Positions 1 through 64,000 of a stretch of DNA of 64,000 bases are shown one piece after another. The stretch comes from a virus: the IMG/VR virus record IMGVR_UViG_3300044844_000928, one strand, 5' to 3'. A model generated the notes under the pieces. That model saw only the letters and a list, made by a program, of their open reading frames with translations, had not been told where the DNA came from and made no database searches. The position numbers and the translations under genes were made by a program. How positions within the stretch are numbered: the first letter of the stretch is position 1; every line of letters starts with the position of its first letter.

Positions 1-1
1 T

Positions 2-346
2 AAAAACGCAGTTATGGAATCTGTATTGAATGAAGCAACAGAAGCATTTTTTGCTAATTTTAAAGACACAATGAAAAACCCTATGCAAATTACATCGCAC
101 ACGGGCGGTAAAGCAAATTTAAGATCTAAAGGCGCTGCTGAATCTTTAAGTAATATGCGTTGGATGCTTGATGACAAAGATAAGGTTGCCGTTCATAAGT
201 TAGGTGGCGGTACACAAGTTGAAAATGATTTTATACTTAAAAAAATTAATGATGTCCGCAGTAAATCTAAAGACGAAAAATCTTTTGTTAAAAATTTGAA
301 TTCAAGTTTTAACGGGAATTTCTTTACTGCAGGTCAAATCTTTTAA
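2..346 (+). CDS. Hypothetical protein, 5'-truncated by window edge; putative internal head protein
   Basis: Frame is open upstream of the ATG at 14 (KNAV-MESVLNE), matching the FKNAVMESVL motif of ORF 23901-24191, so the true start probably lies outside the window. Confidence 0.6.
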   Translation, partial: KNAVMESVLNEATEAFFANFKDTMKNPMQITSHTGGKANLRSKGAAESLSNMRWMLDDKDKVAVHKLGGGTQVENDFILKKINDVRSKSKDEKSFVKNLNSSFNGNFFTAGQIF

Positions 347-356
347 AGGGTGGATT

Positions 357-713
357 ATGACGAATGAATTTTATGAAGATTTTAAACGAATTGTAATGGA
401 ATCGTTTTTAAACGAAGAAACTGGAGCAGAACAAGGTGCTAGGTTATTATCAGATATGGATGCTTTATATCCAAAATGGACTAATACTAGTACATCACAA
501 GGAGATAAAGATATTTACAAAAAAGAGTTGTTAAAATATCTAACTAAAACTTGTGGTAATGAACATAAAAAAGATATTCAAACCGTTATTGACCAAATAA
601 TAACAAAAAATTCAGTAATAGAAAATGGACCTAAAAATGGTAGACAAACAGCCAATTTAGATATATTAAGAACATTGGTTAAACGCAAAATATTACCTCC
701 TCCTAACGCATAA
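357..713 (+). CDS. Hypothetical protein with N-terminal FYEDFKRIVMESFLNEE motif; putative internal head protein
   Basis: 118-aa ORF, AGGGTGG RBS, followed by a terminator. Confidence 0.65.
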   Translation: MTNEFYEDFKRIVMESFLNEETGAEQGARLLSDMDALYPKWTNTSTSQGDKDIYKKELLKYLTKTCGNEHKKDIQTVIDQIITKNSVIENGPKNGRQTANLDILRTLVKRKILPPPNA

Positions 714-719
714 ATAGAT

Positions 720-743
720 AGCCGACGTAATTGTCGGCTTTTT
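720..743 (+). terminator. Rho-independent terminator
   Basis: AGCCGAC-gtaatt-GTCGGCT followed by a T-run. Confidence 0.8.
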
Positions 744-761
744 ATTGTGTAAGATATTCTC

Positions 762-790
762 TTTACTTTTGGTACAATTTATAGTATAAT
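762..790 (+). promoter_or_regulatory. Early (host sigma70-type) promoter
   Basis: TTTACT-N17-TATAAT; the same pattern recurs seven times on + and three times on -. Resembles the T4 early consensus GTTTAC...TATAAT. Confidence 0.75.
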
Positions 791-798
791 GATTTTAA

Positions 799-805
799 CT
801 AAATA
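799..805 (+). promoter_or_regulatory. Putative late (gp55-type) promoter
   Basis: CTAAATA, a variant of T4 late TATAAATA that recurs upstream of structural genes in this window. Confidence 0.55.
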
Positions 806-836
806 AGTATTATTATATTTTAAAAAGGAGTACAAA

Positions 837-1655
837 ATGGTTAAAGAATTTACACCAGATATGAGAGAATTGAAACAAATCCATAAAGCATATAAGTCTT
901 GGAAAAAGGCTGATACTGAAACTTTATTGCGTAATAATAACTCTATGAGCAGAGTACAAGCCACAGCAAAAACTATGGGTGAAGCCGGCGGAAAAGAAGC
1001 TATTATAACTAGATTAATATACGCAAAATTTAATTCTAAACAAGTTGACTATTATTGGGACATGAAAGCTAAAGATAAAAAAGCTCTTGAAGAAGGTTAC
1101 GAAAGATTAGGGTTTGAAGACTTTAAAATGTCTGTTATGGAATCTGTATTGAATGATTCAAAGGTACATATTAGAGAAGGATTTGGTATAACTTATGTAC
1201 AAACTAAACCTGAAGATTTTGACCACTCAGAGTTAGATAAAACTGATTATACTACAGAAAACTCTATACATGGGAAAACTCATAGATTAATTTTTAAAGT
1301 TATCCCAGAACATTTACGCACAGGAACAACTACAAGAGGTTCTACTTTTATTACTGATATGGCATCGACAATAAAAGTTAAAGTTGCGAGTAAAAAGGTA
1401 TGGAAACACGCTGATGGTTCAACTTATAAAGATGAATCGCATTTTACCGGTAAAGCACAAGATATTACAAAAATTTGGTCTTATATAAAATCTAACGGTA
1501 AACCATTAGAACCAGGAAAGACTGGAGAGTTTAACTCGGAAGGTAGAAGAGAATCAATAAAATTAGACGGTGTTGTGTATTCAAAATCAGGTGATGATTC
1601 TGATACTATATCGTATACGTCACCAAATAGAACGTCTGCTCGCTGGAATAGATAA
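837..1655 (+). CDS. Hypothetical protein with internal LGFEDFKMSVMESVLND motif; putative internal head protein
   Basis: 272-aa ORF, AAGGAG RBS, early and late promoter motifs upstream, terminator downstream. Confidence 0.7.
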   Translation: MVKEFTPDMRELKQIHKAYKSWKKADTETLLRNNNSMSRVQATAKTMGEAGGKEAIITRLIYAKFNSKQVDYYWDMKAKDKKALEEGYERLGFEDFKMSVMESVLNDSKVHIREGFGITYVQTKPEDFDHSELDKTDYTTENSIHGKTHRLIFKVIPEHLRTGTTTRGSTFITDMASTIKVKVASKKVWKHADGSTYKDESHFTGKAQDITKIWSYIKSNGKPLEPGKTGEFNSEGRRESIKLDGVVYSKSGDDSDTISYTSPNRTSARWNR

Positions 1656-1668
1656 ACAAATATTGTGT

Positions 1669-1693
1669 AGCCGGCGTAATTGCCGGCTTTTTT
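1669..1693 (+). terminator. Rho-independent terminator
   Basis: AGCCGGC-gtaatt-GCCGGCT plus T-run; near copy of the 720 terminator. Confidence 0.8.
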
Positions 1694-1713
1694 ACACCAA
1701 AAATTCAGCACCA

Positions 1714-1720
1714 CTAAATA
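1714..1720 (+). promoter_or_regulatory. Putative late promoter
   Basis: CTAAATA upstream of the GIY-YIG gene. Confidence 0.45.
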
Positions 1721-1744
1721 TATTATTTGAGGAGATAATATATT

Positions 1745-2170
1745 ATGTGGCATTACAATGAAAAGGAATTCATTTCTGAAAACATCGGCGATGCAATTGG
1801 ATTCGTATATTTGATAACGAACTTGACTAACGGGCGGCGCTATATCGGGAAAAAACAATTTTACTCTTTTACTTCATCTATGAAAACTGTCACCCTAAAA
1901 AGTGGCGAAAAGAAAAAGAAAAGAGTCAAAAAAACCAGTGAATCAGATTGGAAAGATTATTATTCCAGTTCTATAGAATTGAAAAATGATGTTGAACTGT
2001 TAGGGAAAGATAATTTTAAAAGGGAAATCCTACATTTGATTAAAACAAAAGGAATGATGAGTTACCTTGAAGCAAAGTTGCAATTTCAACATGAGGTACT
2101 TGAGCATCCTGATTTATGGTATAACGGGCAAATTCAATGTCGAATATCTAAATCACATATCAAATTGTAG
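1745..2170 (+). CDS. denA: GIY-YIG endonuclease, endonuclease II (DenA)-like
   Basis: GFVYLITNLTNGRRYIGKKQF...SDWKDYYSSS...FKREIL...YN motifs; 141 aa, typical of the T4-like EndoII family. Confidence 0.8.
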   Translation: MWHYNEKEFISENIGDAIGFVYLITNLTNGRRYIGKKQFYSFTSSMKTVTLKSGEKKKKRVKKTSESDWKDYYSSSIELKNDVELLGKDNFKREILHLIKTKGMMSYLEAKLQFQHEVLEHPDLWYNGQIQCRISKSHIKL

Positions 2171-2195
2171 GATTCATAATCTACAAGAGGTGCAT

Positions 2196-2702
2196 ATGGT
2201 AACAATTGAGTTTACATATGATTATGATTCACGATTTTTACCGATTTATAGAAGTATGTTTGAGTCAGAGTTTACCGGTAGGGATTGGTTCGATAGAATA
2301 AGATATATTCCAGATAATGTATTGGAATACAAATTACAATCTACATTATTAAATAGAAGAATTAATTCGCATGAAATGAAGATGATGGTTATTTATCAAG
2401 ATGGAATTCCTGTAGGGTTAAGTTTTCCCAAAAAATCATTTATTGATTCTGAAAAAGAAACCTTTAAACTAGACGGGGATAATTGGTATAAGATAGGTTC
2501 TATTGTTATACTAGATAAATATCGAAATAAAGGAATAGGCTATAAAGCTTGTAGAGAGTTTCTTAAACTTTATCCGAAAATATTTTACCATGTTGATGAG
2601 AAAAATATAGCATCTGTTAGGGTGGCTGAAAAATTAAAACTCAACTTCTCGCATATGGCAAGTCTTAATGAAATAAATTACAGGGTGTACAAATCCATTT
2701 AA
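2196..2702 (+). CDS. GNAT-family N-acetyltransferase
   Basis: Acetyl-CoA motif A ILDKYRNKGIG and NIASVRVAEKL; start moved to ATG 2196 after a GAGG RBS. Confidence 0.75.
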   Translation: MVTIEFTYDYDSRFLPIYRSMFESEFTGRDWFDRIRYIPDNVLEYKLQSTLLNRRINSHEMKMMVIYQDGIPVGLSFPKKSFIDSEKETFKLDGDNWYKIGSIVILDKYRNKGIGYKACREFLKLYPKIFYHVDEKNIASVRVAEKLKLNFSHMASLNEINYRVYKSI

Positions 2703-2707
2703 TTGAT

Positions 2708-2735
2708 AAAGCCAGCCTAATAAGCTGGCTTTTTT
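2708..2735 (+). terminator. Rho-independent terminator
   Basis: AAAGCCAGC-ctaataa-GCTGGCTTT plus T-run. Confidence 0.8.
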
Positions 2736-2737
2736 AC

Positions 2738-2766
2738 TTTACTTTTGACATATTATAGTTTATAAT
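2738..2766 (+). promoter_or_regulatory. Early promoter
   Basis: TTTACT-N17-TATAAT. Confidence 0.75.
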
Positions 2767-2805
2767 TGCCTATATAAAATTGAATTACGTTAAAAAGGAA
2801 ATAAA

Positions 2806-3360
2806 ATGAAAAGACCATCTAAAAAAAGTGTACAAAACGCAATCGTTGATATTACTACTGTTGATGATGCAGTTGAAATTACAACACCAGCAACAGAAAC
2901 GGTAGCACCGGTTGAAGAAGTTGTTGTTGAAGAAGTTGTTGTTGAAGAAGTTGTTGTTGAAGAGGTTCAAGTTGAAACTATTGAACCGGAACAAATTGTT
3001 GTAGAAGAAGTTGTTATTGAAGAACCAGTTGTATCTGAAACGCCTGAAGTCGTTGAAATTCCAAGCCATAAATTTCAAATCAGATTAGACGATAAACTAT
3101 TTGGTGTGACCGTTTCTAACGGCTTACTAAATTGGCAAACGGCTTATAACTGGGCAGATTCTACCGGTAACGTGTTACCTGATAAAGATATTATTTCAAA
3201 GGTTTATATGCAGGCTAAAGATTCATTCGGTATTGGTGAATGGTGGTCTGCTTCTAGAGTAGATGATGATAAAGCATGGGTCATTGATTTCGTGAAGAAA
3301 AATCGGTCGGCAAAACGTGTTAAAGACGGCGCGTTTGCTTTTTACTTAACTGAGATTTAA
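2806..3360 (+). CDS. Protein with acidic low-complexity N-terminus and DUF1566/Lcl (C-type lectin-like) C-terminal domain
   Basis: EEVVV repeats, then LNWQTAYNWA..LP....WWSAS...AWVIDF, the pattern typical of DUF1566. Confidence 0.6.
   Translation: MKRPSKKSVQNAIVDITTVDDAVEITTPATETVAPVEEVVVEEVVVEEVVVEEVQVETIEPEQIVVEEVVIEEPVVSETPEVVEIPSHKFQIRLDDKLFGVTVSNGLLNWQTAYNWADSTGNVLPDKDIISKVYMQAKDSFGIGEWWSASRVDDDKAWVIDFVKKNRSAKRVKDGAFAFYLTEI
2911..2967 (+). repeat. 15-bp coding tandem repeat (GTTGAAGAAGTTGTT, ~3.8 copies)
   Basis: Directly visible; encodes VEEVV. Confidence 0.9.
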
Positions 3361-3361
3361 T

Positions 3362-3607
3362 ATGCCGTTCTATACTTTTAAGAACAAAGAAACTGCTGAA
3401 ACAATTGAAGTGTTTATGTCTATCAGCAAATTAGACGCATACAAACTTGAGCACCCTGAACTGGATGTTGTTATTGGAACGCCAAAAGTTATTGATCCAA
3501 CCCGACTTGATGCTACTCGAAAGGTAGATGGTGGATTCAAAGAAGTATTGAATAAGATTCATTCCAGAACCGCAGGTTCATGTTTAGACAGAACAGCTAA
3601 ACTATAA
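3362..3607 (+). CDS. Conserved T4-like hypothetical protein (FmdB-like N-terminus)
   Basis: MPFYTFKNKET..IEVFMSIS..D.Y...HP...GGFKEVL.KI pattern, usually found near the exonuclease gene in T4-like phages. Confidence 0.65.
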   Translation: MPFYTFKNKETAETIEVFMSISKLDAYKLEHPELDVVIGTPKVIDPTRLDATRKVDGGFKEVLNKIHSRTAGSCLDRTAKL

Positions 3608-3623
3608 AAAGGGATTATATATT

Positions 3624-3911
3624 ATGGAAAACCCGCTTTACTTTGTCATGTCAATATATTATAATAATGATATTCCTGGTTGTGATAAGGATTTTGTTAT
3701 TCAAGAAATTATGAAAAATGATAAGATAACGTATCAAGGCAATGAAGAGTTTTTATCTGAAGATGAAGACGCATTGATTAACGCCTTACGAAAACTTTAT
3801 TTGACATTTTCTCATATTAAAGATATCGCAACTGAAATCGTTATTTATTCTGTCATTGATATTAAGACAGTTAATTTTGAAGCAGTTTTTGACAAAAGTA
3901 GGTTAAATTGA
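3624..3911 (+). CDS. Hypothetical protein
   Basis: 95-aa ORF in operon; stop overlaps next start. Confidence 0.55.
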   Translation: MENPLYFVMSIYYNNDIPGCDKDFVIQEIMKNDKITYQGNEEFLSEDEDALINALRKLYLTFSHIKDIATEIVIYSVIDIKTVNFEAVFDKSRLN

Positions 3912-4561
3912 AAACACATATAGCACATCCTGAAATAACGCAGTTGACACGGGTTAACGTTAACGGCTCAAGATGGTACCAAACACCGGAGGGTAAACGT
4001 TATCCTTCAGTGACTTCGGTGACATCTCATGCTTCCAAGGGTGCTATTAACGAATGGAGGAATAAGGTAGGACATGCTGAAGCTGATAAAATATCCGCAC
4101 GTGCTTCTAATCGGGGCACACGAATCCATTCTTTATGTGAGGACTATCTCAACAATAAAGAGATAACGCCGTCAGATTTTGATTTAGATTCATGGAGATC
4201 TATGAAACCTCTACTAGATTCTATTGATAATATTCACGGTAATGAACTCAGATTATATTCTGATTTGTTAGAGGTAGCGGGTACTGCTGATTGTATAGCA
4301 GACTATAATGGCGTCTTATCAGTAATTGATTTTAAAACGTCAGGGAAATTGAAACGTAAAGAATGGATCACAAACTATTTTCAACAAGCGGCTTTTTACA
4401 GTTTAGCATTTAGAGAAAGAACAGGCTTATCGGCAAACCAAATTGTTATTTTAATATCGGTTGATGATGAGAATCCACAAGTATTCGTGGAACCTGTTAA
4501 AAATTGGTTGTTATCCGCTAAACAATGTCGGGATGATTTTAGGAAAGCAACTGGTCAATGA
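3908..4561 (+). CDS. PD-(D/E)XK exonuclease (Cas4/RecB-like T4-type exonuclease)
   Basis: RWYQTPEGKRYPSVT, RGTRIH, AGTADCI..Y.G..SVIDFKTS, YFQQ..FY motifs. Confidence 0.85.
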   Translation: MKTHIAHPEITQLTRVNVNGSRWYQTPEGKRYPSVTSVTSHASKGAINEWRNKVGHAEADKISARASNRGTRIHSLCEDYLNNKEITPSDFDLDSWRSMKPLLDSIDNIHGNELRLYSDLLEVAGTADCIADYNGVLSVIDFKTSGKLKRKEWITNYFQQAAFYSLAFRERTGLSANQIVILISVDDENPQVFVEPVKNWLLSAKQCRDDFRKATGQ

Positions 4562-4668
4562 GAAAATAACCAAATCCAAATTACCAGTAAGAACATTATA
4601 TACTGATTTGGGTAAAGAGTAAGCTTAATTGTTGTACGGCTTACTCTGAACTAATAGGAAAAATAATT

Positions 4669-5154
4669 GTGTTAAAACTAATATTATCAGCAGCAATTGT
4701 GTTATCGTCAACTACAGCAGTCTACGCTAAACATGAAGAAAGTAAATTTCTTGAATCAGAAATCAATTGCTTGGGGGACGCGATCTTTAGAGAATCTCGT
4801 TCCGAACCATTGGTAGGTAAAGTCCTAGTCGGTCAAGTTGTAATGAACCGGTTACGTCATAAATCCTTTCCAAAAACTGTATGTGAAGTGGTTCACCAAA
4901 AGGGACATAAACATGGAAGGCTAATTTGTCAATTCTCATGGGCATGTATGAATTTACCGCCTATCCCTAAAACGGGAAAAGAAAGATTTGACAGTTATTA
5001 CCTAGCCAGAATGATTTATAATCATGAACTTAGAGATGTATCAAAAGGCTCGTTGTTTTTCTTTAAAGATAACGAACTTAAATACGTCAAACAAATGAGA
5101 ATTGCCTTAGTAACTAAAGTCGGGCAACATGGGTTTTATAAAGAACGGGCGTGA
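4669..5154 (+). CDS. SleB/Hydrolase_2-family cell wall hydrolase with signal peptide
   Basis: CL..AIF.ESR.E...G...VG.VV.NR....FP.TVC.VV.Q...CQFSW...GQH.FY; hydrophobic N-terminus. Confidence 0.85.
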   Translation: MLKLILSAAIVLSSTTAVYAKHEESKFLESEINCLGDAIFRESRSEPLVGKVLVGQVVMNRLRHKSFPKTVCEVVHQKGHKHGRLICQFSWACMNLPPIPKTGKERFDSYYLARMIYNHELRDVSKGSLFFFKDNELKYVKQMRIALVTKVGQHGFYKERA

Positions 5155-5157
5155 CGC

Positions 5158-5186
5158 TTTACTTTTAGACTAAAATAAGTTATAAT
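5158..5186 (+). promoter_or_regulatory. Early promoter
   Basis: TTTACT-N17-TATAAT upstream of gp33. Confidence 0.75.
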
Positions 5187-5209
5187 TGTATTTTTGTAAT
5201 GGAGAACTT

Positions 5210-5425
5210 ATGTTTAAAACATCTAATGAATTCTCAATTTTTATTGAAACTAAATCAGCTGTAACTAAAAAACCTGTGCTAGATATTATCCTCGAATATT
5301 GCGAAGAGCATTATCTTGATGTAGTAGATGTTGTGCCTATGCTTAATCGCTCTATTCGGGGTAAACTAGAAAACGAATTTGTCGCAAACGGTATGTTGCC
5401 TAAAGTTGCTACTCTGGACGTATAA
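5210..5425 (+). CDS. 33: Late promoter transcription coactivator gp33
   Basis: FS..IE.......LD.I..YCEE..LD...V...L...I..KL..E pattern; 33-59-32 synteny; GGAG RBS before ATG 5210. Confidence 0.8.
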   Translation: MFKTSNEFSIFIETKSAVTKKPVLDIILEYCEEHYLDVVDVVPMLNRSIRGKLENEFVANGMLPKVATLDV

Positions 5426-6006
5426 TGAACGGGTATCAGATTTATCAATATTACAGTTCTATAAAGCTACATTTCACGTCAAATAATTATGATGTGTTTG
5501 CTAATAAGGGTAAAACAAAAACAAGCTATTCGGCATATTTGAGCAGAAAGGATTATAAATTGTTTGAAGCTGTTAGCAAATACTTTAAATCTGACATGGA
5601 AGTTATCCAGTTCACGGCGGCTAATATTGCTTATGGGTATCCTAATTTTATATATGCCATTGATGATGGGTGCGTTGATAATTACCTACTTTTTCTAAAA
5701 CGTAAACAAAGCTTGACTAACGTCTTTAAAGACGATCTTGCTAAAATTGAATGGGAACTAGATAAAGGTGAAACAAACCTGTTTGAATTTAAAGATGGTG
5801 AAATACCATTAACGTTCAGAATGTTTATGGGCGGCTTTATTACTATTGAAACCATGAACATATTAAATAAAATGTTTGGGTTTTTGGATATCGAATATCC
5901 AATGTTTCAAAAAGAATTTCTTCGAATCAAAAAACTGTCCGGATTCGTTGAATATGATTTAGATAAACTGAAAAATGTTTATCAACAATCTAGTTTACTT
6001 TCATAG
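5425..6006 (+). CDS. 59: Helicase loader gp59
   Basis: MNGYQIYQYYSSIKLHFT..NYDVF...GK......Y..RKD...F; sits between gp33 and gp32. Confidence 0.85.
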   Translation: MNGYQIYQYYSSIKLHFTSNNYDVFANKGKTKTSYSAYLSRKDYKLFEAVSKYFKSDMEVIQFTAANIAYGYPNFIYAIDDGCVDNYLLFLKRKQSLTNVFKDDLAKIEWELDKGETNLFEFKDGEIPLTFRMFMGGFITIETMNILNKMFGFLDIEYPMFQKEFLRIKKLSGFVEYDLDKLKNVYQQSSLLS

Positions 6007-6022
6007 TGTATTAACGTATAAT
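5994..6022 (+). promoter_or_regulatory. Early promoter for gene 32
   Basis: GTTTACT-N17-TATAAT. Confidence 0.75.
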
Positions 6023-6087
6023 ATGAAAGTTAGGGCAGTTGACTAATCGTAAATACATCGTAATCTATCGTAAATAAAGGAAATAAT

Positions 6088-7017
6088 ATGACAATCAATA
6101 TCGAATCTTTAAGAAAAATGCGTAATGCTGACTTCGGCGCTATTACCGCTGAAATGGAAAAAATCGTTAATCCACAAACTAACAATAGTGATGATGAACG
6201 TTACTGGAAGTTGACTCGTGATAAAGCTGGCAACGGTTCAGCTGTTATTCGTTTTTTACCTAAAAAAGAGGGTGATGATTTACCTTGGGTGAAAATCTAT
6301 AATCATGGTTTTCAAGGACCAACCGGTAAATGGTTTATTGAAAATTCATTAACCACTATTGGTCAGGAAGATCCCGTTTCTATTGCTAATTCTGCATTAT
6401 GGAATACCGGTAATGAAAAGGATAAAGAGTTGGCGCGTGCTAGAAAACGCCGCCTACAATACTTTGCAAATATCGTAGTTCTTGACGATCCAGCGAATCC
6501 TGCTAATAACGGCAGAGTGTTTATCTTTAAATTTGGTAAAAAGATTTTTGACAAAATTATGGATAAAGCAAAACCAACCTTTGCTGATGATAAACCAGTG
6601 AATGTGTTTGATTTATGGGAAGGCGCTAATTTTAAATTGCGTATCCGTACCGTTGAAGGTTATCCTAATTATGACCAATCAGTTTTTGCTGAACCATCCG
6701 AATTATTCGGTGGTGACGAAGCCAAACTTGTTGCTGCTGTAAATGCACAATATCAGCTGAATGACTTTTTAGCGCCTTCTAACTTTAAAACTTATGAAGA
6801 ATTATCTAGAAAATTAAATTCAGTTATTAATCCTGATTCGCCAGCTGTACCTAACGCGAACTCTATGACTAATTCTTACGCTGAAGCACCGGTTAAGGTT
6901 GAATCTGCTTCATCTTATATGACTGCGTCAGCTCCAGCGCCTGTTGCGGCTTCAAAGTCTGACGATGATGATGAAGACGTAATGGCATATTTTGCTAGAA
7001 TTGCCGCCGCCGGATAA
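6088..7017 (+). CDS. 32: Single-stranded DNA-binding protein gp32
   Basis: DERYWK..DKAGNGSAVIRFLP, HGFQGPTGKWFIENSLTT, FGKKIFDKI, GANFKL, acidic C-tail. Confidence 0.97.
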   Translation: MTINIESLRKMRNADFGAITAEMEKIVNPQTNNSDDERYWKLTRDKAGNGSAVIRFLPKKEGDDLPWVKIYNHGFQGPTGKWFIENSLTTIGQEDPVSIANSALWNTGNEKDKELARARKRRLQYFANIVVLDDPANPANNGRVFIFKFGKKIFDKIMDKAKPTFADDKPVNVFDLWEGANFKLRIRTVEGYPNYDQSVFAEPSELFGGDEAKLVAAVNAQYQLNDFLAPSNFKTYEELSRKLNSVINPDSPAVPNANSMTNSYAEAPVKVESASSYMTASAPAPVAASKSDDDDEDVMAYFARIAAAG

Positions 7018-7035
7018 TCCTTTTAAGGATTAGTT

Positions 7036-7073
7036 AAGCCGCTCTATCTTAATTGGTAGATCGGCTTTTTTGT
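7036..7073 (+). terminator. Rho-independent terminator (copy 1 of a 38-bp direct repeat)
   Basis: AAGCCGCTCTATCTTAATTGGTAGATCGGCTTTTTTGT; 37/38 identical to 7578-7615. Confidence 0.85.
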
Positions 7074-7100
7074 TTTAAATAATATTTTATGGAGGAATAT

Positions 7101-7559
7101 ATGTTAAGTTATAAAGAATTTACTGGACATTTAAATGAACAAGTCAAACCCGTTAAATTGAAACAGGGAAATGTACAAATAGTAACGCCGTTAAAAGCAA
7201 CAAAAGACCCAGATTGGGGTGATTATTCTATTGACCACCCAAAATTCCCTAAGGAATCAAGAGTTGATGCTAATAAAATTACCATCAAAAATGGTATGGT
7301 TGTAGGTATGACGGAAACGTTGGCTAAACAACTTGGAGTTGAAACTGTAGGTGATAAATTTGGAAAAACTGCAGATGAACAAAGAAAAGAAAAAGAAACA
7401 TTGGCTAAAGAAAAAGCACATAAAGAATTTCAAAATTCAGCAACCGGCGCTATAGTTAAATCTTGGGGCATAAAAAATGCCGTAAATACAGGCAAAATCA
7501 GCAAAGAAGATGGTGAACTTAGATTGAAAAATTTAGCTGATAAATTCAATAATAAATAA
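7101..7559 (+). CDS. Hypothetical protein, putative internal head protein (MLSYKEF...LNE N-terminus)
   Basis: GGAGGA RBS before ATG 7101; TTAAATA late-like motif at 7075-7081; N-terminus resembles the T4 capsid targeting sequence MKTYQEFIAE. Confidence 0.65.
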   Translation: MLSYKEFTGHLNEQVKPVKLKQGNVQIVTPLKATKDPDWGDYSIDHPKFPKESRVDANKITIKNGMVVGMTETLAKQLGVETVGDKFGKTADEQRKEKETLAKEKAHKEFQNSATGAIVKSWGIKNAVNTGKISKEDGELRLKNLADKFNNK

Positions 7560-7577
7560 CACAAATCATACAACAAA

Positions 7578-7615
7578 AAGCCGCTCTATCTTAATTGGTA
7601 GAGCGGCTTTTTTGT
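7578..7615 (+). terminator. Rho-independent terminator (copy 2 of the 38-bp direct repeat)
   Basis: AAGCCGCTCTA...TAGAGCGGCTT hairpin plus T-run. Confidence 0.85.
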
Positions 7616-7650
7616 GCCTAAAATAAATTTAAAAATAATTAAAAAAAAGC

Positions 7651-7678
7651 TTTACTTTTTTATAAAACATAGTATAAT
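7651..7678 (+). promoter_or_regulatory. Early promoter with A-rich UP element
   Basis: TTTACT-N16-TATAAT preceded by A-tracts; shares AAAACATAGTATAATAG with the 9045 promoter. Confidence 0.75.
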
Positions 7679-7728
7679 AGATCGTAATGAAGTTTTAAAC
7701 CGTAATTAAATTATTTGGAGTGTGTAAG

Positions 7729-8025
7729 ATGAGTAAAGAAGTTGCCCTTTCTATTAAAGAAACCGCTGTTCGTTTAGGCTGGACTGTTGAAGTTCGCGGT
7801 TCTATTTTGACCATCAAAAAACCTATTAGCGGCAGAGAAGAATTTGTAACCGCTGATATGGAATACTACTCTATTCTTGGTTTATTACCACAAACCTCTC
7901 CTGGTAGCATTTGGGGAACTGACGGCGGCGGTATTGGTGCCGTATCTGCGATGTCTAAAGGTTTATTTGTTATGAATAAATCTGGTGGTTCAAAAAGAGT
8001 ATTAAATGCTCTTGCTAAACTATAG
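7729..8025 (+). CDS. Hypothetical early protein
   Basis: GGAG RBS, first gene after the promoter; GSIWGTDGGGIG motif. Confidence 0.7.
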   Translation: MSKEVALSIKETAVRLGWTVEVRGSILTIKKPISGREEFVTADMEYYSILGLLPQTSPGSIWGTDGGGIGAVSAMSKGLFVMNKSGGSKRVLNALAKL

Positions 8026-8036
8026 GGAGAACGCTT

Positions 8037-8123
8037 ATGATAGCGAAACAGTGTGCTCAAAAAGTTAATGGTCATTGTCCATTACATAACCTATTTTGTA
8101 AATATCCTGAATGTGAGAAATAA
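8037..8123 (+). CDS. Small Cys/His-rich peptide (28 aa), not in ORF track
   Basis: GGGAGA RBS; MIAKQCAQKVNGHCPLHNLFCKYPECEK*; fills the gap between neighbours exactly. Confidence 0.5.
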   Translation: MIAKQCAQKVNGHCPLHNLFCKYPECEK

Positions 8124-8124
8124 A

Positions 8125-8451
8125 ATGGCAAATTATATTTTAGTAAAAGTAGACACAAATGATGGCGATTACGCAAGTAACTTTACTGAAATCAGCGACG
8201 AAACATTAGCGATTATACAGCCTTTGATTGAAAAAATTAAAGCTAACCCAAACAGTCACAATTTCAATTATCGCGAAGGTTTAGATGAGGATGAACATGC
8301 ATATGACGTATACATAGCCAAAGAAACGGCTGAAGAAGACGAAGAAGTTCTTGATATATTTTGGGATTTTCTTCCTATGCCAGAATATGGTTTTCATACA
8401 ATAGTTTCTATTGAAATTTATGAAGTTAGTCGCGTTGAGAAACTATTATAA
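8125..8451 (+). CDS. Hypothetical acidic protein
   Basis: Start moved to ATG 8125; DTNDGDY and PEYGFHTI.SI motifs. Confidence 0.65.
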   Translation: MANYILVKVDTNDGDYASNFTEISDETLAIIQPLIEKIKANPNSHNFNYREGLDEDEHAYDVYIAKETAEEDEEVLDIFWDFLPMPEYGFHTIVSIEIYEVSRVEKLL

Positions 8452-8464
8452 ATTGGATAATACG

Positions 8465-8590
8465 ATGCATAATGAAATAACCTATCTATATTTTTGTACA
8501 CTCGGCGGGTTAGCTAACCCTCGTTGTATGAAAATGGAACACCGAAACGGGACTCATGTTTATTATACCTACCATTTTGGAGTTGAATGA
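8465..8590 (+). CDS. Small hypothetical protein (41 aa), not in ORF track
   Basis: MHNEITYLYFCTLGGLANPRC...; GGA upstream; ATGA overlap with next ORF. Confidence 0.5.
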   Translation: MHNEITYLYFCTLGGLANPRCMKMEHRNGTHVYYTYHFGVE

Positions 8591-8748
8591 TGGCATCCTC
8601 ATATTTTATATGTTGTACAAATTTAGAAACTAAATTATCAGAGCATTTTAAAGTGCCACATTCAATATATGTTTATATTAAACAGTTAGAATGTCAGATA
8701 TATAAACTTAAAAAAGAAAATTGTAACGGAGAAAATGATGAAAACTGA
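8587..8748 (+). CDS. Small hypothetical protein (53 aa), not in ORF track
   Basis: MMASSYFICCTNLETK...; GGAG upstream; tiles the operon. Confidence 0.5.
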   Translation: MMASSYFICCTNLETKLSEHFKVPHSIYVYIKQLECQIYKLKKENCNGENDEN

Positions 8749-8968
8749 AATTGAAAAATTGATTAAAAGATGGGACGAATCCTTAGTTGATGAAAATGAA
8801 GAATTTGAAGAACAAATGGCTAAACTTGTAAAACTGGTTATAGAGGATGTTCTATATTATGTTGAAGATGAAGTCAATTATGAAGCCGGTAGAACTGTGG
8901 CAAAAAATGTTGATGCTGCTATTAAAGAACATTACGGGTTGAAAGATAATGAAACTGCAAACAAATAA
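8735..8968 (+). CDS. Hypothetical protein
   Basis: 77-aa ORF with GGAG RBS. Confidence 0.6.
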   Translation: MMKTEIEKLIKRWDESLVDENEEFEEQMAKLVKLVIEDVLYYVEDEVNYEAGRTVAKNVDAAIKEHYGLKDNETANK

Positions 8969-9044
8969 ATCATATCGAAATAATGAGCATGAATTTACAC
9001 CTTGACGCAATGTAAATTATTTTTAAAAAAAAGATAAAAAAAGC

Positions 9045-9072
9045 TTTACTTTTACAAAAAACATAGTATAAT
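9045..9072 (+). promoter_or_regulatory. Early promoter with A-rich UP element
   Basis: TTTACT-N16-TATAAT. Confidence 0.75.
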
Positions 9073-9118
9073 AGAATCTATAAATTGAACTTAAATCCTA
9101 ATTTTCGGAGTGTATATT

Positions 9119-9781
9119 ATGTCTAAATTAACTTTTTCTGTTATCAAAGCTGCTGTTGAAACCGCTGTTTCTGCTTACGATACTCGTCGTGAGAACGCAT
9201 TTAAATCTCTTGTTGAAAGCGCCGGCGTTGCGCCAACCATCGGTAAAGATGGTCGTTTTCATGCGCCTTGCGATGGGTATCAATGGGGAGAACAAGTTTA
9301 TATGGGCGGTCAATACCTACCATATGATGAAGACGATAACCGTTCGTCTGTTATCAAAGGTAAATACAAAATCGAAACTTCTTTGTTTGAAGAGTTTAAC
9401 CAACTTTTCGGTGGCAACTGCTCTATAGGTAAAAGCTGGGTTCAAAATGGCGTTGAGGTTGCTTACCTTTACTGCATGCTGTCTAGAACTCAAAATACCG
9501 CTATTTCAAAATTGGTTCCGGAAGGTGGTAAAATTGTTGTCGCAGTTAAAGAAGGAGAAACGCCTACTAATTCTGTATGGAAATGGAGCGATGCTCGTCA
9601 GTGGAATAAAATCGTTAATTCTGGTATGGATATTGATACCGCAGAATTCTTTTATTCTCCTGGAGTTAAATGGAAAGTTGAGCCTGGCAGAAAAATTAAA
9701 GGTAAACTTCGCGAGGTCTATTCGGATCTTGATGGCAAACAGGTTCACTACGAACACATCGACAACACTATCTACGCTTAA
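9119..9781 (+). CDS. Hypothetical early protein
   Basis: GGAG RBS; GRFHAPCDGY...GGQYLP motif. Confidence 0.7.
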   Translation: MSKLTFSVIKAAVETAVSAYDTRRENAFKSLVESAGVAPTIGKDGRFHAPCDGYQWGEQVYMGGQYLPYDEDDNRSSVIKGKYKIETSLFEEFNQLFGGNCSIGKSWVQNGVEVAYLYCMLSRTQNTAISKLVPEGGKIVVAVKEGETPTNSVWKWSDARQWNKIVNSGMDIDTAEFFYSPGVKWKVEPGRKIKGKLREVYSDLDGKQVHYEHIDNTIYA

Positions 9782-9794
9782 TCAGGAGAATACC

Positions 9795-10025
9795 ATGGCA
9801 ACATTTAGATACAGAGATATTATTTGTAACAGAGATACCGTTGACGGCGTTGTTAAAGTTAAATCATCATTTGAGTTTAAAACGGTTAAAGAACTCAATG
9901 AGAAACTAAGAATTAATGATTCTGATAAGTTTTATGTAAAAACTGTCCAATATTTTTCTGAAACGCTTAAACCGGTTTATCAAAAATATTCAGAGTTTGA
10001 TGTGCTCATGGGATGGGTCGAGTAA
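9795..10025 (+). CDS. Hypothetical protein
   Basis: AGGAG RBS before ATG 9795 (C-terminal part of track ORF 9447-10025). Confidence 0.65.
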   Translation: MATFRYRDIICNRDTVDGVVKVKSSFEFKTVKELNEKLRINDSDKFYVKTVQYFSETLKPVYQKYSEFDVLMGWVE

Positions 10026-10180
10026 TGAACGAAACACACTTCCTAAAAATTGACGGCGAAACATTCATATGTGAATGTGGCTCAAATATGTTCCATTATG
10101 ATATTAATCCACCCGCCGGTTATGAGTGGCACGTATGTAATGGGTGTGGAACAACTTACCAATCTGAAGAGATAAATTAA
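10025..10180 (+). CDS. Small zinc-ribbon protein (51 aa), not in ORF track
   Basis: FICECGSNMF...VCNGCGTTY (CxC...CxxC); TAATG overlap with upstream gene. Confidence 0.65.
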   Translation: MNETHFLKIDGETFICECGSNMFHYDINPPAGYEWHVCNGCGTTYQSEEIN

Positions 10181-10188
10181 AATAAAGC

Positions 10189-10217
10189 TTTACTTTAAAT
10201 TAAAATTAAGGTATAAT
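10189..10217 (+). promoter_or_regulatory. Early promoter
   Basis: TTTACT-N17-TATAAT. Confidence 0.75.
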
Positions 10218-10245
10218 TCCTTGAACTTAAAAATTGAGGTGTTAA

Positions 10246-10389
10246 ATGAATTTTAAATCTGTGTTAGAAAAAACTTTACAAACCGCCGGCGCTAAACCTG
10301 AACCTATGCAGGCTAAAACCAACACCCAAAAAGAATTGATGGAATGGGTTGTGATTCAACAAGAAATTGTGAGAACTGCTAATGTCTGA
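10246..10389 (+). CDS. Small hypothetical protein (47 aa), not in ORF track
   Basis: GAGGTG RBS; first ORF after the promoter. Confidence 0.6.
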   Translation: MNFKSVLEKTLQTAGAKPEPMQAKTNTQKELMEWVVIQQEIVRTANV

Positions 10390-10615
10390 TACAATGTTTT
10401 ATAATCATATCGGACCAACATTAGGCAGATTGTTGATGAAGTTTGATGATGAAATTAATTCTAGCGAAGAACGCCTTGATAAAATTAAAGATTTGTTAGC
10501 AGAATTTGACCATCTAAAGCCTTATGCCTTTGGCAAGTTATATAATTTGAACGCAGAAGATTTAGCTATCGATATGATGGCTTTCCACAATAAAGTATTA
10601 TGGGAAAAATATTAA
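10382..10615 (+). CDS. Hypothetical protein
   Basis: 77-aa ORF tiling the operon. Confidence 0.6.
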   Translation: MSDTMFYNHIGPTLGRLLMKFDDEINSSEERLDKIKDLLAEFDHLKPYAFGKLYNLNAEDLAIDMMAFHNKVLWEKY

Positions 10616-11304
10616 TGAAAATTATCAGCGACTTTAAAGATTATTATGATTATCTTTCTCACCAATATGGCGTTGATGAGAAAATCGTTTTTAACAGAAA
10701 GCCTATTCCTAACAATGATGAAACTAAATCTATTCTAAAGGAAACATTAGGATTGGTCAGAGAATATAAATATGCATTAGATAACAAACTTTTTAGTATT
10801 GGCAACGAAAAAAGCTCAAATTACAGATGGCTTTCAGTCAATGGTATTTTGTATTTGGTATACAGAGAAAGGTTGATGTATGCCAATTCTCCATATAAAG
10901 TTTTTACCCGCGAACAATATGACTTTTTCTTTCCTAAAGATATACATAGTTTTAGAAAAAAACGTTTGTATGGAGACTTAGTAGGTAACGCAAACTTTGT
11001 TAAAGAGTTAACCGGTATTCATGCCAAATTAAATACTCCAGTATTTTGGTTTGATAACACAGGGTTTGGTGAAATGTTATTTATTGGTGAGTCTAACGAA
11101 TCTAAATATAAAGCTCCAATTTTATCTGAACTTGGATTTGCTTCTATTTACCCAGCAGATAAACTATTTCAGGATATCTCATATTTTATGGGTAATGTTA
11201 TGAGAGGATCTCCTGATATTAAACCGCCCGTAGAAATTGAAAATAAAGACAAAATTCTTGCTCATGGGTTTGACCTTAAACAAAGTTTTAGACATCGGAA
11301 ATAA
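10615..11304 (+). CDS. Conserved phage hypothetical protein
   Basis: MKIISDFKDYYD...YGVD N-terminus and DKI..HGFD.K.SFR C-terminus; TAATG coupling. Confidence 0.7.
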   Translation: MKIISDFKDYYDYLSHQYGVDEKIVFNRKPIPNNDETKSILKETLGLVREYKYALDNKLFSIGNEKSSNYRWLSVNGILYLVYRERLMYANSPYKVFTREQYDFFFPKDIHSFRKKRLYGDLVGNANFVKELTGIHAKLNTPVFWFDNTGFGEMLFIGESNESKYKAPILSELGFASIYPADKLFQDISYFMGNVMRGSPDIKPPVEIENKDKILAHGFDLKQSFRHRK

Positions 11305-11305
11305 T

Positions 11306-11515
11306 ATGGTTTCAAACAAACAAAATTTATTAAAATTAAAAATTCGCTCAATGGTTATAGTTGGTGTATTACTTAATGCTGTGATTGTATATATGTCTAT
11401 AAACTCATATTACACTTGGGCGTTTGTTGCTACGGTAGCGCTTCAATGTATAAATTTATTATCAATCGTAAAATTGAATCATCGATATGAATGGATTTAC
11501 GGTGATGAGATATAA
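11306..11515 (+). CDS. Small two-TM membrane protein
   Basis: Two hydrophobic segments; start ATG 11306. Confidence 0.55.
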   Translation: MVSNKQNLLKLKIRSMVIVGVLLNAVIVYMSINSYYTWAFVATVALQCINLLSIVKLNHRYEWIYGDEI

Positions 11516-11516
11516 C

Positions 11517-11554
11517 AAAAAAAGACCCGATTCCGGCTAAGGTTTCGGGTCTTT
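11517..11554. terminator. Terminator between convergent operons
   Basis: AAAGACCCGA...TCGGGTCTTT inverted repeat, with a long T-run on the minus strand. Confidence 0.75.
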
Positions 11555-11556
11555 CA

Positions 11557-14139
11557 TTATGAATTAAATTTGTATCGGCTATCAAACAACCGGTTTAACG
11601 AACCATCATTATTTTTAACATCCTTTCTTACTACATTAGTTTGATTAGAGTTTGTTATCGTTGTTGGTGATATAATAGTCGTACCAGAATCACCGTTATT
11701 ACCCGCCGCCATTCTAGCATCTTCAGACCCTGTACTTGCTTTAATTAATTCTCTTGATGAATCAACTTTTTCGGCAGTAGGTTTTAATTGATAAAATCTA
11801 GCAGTCGTTGGGTCTTCATTATCTTCCAACATTTTTCTAATTTGGTCTTTAGGCTTATTATCCCTTTCAGCAAGTAGGTTAACTTTCATATCTTCAACCT
11901 TACTTAATTGTTCTTTAAAGATTTTTATATCTTCTTCAGTATTTGATGATTCAGATAACTGTTTTGCGGCTTTGACTCGTTCTTCCTCAACCTTCTTAAA
12001 CTCAGTATTGTAATCTTTTGTTGCAGGTTCAGCCTTTACCGGTTGACCGTTTACCGTAGCTTCTGTTGTTTGCGCAGTATCAGCGTTTGGTTTAACATCA
12101 GTTCCTAATTCACCTGTAGTAACATCCGGCTTATCAGCGTTTGGTTTAACATCAGTTCCTAATTCACCTGTAGTAACATCCGGCTTATCAGCGTTTGGTT
12201 TATCTTCCGGTTTAATTCCTTCTAATAGTTTACCCGCGTCTTCTTTAGGTGTTTCCTCAGCTTTTGGTTCTTCAGTGCCAGTTAACTTTTTCATCTCTTC
12301 CCAAACTTGGTTTTTGACTTCAGTTAATCTGGTTCCAGCTTCTGGGTCTTCTTCCGGTTTAATTCCGTAAACATCTTCATAAACTTCTTTAGCGACTAAT
12401 GCCGCTGTAGCAGGAATAGCAGTTGCCGCTGAACCTAATCCACTGACAGCTTCTAATCCGGCGGCTACCTTATCACCTTCAGCTAATGAGACAGCAGCAG
12501 CACCTAATCCTATTAATGCACCTATTCCTGGGATAGATTTTCCAGCGGCTTTCAATGCGGCTTTCGGTAGGCGTTTTGCTATAGATTCTGATATCAGTTT
12601 ACCTGTATCTTTTAACGCTTCAGATTTTACTACTTTAGCAACACCAGTTTTAGCTGCACCTGCTACCTTTGACACAGAACCCTTAGCAGTCTCGGCAAGC
12701 TCTACGGCTTTAGTTGGTATTCCTTTAGCAGCTGCCCCAATAGCACCAACAGCGGCTTTACCGGACTCTAGAACAGCTTTACCAGCTGTTGCCGCACCTA
12801 CCGCCATACCTCCTACTACACGCGCAACATTAGCCGCTCCACGTTTTAATATATTTCCTTTTGGGTTTCTTCTAGAAGTTCTTGTAGGACTTCGTTTAGG
12901 GTTTCGGTCTCTTTTTTCACCGCCTAAAAAATCATCAAATACTGAATCATCATTTTTGTTGTTTCCTCCACCAAAACCTTTACTTTCAAATCTTTGTAAA
13001 ATTTCATATATTTTGGTTTGAATTTTTAATTGTTCATCAGAGGTTTTATATTGTTTACTCGATATGTCTAACTGCTGTTTATTTTGATTAAGTAGGTTTT
13101 CTTGAAATTTAAAATTGTCGATTTCTTCTTGAGACTTAGTGTTACTGTCTTTATGCTCGGCTTCATCTAATGATGTTGATGGAACAGCAGATTCTGGTTT
13201 AACCGATTCAGCCTTTACCGGCGCTTCTTTTATCTCTAATCTATTAGTTTTTTCAACATATTTTTTGATTTTTTCTATCTTAGTTTCGATGGTCTTAATC
13301 AATTTACTGTCTTGTGTTAAGTTGTTTTCTTTTAATACCTTTAAATCTTTTTCAAACTCAACATATTCTTTAGCCTGTTTTCTCAGTTCCTTTGATTCAG
13401 CTAACAGTTTGCCTTTTACTTCTTCAGTATTACCCTTTTTCAAAAGCTTAGGATTTTCCTTTAATACCTTATCAACATAAGCCTTATGTGATTTTGTGTC
13501 GGCAGCAAGTTTAGCCAACGGAGAAAACTGTACAGATGATTCTACAGCTTTTACTGCGCTTTTATTTGCTTTCTTTTCAGGTATAACCTGTTCAAATTCA
13601 GGCTTTTGTTTTTCGCTCAAATCGTATTTTGTAAATGCTAAAGCATTACTTACACGCTTACTCAGCATAGAATAATCTTTTACACCAAGCTTTTTCTGAA
13701 ACGCATCAATACCAGAAAAGAACCTACTTGGTGGTTCTTTTCTTATTGGTGGTTGAAATACTGGAGTCTGCGCTGGTTCATTAACTTTAGTTTCTGTTTT
13801 ATTAATGACAGATGAAGAAAACTTGCCTTTTAAGGATTCCATCAATTTTAATAGATTGCTATTTTTATCGTTGATGCCTTTATCGATGTTAGATAAAAGT
13901 TTACCGAAATCTGTATTCTCAAATGAATTATCAACTAATGAATGTAAATCGGCAGTGGCATTTAAAATTTTACTTCCTGTTTGAATAGGTGTGCCAGAAA
14001 CATTTCCGGCGGCTACTTTTATTTCTTCCTTTAACTCTACAGCTTTTTCTTTTAGTTCATTAGTATCTTCTTTGATATCAGACACCTGTTTTGCCTGCTT
14101 ATCCAGTAATGCGGTCAAACTTTTATCCCGTTTACTCAT
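11557..14139 (-). CDS. Tape-measure/baseplate hub (gp29-like) protein
   Basis: 860 aa, helical Lys/Glu-rich; Ala/Gly-rich GKSIPGIGALIGLG segment; C-terminal IISPTTITNSN; directly downstream of gp26-gp51. Confidence 0.65.
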   Translation of the reverse strand: MSKRDKSLTALLDKQAKQVSDIKEDTNELKEKAVELKEEIKVAAGNVSGTPIQTGSKILNATADLHSLVDNSFENTDFGKLLSNIDKGINDKNSNLLKLMESLKGKFSSSVINKTETKVNEPAQTPVFQPPIRKEPPSRFFSGIDAFQKKLGVKDYSMLSKRVSNALAFTKYDLSEKQKPEFEQVIPEKKANKSAVKAVESSVQFSPLAKLAADTKSHKAYVDKVLKENPKLLKKGNTEEVKGKLLAESKELRKQAKEYVEFEKDLKVLKENNLTQDSKLIKTIETKIEKIKKYVEKTNRLEIKEAPVKAESVKPESAVPSTSLDEAEHKDSNTKSQEEIDNFKFQENLLNQNKQQLDISSKQYKTSDEQLKIQTKIYEILQRFESKGFGGGNNKNDDSVFDDFLGGEKRDRNPKRSPTRTSRRNPKGNILKRGAANVARVVGGMAVGAATAGKAVLESGKAAVGAIGAAAKGIPTKAVELAETAKGSVSKVAGAAKTGVAKVVKSEALKDTGKLISESIAKRLPKAALKAAGKSIPGIGALIGLGAAAVSLAEGDKVAAGLEAVSGLGSAATAIPATAALVAKEVYEDVYGIKPEEDPEAGTRLTEVKNQVWEEMKKLTGTEEPKAEETPKEDAGKLLEGIKPEDKPNADKPDVTTGELGTDVKPNADKPDVTTGELGTDVKPNADTAQTTEATVNGQPVKAEPATKDYNTEFKKVEEERVKAAKQLSESSNTEEDIKIFKEQLSKVEDMKVNLLAERDNKPKDQIRKMLEDNEDPTTARFYQLKPTAEKVDSSRELIKASTGSEDARMAAGNNGDSGTTIISPTTITNSNQTNVVRKDVKNNDGSLNRLFDSRYKFNS
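12078..12202 (-). repeat. Perfect 54-bp coding tandem repeat (~2.3 copies)
   Basis: Units start at 12078, 12132, 12186; encodes KPNADKPDVTTGELGTDV. Confidence 0.9.
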
Positions 14140-14321
14140 TTTCTTTTATTCCTTTCTATTCGTTCCTTTTCTTCTTTCAAATGCATAATTAACAACGAAA
14201 CGTATATTTCCCTTTCAAATGGCATTAATCTTTCAATGTCGCCTATGCTGTATTTATGATATTGAATAAGGGCAAAATTCGTCTTCATATAATTCAGCAA
14301 ATTATCGTGGCTCATTGCCAT
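14136..14321 (-). CDS. 51: Baseplate hub assembly protein gp51-like
   Basis: HDNL.NY.KTNF.L.Q.HKYS...IE.LMPFEREIYV.LL, the typical short ORF after gp26. Confidence 0.75.
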   Translation of the reverse strand: MAMSHDNLLNYMKTNFALIQYHKYSIGDIERLMPFEREIYVSLLIMHLKEEKERIERNKRK

Positions 14322-15034
14322 TAAAAAAAATATTCGATCCCTTCTATAATTTTATTATGCGCTTTACCGCAATCAGGACATTTGTATTTTACCCGTTGAA
14401 CCATTTGTGGCATGGTTTCAAAAAATTCATAAACCTTGTTGAAGTTTTCTTTTGTTAAGGTGTTAAAGAAATCAACAACTTCTTCTTTAGTGTAATCTGA
14501 GATGTGATGTATTTCTTCTTTATCATAAATGTAATCAACGCTATCAATTACCAAATCGAATTCCATTTCTGTATCTTTCAAATTTGAATCCAGCAACTTC
14601 AATGATTTGTACGCAGGGTATTTCATCATAACGCCTACGTCATCAAATAAAGAAATTCGTTTTGTATGCTTAGGGTTTTTCTCAACGTTGATGTTTTCTA
14701 AATTGAAACTGATTTTAACCTTAGATGTTGGTGTAACACAATCATCACATGAGAATATTAACTCTGCGGTTTCACCTACCGATTTTGCTCTAATTTGAAG
14801 GAATATGTATTCGATGTCAAATATAGCTAACTTATCAGTGTCAAGTGGGCTTAGAACGCAACGGCTTATTACGTCTAAAATTGTATCAATCATTACATCA
14901 AGATCTTCTGATTCTTGAGCAATTAATAACGCTTTTTCATCTTCAACTAAAAATGGATGAAACTTGATAGTTTCCCCAGAAGATGGAATTTTTGTTGTAT
15001 AAACTGGGGCGCTTTTTTTAGGTTGTGGTAACAT
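14321..15034 (-). CDS. 26: Baseplate hub assembly chaperone gp26
   Basis: PVY...IPS.G..IKF.PFLV..EK.LLIA.ES, FDIEYIFLQIRAKSVGE, two CxxC, ends FF. Confidence 0.9.
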   Translation of the reverse strand: MLPQPKKSAPVYTTKIPSSGETIKFHPFLVEDEKALLIAQESEDLDVMIDTILDVISRCVLSPLDTDKLAIFDIEYIFLQIRAKSVGETAELIFSCDDCVTPTSKVKISFNLENINVEKNPKHTKRISLFDDVGVMMKYPAYKSLKLLDSNLKDTEMEFDLVIDSVDYIYDKEEIHHISDYTKEEVVDFFNTLTKENFNKVYEFFETMPQMVQRVKYKCPDCGKAHNKIIEGIEYFF

Positions 15035-15035
15035 A

Positions 15036-15458
15036 CTATCCCTTATTCGTCAAATCATTAATCATTTTATTCAACTCGCTAGTTGTACCAACAAATATAC
15101 TATTGTTGGTGACAGTTTTAGGAGATTCACTTTCAACTTTACCCTTTAAGCCTTTTTTCTTAACATGTAAATCTATGACCTGATGGTTCATATCTGAAAG
15201 CTGTTTCAATAAACCGGCTACAATTTCAAACGCTCTAGGAGCTTCACTAGATTTTGCTATGTCAATTATAGACTCAAGCGCGTCTTCTCCTTGTGATATT
15301 AATGATTTTATATTTTCTCTTGCGTATTCAAAATCATTCTCAGCTTCAAACGGTTCTGCTCTCACTAACGGCGCTTTCGTTACTTCACCTACAATCTCAC
15401 CCTCAATTATGTTCGTATCTAAATTGAACACAGTAGCCAAATTATCATCAATTTTCAT
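15036..15458 (-). CDS. 16: Terminase small subunit gp16
   Basis: DFEYAREN...LI..G..AL......A..SE.PRAFE.....TNNSIFVGTTSEL. Confidence 0.9.
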   Translation of the reverse strand: MKIDDNLATVFNLDTNIIEGEIVGEVTKAPLVRAEPFEAENDFEYARENIKSLISQGEDALESIIDIAKSSEAPRAFEIVAGLLKQLSDMNHQVIDLHVKKKGLKGKVESESPKTVTNNSIFVGTTSELNKMINDLTNKG

Positions 15459-16052
15459 TTATGCACCAACAGCAATAGAATGGAACTTATATGACAAATC
15501 TACGGTAACTTTAGCAAATCCTGCTTCATCATAACTTAATGTGATATCTTGAATTTGCTTAGGGTAAACTTCATACAATGTCATCGTCAGTCTGCGATTA
15601 GAATCTCTTTTTTTATCGCCTTGTTTGTTATTAAATGCTTCCGAAGCGCCATCATTAATACCTATAGTCATAGTGGTGGTATAATTTTCATAATATCCCA
15701 TAGTTCTTGTAACAGGGTCAATTACATATTCCGTCCATGCTTCAAAAAACCGGCGCGTCACTAAATCAATATCGCAAATGAATGTTAAAGAAATATCATT
15801 AAACTGTCTAGATGTTGGAATTTTTCTTTGCTCACCAAAGGTTTCGTAAACTGTTTGAACCAACATCATCCCTGGAAGTACAGTTGATTCACATAACATT
15901 GTCAAGTGACTAAATTGGTCAAACAACGATCTACCGGCTTCGTTATCAAAAGCTTTGGGCATAAAAATATCAACATCAAAATGACTGGCTTTACTTAACC
16001 CGTCATTTTTAACCAATGATATGAAATTAATTAAATCTTTGCCTTTACTCAT
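15459..16052 (-). CDS. 54: Baseplate tail-tube initiator gp54-like
   Basis: LCES..LPG, LTFICD......FFE.W, Y..Y, LYEVYP.....I.LSY: tail-tube-fold pattern; synteny with gp2/gp4. Confidence 0.7.
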   Translation of the reverse strand: MSKGKDLINFISLVKNDGLSKASHFDVDIFMPKAFDNEAGRSLFDQFSHLTMLCESTVLPGMMLVQTVYETFGEQRKIPTSRQFNDISLTFICDIDLVTRRFFEAWTEYVIDPVTRTMGYYENYTTTMTIGINDGASEAFNNKQGDKKRDSNRRLTMTLYEVYPKQIQDITLSYDEAGFAKVTVDLSYKFHSIAVGA

Positions 16053-16796
16053 CTATAAACTCCATATTTGTTTAGTCGTCGCACCAACAAACATTTCGTT
16101 TGGTAGCATCGCGCTTAAAATCCATTTATCTGAATGTATCTTTTTTAACGGGGTTTTCAAATGAGCAAACAAATATCTATGAATACATTTTTCGAATTTT
16201 TTATTTTTAGCCGCCTGCTGTAATATTGAATACGAAATTTGTAATCTTTTTGATACTTCTTTTCTAGGGGATGTAGCAACCGCATCCAATGCGTCTAATA
16301 ATATAATCCGTTCTTTGTAATGTAAGTAATGTAAATTAATACCGTAAAATCCATCAGGCATAATTCTGAAAGGAAACACTAATGGAAATTTATCCCAGTA
16401 AGGTAAAGTATCTTTGTGTTTAGCATCATAGTAAAATGAATACATTTCTCCAGGAACAGGAGAACCAGTTGCTCTACCGCTAACCTTTAATGTGGTTGAT
16501 GCTGCTAATGATTTTGCTTCAGAATTAAACCACGCTTTAGATTTTAAAACCAAATCTTTCAACTCATAATTAGTTGATGTTTCTAAGGTGGCTTTTATAT
16601 TAGGCTTTACCGCTGTCTTACGATTCAGTTTATCCCAAGTATCGCCTGACATTTTAATAACGCCATTCTCCATTTTCTCAAATGTAGATGACGCAACGCC
16701 GGCTAAAGTTGCCGCCTTTTGTAAGGTTAACCCATTTTTTGTTCTTAGTTTTTTAATTGCAGCCGGACTTGGACTTTCAACATCTTGCTGTATCAT
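16053..16796 (-). CDS. 2: DNA end protector gp2 with N-terminal XRE-type HTH
   Basis: PGEMY.F.YDAKHK.TLPYWD.FPLVFP...GFYGINLHYL; first ~60 aa read IKKLR...GLTL..AA.LAGV..STF..MENG. Confidence 0.85.
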   Translation of the reverse strand: MIQQDVESPSPAAIKKLRTKNGLTLQKAATLAGVASSTFEKMENGVIKMSGDTWDKLNRKTAVKPNIKATLETSTNYELKDLVLKSKAWFNSEAKSLAASTTLKVSGRATGSPVPGEMYSFYYDAKHKDTLPYWDKFPLVFPFRIMPDGFYGINLHYLHYKERIILLDALDAVATSPRKEVSKRLQISYSILQQAAKNKKFEKCIHRYLFAHLKTPLKKIHSDKWILSAMLPNEMFVGATTKQIWSL

Positions 16797-17260
16797 TTTG
16801 TTTTCCTTTGTGCTATACCTAAATCATATTCATCTAATACAATGAACCCTAACCCACGTTCTTTACAAAAACTTTCTGCCGCTTTCCATTTTGATTGATT
16901 AACCATAAATGTAGAACATTCATTTATGTATCTTTGGGTTTTCTTTCCTTTATATATAGGAGGATTTCTTTGTGAATTAGGCTTAATTTCAACAATATAG
17001 GTTTTAATATTACCTTGTGCATCTTTTACCTTAATTTTAAAATCAGGATAATATCTATGTGGTTTCATATCTGCCATAGATATGTAAGGTATAACCGTTT
17101 CCTCAGATGAATATGAAATTATAGCAGGGTTATTATCTGCCCAATTTAAAAATTTAGTTTCCCAGCTGCTTCTTGATATGATATTAGTTACATCACCAAC
17201 ATACTTTTCTGGGTTTTTAGGAAACCATTTTCGGGGTTTTGGAAATCTCGTTTTTCTCAT
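16793..17260 (-). CDS. 4: Head completion nuclease gp4
   Basis: PKNPEKYVGD..NI..RSSWE..F..W.D.NP.I..YSSEE..IPY....D...HRYYPDF...EIKP...NQ.KW.AA. Confidence 0.92.
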   Translation of the reverse strand: MRKTRFPKPRKWFPKNPEKYVGDVTNIISRSSWETKFLNWADNNPAIISYSSEETVIPYISMADMKPHRYYPDFKIKVKDAQGNIKTYIVEIKPNSQRNPPIYKGKKTQRYINECSTFMVNQSKWKAAESFCKERGLGFIVLDEYDLGIAQRKTK

Positions 17261-17265
17261 AATTT

Positions 17266-17315
17266 TATTTAGCGGCTTAAATAATATAAATGAATGGTTT
17301 ATTTAACTTATTTAA
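17266..17315. promoter_or_regulatory. Divergent late promoter region
   Basis: (C/T)TAAATA on - (17266-17272, 17300-17306, 17309-17315) and on + (17277-17283) between gp4 and gp48. Confidence 0.55.
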
Positions 17316-17330
17316 AAGGATTTTATACCC

Positions 17331-18317
17331 ATGGCTTCGCCTTACGTGCAAACACTAATCTATCCCGACGATCTTCGTTCGGAAACAGATAACCCTTACG
17401 GTGCGAACTATGTCATGTTTGTGCTGTCAGACTCCTCTTTTAGAAACCCATTAAAAACATTAGAAAGTAAAAAGGCAAAAATTATATCTAATGCTCTCAA
17501 TACATTAGATAACCCATCGGCAAGAAATATCCTAGGCACTGTTTTTTCTTCTTTAGATTCATTATCTAGTGAATGGTCTGCAGGTAGCGGTCAGCGTTCT
17601 CAATCAGCTGCTCAACAAGCGGCTGTTGCTGCGCGTGGAGTTAGCGGTAAAGAAAGTCCATTTATCCCAACTCCACTTAAAAGTGGATTTTGTAATATCG
17701 TGCTTTATACACCACCGGCGCTTAGTTCAACATACAGCGCTAATTATGAATCAATGAGTTTGACTGATAGATTATTTGTTCTGCCAACGTTAACTGCTAC
17801 TCCAACAAATGGAATGAACGCAAAGGACGCAAAAAAAACAGAAATGATTAACAAGATGAAAGAGGGTGTAAATTCAGCGGTTAAAAATACGCCTGATTTG
17901 CTTAAACTTGGTTCTAGAATGTTATTGAATCCCCAACAAGAATTATTATTCAAAGGGGTTGATTTTAGAACGTTCTCTTTTTCATACACGTTTTCACCAA
18001 AAAGTAAAAAAGAATCAGATACAGTTCAAGAGATTATTCGCCAATTTAAAGGTAATATGATGCCTGAATTAACAGCAGGCACATTGATGTATAAATATCC
18101 AGCAGAATTTGACATCTATTACTATTTTGATAAAGATTTGAATAATAATGTGCATCAACATACCACATGTGTGCTTGAAAAGGTTTCAATCAATTATTCT
18201 CCTATTGGACAATTTTCTACATTTAATGACGGTTCTCCAAATCATATCACAATGACTTTAGAATTTAAAGAATTGGCTACACTTGATAAAGATTCTGTTC
18301 TAAATGGAGGATATTAA
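17331..18317 (+). CDS. 48: Baseplate tail-tube cap gp48
   Basis: NP..ELLFKGVDFRTFSF.Y.F.PKS..E...V..II..FK..M.P, YP..F.I.Y, CVL....NY.P, M.L.FKE. Confidence 0.85.
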   Translation: MASPYVQTLIYPDDLRSETDNPYGANYVMFVLSDSSFRNPLKTLESKKAKIISNALNTLDNPSARNILGTVFSSLDSLSSEWSAGSGQRSQSAAQQAAVAARGVSGKESPFIPTPLKSGFCNIVLYTPPALSSTYSANYESMSLTDRLFVLPTLTATPTNGMNAKDAKKTEMINKMKEGVNSAVKNTPDLLKLGSRMLLNPQQELLFKGVDFRTFSFSYTFSPKSKKESDTVQEIIRQFKGNMMPELTAGTLMYKYPAEFDIYYYFDKDLNNNVHQHTTCVLEKVSINYSPIGQFSTFNDGSPNHITMTLEFKELATLDKDSVLNGGY

Positions 18318-18319
18318 TA

Positions 18320-18880
18320 ATGTATTTCACAAACGTGCCAACTCTGTATTACCCTTTTACGATTAACGATGAAGAACAGTTAATCGTATTAAAAGACATC
18401 ACACATAATGTCAGATTTAAAGAAATCGTTAAAGATAAAATTACGTCATATGAATACTATACAATACAAGACGGTGATACGCCTGAAGTTATATCTGAAA
18501 AAATTTATGGCACACCAAACTATCATTGGGCGCTTATGCTTCTTAATGACAGATTTGATTATCTAACAGATTTCCCAATACCGGTTAAAGTTTTTGACAA
18601 ATATCTTAGCGATAAATATGACGATATCCACGGTATCCATCATTGCCAAAAAATAATTGATGGAAATGTGATAAAAATAACAACTCCGGTTAAACTAGAA
18701 CAGCCTGTGGGGTATCCTTCTGTGACGACTCCGGAATATACGGCTTATCTAAACTACATCAGTTCATACGGGGTAACTAATTACGATTATGAAACCGTTT
18801 TGAATGAAGAGAAACGGTATTTGAAATACATCCCAAAAGAAATAATCACTTATATTATTAGAGAACTGAACGACTTATGA
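18320..18880 (+). CDS. 53: Baseplate wedge gp53
   Basis: MYF...P...Y, Y.I.DGDTPE.IS.KIYG...YHW....N (LysM-like), YE...NE.KR. Confidence 0.9.
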   Translation: MYFTNVPTLYYPFTINDEEQLIVLKDITHNVRFKEIVKDKITSYEYYTIQDGDTPEVISEKIYGTPNYHWALMLLNDRFDYLTDFPIPVKVFDKYLSDKYDDIHGIHHCQKIIDGNVIKITTPVKLEQPVGYPSVTTPEYTAYLNYISSYGVTNYDYETVLNEEKRYLKYIPKEIITYIIRELNDL

Positions 18881-20235
18881 CCACTAGAAATTTAACATTT
18901 GCCGGCGAAGTTGTAATAAACAAAATGGAAATTGTATCCATTAATACGTCTTTTGTGGTTGACCTACAAAATATGTTTCTTGGGATAAACGTTTATGAAG
19001 ACATATTTGCGCCGTTTATAAATGGAACACTTGTAATTCAAGATGCTAATGCGCTCATCAATAAATTGCCTATTGTTGGTGAGGAATTTCTTGATTTAGA
19101 TATCGTTACTCCAGGATTCCCTGATGAGGATAAAAAGCATTCAATTCACGGGCGCTTTTATGTTTATAAAGTATCTGATAGACAATACACAAATGATCGT
19201 TTAGTTAGCTATATTCTTCATTTTGTTTCTGTTGAAGCTTTACTGGATATGAATATTAAACTTTCAAAGGGGTTTAATGCCAGTAAGATTTCGGACATTG
19301 CATCAGATATTCTTAAGCAATATTCGTATTTCCAAAATGATTCTAAAGAATTAACTGAAGAACAGCTGGAAAGATTTAATATTGAAGAAACATCAAATGG
19401 TCACGCTTACGTTTCTAATTTTTGGTCACCTGTTAAAAATCTCAATTACCTTGCTGAACACGCTATTAGTATGCCGGCAAATAATAACGGTACAATGACA
19501 GAAGGATCTCCAACATTTTTGTTTTTTGAAAATCGTAACGGCTTAAACTTTATTTCATTAGAAGCTTTATTCAGAAACGATATAACACGTGAGTTTAGAA
19601 AAGACAACTTTACCAGAGATATCCCTACAGATAAAGAAAACAGAACTACAACGTTCGACTTTGAGAAAAACTATTCGAGAGTGTTAGACTTCAACGTGGT
19701 TGAATCTTTTAGTTATATCGATAGAAACAGAAGTGGAACCTTTGCGTCTAACCTTATCGTACATAACATAACCAATAAAACCTATCGGAATATTGCGTTT
19801 GATTATAAGACCAACTATGATAAAGAAATTAGACTAAACGAATTTGCTCCTATTTCTAAACAGTCTATCAATACAAAAGAAAACGCCTACATTATGATGG
19901 AAAAGGCAAATGCTATTTTTGAAGGTAATCACGATATCTCTAATTCAAAAATTGCTCAGCGCCGGCTTTCTTTAATGAATTTGATGGATACACAGCAAAT
20001 TGAAATAACAGTATTAGGAAGAACAGATTATACTGCAGGGCAAAGGGTCAGCTTTGTATTGTACAAAGTTTGTAATCTTGAATTAGAAGATGAACAAGAA
20101 GATAAATTATTAAGCGGTAACTATCTTATAACAGCAATTAGGCACATAATAACAAACCAAAATCATCAGTGTGTGATGTTATTAATGAAAGATAGTTTAT
20201 CAATAGATTTAAACGAAGTTGAACGGGCGGCGTGA
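18877..20235 (+). CDS. Baseplate hub/tail protein (gp27-like)
   Basis: IYEDIF.P...G.L...D....I..LPI.GEE, W.P......LA, FLFFEN..G.NF.SL..L, SG.YLIT.IRH; between gp53 and gp5. Confidence 0.7.
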   Translation: MTTRNLTFAGEVVINKMEIVSINTSFVVDLQNMFLGINVYEDIFAPFINGTLVIQDANALINKLPIVGEEFLDLDIVTPGFPDEDKKHSIHGRFYVYKVSDRQYTNDRLVSYILHFVSVEALLDMNIKLSKGFNASKISDIASDILKQYSYFQNDSKELTEEQLERFNIEETSNGHAYVSNFWSPVKNLNYLAEHAISMPANNNGTMTEGSPTFLFFENRNGLNFISLEALFRNDITREFRKDNFTRDIPTDKENRTTTFDFEKNYSRVLDFNVVESFSYIDRNRSGTFASNLIVHNITNKTYRNIAFDYKTNYDKEIRLNEFAPISKQSINTKENAYIMMEKANAIFEGNHDISNSKIAQRRLSLMNLMDTQQIEITVLGRTDYTAGQRVSFVLYKVCNLELEDEQEDKLLSGNYLITAIRHIITNQNHQCVMLLMKDSLSIDLNEVERAA

Positions 20236-21020
20236 TGAGTAACTTTTTCTTTGGAGTTGTAGAAGATAGATTAGATCCACTAATGCTTGGTAGATGTCGA
20301 GTTAGGGTTGTTGGAAAACATACAGAAAATAAAGAGGAACTTCCAACAGATATGCTACCTTGGGCATATCCGGTAATGCCTATCAACAACGCATCTATGA
20401 ATGGCATAGGATGGAGCCCAACCGGCGTGGTAACAGGAACATGGGTTGTCGTAGTTTTCGTAGATGAATACGAACAACAACCATTGATGTTGGGTAGCAT
20501 AGGCGGTATTCCTCAAACACTTTCTGCTCAGTTATATACAGAATCTCATAATGAAGTTATCTTTACTGATGAAAATGGTATATTAGGCACAACATCTGGT
20601 AACCCTAACGCGGCGGCTGAAGTTGAAAAAATGGCTGGTAAAGTGATGGATATAGTCAATGGTGTTGTATCAGAAGAATCTAATCTAGATGAAACGATGC
20701 CAGATAGTGTATATCAATTAATCAATACAACTAATGAAGTATTAGGTATTGATGAATGGCGCATAGTTGAAACTCAAGGGAACGGCGATATTGTTGCTTC
20801 AGGTACATATGACTCAGAGTTGAGTTCTTACATATTACATTTAGAAAATCCTGCGCAATGGGCAGCTGATAAACAATCTTTATTTGAGCAACCAGTTGAC
20901 GGACATAAATCTAAATATTTCTTTGCTCCAGATGGTGATAATACTATGCTGATGTTCTTCAATCAGAATTTTAACCCTGCTGACAAAATTGTTCCAACGA
21001 CAGATAAACAGGCAACATAA
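20232..21020 (+). CDS. 5: gp5 N-terminal OB-fold protein (split gp5, part 1)
   Basis: FFGVVEDR.DPL.LGRCRVR..G.H......LPT..LPWA.P..P...AS..GIG.SPTG...GTWV...F.D...QQP...GSI.G. Confidence 0.85.
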   Translation: MMSNFFFGVVEDRLDPLMLGRCRVRVVGKHTENKEELPTDMLPWAYPVMPINNASMNGIGWSPTGVVTGTWVVVVFVDEYEQQPLMLGSIGGIPQTLSAQLYTESHNEVIFTDENGILGTTSGNPNAAAEVEKMAGKVMDIVNGVVSEESNLDETMPDSVYQLINTTNEVLGIDEWRIVETQGNGDIVASGTYDSELSSYILHLENPAQWAADKQSLFEQPVDGHKSKYFFAPDGDNTMLMFFNQNFNPADKIVPTTDKQAT

Positions 21021-23836
21021 TGACTATAGCAACAGATAATCTTCCTGGAGATTACAATAAGGGCGCTCAGCGTGCACTTAGAATTAACAATTTTAAACGT
21101 ATTATCGCCCAGCTTGAAGCATCAGGAATAACAAACGATAATTGCCAAGCCGCGATTTGTGGTATTCTTATGCGTGAATGTACGTTTCTAGCAACAGAAG
21201 AATCTGCATTTTATAGCTATGCTGCACTAGGGCAATTCAAACGGGCAACTGAAGCTGCACGACAAGAATATGGTGGTTCAGTTAAAGCCGGTAGAAAAAC
21301 AAAGGAACAGTTTTTTGGTTGGTTGTATGGGACAAGTTATCCACACGGAAGTTACCAAGAAGGATCTAGGTATTTTGGTAGAGGGTTCGTACAGTTAACG
21401 GGGTTTGCTACTTATTCAGCAGCAACTAAAGCCGCCAAAGGTATGGGGTGGGATGATTTAGATTTTGTTAAGAATCCTGAAATAGCATTAAGCAGTGAAA
21501 ATAATAACGATACGCGGGCGCTTATATGTTTGTTGGTATGTAAGTTTGGTTCTTTAGCTAAACTACAAAGTAGACAAACAGATCCTAATATTTTCAACAT
21601 TATTGAACGGTATTTTAATCCAGGAGAACCCGCTGGGCAAATCGCGCAAAAAAGAAAATATTATGAGTTTTTTCTTAGCGGTGGCAAAGGTACGGTTCCG
21701 ATCGTTGATTCTATCATTAACCCAAAACCAACAAACAAAAATGCTGGCGGAACTGACGCACAACACTCTTTAGAAGAAATTAAAACTCATCCCAAATATA
21801 AACAAGAAGCGCTTACCGATAACCGTGACGGAAACCTAAGTAAAAATGGATTTACAGACCCATTCGGGAAATACCCTTTACGGGAATACATGAACGAAGC
21901 TGACACAAACCGGCTTGCTCGTGGAATGATTAAAAATACCTGTGTTGAATTTAAAGATTCAATGCGTAACACAGATATTCCTTCGGTTAATGATTCATCG
22001 TTTTCTCAACCGTCAGCGCCTTACTCTACTATGTATCCATTCAATAAAGTAATGGAATCCGAAAGTGGACACATTTTAGAGTTTGACGATTCACCTAATG
22101 CTGAAAGGATTAACCTATTCCATAGAGCCGGTACTTATACCGAAGTTGATGAAAACGGCACACAGGTAAATCAAATCATTGGTGATGGTTATTGGATTAC
22201 AGAAAGAAATGGTAATGTTTATATTAAGGGCGCTTGTAATGTAACAATCGTTGGTGATATGAATCTTTTATGTCAAGGAGATTCAACGGTAGAGGTTAAC
22301 GGTAACACCGAAATGATATATCACGGTGATGCTACAATTGGTGTTGCTAATAACTTATCGATTAATGTAGCAGAAAACTTTGAGATTTCGGTAGGTAAAA
22401 ACTTCAACATTGAATATGGTAAAATTGATGAGTTACCTGACGAAGAGGATAAGGAAAAGAAAACATACGGCGGTATGACTTTTAAAACTCCATATGGTAA
22501 ATTAGCCTTTGAATCTCCTAGCGATATAACCTTTAAGGCGGGTGCGGCTATTCGAATGGAGTCAGCTACAACTACAACGATAAACTCTAAAGGGAATTTG
22601 TTGTTGAATACAGATGGAACTGGCACGCTGAATGCTACAGGAAATGTTGCGTTATTTGGTAGCGACGCATACATTAAAGGTGGAAATATCAATTTGACTG
22701 GTAAAGTACCACTTGAAAAATATGTTAAACTAACAGCAACAGATTCTAGAGGTGATACGCATACACAATTAACTGGAGCTGGGTCTGGAACAGATACTTC
22801 AATTGACGCACCAAAAGCAACTCCTGTTACAATTACATATAATCCACAATCCAATGTTGTTGTTGGTGATGAAGACCAAACCACGAATATCACATCAGAA
22901 TCTATCTACTTTAAACGTAGCACATTGACAGGCAAATATCCTGATAAACGTGCGAGTTCCGGTGTCAATTTAGAGCCTTTAAAAACTGGTGAACGTCGTT
23001 GTGATTCTGCTATGAAGTTTGAGTCTGAAGAAGAAATCAATAGCAGTCCAGCTGGAAAGGCGCTTATTGATAAACAAAATGCTGAACGGTCAGTATTAGA
23101 TGGGGGTCAACCAGATAAAACAATTGACACACAAGACGAGTTAACGCCTAACGCGGAAGGGAGTGATGCGTTAACTAATTCATCACTTGGAGGATATGCA
23201 TTGAAACCAGGATCTAAATTGAACTCATCAAGCGACTCAAATTTACATAACACGATTGCTTCAAACAAATCGTTCCCATTAAACTTTAAAATTTCTAAAC
23301 ATTTTTGTCTTGGTAATTTTGTACAACCAGGAACAAATATCGCTGATATTATGTTACCTCCAGGATCTATATACGGTGGCGGCTCCGCAATGAGAAAATA
23401 CACCGTTTCTGAGTTGGTCGATAACTTAGCCTATCTTGCTGAAAATATTGCTGAACCAATTTATGATTTACTTGGACCAACAAGCGGTAAATATGCAGCA
23501 CAAGATCCTAGTGGTAAATGGTCAATTAATGATGGTATTAGAACAGAAGGAAATAAAAGCGGGTCTAAAACATCTGACCATTTTAAAGGTATGGCTATGG
23601 ATATTAGGTATAATCCAGCTAGATCTCATGAGGATATGTATAACTTAGCGGTCACATTAGATAAATTGTTACCGGCTTACTCTCAGATGATTCTTGAGTA
23701 TGATACAAATAAAGGATGGAATTGGTTGCATATCGCGTATAACAAAGACCATACAAATACGGATAAGAAAGGAATTGGTAAAATGACCGGTGTAAATGGC
23801 AAATATACACACGGCACATTTATCTTATACAAATAG
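21020..23836 (+). CDS. 5: Tail spike gp5 part 2: GH19-like glycosidase, gp5 central/beta-helix region and C-terminal peptidase M15-like domain
   Basis: YFGRGFVQLTG (GH19-like); GFTDP.G.YP, YPFNKV.ESESGH..EFDD.P..ERI...HR.GTY.E (gp5); SDH..G.A.DI...Q.ILEY....WLHI (M15). Confidence 0.8.
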   Translation: MTIATDNLPGDYNKGAQRALRINNFKRIIAQLEASGITNDNCQAAICGILMRECTFLATEESAFYSYAALGQFKRATEAARQEYGGSVKAGRKTKEQFFGWLYGTSYPHGSYQEGSRYFGRGFVQLTGFATYSAATKAAKGMGWDDLDFVKNPEIALSSENNNDTRALICLLVCKFGSLAKLQSRQTDPNIFNIIERYFNPGEPAGQIAQKRKYYEFFLSGGKGTVPIVDSIINPKPTNKNAGGTDAQHSLEEIKTHPKYKQEALTDNRDGNLSKNGFTDPFGKYPLREYMNEADTNRLARGMIKNTCVEFKDSMRNTDIPSVNDSSFSQPSAPYSTMYPFNKVMESESGHILEFDDSPNAERINLFHRAGTYTEVDENGTQVNQIIGDGYWITERNGNVYIKGACNVTIVGDMNLLCQGDSTVEVNGNTEMIYHGDATIGVANNLSINVAENFEISVGKNFNIEYGKIDELPDEEDKEKKTYGGMTFKTPYGKLAFESPSDITFKAGAAIRMESATTTTINSKGNLLLNTDGTGTLNATGNVALFGSDAYIKGGNINLTGKVPLEKYVKLTATDSRGDTHTQLTGAGSGTDTSIDAPKATPVTITYNPQSNVVVGDEDQTTNITSESIYFKRSTLTGKYPDKRASSGVNLEPLKTGERRCDSAMKFESEEEINSSPAGKALIDKQNAERSVLDGGQPDKTIDTQDELTPNAEGSDALTNSSLGGYALKPGSKLNSSSDSNLHNTIASNKSFPLNFKISKHFCLGNFVQPGTNIADIMLPPGSIYGGGSAMRKYTVSELVDNLAYLAENIAEPIYDLLGPTSGKYAAQDPSGKWSINDGIRTEGNKSGSKTSDHFKGMAMDIRYNPARSHEDMYNLAVTLDKLLPAYSQMILEYDTNKGWNWLHIAYNKDHTNTDKKGIGKMTGVNGKYTHGTFILYK

Positions 23837-23868
23837 ATACCAACATCACATGCGGTAAATTTTATGCG

Positions 23869-23895
23869 AAAAAAAGCCGGTAATTAGCCGGCTTT
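23869..23895. terminator. Terminator between convergent genes
   Basis: AAAGCCGG-taattag-CCGGCTTT, long T-run on the minus strand. Confidence 0.75.
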
Positions 23896-23900
23896 CAAAA

Positions 23901-24191
23901 TCATTTTTTTACAGGTATGCATAACCAACCATAAGGTTTTCCTGTAAATGTTTGACCCATATACATTTGTCCAAATAGTTCTCCTGTTATTGTTAATAAT
24001 TCCCAACAAGGACCAGATTTGCGTAGGTGTAATTTTGTGTCAAGACTTTCACCAGCTGCCATCCATTTATCCACATTGTTAAATTGTTTTGCTTTATAAA
24101 CATTTGTGTCGCCGATAGCATTTTCATCTAATTCAGTCCCATCCAAAACTGATTCCATAACAGCATTTTTAAACTCTTTAAATCCTAACAT
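23901..24191 (-). CDS. Hypothetical protein, putative internal head protein (MLGFKEFKNAVMESVLD...LDE)
   Basis: AAGGAG RBS; CGCTAAATA late motif on - at 24230-24238; shares motif with the ORFs at 2, 357 and 837. Confidence 0.7.
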   Translation of the reverse strand: MLGFKEFKNAVMESVLDGTELDENAIGDTNVYKAKQFNNVDKWMAAGESLDTKLHLRKSGPCWELLTITGELFGQMYMGQTFTGKPYGWLCIPVKK

Positions 24192-24228
24192 TCTGACTCC
24201 TTAATAAGAATAATTTAGTTTTAAATAT

Positions 24229-24606
24229 TTATTTAGCGTTTTTAGGCGTTTTAAATTGTGTTATATCTATATCCGATTTTGGCACCCAACTTGATATCAA
24301 CCAACACAAATAATCATAGCATATTCCAGGAAACCCTTCTTTACTTCTTTCTGTGTAAATGGTTCCAGATTTAGGTTCTTTGACTCTGCGTAACATAATA
24401 CCGGTATCTTTATATTCTTCACGCTTTAGTACATCAGCATCCATCTTATACAGGTATTCAATAGCCGCCTGTCTAGTCACAAACAAACCTTTGAACATTT
24501 GTTTTTCTAATAGATTATCTTTTGTCCACGGTTGAACTTCACCTTTAAATTCATTTAAGAATCGTTCAATTCGTTCTTCGTCTAGTGTAATAGTTTCAGT
24601 TTCCAT
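24229..24606 (-). CDS. Hypothetical protein
   Basis: 125-aa ORF downstream of the minus-strand early promoter at 24692-24720. Confidence 0.6.
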   Translation of the reverse strand: METETITLDEERIERFLNEFKGEVQPWTKDNLLEKQMFKGLFVTRQAAIEYLYKMDADVLKREEYKDTGIMLRRVKEPKSGTIYTERSKEGFPGICYDYLCWLISSWVPKSDIDITQFKTPKNAK

Positions 24607-24652
24607 AAATACCCAATAAAGTTAATATCATATAATTAATTTAGCGCTAAAC

Positions 24653-24720
24653 TTTTTAAGCGCTTAACCTCAATTCACGCCCGACTAGGCTATTATACGC
24701 TTCTAGGAGCAAAAAGTAAA
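24653..24720 (-). repeat. Dispersed element copy 1: early promoter plus invariant 39-nt downstream sequence
   Basis: 45-bp core 24653-24697 identical to 43355-43399 and 61382-61426; minus strand reads TTTACT-N17-TATAAT-AGCCTAGTCGGGCGTGAATTGAGGTTAAGCGCTTAAAAA. Confidence 0.92.
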
Positions 24721-24742
24721 GTTTTATTTTACAATTAAAGCG

Positions 24743-24749
24743 CTAAATA
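24743..24749 (+). promoter_or_regulatory. Putative late promoter
   Basis: CTAAATA upstream of gp25. Confidence 0.6.
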
Positions 24750-24770
24750 ATATATCTTCACTTTAACTTA

Positions 24771-25829
24771 ATGCCGAATATGTCAACGATAAAACGCTAC
24801 AAGGATATCGACCTCAACTTCATGCCTAACCCTTCAGCATTTGAACGCATTTCAGGTAAAGGATATCTTAATTACAACTCTGGTTCGCCAATTGTGGTTG
24901 GGTTTGATACACAATTCACCCGTTACCTTTCTGTAGACGATAATCTTTATGTATCTAATTCATTCATAGGTAAAATTAAATCTATAGAATCTGACTCATT
25001 TTTAACGCTATATGAAAACGCTTTACTTTCGATAATGACGGATTTGTATGATGAAACATACTTACAGGTGACAGAGTCAACAGTATCCAACGGCACATTT
25101 ACATTCAATAAGGATGGAACAGAATACTTTTTTAATGTGTCTAACCTATCAAACAATCAGATAGAGTCAAATTTGATTCGTTTTGATGTTGATACAAATT
25201 ACCCTGATACAGAAAATTATCCTGTCAAATATAGAATTTTAGGGTTAGATTCTTTTGACGTTGTTGGCGAATATCCTAGAAATTCTGATAATACATTTAA
25301 CATTTCGGATTACCTTAGCGGGACTTTAGCATTTTATGAAAAGGCTCAAGATGTTTACACGGCATATGTTCAAATAAGAACTGTGACCGATAACGTTCTT
25401 GAAAACATAGAACATGCGATATTCGTATTGGAACTTGCTGATTCAACTAATCATATTACAGTGTCAGATGCTAATTTTACATTTTCGCATCCTGGTGATA
25501 TTACCTTTAAGATTGATGCAAACGCGGTTAAAACTTCTATTGAGCATCTTGTCAGAACAATGAATTATGAACGCCCGTTTAATTCAAATCTAGGCTCGCA
25601 AATCACCAGCCTTTTATTTGAATCTTCTTCTCCGGTTTACGCTGAAATTATTAAACGTACAATTAGAGAGGTGGTATCAGCATATGAGCCTAGAGCTACC
25701 TTAACAAATGTTGATGTTGTTATTAGTCCAGAATCTAATAAAAATTTGGCAAATATTAGTATTGAATTTTACATAACAGAATCTAATTTGCCATACACGC
25801 TTAACCTAACACTGGAACGTACACGATAA
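24771..25829 (+). CDS. 25: Baseplate wedge gp25 with ~200-aa internal insertion
   Basis: N-terminal RYKDIDLNF; C-terminal GDI....D..AVK.S...L..T...ERPF....G....LLFE...YEPR...L.L.LERTR; 352 aa versus ~130 typical. Confidence 0.85.
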   Translation: MPNMSTIKRYKDIDLNFMPNPSAFERISGKGYLNYNSGSPIVVGFDTQFTRYLSVDDNLYVSNSFIGKIKSIESDSFLTLYENALLSIMTDLYDETYLQVTESTVSNGTFTFNKDGTEYFFNVSNLSNNQIESNLIRFDVDTNYPDTENYPVKYRILGLDSFDVVGEYPRNSDNTFNISDYLSGTLAFYEKAQDVYTAYVQIRTVTDNVLENIEHAIFVLELADSTNHITVSDANFTFSHPGDITFKIDANAVKTSIEHLVRTMNYERPFNSNLGSQITSLLFESSSPVYAEIIKRTIREVVSAYEPRATLTNVDVVISPESNKNLANISIEFYITESNLPYTLNLTLERTR

Positions 25830-27643
25830 TGAATAAACAAATAAATGTTTCTGAACTTGACTTTGATAACATAAAAAATAATCTAAAAAACTTTCTAAAG
25901 GGTCAATCAACTTTATCTGATTATGATTTTGAGGGTTCTGGTTTATCTATCTTAGTTGATTTGCTTGCATACAATACGCATTACAATTCACTGTATACCA
26001 ATATGGCTCTTAACGAATCTTTTTTAGATACAGCATCTAAAAGGGAAAGTGTTGTTTCTTTGGCAACTATGCTAGGTTACTTACCGCGCTCGGCAAAATG
26101 CGCAACTGCTACTGTCGATTTGATTATCTCTAACCCTACGTTAACGCCGGCTTCAGCTATTTTGCCGAAATATTCTGCGTTCTCATGTACGGCTAATGGA
26201 AAATCTTACTTTTTCTATAACACAGAAGATATCCCTGTTGTGCCTGTTAATGGGATATATAGAGCAAATGCTATAGAGATTAAAGAAGGGATACCAAATT
26301 ATGAAACGTACACCGTTTCTGACACAACCAAATATATTATCTCAAACAAAAATGTTGATGTTGATACAGTAAAGGTAATTGTAAAAGAATCAAGTTCTTC
26401 TACCGCTGTAACTACATACACATTAGCAAGCGATATTCTTAATGTGAAATCAACAGATACCGTGTTTTTTCTTAAAGAAATTTACGACAATAATTTTGAA
26501 GTGTCATTCGGAAACGACAAATTAGGTAAAGCGCTAACAAACGGAAATATTGTAACAATTGAATACTTTATAACCAATAGAGCAGACGCTAACGATATTC
26601 GCCAGTTTGCGTTAACCAGAAGCATTGTTGAATTAGGTGGTTCTTCTTTTGTTATTACGGTATTACCTTCTTCTGGTGGCGATGAACCAGAAACAGCATC
26701 TGAAATTAGATTTAATGCCCCAAAACTATTAAATTCACATAATAGGGCGGTGACTGCTAATGATTACCTTTCTGTCATAAAGGCTAATTATACAAACATA
26801 GATACAATTAATGTGTGGGGCGGTGAGGATAACATTCCACCGGTTTACGGTAAAGTGTTTATGTGCATCAAACCAAAATATTCTAGCAAACTATCTGTAT
26901 CTGAAAAAGAATTAATTAAAATAGATTTGCTTAAAAACAGAAATGTGATAGGAGTAACGCCTGAATTTGTAGATCCTAATTATATCAATCTACAGGTTAA
27001 TATTGTTGCTCATTATGATAAGGCGGCTACGACTAGAACCAAAAATGATTTAATATCTGCTATTGATGTTGTTGTTAGAGATTATAATGAAACAAGCCTT
27101 AAAAAGTTTGATTCAGTTTTCAGGTATTCTAAATTTTTAAAATTGATTGATGGTGTTGATTCAGCTATACTTTCAAACATCACTAATATTTTGATTCGTA
27201 GACCAGTTAACATTTACTTCAATACAAAAACACCATATACAATTGATTTGCATAATCCTATATATGCGGCTGGTGTGCCTGAGGAAGCGGTTACTACGAC
27301 TGGGTTCTACGTGACAGGCGATGCGTCAACCATATTTTACATGGAAGACGATGGACTCGGGAACCTTATAAAATATACATTAGATACAGAGTATAATAAA
27401 ATTTATTCTGTTGGAACATTTGGAACTGTAAATTATGAAGAAGGCACTATTAATTTGACTGAAGTTTCAATTTCAAGACTGGCAAATACAAAATTTGAAT
27501 TTTTTATTAAGCCGGCTTCTAACGATATTATTTCAAGACAACATAACATAGTACAATTAGACACAAATAATATCATTATTGATGCTGTTGTTGATTCAAC
27601 TGCATTTGGTGGTTCTAGTTATGTATTTACAAAGAGTAGATAA
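25829..27643 (+). CDS. 6: Baseplate wedge gp6
   Basis: SELDFD.IK.NLK.FL..Q....DYDFEGSGL..L.DLLAYNTHYN, RAVT..DY, WGGEDN.PP.YGKVF. Confidence 0.95.
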   Translation: MNKQINVSELDFDNIKNNLKNFLKGQSTLSDYDFEGSGLSILVDLLAYNTHYNSLYTNMALNESFLDTASKRESVVSLATMLGYLPRSAKCATATVDLIISNPTLTPASAILPKYSAFSCTANGKSYFFYNTEDIPVVPVNGIYRANAIEIKEGIPNYETYTVSDTTKYIISNKNVDVDTVKVIVKESSSSTAVTTYTLASDILNVKSTDTVFFLKEIYDNNFEVSFGNDKLGKALTNGNIVTIEYFITNRADANDIRQFALTRSIVELGGSSFVITVLPSSGGDEPETASEIRFNAPKLLNSHNRAVTANDYLSVIKANYTNIDTINVWGGEDNIPPVYGKVFMCIKPKYSSKLSVSEKELIKIDLLKNRNVIGVTPEFVDPNYINLQVNIVAHYDKAATTRTKNDLISAIDVVVRDYNETSLKKFDSVFRYSKFLKLIDGVDSAILSNITNILIRRPVNIYFNTKTPYTIDLHNPIYAAGVPEEAVTTTGFYVTGDASTIFYMEDDGLGNLIKYTLDTEYNKIYSVGTFGTVNYEEGTINLTEVSISRLANTKFEFFIKPASNDIISRQHNIVQLDTNNIIIDAVVDSTAFGGSSYVFTKSR

Positions 27644-27645
27644 TT

Positions 27646-29799
27646 ATGGATAAAACTAAACTATCCTCGATAATATCGTCACAGTTTCCTGAATTTACCA
27701 TACCAAAATATGGCAATTTCATAAAATTTTTAGAACTGTATTATTCGTATATTGAACAAACAGATTTTAGGGCGTTTGGTAACTTAAAATCTTTAGATGA
27801 CAATTTAGATGTATTTGTGGAACATATCAAATCTGAATTAGGTATTTCAGACATACCATCTGTACATGGTACAGATGAAAGGTTACTTTTAAAGCATATT
27901 AAAGATTTTTACTCAGCTAAAGGCTCAGAAGAATCATTGAGAATTTTATTTAGACATCTGTTCGGTAAAGAGATTGATATATTTTACCCAAAAGATTTTA
28001 TTCTGAAAGCATCTGATGGCAGATGGAAACAAGAAATATCCGTTCTTGTTTCAGTTAGTTCTAATGACAAAGGGATATCAACTTCTTGGTTAAACGATAA
28101 AACATATCAAAATCAAACCGGTTCTATTTCTACATCTAAAAGTAGTACGATTGTAACAGGTTATAATACACAATTTACACATTTGCAAAAAGGTTCTATT
28201 TTACATAAAACTGATACAAATATTATTATTGGAACAATATATTCTATTCAATCTGACACAATTTTAACGTTAGTTGATCATGCTTATATTGATGCCATTT
28301 CTGCTATACAATTTAAAACTTCTGTTGCAGACGCATATTCGTTAACTGGCAAATATGTTAATATACAATCAACATATAAAACAATTGAAGTTTATGTTAG
28401 CAGAGTTAGAGCGGTAAATAACGGTCAATATGAAATCTTTATGGAAGGATTTTATCATAATGATTTGGAGCTATATAATGAAATTTTGTTTGAAGATGTA
28501 TTATGTGTTATACAGCCATCTGTTGCTAAACTTAGGGTTGAAAAGAAAGGCGCTAAATTCAAACTTGGTCAGATATTTGATTTAGACGCAGGTGGTAGCG
28601 GGGCAAAATGTAAAATTGTCGACATAGATGCAGACGGCGGTATCAAATCTATACAATTAATTTTTTTCGGGTCTGGGTATGAACAAAACTCTTATTTCAA
28701 TTTAGTATCTGGATTCAATAAATCTGAAACGTTTGACCCATCAAAATTATATGATTACACAACTGGGTTCGTTGAAGACGGGGTAATAACATATCAAGAT
28801 TATTTTGTTGAGTATGCACCTATAGATTATTCCGGTGAAGTTTTACGGGCATTTCATTCAGATTACACTGTTCCTCCTGGATATTATGTAACAGATGATA
28901 ATACCGCTATTATTGAAATTGAAATGGGAATTATCCGCAAATATCCTGGATCGTTTACAGCCAGCAACGGGTTTGCGTCTGATGCATTTGTTTTACAGGA
29001 TAATTATTATTATCAAATTTATTCTTATGCGATTAAAGTGTCAGAAGATATTCAGTTGTATAAAGATATTGTTAAACATGTGGTGAACCCAGCCGGCTAT
29101 TTAATGTTTGGTGAATACACCTTAAATAATGATATTGATATGTCAATATCTCTTGAGCAGATAGGCTATTTCTTTAAAAAATTATTCAAAGAAATTTTAC
29201 TTTTTACTGATGATCATTCTACATTAATTGAAAAGCCATTTGCTGATAGTGTTGGTAAAAGTGATTCTAGAACGAAATTATTTGGTAAGGCATTAGCAGA
29301 TTCCATAACAAATGCTGATAGTAGCACAAAATTGTTTAACAAAGGGTTAACCGATTATGTGACGCAATCTGAAAATAGAACGAAATTATTTGGTAAGGCA
29401 TTAGCAGATTCTATAACTGCGCCAGATTCTAGAACGAAATTATTTGGTAAGGCATTAGCAGATTCTATAACTGCGCCAGATTCTAGAACGAAATTATTTG
29501 GTAAGGCATTAGCAGATTCCATAACAAATGCTGATAGTAGCACAAAATTGTTTAACAAAGGGTTATCGGAAACGATTACTTATACTGAAACAAAAACGAC
29601 TGCGTTCTCTAAACAATTAGCAGATGCAATTACGCCATCTCAAACTTTCTCTAAATTATTAAGTAAAAGATTCAGTGATTCTACTTATGGCACTACAGAT
29701 ACTGGATCTTTAATTTTAACTAAAATAGCGCTTTCATATTTTCTTGAAGATTATAATTCTCAAGCATATGCAGAAGGCACATATACAACAAACTTTTAA
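27646..29799 (+). CDS. 7: Baseplate wedge gp7-like protein
   Basis: FI.FL..YY..., IKDFY.AKG.EES..ILFR.LFG......YP...ILKASDG.W, LQDNYYYQ.YSY.IK.....YK..VK..V.PAG..MFG. Confidence 0.75.
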   Translation: MDKTKLSSIISSQFPEFTIPKYGNFIKFLELYYSYIEQTDFRAFGNLKSLDDNLDVFVEHIKSELGISDIPSVHGTDERLLLKHIKDFYSAKGSEESLRILFRHLFGKEIDIFYPKDFILKASDGRWKQEISVLVSVSSNDKGISTSWLNDKTYQNQTGSISTSKSSTIVTGYNTQFTHLQKGSILHKTDTNIIIGTIYSIQSDTILTLVDHAYIDAISAIQFKTSVADAYSLTGKYVNIQSTYKTIEVYVSRVRAVNNGQYEIFMEGFYHNDLELYNEILFEDVLCVIQPSVAKLRVEKKGAKFKLGQIFDLDAGGSGAKCKIVDIDADGGIKSIQLIFFGSGYEQNSYFNLVSGFNKSETFDPSKLYDYTTGFVEDGVITYQDYFVEYAPIDYSGEVLRAFHSDYTVPPGYYVTDDNTAIIEIEMGIIRKYPGSFTASNGFASDAFVLQDNYYYQIYSYAIKVSEDIQLYKDIVKHVVNPAGYLMFGEYTLNNDIDMSISLEQIGYFFKKLFKEILLFTDDHSTLIEKPFADSVGKSDSRTKLFGKALADSITNADSSTKLFNKGLTDYVTQSENRTKLFGKALADSITAPDSRTKLFGKALADSITAPDSRTKLFGKALADSITNADSSTKLFNKGLSETITYTETKTTAFSKQLADAITPSQTFSKLLSKRFSDSTYGTTDTGSLILTKIALSYFLEDYNSQAYAEGTYTTNF
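29263..29565 (+). repeat. 54-bp (18-aa) coding tandem repeats in the gp7-like C-terminus
   Basis: SRTKLFGKALADSITAPD/NAD units with near-identical DNA. Confidence 0.9.
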
Positions 29800-29808
29800 G
29801 GAATAAAA

Positions 29809-30255
29809 ATGATTTTAAATTCACAATCTGGAGTTACCGGCGTTGTTTCTATTGTAAAAACTAATAGCAATAATGAAGTTACAGACAAAGTTGTATCAAA
29901 CTTAGTTGTTACAACCGGCAAAACTATTATTGCCACATTGTTATCTGGTGGTACTGGTGCTATGACTCATATGGCTGTTGGTTCTGGGGCAGTTCCTGCC
30001 GCATCCGGTGATGTTGCATTAGGAGCACAAATTTCTACTCGTAAAGCATTAACATCAACAACTGCTTCTACAAATACAGTTACTTATGTTGCTACATTTG
30101 CGCCAACTGAAAGTACAGGAACATTGACTGAAGCAGGTTTATTCAATAGTGCAACGGGCGTTTTAACTAATATGTTGGCTAGAACTGTATTCCCTACTAT
30201 CACAAAAGAAGCTGGCGATACCATCACAATTACATGGGTAATCACAATTTCTTAA
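29809..30255 (+). CDS. Virion structural protein (paralog A)
   Basis: NLVV..GK..I, HMAVGSG, D.AL, EAGLFN....G.MLAR.VFP.I.K.....ITW.I; paralog of the next ORF. Confidence 0.7.
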   Translation: MILNSQSGVTGVVSIVKTNSNNEVTDKVVSNLVVTTGKTIIATLLSGGTGAMTHMAVGSGAVPAASGDVALGAQISTRKALTSTTASTNTVTYVATFAPTESTGTLTEAGLFNSATGVLTNMLARTVFPTITKEAGDTITITWVITIS

Positions 30256-30267
30256 TAAGGAAAATTT

Positions 30268-30717
30268 ATGTTTGGTAAAGAAATGTTAAAAATCACCGGT
30301 AAATTGACCATTGAAAAATTCGATTTGAATGGTATATTATTAGAAACTATTGAAATACCAAACATGATTGTTGATGCCGGTAAAAATCATATTTTGTTAA
30401 GGCTATTATCAGGGACGACAGAAACTCCCATGTCACACATGGGAGTTGGCAGTGGGGATTCGCGCGTATTAGTTAATGATACCGCGTTAACAACACCAAT
30501 CGGAACAAGAGTTAATTTATTAACACCAACAGTAAATGGCAACACCATAAGTTATGTTGGGACATTTTTAGCTGGAAATGCAACTGGTTCTATTAGTGAA
30601 GCCGGTATTTTTAATGCGCTAACCGGTGGTAAGATGCTATGCAAAACTGTATTTCCAACAATAACAAAAATAGCATCACAATCCATAATTATTTCATGGG
30701 TAATCACACTTTCTTAG
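30268..30717 (+). CDS. Virion structural protein (paralog B)
   Basis: Same motif set as 29809-30255. Confidence 0.7.
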   Translation: MFGKEMLKITGKLTIEKFDLNGILLETIEIPNMIVDAGKNHILLRLLSGTTETPMSHMGVGSGDSRVLVNDTALTTPIGTRVNLLTPTVNGNTISYVGTFLAGNATGSISEAGIFNALTGGKMLCKTVFPTITKIASQSIIISWVITLS

Positions 30718-30724
30718 GATTTTT

Positions 30725-32344
30725 ATGAGTTCAATTATTAGCCAAGGGTTTCATATCGCATTAGCTGATTCGACTTTTCGTGACATCAAAAGTAACACTG
30801 TAAAATTTTATTACTATCTTGGTAAAAGTTTACCCTATAATGTTACAGATGAACCGGAAACCCCTACAAAAACTTTCGTTTATGAACAACAAACTAAACG
30901 AGATGCAGTTTTTGTCAAGCGCGTATCTGTGAACGATATTTCTTTCGTTATTCCAAGAATCAATTGGGTTAGCGGTACAGTTTATGATGATTATGATGAT
31001 TTATATTCAACCACAAACTTGGCTAATTCTGGAGCTTCTTCACTTGAATCTGCTAAGTTTTATGTTGTGACATCATCTAATAAAGTCTATAAATGTTTAA
31101 ACAACAATAATGGTCAACCATCTACTGTTCAACCGTCTAATACAGACGTATTGCCGTTTAAAGAAGTTGACGGGTATATTTGGAAATTTATGTATGCAAT
31201 ACCTATTATTTTCCAGCGTAAATTTATGACACCGACGTTTGTTCCAGTGTCAAACTCTATGTCAACGAGATACTATAACAACGGCGGTATTGATAATGTT
31301 GTAATTTTAGATGGTGGATCTGGTTATCACCCTACAACCACAACAATTACAACTATTTCTCAAACAGGTGTTGGTGCACATATAACTCCTGATATTGATA
31401 ATATAACAGGACAAATAACTGGCGTGATTATTGACAATCACGGAGAAGGGTATCTTGATGTCCAATATCAAGTCACAGATGGTAATGCAACTCCAGGAAC
31501 GGGCGCTAAATTAACATCATCAACAGATTACGGTTCAGTAACAACGCAACAATCTAATGTTGAATTATCGGCTATAAATGGGTCAATTGAACGAATTAAG
31601 GTAACATTTGGTGGATACGATTATAATGTATTAACAACACAAATTATAATCAATGGTGATGGACAAGGATGTACTGCAATTCCTGTATTTAATTTATCTA
31701 ATCAAATTCAAAGTATCACTATTACAAATCCAGGATATGATTATACTTATGCAACTGTAACTATAACTGATTCTACAGGACATAATGCAACAGCTCGTGC
31801 TATTATTTCTCCATATGGTGGACATGGAAAAAATGCAATAAAAGAATTATTTGGAAATCGCATTATGTTTTCAACATCTATTCATAATGATAATATTAAC
31901 GGTTTTGTTATTGATAATGATTATAGACAGTTTGGATTAATTAGAAATCCAAACGGCGCCGATTCTTTACCATATACTGGAATTATAGGTTCTAGCTGTT
32001 ATACTGTAACAACAACTAGCACATTTAATTTGATAGATTATCCAAACGATACAATATTAAATTTAACATCAGGTTCTTATGTTGGTAAACAATTTATCGT
32101 TGTTGCAGCTAAGACAACGACAACGGGGGGCACGCTATTGCTACAACCTAAAGATAATGTGCCATTATCTGTTTCCAATTTTTTGTCTGTCTCAACAAAT
32201 CCTAGTATTGTGTTTAGGGTTGACAGTGTCACTGCCCCATCTGTGGACATGTTTAGCGGTGATATGTTGTATATAGATAACAGATACGCATTTTATCAAT
32301 CAAATGAACAAACTATTTCTTTGCAATCAGTAATTAAATTTTGA
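30725..32344 (+). CDS. 8: Baseplate wedge gp8
   Basis: VIPR.NW.SGT.YD.Y, FYV.T....VYKCL.N, DGY.WK.MY.I, ISP.GGHG.NA..EL, SG..LYIDNR. Confidence 0.88.
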   Translation: MSSIISQGFHIALADSTFRDIKSNTVKFYYYLGKSLPYNVTDEPETPTKTFVYEQQTKRDAVFVKRVSVNDISFVIPRINWVSGTVYDDYDDLYSTTNLANSGASSLESAKFYVVTSSNKVYKCLNNNNGQPSTVQPSNTDVLPFKEVDGYIWKFMYAIPIIFQRKFMTPTFVPVSNSMSTRYYNNGGIDNVVILDGGSGYHPTTTTITTISQTGVGAHITPDIDNITGQITGVIIDNHGEGYLDVQYQVTDGNATPGTGAKLTSSTDYGSVTTQQSNVELSAINGSIERIKVTFGGYDYNVLTTQIIINGDGQGCTAIPVFNLSNQIQSITITNPGYDYTYATVTITDSTGHNATARAIISPYGGHGKNAIKELFGNRIMFSTSIHNDNINGFVIDNDYRQFGLIRNPNGADSLPYTGIIGSSCYTVTTTSTFNLIDYPNDTILNLTSGSYVGKQFIVVAAKTTTTGGTLLLQPKDNVPLSVSNFLSVSTNPSIVFRVDSVTAPSVDMFSGDMLYIDNRYAFYQSNEQTISLQSVIKF

Positions 32345-32354
32345 AGAAATTAGG

Positions 32355-32361
32355 CTAAATA
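32355..32361 (+). promoter_or_regulatory. Putative late promoter
   Basis: CTAAATA upstream of the 2927-aa gene. Confidence 0.6.
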
Positions 32362-32399
32362 ATTGTATCGTTAACCAATAACAATAAGAGAACTAGAAT

Positions 32400-35300
32400 A
32401 TGCCAATGAATTTGAACATAGATCCTTATTATGATGATTATGATCATAAAAAAGGATTCCATAAGATACTTTTTAAACCAGGAGTCGCAGTCCAAGCGCG
32501 TGAGCTTACGCAGATACAATCAATTCTTCAAAACCAAGTAACAAAATTTGCTGACCATATTTTTGAAGATGGCTCAGTTGTTGATGGTGCTGCGCACACA
32601 ATTGATTTTAACGTAACCTATTTTAAAATCTCAGATTCGTTTAATAGCGCCGCTATCGTTTTTGATGATACTTTAGTTGGTAAAACTATCGTTGTAAATA
32701 GTGAAGATGTACTTAAACCAGATAATAGAAAGTTTTTAATTAAAGCGGTTACACAAAAAACTGGCACAGACCCAAAAACAATTTATGCTACTTTCCTTTC
32801 TGGTGGCTCTACAGGATCGTCATCAAAATATGTGTCTACTGGTGTTCGTCTTGATGTGTATTCTGTCCCAAATCCAGTTATAGGCACGACTTCTATTTTT
32901 AGATCTTTTTCTACTGAAGCAACTGGAGATAATGTATCTGGAAATTCTGTTTTATTTGGTATTGACGAAGGCATTTTTTATACTAAAAATTCATTTGTAT
33001 ATTGCCCAACTCAAACTATTGTTGTTTCTAAATATGCTAATTTGCCTTATACGGGAACAATTACAGCAATAACAAGTTCTGCTAGTATTACCGGCGTTGG
33101 AACATTATTTACAACTGAATTAGCTATTGGTGATGATATTTTTACATCTGATAATAAACTTATCGGAACTGTATTGAGTATCGCAGATAATACACATTTA
33201 ACCCTTAAAAATAATGCTAACACTTTAGTAACAGATGCAACATCATATACGGTTCCATTGTCTAAAGTTATCGGATTAAAAGCAGTTGAATCAATTATTA
33301 CTTCTGATACAGATTCAACTTTATTAGATCCTTCTTTCGGTTCGTACAACTATGCTGCTCCAGGTGCAGATAGATATTTCATATCTTTAGAAGCATCTGC
33401 TGTTTCCTATCAAGAACAATCTTTATCTTCTGAAGATTTCATTGATATTTGCCACATTAAAAATGGTGTTGTTGAATCAGACCAACGCCTACCTATCTAT
33501 TCAAATCTTGAAGATATATTCGCTCGTAGAACATATGACGAATCTGGAGATTATATTGTAAATGGTTTATTACCTACGGTAAAAGCTAACCCAGATGATA
33601 CATTATTAACTTTAAATGTCGCACCAGGAAAAGCTTATGTTAAAGGCTACGAGATTGAAAAAAATGGCGTAACTTCTATTGAGTTAACAAAACCAAGAAC
33701 TTTCGCATCTACATTAGATTACACAGTTGCAACTCAATATGGCAACTACATTACTGTCAGTGAAATAACCGGTAATCTGCCTGATATAACAAGTTCATCT
33801 TCAATTAATTTTTATTCTTCCAGTGATGTTGTTATTGGGACTGCTAGAGTTATAAACTTACTTCCAGTTTCTTATGGAGAATATCAACTTTATCTAGATG
33901 ATGTTGTATTAACTGCTGAATCGTTTGCTTCTGTTGTTTCTATTGGCGAAATTTCAGGAGAATTCACAGCTACCCTTATTTCGTCTAAAATATCTGATAC
34001 ATCAAATAGATTATTGGTGTTCCCAATTCCACTTGGTAATATTAAAACCGTTTCTACAGCTTCTTATGAATCTAAAAGATTATTCAAATCTGTTCCTGTT
34101 TACGGTGGCGTTTGTTCTTTAACTTCAGATTCATTGACTAAAGATTTTGTTCCATCTTCTGGTTCATTTAACAATATTAATTATACAATATCTTTATTGA
34201 CTTTGTCATCTGGCACTGGTTATACGGTTGACACAATATTAGATTTGTCTACCGCAGATATTACAGTTAGCACAAATCCATTAACAAATTCTTCTGTGAG
34301 TTTTGACTTTAATGATTCGTCATTTAATGGGACTGTTGATATCATAGCCACTGTAAATATAACTGGACAGGCTACAAGAACAAAAACCTTAGTGGTAAAT
34401 TATGGAAAAACTGTCAGCTTTGCAGCAAACTCAGCGGTTAAACAAAGTTTGGGTGTTTCTGATATTCATAAATTCACGGGCGCTTATGTAGTTGCAAGTA
34501 AAACTTACGCCGGTACATATGACCCATTAGTCACATATGCTTCTAATTCTGTTGTTATGCGTAACGGTAAACTGTATGATATTACAGGAACTACATTAGG
34601 AACAACTGCATATGAAAATATTGCTTCTAAATTCCAAATTGATAACGGTCAAACTGATTCTTATTACGGTAATGGGTCAATAAGCAGAACATCTGTGTTC
34701 ACAGTAGCAACAACAGTTTTGGTTGTATTTGACTATTATTTACATTCTGGTGAAGGACCTCTGGTTGTAAATAACGCTATTGGTGTTTCATATTCTGATA
34801 TTGGAGATTATTACGATAGTGTGTCGTTTTCAACGTACAAATTGAGAAACTGTTTAGACTTTAGACCAGTTCAACAAGAAGACGCGGCGGGGTTTGATAC
34901 ATTCACTTTGCCATATTCTAATGCTATTTTAGATGTTGATTATTATCTTGGTAGAATCGACAAATTGTCTTTAGATAAAACTGGTAAATATCAAGTCATA
35001 CAAGGTATTCCTGCTAGACAACCTACCAATCCAGCATCTAACCCAGATGCTATGGATATTTGTTCTATTACCTATGATGCTTATACTGACGATGAAAAAT
35101 CGACAAAATTATCTTTAGTTAAAAATAAAAGATATACGATGAAAGATATCGGAGCATTAGAAGGCAGAATTGAGAATGTGGAATATTATACCTCGTTGTC
35201 TATGCTTGAAAAAGATACATCATCTAAAACCTTTACTGATGATAATGGCACTCCATTATTCAACAACGGGTTCTTAGTTGATTCTTTTCAAGGTAAAAAT

Positions 35301-38300
35301 GTTGCTGACGTTACCAATCCAGATATGCAAACTGAGATTGATTATGACAAAAATGAATTAAGACCAAAATTCTATACTAAAACAGCTCATGCTAATTTAG
35401 CTACGACTGGAACAGGTATAAATTCTAACACAATCACTTTACCCTATACTTCAACAAAATTAACCGGTGTGGATTCGTATTCAACAACAGTATCAGTTAA
35501 CCCTTATAATGTTGTTACAGTGTCTGGTTCTGCTGCTTTGGTTCCAGATACAGACCACTGGGTTAAAGAGTTGTTGCCTGTAAACGATGCTGATACAATT
35601 AAACAATTAGCTGGAACATCAGACCTTGTGCCGGTTACAGTATGGAATGCTTGGGATCCGAAATCAGGCGCTACTTTATCTACATCTGCTATAACCTCTG
35701 CCGATGCTGATTTTATTGATATTGCTACTTCAAAAAATAAAGTTGTATCAGGAACAACGTATAATTTCACTAAGAATGTTATCCCTGTTACACGTGAACG
35801 TGTTATACAATATAAAGTAACTAACATGTTGGCTAACACCAATTTGTATTATTTCTTTGGTAAAGAATTGCAAGAAGACGGGTTTGTAACAAACGCAACA
35901 GGTTCTGTATTTTTAACGACTCCACCTGCTACAGATGATTCTGGCAACGCGACCGGTTATATCGTTATTCCTGAGGGGAAAGAAGGATCTACTTTTGTAA
36001 TTACTTTCTCTAATAGTCCGGCTGGTAAAGAATACGCATCATCATATGTTTCTGTTAACTATTACGTTGATATGAGCGCAAAATATGCTGATGAAAAACC
36101 TATTACTGTTGTTACAGGCGACCAAGTTGGCACTGCTACGGTGACTGAGTTAAAAGTTCCTAAACCAACTTCTACTTATACCATTGAACCATCTAGTTAT
36201 GTTGTTAGTGAAGCAGAGATATTCACCTTTACGTTTAACGCGGTCAACTATGATTTGAAAGGCGACTTTACTGGCACAGTTGTTGTAACAGATGGAACGG
36301 CTACCTTTGATTCTAAAACTGTAAATGGAACAGCAATTACATCTTTGGCATCGTTTACGTTTGCCGTTGATTCAGCTGGTAAAGCAGTCATTAAATTGAA
36401 AGTAACAGATGATGGGGTATCTCAAGCTGCTAGAAAAATTACGCTAACGGTTACTCCGCATAATAAATCTAGCAGAGACATTACGAAATATCCTGAATTT
36501 TTATACGGTACATCTTTATCGTCTACGATTAAATTGTTGAATCCTGTAAAAACTGAATATTCTGTAACTGGTCCAATTTCAGTAGGGACAACTGATACCG
36601 TTAATGTGACATTCCAGTCCACTAATGCTGAAGCGGATATTCCTATTTCGTATAAAGTTTATAAGAAAATCGGAAGCGCCGCTGAAGTTGATATCACATC
36701 ATCGTTTTCTACAGCAAATCCGTTTAACACATCTAACGCAAGTTCAAGTCACGTATTAACGCGAAATGTTTCTTCTGATGATGTTTCTGGTCAAACTGTA
36801 TACAAAGATAAAAATGGACAATATAGATACGTCTTTACTGACGCTTCTGGTAACTCTAAAGAACATATTGTTAGAATCATAGGTATATTTGACACGAAAT
36901 ATTACAAATTGTCAAATAACGCTTATTCTTCTAATGTTGCTCAAGGATCTAGAATAACCTTTGCGTTAGAAACTAATCATTATACAACAAATGCGTCATC
37001 TGACACAATCCCGTTTATTATTACGGCTAATGATGTTGATGTAACAACTTTAACCGGTTATACAGTTTCTCCTGCTATTACTTCGTTCACAGGAACAGCT
37101 TTGGTTGTATCTGTCACAGTTTCTAATAGCTTAGTATTAACTGCACCAAAAACTTTGAAATTAGAGTTAACTGGAACGAACAAAGGGAAAGGCACTAATT
37201 CTATTTGTTATATTCAAAATAATGCCGAAACTTCTACGTTAACAGCAGATAAATCTGCCAATGCTAGTATCGCTGATAGTGAAACAATTAACTTCACAGT
37301 AACATCAAGTTATGGTTCTGCTGCTGCTGGAACTAAAGTTACAGGAATCAAAGTTTCAAATTTAGCATCTAATGAATATACCTTAAACGCTACTTCTGGT
37401 GTATTGAATAGTTCTGGTGTGTTTACATTTAGTTTGACTGCGGTTGCTTTAAGAACTGCTACATTAGATAAAACCTTTAATGTCACTATGTTGTATAATG
37501 ATAAAGATACGTTAACATCTAGCACATATAACTTATCTAAATCAGTTCAACCGACTTTATCTACTAAATTTAGAAACAGTACTAACACAGCAGATTTGAC
37601 TACGATTAATCCAACTAGCACAAGCGGTACGGCTTCTTCTGCTAAATTGTTAATCACTCAAACAGCGCTACCTACTACAGAAAATGTAACGATTACAATA
37701 ACACCTAGTCCAATGCCAACTTCTGGGTATGTATTTAGTGGAAATACCAACACATTTTCTCAAACTATGACCGTTGCGGCGTTAACTGCTGCATCTAATT
37801 TAGTTGATGTAGGGTTCACCCTTGCGGTTCCAAGTAATATTACATTAAAAGCAGAAGTAAAATCTGCTGTTCGTGGTGGGTTGTCTGGAACAAGTACACT
37901 GTATTTGAATAATTCTGCTCGTGCGTTTACAATAGCAAAAGATTCTGCTACGATAGCCGCCGGCGCAACTAAAAATTACACTGTTACTATTGCAAATGAA
38001 AATACATCTAGAAACGTAACTTGGTCTATTGCCTTTGCTGATGCTAGTGATATTTCAACCTATTTTAGCACATACAGTGGTTCTGGTACGATTTCTGTTG
38101 GTGGTTCTTTAACTGCAGCAATAACAAGAAATTCTGTTGGGTATCCTACGAATAAAGCTATCGTGTTGACTGTTGTTGACGCAGGCGGCGTAGTTCCTAC
38201 AGGGACAAATTCAGAAATGACGATGGTATCTGTTGCGACTCCATTACCTGTGATTAAATTTTACGATGTATCAGGTTCTGAAATAACATCGTTTTTGACT

Positions 38301-41183
38301 TTACTAGATTCTGCTAACCCTTATATGGTTAAAGCTGATATTTATTCTGGAGATTTTACTTCTGAAGATTTGGTATCGTATACAATTCAAACTGGAACGA
38401 AATCTTTAGATTTATTCACATCAACTACAGGAAGCGCGGTTTACTCTATACCTGTTACTGATAATAAAGTAGATTCTAACAAAATAGCATCAACTACATT
38501 CTGGATTAAAAAGAACACTAGCACGGTACAAGCCGGTAATGCTATTTCGCTAACTCTGAGTTCTGCTAAGGTTTCTGGTGTAATTAAACAATTGACAACG
38601 AAACAAACCTTAACAGTAAAAACTAAATCTATCGTTTCTGATGCTTTATCTATTTACAGAAATGGATATGCTGGTGAGTCTGCATTTAGTATTACCATAG
38701 GCGGTGATTATGATATTTTCGTTAATAAAACTGCTGTTATCAATACATCTACAGATAAGGTTTATTTTGTTATTAATCCGTTAGCGGGCAATACAACAGC
38801 ATTAACAGCTTCTAATTTTACAATTACACCAAATGGTGGTTCAGCTGCTACGGTTATTTCTTCTCATACAACAACAAACGCGGCACTAAACGCTGTGATT
38901 CCTACAACTGGATTGTTATATGATGTAACGACTTATGCAAATGACCTTGTAAAATTCAAAGTTAACACTGGTTCAATTACAGCAAATGATAAAGTCAGTT
39001 TGACATGCTATATTATCAGAGCAAATGATTTAGGCTATTTGGCTTCATCTTTAGTGACTTCTACTATTGCTGCAGCTCCAGTTAAAGCTTATAAACCATC
39101 GTTGCCAATGACAATTTATAACGGCGGTTCTGTTACCATGGAATATTCGCCAGAAAATTTTGCCGGCGGTGATACACATACATTGACGCTACCGTTACAC
39201 GGTTTAACATTAGCTTCAGATATAAATGTTTGGGTTAACGGAACAGCGGTAACTGCGATAAATGGTAGCGGTGTTATAACTCCTAGTGTAACATTGACAG
39301 GAAACAACAAAGTCACTGTTAAGGTAACTTCTAAATCTGATACAGTTGGTCAGATTGAATCTAAAATCGTTAACGTTGCTGATTCTACAATCAAATCTTC
39401 GACATATATTGATACCAACAAAGGTATCATTATATCGGCAGATAAAGATGTTAATGAAGCCCAACAATGGGAAGTTAGCGTCACTCCAAGGCTTACTGAT
39501 ACAACATATCAAGTTGGTGTGTTTGATTATTCTTCAGGATCTTATGTTGGTATCCAAGGTTCTGCTGGTGTTCATATTTCATACACAGACCTTAATGGCA
39601 CAACAATTGTTGAAGATTTAACTTCTAGATTGATTACGTTTAACAGTAGCAATCTGGCGATGCCTGGAAACGTCGCGAAATTTAAATATTATATTCCTGT
39701 TGGATTTAACTCTTCTGCCACAGTACCTAAGCAGTGTAGAATTAAATTTGTTGGTTCTGATGGTTCTGTTGCGTTTTTCCCAATAAACGTTTCTCAAAAT
39801 GCGGGATTAAAGAAAACCTTTGTAATCACTAACGATTCATCTTCTGCGAATAATGCTAAAAAAGAAGGAGAAATTGTAACATTTACGATTACGCCTAAAA
39901 ACGCATCTGTTACTGATTTGTATAACTTTACGTTAGCAACTAAAAATGGTAGAAAATTTAGCTTAATTGAAGAAAGTGGCGACGGTGTTACTACTACAAT
40001 ATCTCCTGTTGCAACAACTACAGTTTACGCTAGAAATTTATTGACTGAAAATAAAGTTAAATTCAAATTAGACGATAATTTAATTGTTGACCAAAGCACA
40101 GAAATATTGTTAACAGTTTACCCTAAAGATACGGCGTATACGACGAACGGTTCTGTTGTCACATCATCAGCATTTGTTGTTAATTCATCAACACCGAACC
40201 AGACTATCAACTTTTTTGATATGAATGGAACCCCGATAACGCAAGTTAAAAATAATGAATATTTTGTTGTAGAAGGCTATAATAACGTGTTACCAAGCGC
40301 ATTAAATTTTTCTGCAGATTTGGTTGAATATATTGAACCTTTGGTTAGTGATATTACAAATGTTTCAAAGGCAGTTTCTGGAATTATAACTTATGACTCT
40401 AATTCAACATCTCATTATAAATTCAAATTTAGAGCATTGCCTAATAAATTGAATTTAGATATGATTGCTCAGGCTATGTTTTTCTTAAATAGACCGGCTG
40501 CAGCAACAACTTCATTAAATGCGTTTTTAAATATTTTAGAAGAAAAATCTGATGGGACGATTAATGTTACAACTAAAGATAACCTATTATATGCGACAAG
40601 TAAATTAATAACATTTAATGTTGATACCACAGGATTTAATAGCAAAACTCCATTAAATTGGACACTAACACCACCAACAGGAGTAACCGTAAAAAATGTG
40701 ACATTTGTTGATTTGAATAGTCCAATTGTTAACGGTTCTAGAAAAAAATGGATTGAAGGGACTGACACTTCTGATGGATTGACTGTTTATGGTACAGGAA
40801 CTTGGAATAATGTAGATAACGCCGGTAAAGTAATTCCAAATTCAACATTCATAATAAAATATGACATAAATCTTAGAACATATGTCAGTAATTTTCAGGA
40901 AGCTAAAGATTATATTGATAAGTTGAATAATCAACAACTTGACAGTTCTTATTGGTATAACGATTGGATTATACCAGGAAAAAATATAATGCAAGCATTT
41001 AGCGGGTTCACAAAATTAGATAAAAACAAATTTCCTATTATTTTAGAGAATATTCCATTCTTTTGGTATTTTGATGATGCTGGAATTTATTATGAATATA
41101 AACAAGGCGGTCAACCTAGCCCAAGTTATATGGGTTCTGGTCCAACAGTATCTGTAATACCTATACGAAAAGTGTACATTTAA
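32400..41183 (+). CDS. Large virion structural protein, VrlC/DUF4815-like N-terminal part with long Ig-like extension
   Basis: PYYDDY....FH.ILFKPG.AVQARELTQ.QSILQNQ, APGADR, ARRTYDESGDY, GKAYVKGYE, RYTMKDIG.LE.RI.N.EYY.SLS.LE, NGFLVD.F. Confidence 0.85.
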   Translation: MPMNLNIDPYYDDYDHKKGFHKILFKPGVAVQARELTQIQSILQNQVTKFADHIFEDGSVVDGAAHTIDFNVTYFKISDSFNSAAIVFDDTLVGKTIVVNSEDVLKPDNRKFLIKAVTQKTGTDPKTIYATFLSGGSTGSSSKYVSTGVRLDVYSVPNPVIGTTSIFRSFSTEATGDNVSGNSVLFGIDEGIFYTKNSFVYCPTQTIVVSKYANLPYTGTITAITSSASITGVGTLFTTELAIGDDIFTSDNKLIGTVLSIADNTHLTLKNNANTLVTDATSYTVPLSKVIGLKAVESIITSDTDSTLLDPSFGSYNYAAPGADRYFISLEASAVSYQEQSLSSEDFIDICHIKNGVVESDQRLPIYSNLEDIFARRTYDESGDYIVNGLLPTVKANPDDTLLTLNVAPGKAYVKGYEIEKNGVTSIELTKPRTFASTLDYTVATQYGNYITVSEITGNLPDITSSSSINFYSSSDVVIGTARVINLLPVSYGEYQLYLDDVVLTAESFASVVSIGEISGEFTATLISSKISDTSNRLLVFPIPLGNIKTVSTASYESKRLFKSVPVYGGVCSLTSDSLTKDFVPSSGSFNNINYTISLLTLSSGTGYTVDTILDLSTADITVSTNPLTNSSVSFDFNDSSFNGTVDIIATVNITGQATRTKTLVVNYGKTVSFAANSAVKQSLGVSDIHKFTGAYVVASKTYAGTYDPLVTYASNSVVMRNGKLYDITGTTLGTTAYENIASKFQIDNGQTDSYYGNGSISRTSVFTVATTVLVVFDYYLHSGEGPLVVNNAIGVSYSDIGDYYDSVSFSTYKLRNCLDFRPVQQEDAAGFDTFTLPYSNAILDVDYYLGRIDKLSLDKTGKYQVIQGIPARQPTNPASNPDAMDICSITYDAYTDDEKSTKLSLVKNKRYTMKDIGALEGRIENVEYYTSLSMLEKDTSSKTFTDDNGTPLFNNGFLVDSFQGKNVADVTNPDMQTEIDYDKNELRPKFYTKTAHANLATTGTGINSNTITLPYTSTKLTGVDSYSTTVSVNPYNVVTVSGSAALVPDTDHWVKELLPVNDADTIKQLAGTSDLVPVTVWNAWDPKSGATLSTSAITSADADFIDIATSKNKVVSGTTYNFTKNVIPVTRERVIQYKVTNMLANTNLYYFFGKELQEDGFVTNATGSVFLTTPPATDDSGNATGYIVIPEGKEGSTFVITFSNSPAGKEYASSYVSVNYYVDMSAKYADEKPITVVTGDQVGTATVTELKVPKPTSTYTIEPSSYVVSEAEIFTFTFNAVNYDLKGDFTGTVVVTDGTATFDSKTVNGTAITSLASFTFAVDSAGKAVIKLKVTDDGVSQAARKITLTVTPHNKSSRDITKYPEFLYGTSLSSTIKLLNPVKTEYSVTGPISVGTTDTVNVTFQSTNAEADIPISYKVYKKIGSAAEVDITSSFSTANPFNTSNASSSHVLTRNVSSDDVSGQTVYKDKNGQYRYVFTDASGNSKEHIVRIIGIFDTKYYKLSNNAYSSNVAQGSRITFALETNHYTTNASSDTIPFIITANDVDVTTLTGYTVSPAITSFTGTALVVSVTVSNSLVLTAPKTLKLELTGTNKGKGTNSICYIQNNAETSTLTADKSANASIADSETINFTVTSSYGSAAAGTKVTGIKVSNLASNEYTLNATSGVLNSSGVFTFSLTAVALRTATLDKTFNVTMLYNDKDTLTSSTYNLSKSVQPTLSTKFRNSTNTADLTTINPTSTSGTASSAKLLITQTALPTTENVTITITPSPMPTSGYVFSGNTNTFSQTMTVAALTAASNLVDVGFTLAVPSNITLKAEVKSAVRGGLSGTSTLYLNNSARAFTIAKDSATIAAGATKNYTVTIANENTSRNVTWSIAFADASDISTYFSTYSGSGTISVGGSLTAAITRNSVGYPTNKAIVLTVVDAGGVVPTGTNSEMTMVSVATPLPVIKFYDVSGSEITSFLTLLDSANPYMVKADIYSGDFTSEDLVSYTIQTGTKSLDLFTSTTGSAVYSIPVTDNKVDSNKIASTTFWIKKNTSTVQAGNAISLTLSSAKVSGVIKQLTTKQTLTVKTKSIVSDALSIYRNGYAGESAFSITIGGDYDIFVNKTAVINTSTDKVYFVINPLAGNTTALTASNFTITPNGGSAATVISSHTTTNAALNAVIPTTGLLYDVTTYANDLVKFKVNTGSITANDKVSLTCYIIRANDLGYLASSLVTSTIAAAPVKAYKPSLPMTIYNGGSVTMEYSPENFAGGDTHTLTLPLHGLTLASDINVWVNGTAVTAINGSGVITPSVTLTGNNKVTVKVTSKSDTVGQIESKIVNVADSTIKSSTYIDTNKGIIISADKDVNEAQQWEVSVTPRLTDTTYQVGVFDYSSGSYVGIQGSAGVHISYTDLNGTTIVEDLTSRLITFNSSNLAMPGNVAKFKYYIPVGFNSSATVPKQCRIKFVGSDGSVAFFPINVSQNAGLKKTFVITNDSSSANNAKKEGEIVTFTITPKNASVTDLYNFTLATKNGRKFSLIEESGDGVTTTISPVATTTVYARNLLTENKVKFKLDDNLIVDQSTEILLTVYPKDTAYTTNGSVVTSSAFVVNSSTPNQTINFFDMNGTPITQVKNNEYFVVEGYNNVLPSALNFSADLVEYIEPLVSDITNVSKAVSGIITYDSNSTSHYKFKFRALPNKLNLDMIAQAMFFLNRPAAATTSLNAFLNILEEKSDGTINVTTKDNLLYATSKLITFNVDTTGFNSKTPLNWTLTPPTGVTVKNVTFVDLNSPIVNGSRKKWIEGTDTSDGLTVYGTGTWNNVDNAGKVIPNSTFIIKYDINLRTYVSNFQEAKDYIDKLNNQQLDSSYWYNDWIIPGKNIMQAFSGFTKLDKNKFPIILENIPFFWYFDDAGIYYEYKQGGQPSPSYMGSGPTVSVIPIRKVYI

Positions 41184-41198
41184 CTAACACATTGAATT

Positions 41199-41230
41199 AA
41201 TTTGGTGGAGTATATTAGCTCCACCAAATT
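41199..41230. other. Perfect 12-bp intergenic hairpin without U-tail
   Basis: AATTTGGTGGAG-tatattag-CTCCACCAAATT. Confidence 0.8.
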
Positions 41231-41254
41231 CCAAATTAAACATAAAGGAATACT

Positions 41255-43114
41255 ATGTCAAAATTTAAAGGTACATTGCCTGTTGGTCAAGTTACGGGAA
41301 CAGATTTAGCTGGTTCCATAAGATGCGCAGTCGATTTTAAATCCACATCCTCAACTACTGATGGAAATTTTGTATTTTCTATGAATTCTACAAACACAGA
41401 AATACCTGTGAATGTCAATTACCCGAACTTCAAAACTTCAGCTGCGTATATCAACAAATTAATTACTGTTTCTATAGAAAGTATAAATAACAGCCACGGA
41501 GCTTTTAGGGTGAGTGGGGTAGGATGGGGTCATATTTATAAAGTAACCGTATCTGATATTATAAATGAACCGTTGGAATTTACATATTCATATTCAAACG
41601 CCGGCGCAAATACTACTTCTACGTTATATGCTGCAAATAATCCTAACGTTGAAAAAGGAGCAAAAAATGTAGCGGAATGGACACTTATTGCGGAAGTGTC
41701 TCCAGACACTTCAAAAACTTTTTCATGGACTATTGGAGCATCTAAAACGTTTTACATTTTCCCAGTATCAGTGAAAGGACAAAATGCGGCTAACGTTGCA
41801 TATGATACAGTTAAACATACAGGTTCAGCATTTACTAGTTCTTCATCTTCTATATTTACATCAGCGGCGGAAGAAAAAACTACAGTATCCGATCCAGTTG
41901 CACAATCATTTTATGTAAACCCAAAAGAATACCCTAACGGCTTATTCCTTTCTAAAGCAGATGTCTATTTTTCGCAAAAACCTGAAACTGGTTCAAACTC
42001 TACTGCTTGGATTTACATAACAAAAACAGTTAACGGGTATCCTTCTTCTGATTCGTATATCACAAACTCAAGAGTTGAAAAGCCATACGCTTCTGTTAAT
42101 TTACCAACAGGAACTAGCATAGCTCCTATCCCTGCAGCAACAACGTTTACATTTAGCGATCCTATTCATCTTGAAGCTGGAGAATATGCTATCGTTGTTG
42201 GTTCGGACAACGCAAAATACCGCGTTTTCGTTTCAGAATTGGGTTCTACAGATTTGGCTACAGGTAAGCTAATTTCAACAAATCCAGACGGTAATGTCGG
42301 GTCATTCTTTATGTCGCAAAACGCCAGAACATGGACTGCTGACCAAACTAAAGATATGATGTTCAATATCCATAAGTGTGTATTTAATACTTCTTCTCTT
42401 GATGTTGAAATACCTCTAATCAAAGATTCAGATTCTATTATATCTGATATGATTAGCATCACTTCGCCTGATAAAGAAATTGCCGGTACATCGTTGAAAT
42501 ATTATTCTAAATTGAGTGGCGATTACATCCCAGTTAACAATAATACAAATACGAAACTAGCAACCAGAACGACTTTATCTTCTGCAACAACGCCTTATGT
42601 TAAGTTTAACCTATCGTCAACCAGTACTAATCTTTCTCCTGTTATTCAGAAAGATAAGATTAATATGAAGTTTTTTCAGAATGCTATTAATACCAAACTG
42701 GATTTATTGGTTGATGAAACCGACCCATATCGTGGCGGCGCGGCGGCTAAATATGTGACAAAAAAAGTTGTATTGGCAGATGGGTTTGATGCTACTGGTA
42801 TTCGTGTGATACTTGATGTTAATAGACAACACGGGACTTCTATAGAAGTGTTTGTTAAGGCGGTTGCCAGTGATGATTTCGCTACGTTTGAAGACCATTC
42901 GTATATACAAATTCCATTAAAAGGTGATGTGCAGTATTCATCAACCGATAATGATTTTGTTATTGATGAGTACAAACTTGATGATTTTTATTATCAACTT
43001 GGAAAGGTAAATCACAGCTCGTTCAAAACCTTTATTGTCAAAGTGGTGATGTATTCGGATAACCCTGTTAATTTCCCTAGAGTTAAAAATTTGAGAGCTA
43101 TAGCAACGTCATGA
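41255..43114 (+). CDS. Virion structural protein, VrlC-like C-terminal part
   Basis: DPVAQSF, G.FL...DVYF, FTF..PI.L..GEYA.V, GS.F.SQN..TWT.DQ..D..F, AKYVTKKV.L, PR.KNLRAIA. Confidence 0.8.
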   Translation: MSKFKGTLPVGQVTGTDLAGSIRCAVDFKSTSSTTDGNFVFSMNSTNTEIPVNVNYPNFKTSAAYINKLITVSIESINNSHGAFRVSGVGWGHIYKVTVSDIINEPLEFTYSYSNAGANTTSTLYAANNPNVEKGAKNVAEWTLIAEVSPDTSKTFSWTIGASKTFYIFPVSVKGQNAANVAYDTVKHTGSAFTSSSSSIFTSAAEEKTTVSDPVAQSFYVNPKEYPNGLFLSKADVYFSQKPETGSNSTAWIYITKTVNGYPSSDSYITNSRVEKPYASVNLPTGTSIAPIPAATTFTFSDPIHLEAGEYAIVVGSDNAKYRVFVSELGSTDLATGKLISTNPDGNVGSFFMSQNARTWTADQTKDMMFNIHKCVFNTSSLDVEIPLIKDSDSIISDMISITSPDKEIAGTSLKYYSKLSGDYIPVNNNTNTKLATRTTLSSATTPYVKFNLSSTSTNLSPVIQKDKINMKFFQNAINTKLDLLVDETDPYRGGAAAKYVTKKVVLADGFDATGIRVILDVNRQHGTSIEVFVKAVASDDFATFEDHSYIQIPLKGDVQYSSTDNDFVIDEYKLDDFYYQLGKVNHSSFKTFIVKVVMYSDNPVNFPRVKNLRAIATS

Positions 43115-43314
43115 TAAGTGTAAAAGATAATCCTAGTTTAAAACGTGATGAACGGTCAAATTCTATATTGAATGTAGACATTAATGAAATGCGTAAATTT
43201 AAGGAAATGCGTGAGGAAAATAATAAAACACATTCTTTATCTTCTGAAGTGGTTAGCCTTAAATCAGAACTATCAGAATTAAAGAATTTACTTAGACAAG
43301 TCTTATCAAAATAG
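43111..43314 (+). CDS. Small coiled-coil protein typical downstream of VrlC-like genes
   Basis: L.RD..SN.ILN.D...; EV..LKSELSELK.LL..VL. Confidence 0.7.
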   Translation: MISVKDNPSLKRDERSNSILNVDINEMRKFKEMREENNKTHSLSSEVVSLKSELSELKNLLRQVLSK

Positions 43315-43321
43315 TATTCAT

Positions 43322-43359
43322 AAGCCGGTATGACTTAACAGTTTACCGGCTTTATTTTT
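43322..43359 (+). terminator. Rho-independent terminator
   Basis: AAGCCGGTA...TACCGGCTT followed by a T-rich run. Confidence 0.75.
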
Positions 43360-43422
43360 AAGCGCTTAACCTCAATTCACGCCCGACTAGGCTATTATAC
43401 GTGTTTAGCAACATAAAGTAAA
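43355..43422 (-). repeat. Dispersed element copy 2
   Basis: Identical 45-bp core 43355-43399; -35 AGTAAA at 43417-43422, 17-bp spacer. Confidence 0.92.
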
Positions 43423-43436
43423 GTTGTATTTCAACA

Positions 43437-43443
43437 CTAAATA
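43437..43443 (+). promoter_or_regulatory. Putative late promoter
   Basis: CTAAATA upstream of the tail fibre gene. Confidence 0.6.
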
Positions 43444-43501
43444 TATTATAAATTGTTGAAAAATAATAACGGTAACACCTCCAACTTTAAAGGAATTAAT
43501 A

Positions 43502-45238
43502 ATGTCAACGCTTACCCTCAGAACGGCGAAAGGGTCTCCACTAACAAACGCAGAGGTGGATGCCAATTTTACCAATTTACTTGTTGCTTTAGGTGGAACA
43601 AACGCAACACCTTATACTTTGCCGACTCCAACCGGTACTGGTTCTCCTGTATTAAATAACAACCCAACTTTTTCTGGTAATGTTTTGATTGGTTCTGGTG
43701 CAACAACCACTAGATTCCCTAATACAATTTCAATTGTCAGTAACATTACAACAAATCAACATAATGAACCTCACAGAATTGGTTTGCTTGCTGAGGGTGT
43801 TGGTTCGACTACAACATCAACTGCTACTGGTTCTAATGGTGCTAATACAATTTCTCTTAGCGCGGTAAATGCAGGCGTTATAGCAGGGCAAGGTGTTAGT
43901 GGTACTGGTATCGCAACAAATGCAACTGTTACTGGTATCAGCGGAACGACAATAACATTATCAGCTAATAATACCGGTGCTGTTTCTGGGACGGTTACAT
44001 TTGCCAATTATGGTATTGGTCTTTATGGTTCTGGTTATACAAACGGCGGCGCAAGATCTGGCGGTGTAGTTGGCGAAGGTCACGTTTCTGCTAGTTTAGA
44101 TGCTGGTGCTGCTATCGGTGTTCGCGGTTACGCTAACGATGCTCACTCAGGCGGCATGAATATTGGTCTGTATGGTGATGCAACTGGTGGTGCATCAAAC
44201 TACTCATTGTATTTGAATAGGGGTGACATTTATTCTGCAGGTGTTCAAAATTGGACTCTGAATGGTAACTTGACTTTAACGGGTGCTTATACGGTAACGA
44301 TTCCAACTTTAAGTTTGGGAAATGCTTTACCTATTGCAAGTGGTGGTACAGGGTCAACAAGTGCCTCAGCTGCTTTAACTGCATTAGGTGCGTATGCTGC
44401 AACTAATCCATCAGGTTACACGACAAATGTCGGCACTGTTACTTCAGTTGCTATAAGTGTTCCAAGTTTTTTAAGCGCTGGGTCTGCTATTACAACAAGC
44501 GGTACTATTGCAATATCGTTATCTGGAACAGCATTACCAGTTGCTAATGGCGGTACAGGGTCAACAAGTGCCTCAGCAGCATTGACTGCATTGGGTGCTT
44601 ACGCTTCAACAAATCCATCTGGATATACATCAAACACTGGCACAGTAACTAGCGTTGGTGGTACATCTCCAATCAGTTCTAGTGGTGGAACAGCTCCTAC
44701 TATTAGTATATCTCAATCGTCATCGTCTGCAAATGGTTATTTGAGTTCAACTGATTGGAATGCCTTTAGCGGTAAACAAGCTCCTATTGGAACAATATCT
44801 GGATTAGCAAAAGGAAATGGTGCTAATGCCTTAACAGCTGCAACTGCCGGCACAGATTATGTTGCTCCAGGAACTGCTACAACTTTTACAAAACCACAAA
44901 CTCCTTCTACTTCAGCAGAAACTGCACCATCTACTAATGCTATTACATGGGATTTGACTACTAATCAGATTTTCAGAATCAATCTGAATGCTAATATTAC
45001 TACATTCAATTTGACTGGAACATTAAGTAGTTTGGTTGGTAATCAATATGAAGCAATTGTACGGTATAACGGTGGGAGTACAATATCATGGAATGCTAAT
45101 ATGAAATGGACAGCAGCTACTGCTCCTACATTAACAGGAACAAGTGGCAAGATTGATGTATTTACTTTTGTCGTAGCAAGTACAGACGGAACCAATTATT
45201 ATTTGGTTAATACTGGCATTAAATTGAACGTGGGTTAA
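43502..45238 (+). CDS. Tail fibre protein
   Basis: N-terminal LTLR..KGSPLT.AEVD.NF.NL anchor; Gly/Thr/Ser-rich; duplicated LP(I/V)A.GGTGSTSASAALTALGAY segment; C-terminal W....KW.....PTLT...GK.D...F. Confidence 0.75.
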   Translation: MSTLTLRTAKGSPLTNAEVDANFTNLLVALGGTNATPYTLPTPTGTGSPVLNNNPTFSGNVLIGSGATTTRFPNTISIVSNITTNQHNEPHRIGLLAEGVGSTTTSTATGSNGANTISLSAVNAGVIAGQGVSGTGIATNATVTGISGTTITLSANNTGAVSGTVTFANYGIGLYGSGYTNGGARSGGVVGEGHVSASLDAGAAIGVRGYANDAHSGGMNIGLYGDATGGASNYSLYLNRGDIYSAGVQNWTLNGNLTLTGAYTVTIPTLSLGNALPIASGGTGSTSASAALTALGAYAATNPSGYTTNVGTVTSVAISVPSFLSAGSAITTSGTIAISLSGTALPVANGGTGSTSASAALTALGAYASTNPSGYTSNTGTVTSVGGTSPISSSGGTAPTISISQSSSSANGYLSSTDWNAFSGKQAPIGTISGLAKGNGANALTAATAGTDYVAPGTATTFTKPQTPSTSAETAPSTNAITWDLTTNQIFRINLNANITTFNLTGTLSSLVGNQYEAIVRYNGGSTISWNANMKWTAATAPTLTGTSGKIDVFTFVVASTDGTNYYLVNTGIKLNVG

Positions 45239-45241
45239 ATT

Positions 45242-48200
45242 ATGTTTACATTAGCAGCAAATAGATCGGATGAGGAAGGACAACTATACTCAGATGATGT
45301 CTTTAGTACATATTTGTACACTGGCAACGGTTCGACACAGACAATCAATAATGGGATTTCATTAGCAAGTACAACAGGTTTCAGTTCACAAGTCGTATCA
45401 ACTACAGGTTCTGCTAACATTTCATGTTCTGCAATATATGGATCAGATACCTATCTTGGTGGATATGTAACAGAAAGCACATACGGTCGTCCTTTTATTG
45501 TTAAAGTATCAGGAGGATCTGTAGTCTGGAGTAAAACTATACGAGAAGTAGATTTTGGTCCACATGACTTTGTTGGAACAACTTCTATTAAAGTAGACTC
45601 TACAGGTGTGTATGTTTGTGGTGGAACTGTATCATCTTCTACGTGGTATACATTTGTATGTAAATTTGATCTTTCCGGCACCTTGCTGTGGCAAACGTAT
45701 ATAAAAACTAACAATGCAAATTATCCTGCTATACGTTCAAAACTAACAATTGATGAATCTAATCAAGTATATGTCGCATCAACTGCCGGCGATGCAGAGG
45801 GGAGCGGGTATGTTCAAATTACAAAATTAACATCTAGTGGTGTGCAGTCTTGGAGTAAAAAATTAGATAGATATACTACTATGGATGTTAATATTGCTTA
45901 TGATTCATTAACAAGTTCAATAATAGTCAGTACTACATCTTCAGATGGAGTAACTAATGCTACCATTATAATAAAAATAGCAAGTTCTGACGGTACATTA
46001 GCATGGTCAAAATTGATTTATTATACATTGCAGAATTTTGATCCAGGAACTACTAGAGTTAAAAATATTTTGATTGATTCCAGTTCTAATATTATTCTTC
46101 AAATATTAGCAACTAGTATGAATTCCAACAATTCACAAGCTAGTCATATAATTAAATTAAATTCAAGTGGTGCTACAGTTTTTGGTAGAGCTGGTTATAA
46201 TTCTTTACGGTCAGCATCATATAAGTATTATACCTCATGTTTAGACTCATCTGATAATATATACGTTTCATCGTATAATTATACTGAAAATGGACTAAAT
46301 TACATATTTAAGTTGAATTCAAGCGGTACTCTAATATGGTCAAGAACACTGGATCATACTGGTAGAGATGCAGTCATAGGTATGGTAATAAGTGGTAATA
46401 ATCTCATAATAACCTGCTATGATGAAGTAAAAAACACTACAGAAATTATTACATTAGATAAAGATAATCCACGAGATTCTGCAACTACATCTGTAGGAAC
46501 TATTGGACTAACTACTGGCAACTGGGTCGATTCAACTGCATATGGTGCTATAGCTAATTATGTTACTGATGGGTCAACTACTTATGGTGCTGCAAGTGCA
46601 ATAGTTGTCGGAACTGCAAATCTTACTATTAATAATCCAGTAGGTACTCTGTCATCAACGGCAGCAACAAATTATTCGGCTATTAACAGTTCTGGTGGAA
46701 TGGTTTGGTTGAAAGGTAGGTCTGTAGGGTCAAATAATACTATATTTGACACTGCTAGAGGTACGATGAAATATTTGCTTACCAATTCAGTAACATCTTC
46801 TCAAAATAATGCGCCTTACGGTATAGATTCATTTAATTCTAATGGATTTGGATGGACAAATGACCCGACAAATGACTACAACATGTCGGGTGCTACCTAC
46901 GTTTCATGGACATTCCGCAAAGCACCAAAGTTTTTTGATGTTGTCACTTGGACAGGGAATGGAACAGATGATGGAAGTAAGCTAATACAACATTCTTTGG
47001 GTTCTGTGCCGGGAATGATTGTTGCAAAGAAAACTACTTCAACCGGAGATTGGTGTGTAAAGCATAGATCAAATGGAACAAATAATGGAATTTTATTAAA
47101 CAGCACCGCCGCAGAAGCTGGCTATGGTTTTGCAAACAACATAAACGGTCTAGGAGCTGCGACGTCTACTCAGTTTCCTGTTCGGGCTAATCTTAACGAT
47201 GCCGGAGCAAACTACGTTGCTTATCTATTCGCCCACGACACGTCATCAACTGGGATTATTCAGTGTGGGAGTTATACTGGAAGTGCATCAACAGTTTCTA
47301 TAAATTTAGGATGGGAACCGCAATATGTGCTAATTAAACCGTCTACCACTGCATCTGGTTGGGTCATAGTAGATTCAATGCGAGGAACACCAGTTGGCGG
47401 TCAAAATGCTAGATTATATGCAGACGCATCGTATAGTGAAGGCACAGGTATTAATGGTCCAGTATCACCTACTGCAACAGGTTTTACAGTGCCTAGTACC
47501 GATATAGGATGGAATAATAACGGGCAAACCTACATCTACATGGCAATCCGTCGCCCAAACAAGCCGCCTACAACGGGGACGCAGGTTTATAATGCAATTA
47601 CAAGAACTGGGACTGGTGCTGCGGCTACGGTTACTGGGGTTGGATTTGCGCCAGATTTAGTGCAAATTAGTCAAAGACCATTAGGTGCTGGTAAAAATTG
47701 GGTTTGGGTCACTAGACTTTGTGGTAATGCCGTAATGCTATCATCTGATAATTCAGGTGCCGAATTTACAAATAGTGTTGTTATACAGTCAGATTCACTA
47801 TCAACAACTATGGATGGGTTTAGGATACAAACTGCAAACCCTGTTAACTCTGCGAGTTACACATACATTAATTACAGTCTAAAACGCGCACCCGGATTCT
47901 TTGATGAGGTTTGTTATACGGGTAATGGGGTTTTAGGACAAACATACAATCACAATTTAACAGTTTCTCCAGAACTAATAATAATTAAAGCAAGAAATTC
48001 AGCACGTAACTGGGCTGTATATCCAAATACGCTTTCTAGCGGGTTATATCTTAATCTTACAGGAAGTTTTAGCGATTATGGTTCAAGATTTACTTCTATT
48101 TCTTCTACTACGTTTGGTGTACAAAATGATGAATCTACTAATTTTAGTGGATATACTTACGTCGCTTATCTATTTGCTACACTAGCAGGAATCTCTAAAG

Positions 48201-48490
48201 TGGGCTCTTACACAGGTAACGGAACAAGTCAAAATATCGAATGTGGATTTGCAGCAGGCGCAAGATTTGTCTTGGTAAAAGCTACCTCAACTACTGGTGA
48301 CTGGTTAGTGGCAGATACTGCTAGAGGAATCGTATCTGGAAGTGAACCAAGATTATCTCTTAATTCAACAGCGGCTGAAGTTACTGGTGAAGATTGGTTA
48401 GATCCTTATGCGCCTGGATTTACGGTAAACCAAACAACTGCTTCAGCAAATGCTTCTGGAGTATCCTACATCTTCTTAGCAATTTCTTAG
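45242..48490 (+). CDS. Tail-fibre-associated/virion protein with beta-propeller-like region and YTGNG repeats
   Basis: FSTYLYTGNG, repeated K.D..G...W.K blades, FFDVVTWTGNG, SKVGSYTGNG, YVAYLFA. Confidence 0.7.
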   Translation: MFTLAANRSDEEGQLYSDDVFSTYLYTGNGSTQTINNGISLASTTGFSSQVVSTTGSANISCSAIYGSDTYLGGYVTESTYGRPFIVKVSGGSVVWSKTIREVDFGPHDFVGTTSIKVDSTGVYVCGGTVSSSTWYTFVCKFDLSGTLLWQTYIKTNNANYPAIRSKLTIDESNQVYVASTAGDAEGSGYVQITKLTSSGVQSWSKKLDRYTTMDVNIAYDSLTSSIIVSTTSSDGVTNATIIIKIASSDGTLAWSKLIYYTLQNFDPGTTRVKNILIDSSSNIILQILATSMNSNNSQASHIIKLNSSGATVFGRAGYNSLRSASYKYYTSCLDSSDNIYVSSYNYTENGLNYIFKLNSSGTLIWSRTLDHTGRDAVIGMVISGNNLIITCYDEVKNTTEIITLDKDNPRDSATTSVGTIGLTTGNWVDSTAYGAIANYVTDGSTTYGAASAIVVGTANLTINNPVGTLSSTAATNYSAINSSGGMVWLKGRSVGSNNTIFDTARGTMKYLLTNSVTSSQNNAPYGIDSFNSNGFGWTNDPTNDYNMSGATYVSWTFRKAPKFFDVVTWTGNGTDDGSKLIQHSLGSVPGMIVAKKTTSTGDWCVKHRSNGTNNGILLNSTAAEAGYGFANNINGLGAATSTQFPVRANLNDAGANYVAYLFAHDTSSTGIIQCGSYTGSASTVSINLGWEPQYVLIKPSTTASGWVIVDSMRGTPVGGQNARLYADASYSEGTGINGPVSPTATGFTVPSTDIGWNNNGQTYIYMAIRRPNKPPTTGTQVYNAITRTGTGAAATVTGVGFAPDLVQISQRPLGAGKNWVWVTRLCGNAVMLSSDNSGAEFTNSVVIQSDSLSTTMDGFRIQTANPVNSASYTYINYSLKRAPGFFDEVCYTGNGVLGQTYNHNLTVSPELIIIKARNSARNWAVYPNTLSSGLYLNLTGSFSDYGSRFTSISSTTFGVQNDESTNFSGYTYVAYLFATLAGISKVGSYTGNGTSQNIECGFAAGARFVLVKATSTTGDWLVADTARGIVSGSEPRLSLNSTAAEVTGEDWLDPYAPGFTVNQTTASANASGVSYIFLAIS

Positions 48491-48498
48491 GAAACAAA

Positions 48499-48978
48499 AT
48501 GGAAATTATCTTTACAAAAACACTACAAGTGGTTTCTGAACAGGAATTCAGAAACCTTAATGCTAACACTAGTTTCCCTCCAATCATTACTGAAGATATC
48601 CTAGCAGATTTTGGTGCTGCTCCAGTGTTTGAAGGTGAACAAGCTACTACGACTACGCCTTATCAATATTCATTCCGTGATGGTGTTAAAGAGGTAAATG
48701 GAAAATATTTTACAAATTATGTTCTAGGACCAGTCTTTACTGATAACGAGAACCAAACTGCTCTTGAACAAGAAGCTGAATACAAAGCACGAATTGATGA
48801 CCAACAAGGTACTTCGGTAAGAACCTCAAGAAACCAGTTATTGAAGGACACTGATTGGACTCAAGTATTGGATGCTCCAGTTGATAAAGATGCTTGGTCA
48901 ACTTACAGACAAGAATTGAGAGATGTTACCACCCAAGAAGGATTTCCTTTTACTATAGTTTGGCCAACTCAACCATAA
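48499..48978 (+). CDS. Tail fibre assembly chaperone
   Basis: R..RN.LL..TDWTQ..D.P.DK..W..YRQ.LRD...Q.GFP....WP; start ATG 48499 after AGGA. Confidence 0.8.
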   Translation: MEIIFTKTLQVVSEQEFRNLNANTSFPPIITEDILADFGAAPVFEGEQATTTTPYQYSFRDGVKEVNGKYFTNYVLGPVFTDNENQTALEQEAEYKARIDDQQGTSVRTSRNQLLKDTDWTQVLDAPVDKDAWSTYRQELRDVTTQEGFPFTIVWPTQP

Positions 48979-48982
48979 AATT

Positions 48983-49033
48983 ATGACACCATTACTACTA
49001 GCACAATTTAGCAATCTTGCTTATAACCGCTAA
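48983..49033 (+). pseudogene. Relic 5' end of a lipase gene
   Basis: MTPLLLAQFSNLAYNR* matches the N-terminus of the 58268 lipase (MITPLMMAKFSELAY) at 9 of 13 positions. Confidence 0.6.
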
Positions 49034-49036
49034 ATA
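49030..49036 (+). promoter_or_regulatory. Putative late promoter
   Basis: CTAAATA upstream of the membrane protein pair. Confidence 0.55.
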
Positions 49037-49072
49037 ATTAAACACATCAAGAAACAATTAAAAGGATTTAAA

Positions 49073-49489
49073 ATGAATGAGACTATTCCACTGGTTGCCA
49101 AACTGTTTAGTAGTTTTTCAGCATTTCTTGGTGGTATCAGTATCGGTTTATTTTGGCAACCAAAACAGCTCCATAAATACGGTGAATTCGTAGCCGGTTT
49201 AATGATTGGCGGGATGTCAATCGGAGCTAGTTTTGCGCTTTGTGGGATTGCTTTGCGCATGCTTGAAATACCGCCTACTGATACTGAATCTATAATGGGA
49301 GTTGGTTATATTATCGGAATTTGTGCTGTGGGTGTGTTATCATTCATAGCCAAATTTTTCGATAATAGAGAAGGGCAAGATATTCTTGAAGTGACTCAAG
49401 AATTGCGTAAAACAGCTCCAAAGGCTACCAGAAAGCCGCCTACTAAACCAAGAAAACCTAGAACACCAAAAGAACCAACCGGTAAATAA
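49073..49489 (+). CDS. Holin-like membrane protein
   Basis: Three hydrophobic segments, basic Pro/Lys-rich C-tail. Confidence 0.55.
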   Translation: MNETIPLVAKLFSSFSAFLGGISIGLFWQPKQLHKYGEFVAGLMIGGMSIGASFALCGIALRMLEIPPTDTESIMGVGYIIGICAVGVLSFIAKFFDNREGQDILEVTQELRKTAPKATRKPPTKPRKPRTPKEPTGK

Positions 49490-49491
49490 AC

Positions 49492-49878
49492 ATGATAGCA
49501 GACGTTGGATTTGTAGCATTAACATTTTTTAATATACTTGCTTCCGTAATATTGTTTTGCGGCTTACTTAGCGACAGACTTCGTTTGTATCCAGTTTGGC
49601 ATAAAATAGGGTTACTGTTAGCTGTTGTTGGGTTACTTTCACAAGTATTCAGAAACATCATTTATTTGGGAACTGGCGTGTCGCCTAGTGATGCGACTTT
49701 ACCACTTTGGGCATGTAAAGATATTGGTATTGACATAATAGCCTTTTATTATTTTAGCAAAGCAGTCGAGCGTTTTTTGGATAAAAAACAAGCTGTCGTT
49801 GTTCCAGACAAAATGTTAAAAGCAGTTAAACCAACGCCGGTTAGAAAGCCAAGAGCCAAAAAAGAAATTGGTAAATAA
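49492..49878 (+). CDS. Membrane protein (holin/antiholin-like)
   Basis: Two to three hydrophobic segments, basic C-tail. Confidence 0.5.
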   Translation: MIADVGFVALTFFNILASVILFCGLLSDRLRLYPVWHKIGLLLAVVGLLSQVFRNIIYLGTGVSPSDATLPLWACKDIGIDIIAFYYFSKAVERFLDKKQAVVVPDKMLKAVKPTPVRKPRAKKEIGK

Positions 49879-49880
49879 CA

Positions 49881-49888
49881 TATAAATA
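49881..49888 (+). promoter_or_regulatory. Late promoter
   Basis: Canonical T4 late TATAAATA. Confidence 0.6.
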
Positions 49889-49917
49889 TAGTAATCGAAT
49901 TTATAAGGATATGAACA

Positions 49918-50628
49918 ATGGCATCATTAACCCTAAGAAACGTCAAGGGTTCTCCTCTTACAAACCAAGAAGGGGATGATAATCTATCAGCACTTAATAC
50001 CGAACTAGGTACTAAGCAAGCAACATTAGTTTCTGGTACCAATATCAAAACCATCAATAACACTAGCATTTTAGGTTCTGGTGACATAACTATTTCTGGT
50101 GGCGGCGGTTCAAGTTTAATTCCTACTGCTATAAAAACATCTGCCTATACTGCTTCAGCTAACGATCTTGTTAGATGTGATACGACTTCTGGCGCTTTTT
50201 CTGTAACTTTGCCTGCTAGTCCTGCTGATGGTACTTCTATTGCATTCTTGGATATGGCAAATACATTTGCTACAAATTATCTAACAATATTACCTAACAC
50301 TGGAAAGACAATTGAATCAGATGCTACTTCTTATATTCTTGACATTAATGGTACTGCTGTATCGTTTGTTTATAATCTAGCATCAACCAATTGGAGATTA
50401 TTACAAACTCCATCTGTACCATTAGCATCAGGAAGTTCAATAGTCAATACAGGAGCTTCTACTAATGTTACTGGTATTCTATTGGGCAATGGAACATCGT
50501 TATCTGGAGTAGCACCAGGAACATCTGGAAATATCCTAACAAGCAATGGAACAACTTGGGTTTCTACTACTTCTACAGCAGCTTCAACCGGCAAAGCAAT
50601 TGCCATGTCTATCGTTTTTGGAGGTTAA
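49918..50628 (+). CDS. Second tail fibre protein
   Basis: MASLTLRNVKGSPLTN.E.D.N anchor paralogous to 43502; KQATLVSGTNIKTIN, DT..GAF.VTLPASP..G, GKAIAMSIVFG. Confidence 0.7.
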   Translation: MASLTLRNVKGSPLTNQEGDDNLSALNTELGTKQATLVSGTNIKTINNTSILGSGDITISGGGGSSLIPTAIKTSAYTASANDLVRCDTTSGAFSVTLPASPADGTSIAFLDMANTFATNYLTILPNTGKTIESDATSYILDINGTAVSFVYNLASTNWRLLQTPSVPLASGSSIVNTGASTNVTGILLGNGTSLSGVAPGTSGNILTSNGTTWVSTTSTAASTGKAIAMSIVFGG

Positions 50629-51018
50629 ATGGCAGCGCCTAATATCGTCGGTGTGACAACCATCACTGGCAAAACAACTTACTTGACACCATCAGTAAAC
50701 ACTAATGTCGTATTGCTACCCAATGCTGCGTCTAGTGGAAAAGTCATAAAATTAAATAACATTATGGCTACTAATGTTGATGGTACTAATTCAATTAATG
50801 CTACAATAGCACTTTATACTAATGGTTCAGTTGCTCAAGGTAGTGCTCCATCTGGAGGTACAGCATATCCATTAATCTATACAGTGGCAGTTCCGGCGGG
50901 TTCAGCATTATCTCTATTAGATAAATCTGTTTATCTTGAAGAAAATATGTCTGTTATAGTTACTTCAGGAACTGCAAGCAAAATAAATTATACAGTTTCT
51001 TACGAAGAGATTTCATAA
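50629..51018 (+). CDS. Conserved virion/tail-associated protein
   Basis: MAAPNIV.VTTI.GKT...NAASSGKV.K.N....NVDGT...YLEE...SYEEIS. Confidence 0.6.
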   Translation: MAAPNIVGVTTITGKTTYLTPSVNTNVVLLPNAASSGKVIKLNNIMATNVDGTNSINATIALYTNGSVAQGSAPSGGTAYPLIYTVAVPAGSALSLLDKSVYLEENMSVIVTSGTASKINYTVSYEEIS

Positions 51019-52088
51019 TGTCAAGATATCAAGGTGGCATGATTGGCAGTGTTGCTAATACTCCTAGCGGAACTGCATATACGGGTAGAGCAAATGGAGT
51101 ATTTCCGCTGCCTCAACAAATTGTAGCAAAAAGTTCATCCTTATGGGCAATAGGTCAAACAGTACCTAATGCACCGACTATAGGGACTGCTACTGGTAAT
51201 GGTAGTACTTCAATATCAGTGGCATTTATTCCTCCAGTTCAAAATGGTGGATCTAGTATTACAAGTTATACTGTCACGAGTTCTGGTGGTCAAACAGCTA
51301 CAGGAGCAAGCTCTCCGATTGTTGTTAGCGGCTTAACCACTAGCACAGCTTACACGTTTACCGTAACAGCTACTAATGCAGTAGGTACAAGTATTAGCTC
51401 TGGAACATCTAATAGTACAACTCCAGCAATTACTGACCCATATTTTAGTTCGGTTAGTTTGTTGTTGAATGGTGATGGTACTAATGGCTCACAGGTATTC
51501 ACTGATTTGAGTAATAGTCCTAAGACTATTACTACTAACGGTAATGCACAAATTAGCACAAGTACTAAGAAATATGGTACTGGTGCTATGTATTTTGATG
51601 GTGCGGGTGATTATTTGAGCACACCTAGCAGTAGTGGGTTTAATTTTGGAACAAGCAATTTTACATTGGAATTATTTTTAAATGTCGCAGGCGTAGGATC
51701 CGGAGATAGGTTTATTATTGATTCTAGCAACGCTCAAAACATTTTATTTAGATGGGCGAGTGGCGGTGAATTGCAATTTTATGCAGTCATTAATGGTTCA
51801 GTGCAGCAGATTCTATCAGCTCCTAAAAATTTAATTGTTGGGACATGGTACCACTTGGCTGTCGTAAGAAGCGGATCTAATTTTTATTTATATGTAAATG
51901 GTATAAACGTTAATAGCTCTACAAATACTGGCAGTTTGAATACCACTAATACTGTAGGAATTAACATTGGAGGTCAATCATCCGGGGACTACTTTAATGG
52001 ATACATCGATGATCTAAGAATAACAAAAGGCGTTGCTCGATACACAACCAACTTTACACCACCAACATCGGCATTCCCAACTTCATGA
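51018..52088 (+). CDS. Fibronectin type III plus LamG/concanavalin-A-like lectin domain protein
   Basis: P.APTIGTAT...V.F.PP..NGGS.ITSYTV...GLT..T.YTFTV.ATN.VG; DPYFS.VSLLL, FDG.GDYL, WYHLAVVR, GYIDDLRITKG.ARY. Confidence 0.85.
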   Translation: MSRYQGGMIGSVANTPSGTAYTGRANGVFPLPQQIVAKSSSLWAIGQTVPNAPTIGTATGNGSTSISVAFIPPVQNGGSSITSYTVTSSGGQTATGASSPIVVSGLTTSTAYTFTVTATNAVGTSISSGTSNSTTPAITDPYFSSVSLLLNGDGTNGSQVFTDLSNSPKTITTNGNAQISTSTKKYGTGAMYFDGAGDYLSTPSSSGFNFGTSNFTLELFLNVAGVGSGDRFIIDSSNAQNILFRWASGGELQFYAVINGSVQQILSAPKNLIVGTWYHLAVVRSGSNFYLYVNGINVNSSTNTGSLNTTNTVGINIGGQSSGDYFNGYIDDLRITKGVARYTTNFTPPTSAFPTS

Positions 52089-52097
52089 GGATAAAAC

Positions 52098-52439
52098 ATG
52101 TCTAAAAGTTTATCACAAACCTTAAGAGGAACAAACTACGGTACTTTGCCTGTATCAGCGGGCGGTACGGGACTGACATCACCAGGAACTGCTGGATATA
52201 TTTTGACTTCTAATGGTACAGCATGGGTATCTCAAGCCGCTCCAGTATCATTGCCTGATCAGACCGGTAATGCTAATAAATACTTAAGAACAGACGGTGC
52301 GACTGCCTCATGGACTTCTATAGCATCATCACTTCAAGTATTAAATCATTCATCATCGGTGATTCAAGTTGCATTAGCAAACGGGTATCTTCCTGTGTTG
52401 AATCATTCAGAAACAACAATTAACGTGAGCGTGAGCTAA
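52098..52439 (+). CDS. Short tail-fibre-like protein
   Basis: LPV..GGTG...G..G.ILTSNG, LP.QTG.A.KYL.TDG. Confidence 0.6.
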   Translation: MSKSLSQTLRGTNYGTLPVSAGGTGLTSPGTAGYILTSNGTAWVSQAAPVSLPDQTGNANKYLRTDGATASWTSIASSLQVLNHSSSVIQVALANGYLPVLNHSETTINVSVS

Positions 52440-53215
52440 TGACAGCACGATACCCTCTAGTCCTAAACGGGACAGCTATTCAAGAATTACAAACCGGCGA
52501 CACTATAACAGGGTTAGCTGCTTCAGGCGAAAATAGCGATATTACATCGCTTTCTGCTTTGACAACTGCGTTAACAGTAGCGCAAGGCGGTTCTGGCGCG
52601 ACAACATTAACCGGCGTAGTAAAAGGTAATGGAACAAGTGCTTTTACCGCAGCGACCGCAGGAACAGATTATGTTGCACCGAGCGGAGCATTAGGTACAC
52701 CCTCTAGCGGCACACTAACAAACTGTACCTTTCCAACGCTTAATCAAAACACCACAGGGACAGCAGCTAACTTATCTGGTACGCCTACATTACCTTCTGG
52801 CATTACACTTAGCGCATCAACACTAGGTGGTAACTTAACGGGTGGTGATTATTCACTGACCCGAACAATGTATAAAGATACAGGTTGGGTTTACTACAAT
52901 AGCAGTACCACAGCGGCTTTAGATTTTACTAACGGCTCTCAGCAACGCTGGGCACCAACGGCTTCAAGCAGCCCTACGTTAACAATTACAAACTGGCCAC
53001 CATCAGGTAACTTAGGTGAGCTTTTAATTGAAGGAGTTAACTTGGGTGCAGCAGGTACAATCACATGGCCTACCATTAACTGGATTACCTCTACAGGCGC
53101 AACAACAACGACATTTGCTTCTAATGGTGTGACTTTGCAAACGTCTGGTACAGACTGGTGCTTACTTTGGACTCGCGATGAGGGTACAACCATTTATGGG
53201 AAGTTTGTGCGATGA
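52439..53215 (+). CDS. Tail-fibre-like protein
   Basis: G.NSDITSL..LTT.L.V.QGG.G, AATAGTDYVAP (shared with 43502), LGTPSSGTLTNCT. Confidence 0.65.
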   Translation: MTARYPLVLNGTAIQELQTGDTITGLAASGENSDITSLSALTTALTVAQGGSGATTLTGVVKGNGTSAFTAATAGTDYVAPSGALGTPSSGTLTNCTFPTLNQNTTGTAANLSGTPTLPSGITLSASTLGGNLTGGDYSLTRTMYKDTGWVYYNSSTTAALDFTNGSQQRWAPTASSSPTLTITNWPPSGNLGELLIEGVNLGAAGTITWPTINWITSTGATTTTFASNGVTLQTSGTDWCLLWTRDEGTTIYGKFVR

Positions 53216-53907
53216 CTATGTTATCGAGATTTGCTACGCTTGGTGGAGGGGGCGGAGGGGGCGGAGGTGACCCTTATTGGGATAATGTGTCTTTACTAAT
53301 TGTTGGTAATGGTGCTAATGGTACGACTACTAATATTAAAGATTCATCAAAAAACAATTTACCCATTACTGTTCATTCAGGGACGATAATTAGTACAGGT
53401 CAAAGTAAATATGGTAGTGGGTCAATACTTGCTAATAGCGGATACTTATCCACTCCATCAACGGCTGTACTACAATTAAATTCAACATCTTTTACTATAG
53501 AAGGATGGGTATATCCGACAGGTGGGTCTAGCTATAGGTCTTTTCTTAGTAAACGAACAGGTGGGACTGCTGAATATGAAGTTGGTATGGGTCCTAGTGG
53601 GTACCTATATGTTTATATAGGCATGGTTGTTTATCAAACAGCAACCGCAATTACTCTAAATACATGGACATATATTACAGTTACTTACGATGGGACAAAT
53701 TTAAGATTGTTTCAAAACGGCAACTTATTATTGACACAATCTATGAGTGGCGCGGGTTCTGGTACAGGTTTCTTAGTTTTTTTCAGGGAAGCTGGGACAC
53801 TTCAGCAACAATATGTAGGGTATCTATATGATGTTAGGATAACTAAAAGCGTGGCTAGGTACACATCTACTTTTACACCACCTACCGAACCATTCCCAAT
53901 AGGATAA
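53212..53907 (+). CDS. LamG/concanavalin-A-like lectin domain protein
   Basis: Poly-Gly linker, DPYW.NVSLL, FTIEGWVYP, GY..DVRITK.VARY...FTPP; paralog of the 51018 C-terminal domain. Confidence 0.8.
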   Translation: MTMLSRFATLGGGGGGGGGDPYWDNVSLLIVGNGANGTTTNIKDSSKNNLPITVHSGTIISTGQSKYGSGSILANSGYLSTPSTAVLQLNSTSFTIEGWVYPTGGSSYRSFLSKRTGGTAEYEVGMGPSGYLYVYIGMVVYQTATAITLNTWTYITVTYDGTNLRLFQNGNLLLTQSMSGAGSGTGFLVFFREAGTLQQQYVGYLYDVRITKSVARYTSTFTPPTEPFPIG

Positions 53908-53911
53908 AAAC

Positions 53912-54481
53912 ATGAAAATAGCCATAATTGAAAATAACCAAATCCTATCTCACGGTGAGCATACAGAGGTTTTTCCTAACGTATCTTTTCCGCCTGAAGG
54001 TCTTGATTTAATGTGGGCGCAAGAGCGCAATGCGTATCAGATACAGTCTGATAAAGCGCATTCACAAACAGAAAAACTAACCTTTGTTGAGCCGTATATT
54101 GAAGGCGGTGTAGTATTTGATGTGATTGTTGAAGCTAAAACACAAGATGAGCTAGACGCTGAAAAAACACAAAAAGCCAATGAAGTGCGGTATAGACGCA
54201 ACGCTTTGCTCACACAGTCAGATTGGACTCAAGTTGCTGATGTTCAAGTCGATAAAGCAATATGGGCAGAATATAGACAAGCACTACGAGATATTACCCT
54301 TCAAGAAGGATTCCCATTCGACATTATTTGGCCATCTCAGCACAAATCTATACCAGTTGAATCTAGCATTCCCGCAGAAGTTCCAGTTAATATTCCGGAA
54401 GAAATAAGCATTTCGGAAGAACCAGTAATTGATATTCCAGCTGGAAGTTCCGATTCAATAGATAGTATAAATATACTGTAG
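53912..54481 (+). CDS. Tail fibre assembly chaperone (second copy)
   Basis: VR..RN.LL..SDWTQ..D...DK..WA.YRQALRDI..Q.GFP..I.WP. Confidence 0.8.
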   Translation: MKIAIIENNQILSHGEHTEVFPNVSFPPEGLDLMWAQERNAYQIQSDKAHSQTEKLTFVEPYIEGGVVFDVIVEAKTQDELDAEKTQKANEVRYRRNALLTQSDWTQVADVQVDKAIWAEYRQALRDITLQEGFPFDIIWPSQHKSIPVESSIPAEVPVNIPEEISISEEPVIDIPAGSSDSIDSINIL

Positions 54482-54491
54482 TAGTGAATTT

Positions 54492-54499
54492 TATAAATA
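54492..54499 (+). promoter_or_regulatory. Late promoter
   Basis: TATAAATA. Confidence 0.6.
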
Positions 54500-54515
54500 A
54501 TAATGAGGAATAATA

Positions 54516-54710
54516 ATGGCGTTAATCTTTACAACTAAAGGTGATCTTGAAGAATCTCTGTTAATCAAAACTGAAGGTTCAGATGAATCAGATAATGAAA
54601 TTTCAAATTGGACTGAGTACCATCTTGATGGTGAACTAGTCAGACGTGATGTTCATTTAATCCTTAAACAACCGGCTACATTTACAGAAACAGTAATAGG
54701 AGAATTTTAA
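54516..54710 (+). CDS. Hypothetical protein
   Basis: GAGG RBS; TTKGD.....L......D...E...W.EY..DGELV.R.VH. Confidence 0.65.
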   Translation: MALIFTTKGDLEESLLIKTEGSDESDNEISNWTEYHLDGELVRRDVHLILKQPATFTETVIGEF

Positions 54711-54711
54711 A

Positions 54712-55170
54712 ATGGCCAATACTCAGGCAATGGCAACTAGTTTTAAACAAGATATTCTTAATGGTATTCATGCTTTTGGGACAACTGTTGTTCGTGCAGC
54801 AACTACAAAGGATACATTTAAGGCGGCGTTATACTTAACATCTGCAACAGTAAATGCATCTACAACTGCATACTCATCAACTGGTGAAGTAACAGGAACA
54901 GGATATACCGCTGGTGGGGTTGCGGTTACAACTGCAACTGCTCCAACAACTTCAGGAACAACAGCATTTTTTACACCATCAGCATCTATTGTATTTTCTG
55001 GAGTTACCTTGAGCACCGCATTTGATGCTGTTCTTATCTATAACGATACGGCTTCAGGTAAAAACGCGGTTTCTGTGCATACCTTTGGCGCTCAAACAGT
55101 TACAGCTGGAACGTTCACTTTGACTATGCCGACTAATGACGCTTCTAATGCGTTAATCAGAATTGCATAA
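54712..55170 (+). CDS. Conserved virion structural protein
   Basis: MANTQAM.TSFK...L.G.H.F...DTFKAALY...TT.YS..GEV.GTGYTAGG...LIYN.T...GTFTL..P...ALIRIA. Confidence 0.7.
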   Translation: MANTQAMATSFKQDILNGIHAFGTTVVRAATTKDTFKAALYLTSATVNASTTAYSSTGEVTGTGYTAGGVAVTTATAPTTSGTTAFFTPSASIVFSGVTLSTAFDAVLIYNDTASGKNAVSVHTFGAQTVTAGTFTLTMPTNDASNALIRIA

Positions 55171-55272
55171 TAAATAATTGTAAATCTTATATTATTATTT
55201 GTGTATATAATACGATAATTGATATGATATAAGTGCTAGTCTAACTAATTTGCAAAGGATGCCTACAAGTTA

Positions 55273-57933
55273 ATGTCTATTATATCTAACAATTCATCGT
55301 ATTATCTTAGTGATTTTATAGATGCAAGTTACATGGAATCTGGCTTCATTACGATGGGGTCAGGTTTTGTTGCGTCTGTAAATCATATAGCTTACATACC
55401 GCTAATTGGTGTATCCGCAACCGTTAATATAGGTACAGTAGGATATTCAACTTCAAATACCGTATCTATTTCTGGTAATACTGCTACATCAGCAGTAGGA
55501 ACAGAACCAACCACAAATTCAATAGCTACTTTATCTGTCTTTGCTACAGGTAGCGTAAACTCATTTGTTTCTAATGTTACAGTCAGTATAACTGGAAATT
55601 CTGCCGCTGTATCGGTAGGCTTAGTTGCGCAATCTTCTCAAATTGCAAGTACAGGTAACACATTAACATCAAATACTGGTACAGTAACAAATTCTAAAAA
55701 TATTAGTGTTGCAAATGTCGCAGCATCTATATTATTGAATTCGTTGACACCAACTTCAACTTACTCCACGTCTGGTGTATTTGTTGGTTCTGTTGTTGGG
55801 GATTTAACAAAATTAACCTCTATTGGGTTAACCGGTAATACAGCATCAACTGCTATCGGGTCTGAACCCAATAACACCATAATAGGTTTAACCGGTAATA
55901 CAGCATCAACTGTTATAGGAATAGTTGGTAATAGTATCAGTGCAGGGTTAACCGAAAACTTTGGGTTTATATCTTTATCTAATGTATATACATCTAGTGA
56001 GTTAAATTTAACTGGCACTGTAGCATCAACTGCTATCGGGTCTGAACCTAACAATACTGTTGTTGGTTTAACCGGTACTGTAGCATCGGTATCACAAAAC
56101 AATTTAATTGCAAGTCAATTTGGTGGGTATAGTGTTTCAAATGTAACAGGCGTCAGTTATATTGGAAACATAAACGCAAATGTATCTATTGGTATACAAG
56201 GAAATGAAACTTCTCTTGTAACTGGGTCAGTATCAACTAACCTTTTGTTTGATGTTTATGGAAACTCTATAGTTGGTTATGTAGGCGACATATCTAAATT
56301 TAATTCTGTAACATTAAACGGTAATACAGCATCAACTGCTATTGGTTCCGAGCCTAACAATACTGTTGTTGGTTTAACCGGTACTGTGGCATCAAATGTT
56401 ACAGGAATAGTTGGTAATAACATCAGTATAGGGTTAAACGGAAATACATCTTTATTTACAGTAAATAATTTAGTCGCAAGTCAATTAGCAGGGGTTACAC
56501 TTGCCGGTAATGTTGCTGTAACTACAAATGGAATAACAAGTCCAGGACAGATAGCACAAATATCTGGAAACCAAGTATCATCTAGCGTTGATACTTTCCA
56601 AATTGTCAACTCTAAAAATTTAACCTATGTTTCTATCAGTTCAAACATAGGTAATGTTGATAAAACAAATACATCGTCAATTTCCGGTAACTCTGCTGTT
56701 ATATCTGTCGGAAATGAGCCTAATAATACTGTTGTTGGTTTAACAAATGTTTTATCAAATTTAACAATAGGAAATATAGGAAAGGCAAATAGTGTTGATG
56801 CAATAGGAAACACAGCGGTAACTTCTATTGGGACGCAAAATAAGTCTATAACGGTACAACTATCTAATGTTGTTGGGTTTGCTCAAATCGGGACAGGCGC
56901 AATATCTGAAAGACTTGCTGGAAATACAGCAAGTACATACATCAATAATGTAACTAAATCTAGTTCTGTATCGTTAACCGGCGCGGTGGCAAATGGATTT
57001 GCTGGATACGAATCAAAAAATAATACTGTAGGATTAAGCGGCGTTGGTTCTGTAGCTTTTGTAAAAGATTTAATTGGAACAATAAATGTTTCTACGACAG
57101 GAAATAATTTAACATCGCAATTAAATTCAATACAGAATGTATACACTGACAAATCGATACAAGGAAATTTAGCATCAATATCTCTTGGTGCAGAACCAAC
57201 AAATGTTAATGTTACATTAAGCGGCGTTGTTTTAAACGCATCAATAGGTAATGTAAATGTAAATAAAACAAATACTGTTGATGGTAATTCTACGTCTGTA
57301 TTTGTTGGTACCACAAATAATTATGTTACAGTAGGATTAAGCGGTAATTCTACTTCTGTATTTGTTGGTTCTGAAACTCCAAATTATGTTTCACCAGTAG
57401 TAGGTGAACATATATCAACTGAAACAGGTGTCACAGGAAGTTCTATTACACTCACTCTTAGTGGAGTAGAAGCGACAACTGTAGCTGGTAGAGTTTACCT
57501 TAACACTTTGAAAGGTAACTCTGCGGAAGTTTATGCTGGAACGACAAACTCTAACGTCATTGTCAATTTACGCGGTAATGTTTCGTTTGGAAGAGTTAAT
57601 ACTGTATCAAAATCATCTTATGTTGGTGTACATGGTGTTGAAGCTGTTGGCGAATTTAACATTGACCCAGAAAATAAAGCAGCAAAATTAACCCGTGTCA
57701 GTGCTATTTGCTCAGTTGGAAATGTTACGGCTAAAACTAACACCAAATTAATTGGAAATATTGCTACTGTCACCTTAAATACAGGCGCGGCTGAATCTGT
57801 TATCGGTGTTGTTAGGTGTAGAGTTAAATGTAGGTTCAATACAAAATACTCAATTAAACCTAAGTTTGGGGTTCAACTAAACAAACAATCTAAATTTGTC
57901 ACAGTGTATAGCATCAAGACAAAAGTTTTTTAA
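55273..57933 (+). CDS. Repetitive beta-rich virion protein
   Basis: ~19-aa periodic GLTGN.AST.IG repeats over 886 aa, with DNA-level copies of ACAGCATCAACTGCTAT.GG. Confidence 0.7.
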   Translation: MSIISNNSSYYLSDFIDASYMESGFITMGSGFVASVNHIAYIPLIGVSATVNIGTVGYSTSNTVSISGNTATSAVGTEPTTNSIATLSVFATGSVNSFVSNVTVSITGNSAAVSVGLVAQSSQIASTGNTLTSNTGTVTNSKNISVANVAASILLNSLTPTSTYSTSGVFVGSVVGDLTKLTSIGLTGNTASTAIGSEPNNTIIGLTGNTASTVIGIVGNSISAGLTENFGFISLSNVYTSSELNLTGTVASTAIGSEPNNTVVGLTGTVASVSQNNLIASQFGGYSVSNVTGVSYIGNINANVSIGIQGNETSLVTGSVSTNLLFDVYGNSIVGYVGDISKFNSVTLNGNTASTAIGSEPNNTVVGLTGTVASNVTGIVGNNISIGLNGNTSLFTVNNLVASQLAGVTLAGNVAVTTNGITSPGQIAQISGNQVSSSVDTFQIVNSKNLTYVSISSNIGNVDKTNTSSISGNSAVISVGNEPNNTVVGLTNVLSNLTIGNIGKANSVDAIGNTAVTSIGTQNKSITVQLSNVVGFAQIGTGAISERLAGNTASTYINNVTKSSSVSLTGAVANGFAGYESKNNTVGLSGVGSVAFVKDLIGTINVSTTGNNLTSQLNSIQNVYTDKSIQGNLASISLGAEPTNVNVTLSGVVLNASIGNVNVNKTNTVDGNSTSVFVGTTNNYVTVGLSGNSTSVFVGSETPNYVSPVVGEHISTETGVTGSSITLTLSGVEATTVAGRVYLNTLKGNSAEVYAGTTNSNVIVNLRGNVSFGRVNTVSKSSYVGVHGVEAVGEFNIDPENKAAKLTRVSAICSVGNVTAKTNTKLIGNIATVTLNTGAAESVIGVVRCRVKCRFNTKYSIKPKFGVQLNKQSKFVTVYSIKTKVF

Positions 57934-57952
57934 CAATTAAAAAGGTAAACCA

Positions 57953-58258
57953 ATGTACAATTTTGTTGAAGGAGATACAGCATCAATACTTGAAGTGAAA
58001 TGTATAGATGCGTTTACTTCATTGCCAATTAATATGACAGGTTCTACGGCAAAACTCAAATGGGTAAATAAAGCCAAAGTAACACTTTTAAAAAATATGA
58101 CTATTACTGATGCAACCAACGGGGTTGCTCAGTACAATTTTGGAGTAGGTGAATTAGAAGCGCCTACTATGTCGTTTGATGTTGTGATAACAGACTCAAA
58201 CAATAAAACTTTGACATGTAGAGAAATTGTACAGGTTAGTGTCAGAAAACGCTTATAG
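57953..58258 (+). CDS. BppU-like (baseplate upper protein N-terminal type) protein
   Basis: GDT...L......P.N.TG.T......ITDA.NG...Y pattern. Confidence 0.55.
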   Translation: MYNFVEGDTASILEVKCIDAFTSLPINMTGSTAKLKWVNKAKVTLLKNMTITDATNGVAQYNFGVGELEAPTMSFDVVITDSNNKTLTCREIVQVSVRKRL

Positions 58259-58267
58259 GAGGTGAAA

Positions 58268-58975
58268 ATGATTACGCCGTTAATGATGGCAAAATTCAGT
58301 GAATTAGCTTACACTGATGACTACAAATTTCCAGATTGGAATACCATATTCTTGGATAAAAACGGCTCACAAGCTTATTTCCTTTTTAACATTGATACAA
58401 TTATTGTTGTTTGTAGAGGAACTCAACCTACTAAACTTGAAGATATTATCGCGGATATTAGATTCAGATTAGTTCCTAGCAGTTCCGGTATAGGTAAAGT
58501 ACATCGCGGCTTTAAAGCATCTGTAGATAATATTTGGGATGACTTATCTAAATTATTCCTCAAATACCCTAACAGAAAAGTGTATCTTACAGGACATTCG
58601 TTAGGCGCGGCTATGGCTACTCTTATTGCTGGTCGTTGCCACAGATTTCCTGATATGCCAAATCCAGTCCTATATACCTTTGGTTCACCAAGAGTTGGGA
58701 ATTATACCTATATCAATTTCTTAAACACATTAAATATTGAGCACCATCGTTGGGTTAATAATGCTGATATTGTACCTAGAAATCCAATATTCCCATACTA
58801 TCATCATGGTGAATTAAATTATTTTGATCATAACGGTGACTTAACTGATATGACTGTCTTTCAAATGGTTAAAGACAAAATCAAAGGAACTATTTTGGGA
58901 TTAAAGAAAGGAAAGGTCAATTTTTTCGTTAATCATGAAATGAAAAACTACATTAAAAACTTGGAGAAATTATGA
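58268..58975 (+). CDS. Lipase class 3 (alpha/beta hydrolase)
   Basis: VV.RGT, VHRGF, LTGHSLGAA nucleophile elbow, YTFGSPRVG, D.VP, terminal H; AGGAGG RBS before ATG 58268. Confidence 0.9.
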   Translation: MITPLMMAKFSELAYTDDYKFPDWNTIFLDKNGSQAYFLFNIDTIIVVCRGTQPTKLEDIIADIRFRLVPSSSGIGKVHRGFKASVDNIWDDLSKLFLKYPNRKVYLTGHSLGAAMATLIAGRCHRFPDMPNPVLYTFGSPRVGNYTYINFLNTLNIEHHRWVNNADIVPRNPIFPYYHHGELNYFDHNGDLTDMTVFQMVKDKIKGTILGLKKGKVNFFVNHEMKNYIKNLEKL

Positions 58976-59163
58976 AATTAGTATTATTGGCGGCGCTTAC
59001 CCTTATGTTAACAGGATGTGCGGCTTTGGTTGAAACGGAAACTTTAATCAGCGCGGCGGTAACGGATTACTGTAAAGCACCAGAGTTTGCTAGAATTACT
59101 TTGCGTGAAAAAGTAGCAAAAACATTAGAACCAAACTCAATAGAAATTCACTGTAACAAATAA
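58972..59163 (+). CDS. Small lipoprotein (possible o-spanin-like)
   Basis: Signal peptide with LTGC lipobox. Confidence 0.6.
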   Translation: MKLVLLAALTLMLTGCAALVETETLISAAVTDYCKAPEFARITLREKVAKTLEPNSIEIHCNK

Positions 59164-59184
59164 ATCATATTGAATTGTTGTGCT

Positions 59185-59220
59185 AACCCTGTCAATCTTA
59201 ACTGGTTGACAGGGTTTTTT
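59185..59220 (+). terminator. Rho-independent terminator
   Basis: AACCCTGTCAA...TTGACAGGGTT plus T-run. Confidence 0.85.
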
Positions 59221-59226
59221 ATTTCA

Positions 59227-59233
59227 CTAAATA
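59227..59233 (+). promoter_or_regulatory. Putative late promoter
   Basis: CTAAATA upstream of gp13. Confidence 0.6.
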
Positions 59234-59267
59234 TAATATACCAAAGCCAACTTCAAATAGGTAAAAT

Positions 59268-59996
59268 ATGATTCGTTCAAGAGAAGAATTAAAACAGTAT
59301 GCATTAAGAGCATTAGGTGCTCCTGTTATTGAAGTGAATGTGGCAGATGAGCAATTAGAAGATAGACTTGATGACGCCATAGCATATTATAACATGTATC
59401 ATTATGATGGTGTGGAAAGGATGTATCTTAAGCATCTTATCACTAGCACTAATATGACAAACAAATATATTCAGTTGCCTGACGACATACGCGGTATAAC
59501 TAGAGTATTTTCTTTAAATGCAAATTCGTCTAACTCAATTTTGAATTATGAAACGCAGTTCCGTATGGATATGATTGCGAATTTACACAATTCAAATATT
59601 ACAGATTACCAAATGACAATGAACCATCTACAAATGTTAGATACCTTATTGTCTGGGCAAAATCAGTTGAGATTCAATAAAAATAACGGTAAACTATACA
59701 TCGATATGAATTGGGATAAATTATCACCATTTCATTACATTATTGTTGATTGTTATCAGGCTATAGATCCTGAACTAGAAACAAAAATGTATGATGACGT
59801 TTGGTTAAAGGCTTATGTGGTTGCCAAATTCAAAATGCAATGGGGTCAAAACCTAAGCAAATACAACGGCGTTTCTCTTCCAGGTGGGGTTACTATTGAC
59901 GGACAATCAATGTATGATACAGCCGTTTCTGAGATTTCCGCATTAGAACAACAAGCGGCTAATGAATCTGGCTTATTAGATATGTTTATTGGTTAA
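59268..59996 (+). CDS. 13: Neck protein gp13
   Basis: SREEL..Y.LR.LGAPVIEVNV.DEQ.EDR.D.A..Y...YHYDG; WL..Y.....K.QWG.NL.K..G..LPGG.T..G. Confidence 0.95.
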   Translation: MIRSREELKQYALRALGAPVIEVNVADEQLEDRLDDAIAYYNMYHYDGVERMYLKHLITSTNMTNKYIQLPDDIRGITRVFSLNANSSNSILNYETQFRMDMIANLHNSNITDYQMTMNHLQMLDTLLSGQNQLRFNKNNGKLYIDMNWDKLSPFHYIIVDCYQAIDPELETKMYDDVWLKAYVVAKFKMQWGQNLSKYNGVSLPGGVTIDGQSMYDTAVSEISALEQQAANESGLLDMFIG

Positions 59997-60006
59997 GGAT
60001 TAAATT

Positions 60007-60663
60007 ATGCCACGCAACCAATATTTTAATTTTGGTAAATCTACATCAGAACAAAACCTTTATGAAAGTATAATCATAGAAACAATCAATATTTATGGAC
60101 AGGAAATGTTTTATATTCCTAGAACATTGGTTGGTGTTGATGATATTTTAGGGGAAGATACCTTATCTCAATTTAACAATTCATACCCTATAGTGACTTA
60201 TTTTGAGAACATAGACTCGTTCGAAGGACAGGGCGCGTTTATGTCTAAATTTGGTTTAACTATGGAGCAGTCTGCTACGCTTACCGTAGCAAGAAAAGAA
60301 TGGTTAGATTTAGTTGGGGCATACGGGACAACTATCCTACCTGAAAGACCAGCTGAAGGAGATTTGCTGTATTTTCCTTTAACGGGCGGTTTGTTTGAAA
60401 TTAAATTTGTTGCACATCAAGATCCATTTTATCAAATTGGCAGACTTTATGTGTATAAGCTTACCGTTGAATTATTCCAGTATTCTTCAGAAAAAATTAA
60501 TACAGGTGAAGTTGATATTGATGTGTTTGAAACCTTAAAATCATTTGATATTGATATCAATACAGATACTGACGATCAGGATTCATTTGGTGATAATAGC
60601 AAATTCCAAACTAAGGCTTCTACAATTAAATTCGACGAAACTAATATTTTTGGGGAATTTTAA
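60007..60663 (+). CDS. 14: Neck protein gp14
   Basis: EQ.L.E..I.E.I..YG....Y.PR, F.G.G.F.SKFG, RP.EGDL.YFP....LFEI.FV....PFYQ.G....Y.L..ELF.YS.E. Confidence 0.95.
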   Translation: MPRNQYFNFGKSTSEQNLYESIIIETINIYGQEMFYIPRTLVGVDDILGEDTLSQFNNSYPIVTYFENIDSFEGQGAFMSKFGLTMEQSATLTVARKEWLDLVGAYGTTILPERPAEGDLLYFPLTGGLFEIKFVAHQDPFYQIGRLYVYKLTVELFQYSSEKINTGEVDIDVFETLKSFDIDINTDTDDQDSFGDNSKFQTKASTIKFDETNIFGEF

Positions 60664-61376
60664 TGACACCACATTACGCCGGTATAATCAAAAAGACTAT
60701 TACAGTTTTCGGTAGCTTGTTTTCTCAATTTCAAATTGAAAGGCTAAATACTGATGGTACAGTCGGACAAACTATTAACATACCTATAGCATATTCTAGC
60801 AAACAGAAATGGCTTACTAGAATTGAACAAGACCCAAATCTCACGAATCATACGTTAACTACGATGCCTAGATTTGGGTTTGAAATAACTAATTATTCGT
60901 ACGATTCAAGTAGAAAGGTTAATTCGATGCAAAAGATAGCATCTAGTGCTACGCCTACTGAAGCGAATACACAGTTTTCACCTGTTCCATATAATATTGA
61001 TATTAACCTTTATCTTCAGACTAAAAATGTTGAAGACGGGTTAATGGTGATGGAACAAATACTGCCAATGTTTACTCCGCATTATACAGTTACGATTGAT
61101 GCTGTTCCAGATATGAATATCATCAATGATGTGCCTTTAGTTTTAAACGGGGTGTCAGTAGAAGATGATTATGAATCAGATTTTAGAACAAGACGATCTA
61201 TAATTCACACATTTTCTTTTACGCTTAAAGTTAATTTATTTGGTGAAATAACAAGATCTAAATTGATTAGACATGTAACGGCTAATCTGCCTGATGTAAA
61301 TGGAAACTATCAAACGGCGGCTACAGTTCCAGGAACATTAACTCAAGACCAATGGACATTTAACTTTGGGGTGTAA
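60663..61376 (+). CDS. 15: Tail sheath stabiliser/terminator gp15
   Basis: FG.LF....I.R, IPIAY..KQK...R, PR..FE.....YD..RK, PVPYN, EQILP.F.P, DDYE.DF..RR. Confidence 0.95.
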   Translation: MTPHYAGIIKKTITVFGSLFSQFQIERLNTDGTVGQTINIPIAYSSKQKWLTRIEQDPNLTNHTLTTMPRFGFEITNYSYDSSRKVNSMQKIASSATPTEANTQFSPVPYNIDINLYLQTKNVEDGLMVMEQILPMFTPHYTVTIDAVPDMNIINDVPLVLNGVSVEDDYESDFRTRRSIIHTFSFTLKVNLFGEITRSKLIRHVTANLPDVNGNYQTAATVPGTLTQDQWTFNFGV

Positions 61377-61381
61377 TACTA

Positions 61382-61449
61382 TTTTTAAGCGCTTAACCTC
61401 AATTCACGCCCGACTAGGCTATTATAGGCTCATTGGTCTAAAAAGTAAA
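61382..61449 (-). repeat. Dispersed element copy 3
   Basis: Identical 45-bp core 61382-61426; -35 AGTAAA at 61444-61449, 17-bp spacer. Confidence 0.92.
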
Positions 61450-61486
61450 GTTTTATTTTTGAACACAAGTTAAAAATCATTTTTCA

Positions 61487-61493
61487 CTAAATA
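61487..61493 (+). promoter_or_regulatory. Putative late promoter
   Basis: CTAAATA upstream of gp18. Confidence 0.6.
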
Positions 61494-61537
61494 TTTTTAT
61501 AACTATAATTTAACAACCAATTCTCTTAGGAGTACAT

Positions 61538-64000
61538 ATGTCATACCAAGTCTCGCCAGGAATTGAAGTCAATGAAATTGACAACACTTCAACAGTTTCT
61601 GGTCTTAATTCAACAGCCGCTGCGCATGTAGGGTTGTTTAACTGGGGACCAGTTCTTCAACCGACTACTGTTACTTCAGAACTAAATTTGAAAGAATTAT
61701 TCTGGAAACCTACAGATTCAAACGCGCAAAGTTGGTTTACAGCTGCTAATTTTTTAGCTTACTCTAATAACTTAATTAACATTCGTGCTGATGCTGATGC
61801 TCAATACACCTCTGTTAAAATTCCTTCTGTAGATTTAGCCGGTACTGTGCATTTTGTTGCTGGTTCTACTGCTGTATTTGGTTTTAATGGTACACAGTTT
61901 TCTACATTAACAGTTGGCCAAAATTTAATTGATGCTGACTATAACGTTATCGGTACAGTTGCTTCTATTACAAATAACACACAGTTAACTTTAAGTGCTG
62001 CTCCAACTACGTCTTCTATTGATTCATTAACAGGTATTGTTACTGCATCTACAGGTTCTGCTGCTGTAGTTGGTACAGGCACATTGTTCACAACTGAACT
62101 TGCGGTTGGGGATATCGTAACTAAATTATCTGCCAGTTCAGCTGGATATGATATTTTAGGAACAATTCTTTCTATCGCAGATGATACTCATTTAACATTA
62201 GCGGCTAACTCTGCTGTTGTTGCTTCAGGTGTTGCGTTCGGTATCGCTTCTACATTAACAGGTACACTTACTTCAACAACTGGTTCAACATCTGTTGTTG
62301 GTGTTGGTACTAATTTTACAGAAGTATTATCAATTGGTGATATATTAACCACACCAGCTCGTGTAGTTATCGGAACGATTGCGTCTATCACAGATAATAC
62401 CAATTTGGCTTTAACTGCTAATGGTTCTATCGCAGTTTCTGGAAGCAAATTTGCCACTGAAGTAAAAACCTTTAAAGATAATCGTATCAAAATCAATAAC
62501 TATGACGATTATGAATCAAACTATATTAACGGCGGTTTGAATATCGGTGAATTTGCTGCTCGTTATCCAGGCAAATTAGGTAACTCTATTCAAGTCGTTG
62601 TTGTTGACTCTAACACTTTCCAATATCAATCTCGTGTTGGAACTGTTACTTCTACAACATCTTCTAAAACGCTTACCGGTGTTGGTACTTCTTTCTTATC
62701 AACTTTAAAAGTTGGTGAAGTTATCCATAAAGCTGATTCAACCCATACAGTTATTGGCACAGTTGCTTCTATTGAAACTAATACATCTTTGACTTTAGTT
62801 AATTTCGGCAAAGTTGCTGTTTCAGGTGTTGCCTTTGAAGTTTCAATTGCAAGTTCTTATACTGGTCAATTTACTTCAGCTCCTGCTACTTCTTCTTATG
62901 CGAAAAGCAAAGGCGTATTAAATGCTAAAGACGAAATCCATATCTTAGTTATCGACAAAGATGGTGCGTTTACTGGTGTGAAAGGTGCTACCCTTGAAAA
63001 GTATTCATTCTTATCTAAAGCATCTGATGCTAAATATGATGATGGTTCTTCAAGCTACTATAAAACTGTTATCAACAGCGCGTCTGCTTATGTTTACTGG
63101 TTGGATATTCCAAGCGCCGTTTCTGGTACAGGTATCGCATGGAACACAGAATTAGCTGATGTGATTGTTAAAACTCAATCATTCAAATCTTTAACATATC
63201 CATTATATGTTGAATTAAGCGGCGGTACTGATGCTGCATCGATTACAGATGGTGAAAAAATTCTTGCTTTAGATTTGCTTGCAAATAAAGACTTATATAA
63301 TTTTGCCTTTATCGCTTTAGGAAAAGCTTCTTCAACTGTTGCTAGTCATGCTGTTGCTTTAGCTGAAACAAGAAAAGACGTTATCGTATTTATTTCTCCA
63401 GAAGATACTATTACCGGTGAATTCATCAAAGGTACTGGTTCTGATGCTATTGATAAATTGCTTGAGTATCGTTCAGAATTACCATCGTCTTCATATGGCT
63501 TCTTAGATACAGGCGCTAAATATCAATATGACGCTTATAATGATAAACGTCGTTGGATTGCTTTAAACGGTGACATTGCTGGTCTTGCTGCTATTACATC
63601 TGAACCATGGGTTTCAAATGGCGGCTTTAACAACGGTCAAATTAAAAACGTTATCAAATTAGCAGTTAATCCTACAAAAGCTGATCGCGATAATTTGTAT
63701 CCTCAAAATGTTAACCCAGTTGTTACCTTTAAAGGTCAAGGAACTGTATTGTTCGGCGATAAAACTTTGTTAGACCGCCCAAGCGCGTTTGACCGTATCG
63801 GTGTTCGTAGATTGTTTATTTTGTTAGAAAAATCTATCGAAAAATCTGCTCAATATCAATTGTTCGCTATTAATGATGACACAACAAGAGCACAGTTTAA
63901 AAACTTGATCGAACCTTTCTTAAGAGATATTAAAGGTAGACGCGGCATTAACGACTTTAAAGTTGTTTGTGATGCAACTAACAACACCGCTAATGTTGTT
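61538..64000 (+). CDS. 18: Tail sheath protein gp18 (runs off the window end; absent from ORF track)
   Basis: Hand translation: MSYQVSPGIEVNEID...FNWGPV...WFTAANFLAY...ARYPGKLGNSI...KYQYD.YND..RWI.LNGDIAGL...GDKTL...SAFDRIGVRRLF...VVCDATNNT; AGGAG RBS. Confidence 0.95.
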   Translation, partial: MSYQVSPGIEVNEIDNTSTVSGLNSTAAAHVGLFNWGPVLQPTTVTSELNLKELFWKPTDSNAQSWFTAANFLAYSNNLINIRADADAQYTSVKIPSVDLAGTVHFVAGSTAVFGFNGTQFSTLTVGQNLIDADYNVIGTVASITNNTQLTLSAAPTTSSIDSLTGIVTASTGSAAVVGTGTLFTTELAVGDIVTKLSASSAGYDILGTILSIADDTHLTLAANSAVVASGVAFGIASTLTGTLTSTTGSTSVVGVGTNFTEVLSIGDILTTPARVVIGTIASITDNTNLALTANGSIAVSGSKFATEVKTFKDNRIKINNYDDYESNYINGGLNIGEFAARYPGKLGNSIQVVVVDSNTFQYQSRVGTVTSTTSSKTLTGVGTSFLSTLKVGEVIHKADSTHTVIGTVASIETNTSLTLVNFGKVAVSGVAFEVSIASSYTGQFTSAPATSSYAKSKGVLNAKDEIHILVIDKDGAFTGVKGATLEKYSFLSKASDAKYDDGSSSYYKTVINSASAYVYWLDIPSAVSGTGIAWNTELADVIVKTQSFKSLTYPLYVELSGGTDAASITDGEKILALDLLANKDLYNFAFIALGKASSTVASHAVALAETRKDVIVFISPEDTITGEFIKGTGSDAIDKLLEYRSELPSSSYGFLDTGAKYQYDAYNDKRRWIALNGDIAGLAAITSEPWVSNGGFNNGQIKNVIKLAVNPTKADRDNLYPQNVNPVVTFKGQGTVLFGDKTLLDRPSAFDRIGVRRLFILLEKSIEKSAQYQLFAINDDTTRAQFKNLIEPFLRDIKGRRGINDFKVVCDATNNTANVV

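Follow-up and report, generated by a model that had tools for sequence, protein, structure and literature searches.

The window (the whole 64,000-nucleotide stretch of viral DNA that was analysed) contains three copies of a cassette in which a near-consensus sigma70 promoter runs into a start region of fixed length that is rich in G and poor in C. The cassette is under purifying selection, occupies many sites and is mostly gene-less. The explanation that we favour, at a little under an even chance, is that they are replication origins, dispersed and primed by RNA (R-loop origins), that would work like oriE, oriF and oriG of T4.

The three cassettes and their surroundings

A match search of the window placed exact copies of the predicted 45-bp core at 24653, 43355 and 61382 and gave no further match with up to three mismatches (none expected from 100 shuffles). 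All three copies have the same layout on the minus strand: an A-rich UP element, TTTACT, a 17-bp spacer, TATAAT and a 39-nt tail, with the promoter spacing that the original prediction had described. The identity across the three copies covers exactly 45 bp, is lost in the spacer and returns at the −35/UP region. Copy 1 (24653–24732) has its UP element at approximately 24721–24732, the −35 box at 24715–24720, the spacer at 24698–24714, the −10 box at 24692–24697 and the tail at 24653–24691; it is flanked by gp5 and the gp25/gp6 block and is directed towards gp5. Copy 2 (43355–43434; −35 box 43417–43422, −10 box 43394–43399, tail 43355–43393) lies immediately 5′ of a tail-fibre-like gene in divergent orientation. 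Copy 3 (61382–61461; −35 box 61444–61449, −10 box 61421–61426, tail 61382–61420) lies between gp15 and gp18 and, as had been foreseen, reads into the antisense strand of gp15. The first five bases of the tail probably belong to the discriminator and lie outside the transcript, because T4 PuvsY and P34i start 7 nt past TATAAT; a conserved 18-nt core, at 24674–24691 on the minus strand in copy 1, would comprise the discriminator and the first ∼12 transcribed nucleotides, with a predicted start at 24686 or 24685. Plus-strand TTTACT…TATAAT promoters number eight (762–10189) rather than the seven first counted, and none of the eight carries the tail.

Each cassette is back-to-back with a plus-strand CTAAATA late-promoter motif, again as reported originally (24743–24749, 43437–43443 and, for gp18, 61487–61493). 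The neighbouring plus-strand genes encode gp5, the baseplate hub/tail lysozyme (21020–23836; phrog_430, E = 3e-53), a gp25-domain baseplate wedge protein (24771–25829; PF04965), the tail-fibre-like protein (43502–45238; weak PHROG tail fibre matches, E ∼ 2e-5), the gp15 tail sheath stabiliser (60663–61376) and the gp18 tail sheath (61538–64000, continuing beyond the window edge). Downstream of copy 1, on the minus strand, are a 125-aa orphan ORF (24229–24606), which has a late-like CTAAATT ahead of it at 24638–24644 and a structure prediction too poor to use (pLDDT 39), and a 96-aa ORF (23901–24191); the latter has its own minus-strand CTAAATA motif at 24230–24236 and is probably a late gene that is not expressed from the cassette. 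Copy 2 had been thought to run into a terminator hairpin. The hairpin (plus strand, 43322–43352, or 43322–43359 with its U-tract; −15.8 kcal/mol) has a U-tract that reaches into the end of the copy 2 tail, but this tract is on the plus strand only, so the hairpin is a probable late-transcript terminator and not one for the cassette RNA. Around copies 1 and 2, and within 2.4 kb below copy 3, a terminator scan gave no hit on the minus strand.

Conservation and distribution in relatives

Between the window species and a sister species, TATAAT and the 15 nt behind it (in most copies 18) show no difference, whereas fourfold synonymous sites in the same pair are only 35–42% identical; this supports selection on what follows the −10 box. 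Strict conservation is limited to the −10 box and about 18 nt; the contrast drawn originally between differing spacers and an invariant 39-nt tail holds within this genome, but the distal half of the tail varies in relatives. The prediction had also preferred selection to recent duplication, and the core is indeed kept against saturated synonymous sites, although the identity within a genome is partly concerted evolution. Strain G004 has the same spacer and a near-identical tail at its gp15 and gp3 sites, an identity that appears gene conversion-like, and in L018 the gp3-side upstream flank is joined to the gp15-side downstream flank (an inversion-type join, but possibly an assembly chimera). 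These observations speak for a mobile regulatory cassette of PeSL type, whose copies would stay alike chiefly through recombination and gene conversion and would offer shared homology at which modules could be shuffled or inverted. So do a cassette in a sister species at a site (2738) that carries a plain promoter in the window, and the terminators that stand upstream of the cassette at several sites in relatives. The PeSLs of RB49/phi1, PST/T4 and nt-1/KVP40 (PMC2839356, PMC4122927) likewise have a repeated sigma70 promoter, an AT-rich upstream region and an often adjacent terminator; recombination between their copies would be a further, possible parallel. We nevertheless regard this account as unlikely: conversion alone would not make the core outlast synonymous-site saturation or leave it recognisable at 57–58% protein identity. 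PeSLs, moreover, lie mostly in hyperplastic regions (PMC2839356), whereas the cassettes are far fewer, show no preference for hyperplastic ORFan regions and in many cases stand antisense and gene-less within the core virion block. The conserved part of the cassette also follows the start site, and a stem-loop is absent from copies 1 and 3, is on the plus strand only at copy 2 and is present at some sites in relatives.

The element was first described in the virion cluster but is not confined to it. Relatives carry the same promoter-plus-tail cassette at about ten site classes, early regions included, and it is maintained in three phage groups, down to 57–58% protein identity. The sites include those beside gp5/gp25, gp15/gp18, gp13/gp14, gp17, the primase gene, the tail-fibre gene and the gp3/UvsW block, the primase-side site being common to all three groups. 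In relatives the cassettes are antisense within late blocks and co-directional in early regions; since most copies are co-directional with early genes, antisense silencing of late operons, one of the functions originally proposed, is not a general role. A role in transcription-driven DNA entry was rejected since the copies point in both directions, as was a replichore reading, since polarity tracks the early and late blocks and GC skew tracks the gene strand. Nine cassette positions are taken for this genome, three in the window and six putative ones checked only via relatives' contigs; their spacing is more even than chance would give (p ∼ 0.003).

At the gp3/UvsW, gp17 and primase sites, as well as in L005, an ordinary second promoter comes 45–67 nt past the −10 box; in the distant phage (57–58% protein identity) it lies a little farther downstream. 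The tail would be an ordinary 5′ UTR, the finding named at the outset as contrary to a special element, at only two of the ∼10 site classes in the two closer species (L030/L025 and L076), where the cassette leads directly into an ORF; at most early sites the second promoter intervenes. Tandem arrays of two or three cassettes occur at some sites, and in the distant phage some units are closed by their own terminator, which would give RNAs of ∼110 nt.

Conservation peaks at and just after the predicted start, at a fixed distance from the −10 box, and relative to ordinary promoters both the last four spacer bases (3.0 versus 1.7 GC of 4) and the discriminator (2.8 versus 1.8 of 6) are GC-richer. 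This pattern would suit a special promoter subclass with no replication role. In such a subclass the GC-rich −10 flanks and the start block would set how transcription initiates, escapes or pauses, or would serve as the binding site of a factor; copies in late blocks would yield anti-late RNA or disturb the back-to-back late promoters, and copies in early regions would boost early operons. The late motifs behind all three window copies and the ORFs driven at two site classes agree with it, and a comparable start-block subclass exists in T4, which repeats its own oriF start block at two further MotA-box sites. We consider such a subclass a genuine candidate but a somewhat improbable one; it leaves unexplained the second promoter after most early copies, the tandem arrays with a terminator-closed unit and the even spacing.

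Beyond the clade, neither blastn against INPHARED nor a metagenome pattern scan matched the cassette. Matches of 14 nt outside the clade came without a promoter and were dismissed as chance, as were L028 and L413 as cassette carriers. A cassette profile gave no full-length match in two complete genomes of distant freshwater T4-like phages and no hit in T4, RB49 or KVP40; Aeh1 and Melnitz gave 11–14.5 bits with partial model coverage only and no full copy. Contigs of relatives from lake metatranscriptomes extend across copy 3, but give neither strand nor RNA ends. The host of the window's species is probably a Methylococcaceae methanotroph, because one of its strains carries pmoC, and at least one of the T4-like phages bearing the cassette probably infects methane-eating bacteria. 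Fragments of the distant phage showed no pmoC, a result that is uninformative about its host.

RNA-level and operator readings

Within the cassette, none of the palindrome, the GAGGT motif, the RNA fold or the CRISPR-repeat likeness is conserved in relatives. The perfect 12-bp palindrome TTAAGCGCTTAA is present in all three window copies at an operator-like position, where a dimeric protein might repress these promoters; the palindrome is broken in most relatives, including the orthologous gp15 site of near-identical strains, and the idea is largely refuted. Roles as a micropeptide gene or Shine–Dalgarno element were rejected for want of a conserved start codon, and likenesses to boxA, CsrA, LexA, Fur, DnaA and 23S-end motifs are not kept across variants.

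A multi-copy trans-acting small RNA or decoy, also proposed originally, would include an RNA anti-CRISPR (Racr) mimicking the host type I-C repeat. What does not vary is the RNA 5′ end, as in an sRNA seed; type I-C arrays occur in ∼30 of 151 genomes of the host family, the 11-nt repeat handle agrees with the window variant at 7 of 11 positions, and there are the ∼110-nt terminator-closed units of the distant phage. Even so, we judge this reading very unlikely. RNAalifold gave no consensus structure (0 pairs), there was no Rfam match, the window copies have no terminator of their own and a defined 3′ end (terminator) exists only at some distant-phage copies. No conserved fold with covariation was found: a tail hairpin (10–15/29–34) was rejected because its apparent covariation in one distant variant is broken in others and RNAalifold predicts no pairs, there are no conserved pairs, and a 4-bp mini-stem would draw on bases that precede the predicted start. 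Nor is the core enriched on either strand of host genomes (8 hits versus 11 for the control), on which ground host mimicry or a host target was also rejected. Solitary Racr repeat units (PMC10651486) resemble the cassette in having a phage promoter and then a short non-coding sequence partly like the 3′ end of the host-family I-C repeat. Unlike them, the cassette is dispersed genome-wide and matches only part of the 3′ half of the repeat (host repeat in L262; handle 4–7 of 11, and only 4–6 in relatives). It has no repeat stem-loop, and the stem required by Cas5 is missing; the stem-loop is essential in RacrIF1 (PMC10651486). No acr neighbours were seen.

The origin reading and its meaning

An R-loop origin appears to fit best of the three functions proposed originally. 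In T4 there are at least five origins; early synthesis begins mostly in late regions, and oriE works from an early promoter (PMC3016281). Like the cassette, T4 oriF (ori(uvsY)), oriG (ori(34)) and oriE (PMC3016281; NC_000866) comprise a promoter and downstream DNA, need no gene and are several per genome. In promoter type the cassette is oriE-like, since it has an early sigma70 TTTACT-17-TATAAT and no MotA box, whereas oriF and oriG are of the MotA middle type. Both systems are antisense to late genes at gene 5 and at a tail-fibre gene: copy 1, accompanied by two small ORFs, is antisense at the boundary between gp5 and gp6, and the T4 annotation describes the oriE primer RNA as complementary to the gene 5 transcript (NC_000866); copy 2 precedes the tail-fibre gene, and oriG is antisense in gene 34. 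Other cassette sites precede the UvsW block (T4 oriF is at uvsY) and, in three phage groups, primase (oriA is near dam/61). Some of this synteny may be chance, because gene order differs from that of T4 and there are ∼10 sites. A likeness of 6–7 nt between the oriF block and the cassette start site, CTA(A)G(T/A)C, is suggestive only. Placement further speaks for origins, most of the cassettes being either gene-less or redundant with an ordinary promoter next to them, as do the even spacing of the nine positions and the fact that T4, too, repeats its oriF start block at other sites.

The start region has a marked strand bias, with 8–15 G versus 2–5 C per 31 nt among variants, and G-rich RNA-strand sequence of this kind favours R-loops (PMC6442632). 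In 20 of the 21 variants, which are related and not independent, an RNA:DNA hybrid is favoured over the DNA duplex (mean −2.9 kcal/mol, compared with +1.6 kcal/mol for ordinary promoters); the variant of this genome has a modest advantage, in the top 21% of 30-mers. T4-type R-loop origins have an A+T-rich unwinding element downstream of the promoter. The first 28 transcribed nucleotides are only 46% AT, and the following 60 nt average 74% AT over variants versus a background of 65%; in the window the values are 78, 70 and 67%, copy 3 (67%) being no more AT-rich than background. RNase H, UvsW, gp41, gp43, gp45, gp59, gp32 and primase were found in the clade (the window plus loci of the same clade), matching T4 in replisome, RNase H, gp59 and UvsW; the window genes for gp33, the gp59 helicase loader and the gp32 SSB (5186–7017, plus strand) are part of this T4-type machinery, which an R-loop origin could use.

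On the origin model, host RNA polymerase would fire the cassette immediately after infection, and the untranslated G-rich RNA would remain on its template as an R-loop reaching into the AT-rich DNA behind. Phage RNase H would trim this RNA to a primer, gp59/gp41 would load and leading-strand synthesis would begin in the direction of transcription, until UvsW and the switch to gp55 turned the cassette off late. The late-block copies face backwards and would therefore cause no early expression of virion genes, which they may also damp; in early regions the second promoter downstream would carry the mRNA work.

Several points count against this model. T4 R-loop formation is sequence-independent and T4 origins have no common motif (PMC3016281), so the base-by-base invariance of the core is left unexplained. 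The oriF tail is C/A-rich, not G-rich, and two site classes lead straight into an ORF. The cassette further departs from T4 origins in having a sigma70 −35 box in place of the MotA box, one conserved motif in all copies, a G-rich RNA strand (C/A-rich in T4), tandem arrays and ∼9 copies. No RepEA/RepEB homologue was found among the clade loci examined and no iterons were seen, a further difference from the T4 origins.

Experimentally defined origins come only from T4 itself, where they have no common motif and are not predictable, and the cassette bears on how distant T4-like phages without MotA begin replication. It is conceivable, although on balance doubtful, that the origins of a methanotroph-associated T4-like lineage have all become one standard R-loop cassette that is sequence-defined, G-rich and fired by sigma70. 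Such cassettes would be placed about every 18 kb, be tandem-amplified and move between sites through recombination, and their orientation against late genes would allow clamps on the lagging strand to activate late promoters. If so, a group whose model member is said to have no recognisable origin motif would have one. A promoter subclass alone would be a modest addition. The 75-bp cassette needs only sigma70 polymerase and is testable on a plasmid without culturing phage or host. The paper on pmoC-carrying freshwater phages mentions neither promoters nor origins (PMC7674155); if the cassette is an origin, it would provide a handle on the replication of these phages.

The cassette and its phage

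Exact matches to the 45-bp core number three (24653, 43355 and 61382), with none expected by chance, and bear out the original prediction that the three sites are identical. On the minus strand all three copies have an A-rich UP element followed, as predicted, by TTTACT, a 17-bp spacer that differs between copies, TATAAT and a common 39-nt tail; each stands back-to-back with a plus-strand CTAAATA, again as predicted. Eight promoters of the same −35/−10 type, not the seven originally counted, lie on the plus strand between 762 and 10189, and all indeed lack the tail. The hairpin adjoining copy 2 (43355) had been taken as a terminator into which that copy runs; its U-tract, however, belongs to the plus strand, which means that the late transcript ends there and the cassette RNA does not. 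The cassette is real and conserved, a function is probable, and it is apparently undescribed: a literature search, with thin coverage of subscription journals, found no paper describing it.

The window covers the early/late junction and virion block (gp33, gp59, gp32, gp5, gp25, gp6, gp15 and gp18) of a T4-like phage; gp15 of the closest isolates is only ∼43% identical to its own. The phage very probably carries pmoC and infects a gammaproteobacterial methanotroph (cf. PMC7674155), because the IMG/VR contig L002 carries the cassette together with PmoC (PF04896, E = 7e-123; up to 92% identity with Methylococcaceae proteins) and is 95–99% identical to contig L001, which also encodes a gp15 100% identical to that of the window. 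TAGCCTAGTCG, with which the cassette tail begins, recurs in the tRNA-operon structured leader ahead of pmoC at L002:2715–2726 (minus), L016:8558–8569 (plus) and in L029, with one change in L001; the match is marginal by chance.

The window also has a class 3 lipase gene within the virion block (58262–58975), a 247-aa protein with an N-terminal HTH_3 domain amid minus-strand structural genes (16053–16796, minus) and coding tandem repeats in structural or acidic proteins (29209–29633, 12078–12366 and 2899–3047, with units of 54, 54 and 15 nt). A second, larger early-promoter family (7650–7740 and 9044–9120, and many sites in contigs L193, L254 and L035) has a semi-conserved tail with AGATCTTAATGAAGTT at its start and a GGAG ribosome site at its end, resembling the promoter–stem-loop (PeSL) cassettes of other T4-like phages. 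Nine nucleotides of the core, CGGGCGTGA, recur directly upstream of the gp33 promoter −35 (5146–5154); they are probably there by chance and are not kept in L007. Among related phages, the terminase large-subunit gene of L004 (1244–4011) lies outside the gp15–gp18 interval, on the strand opposite to the adjacent early genes, and is apparently split by an inserted 270-aa ORF; two others carry Avd and reverse transcriptase (a diversity-generating retroelement) beside gp13 (L384:486–2165 and L386:5829–7974).

Distribution and conservation in related phages

Pattern scans found ∼40 homologous copies in ∼10 site classes: the three window sites, one following gp3 and preceding the UvsW block, one divergent from gp17, one before primase and several in the early region. 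Copies are antisense in late blocks and co-directional in early regions, where an ordinary promoter usually follows 45–67 nt past the cassette −10 box. That the tail might be an ordinary early 5′ UTR, as the original prediction had allowed, holds at most in part, the cassette directly preceding an ORF at only two site classes. The family is also present in a sister species (gp15 75%, primase 77%); there the gp17 site holds two cassettes in tandem, and another cassette takes the place of a plain promoter of the window. A third, distant phage (gp15 58%, primase 57%) has recognizable homologues: three in antisense tandem in the gp13/gp14 interval, two before primase and further copies close to RNase H and to a helicase, some units being closed by a same-strand terminator ∼75–80 nt past the −10 box. 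No full copy was found in the more distant phages examined.

TATAAT and the following 15 nt, or 18 nt for the majority of copies, show no change between the window and sister species apart from position 4, while fourfold synonymous sites are only 35–42% identical; TATAAT and the start of the tail are thus under purifying selection. In all three phage groups ten tail columns are invariant or nearly so, and there are hardly any indels. A tuned promoter subclass with an anti-late RNA would account for where this conservation falls, but leaves the redundant second promoters and the tandem units with terminators unexplained, and we consider it possible but rather doubtful. The distal half of the tail varies, and the palindrome and GAGGT are missing from many copies; a palindromic operator, the faintest of the prospects, is refuted by this loss of the palindrome in relatives. 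The cassette variants share no common RNA fold. I-C arrays are present in the host family, as would suit an RNA anti-CRISPR (Racr), but the stem-loop and whole-repeat tests both failed, making this and the decoy RNA proposed earlier very improbable.

There are signs that copies exchange sequence. Strain G004 has one spacer and tail variant common to its gp15 and gp3 sites, and contigs L018 and L037, over their whole length, join the flanks of the inverted gp15- and gp3-site cassettes, as expected from inversion of the gp18–gp3 block between them; this may be a real inversion or a chimera. Core selection together with homogenization thus accounts for the perfect 39-nt identity within the window, which had been ascribed to selection and not to recent duplication. 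A PeSL-like cassette accounts for conversion and is nonetheless unlikely, as it explains neither the deep conservation nor the placement in core genes. A short microhomology deletion has removed the −10 box from one copy (L005:1720–1790, minus), which retains a complete tail. In L009 and L317 (near 1461–2330) a 240-aa ORF (MTSTSIY start), a probable homing endonuclease, is inserted antisense at the primase-side cassette, between it and the second promoter, with the tail end replaced.

Comparison with T4 origins

Early replication in T4 is primed by promoter transcripts at five or more origins, most of which lie in late regions. Both a promoter and an AT-rich element are needed at oriF and oriG, the promoter at oriE is an early one, and these origins are turned off by UvsW (PMC3016281). 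In RefSeq the oriE primer is complementary to the transcript of gene 5 and that of oriG is opposite to gene 34, a loose positional match with copies 1 (24653) and 2; the sites beside UvsW and primase echo oriF and oriA. The block that follows the oriF TATAAT is found again at 11885 and 75988 (T4 loci L425 and L427), behind MotA-like boxes on the plus strand, opposite to oriF, so a small promoter subclass, one member of which is an origin, is dispersed in T4. Its likeness to the cassette is only 6–7 nt at the start site, and we claim no homology. By its architecture the cassette, as a putative origin, may work like this class.

We tentatively read the cassettes as dispersed R-loop replication origins, at a little short of even confidence. 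Strand asymmetry persists among the variants (8–15 G versus 2–5 C per 31 nt), 20 of 21 have an RNA:DNA hybrid stabler than the duplex, and the DNA behind the G-skewed 31 nt averages 74% AT; R-loops are favoured where promoter-proximal RNA is rich in G and G-skewed (PMC6442632). Genes for RNase H, UvsW, gp41, gp43, gp45 and primase are present in the clade. In T4, R-loops form independently of sequence and the tail of oriF is C/A-rich, whereas the cassette RNA strand is G-rich; this is the weak point of the reading, and something more is required to account for the invariant core. RNA polymerase start-site contacts could account for part of it; alternatively, some factor could bind there. Some cassettes are preceded by a terminator, an inverted repeat rich in AT and, on the RNA-like strand, a tract of G runs (L007:1480–1740, with IHF-like boxes; L319:5640–5870; L014:5370–5630; L026 upstream of 4473), possibly a principal origin.

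As R-loop origins, the cassettes would be transcribed into an RNA that forms an R-loop and primes early replication, as at T4 origins. The backward orientation in late blocks would mean that such early transcription does not express the virion genes. More speculatively, and not for the gp18–gp3 block, lagging-strand clamps would, with that orientation, face the direction needed for T4-type late activation, which requires a particular clamp orientation (PMC2988020).
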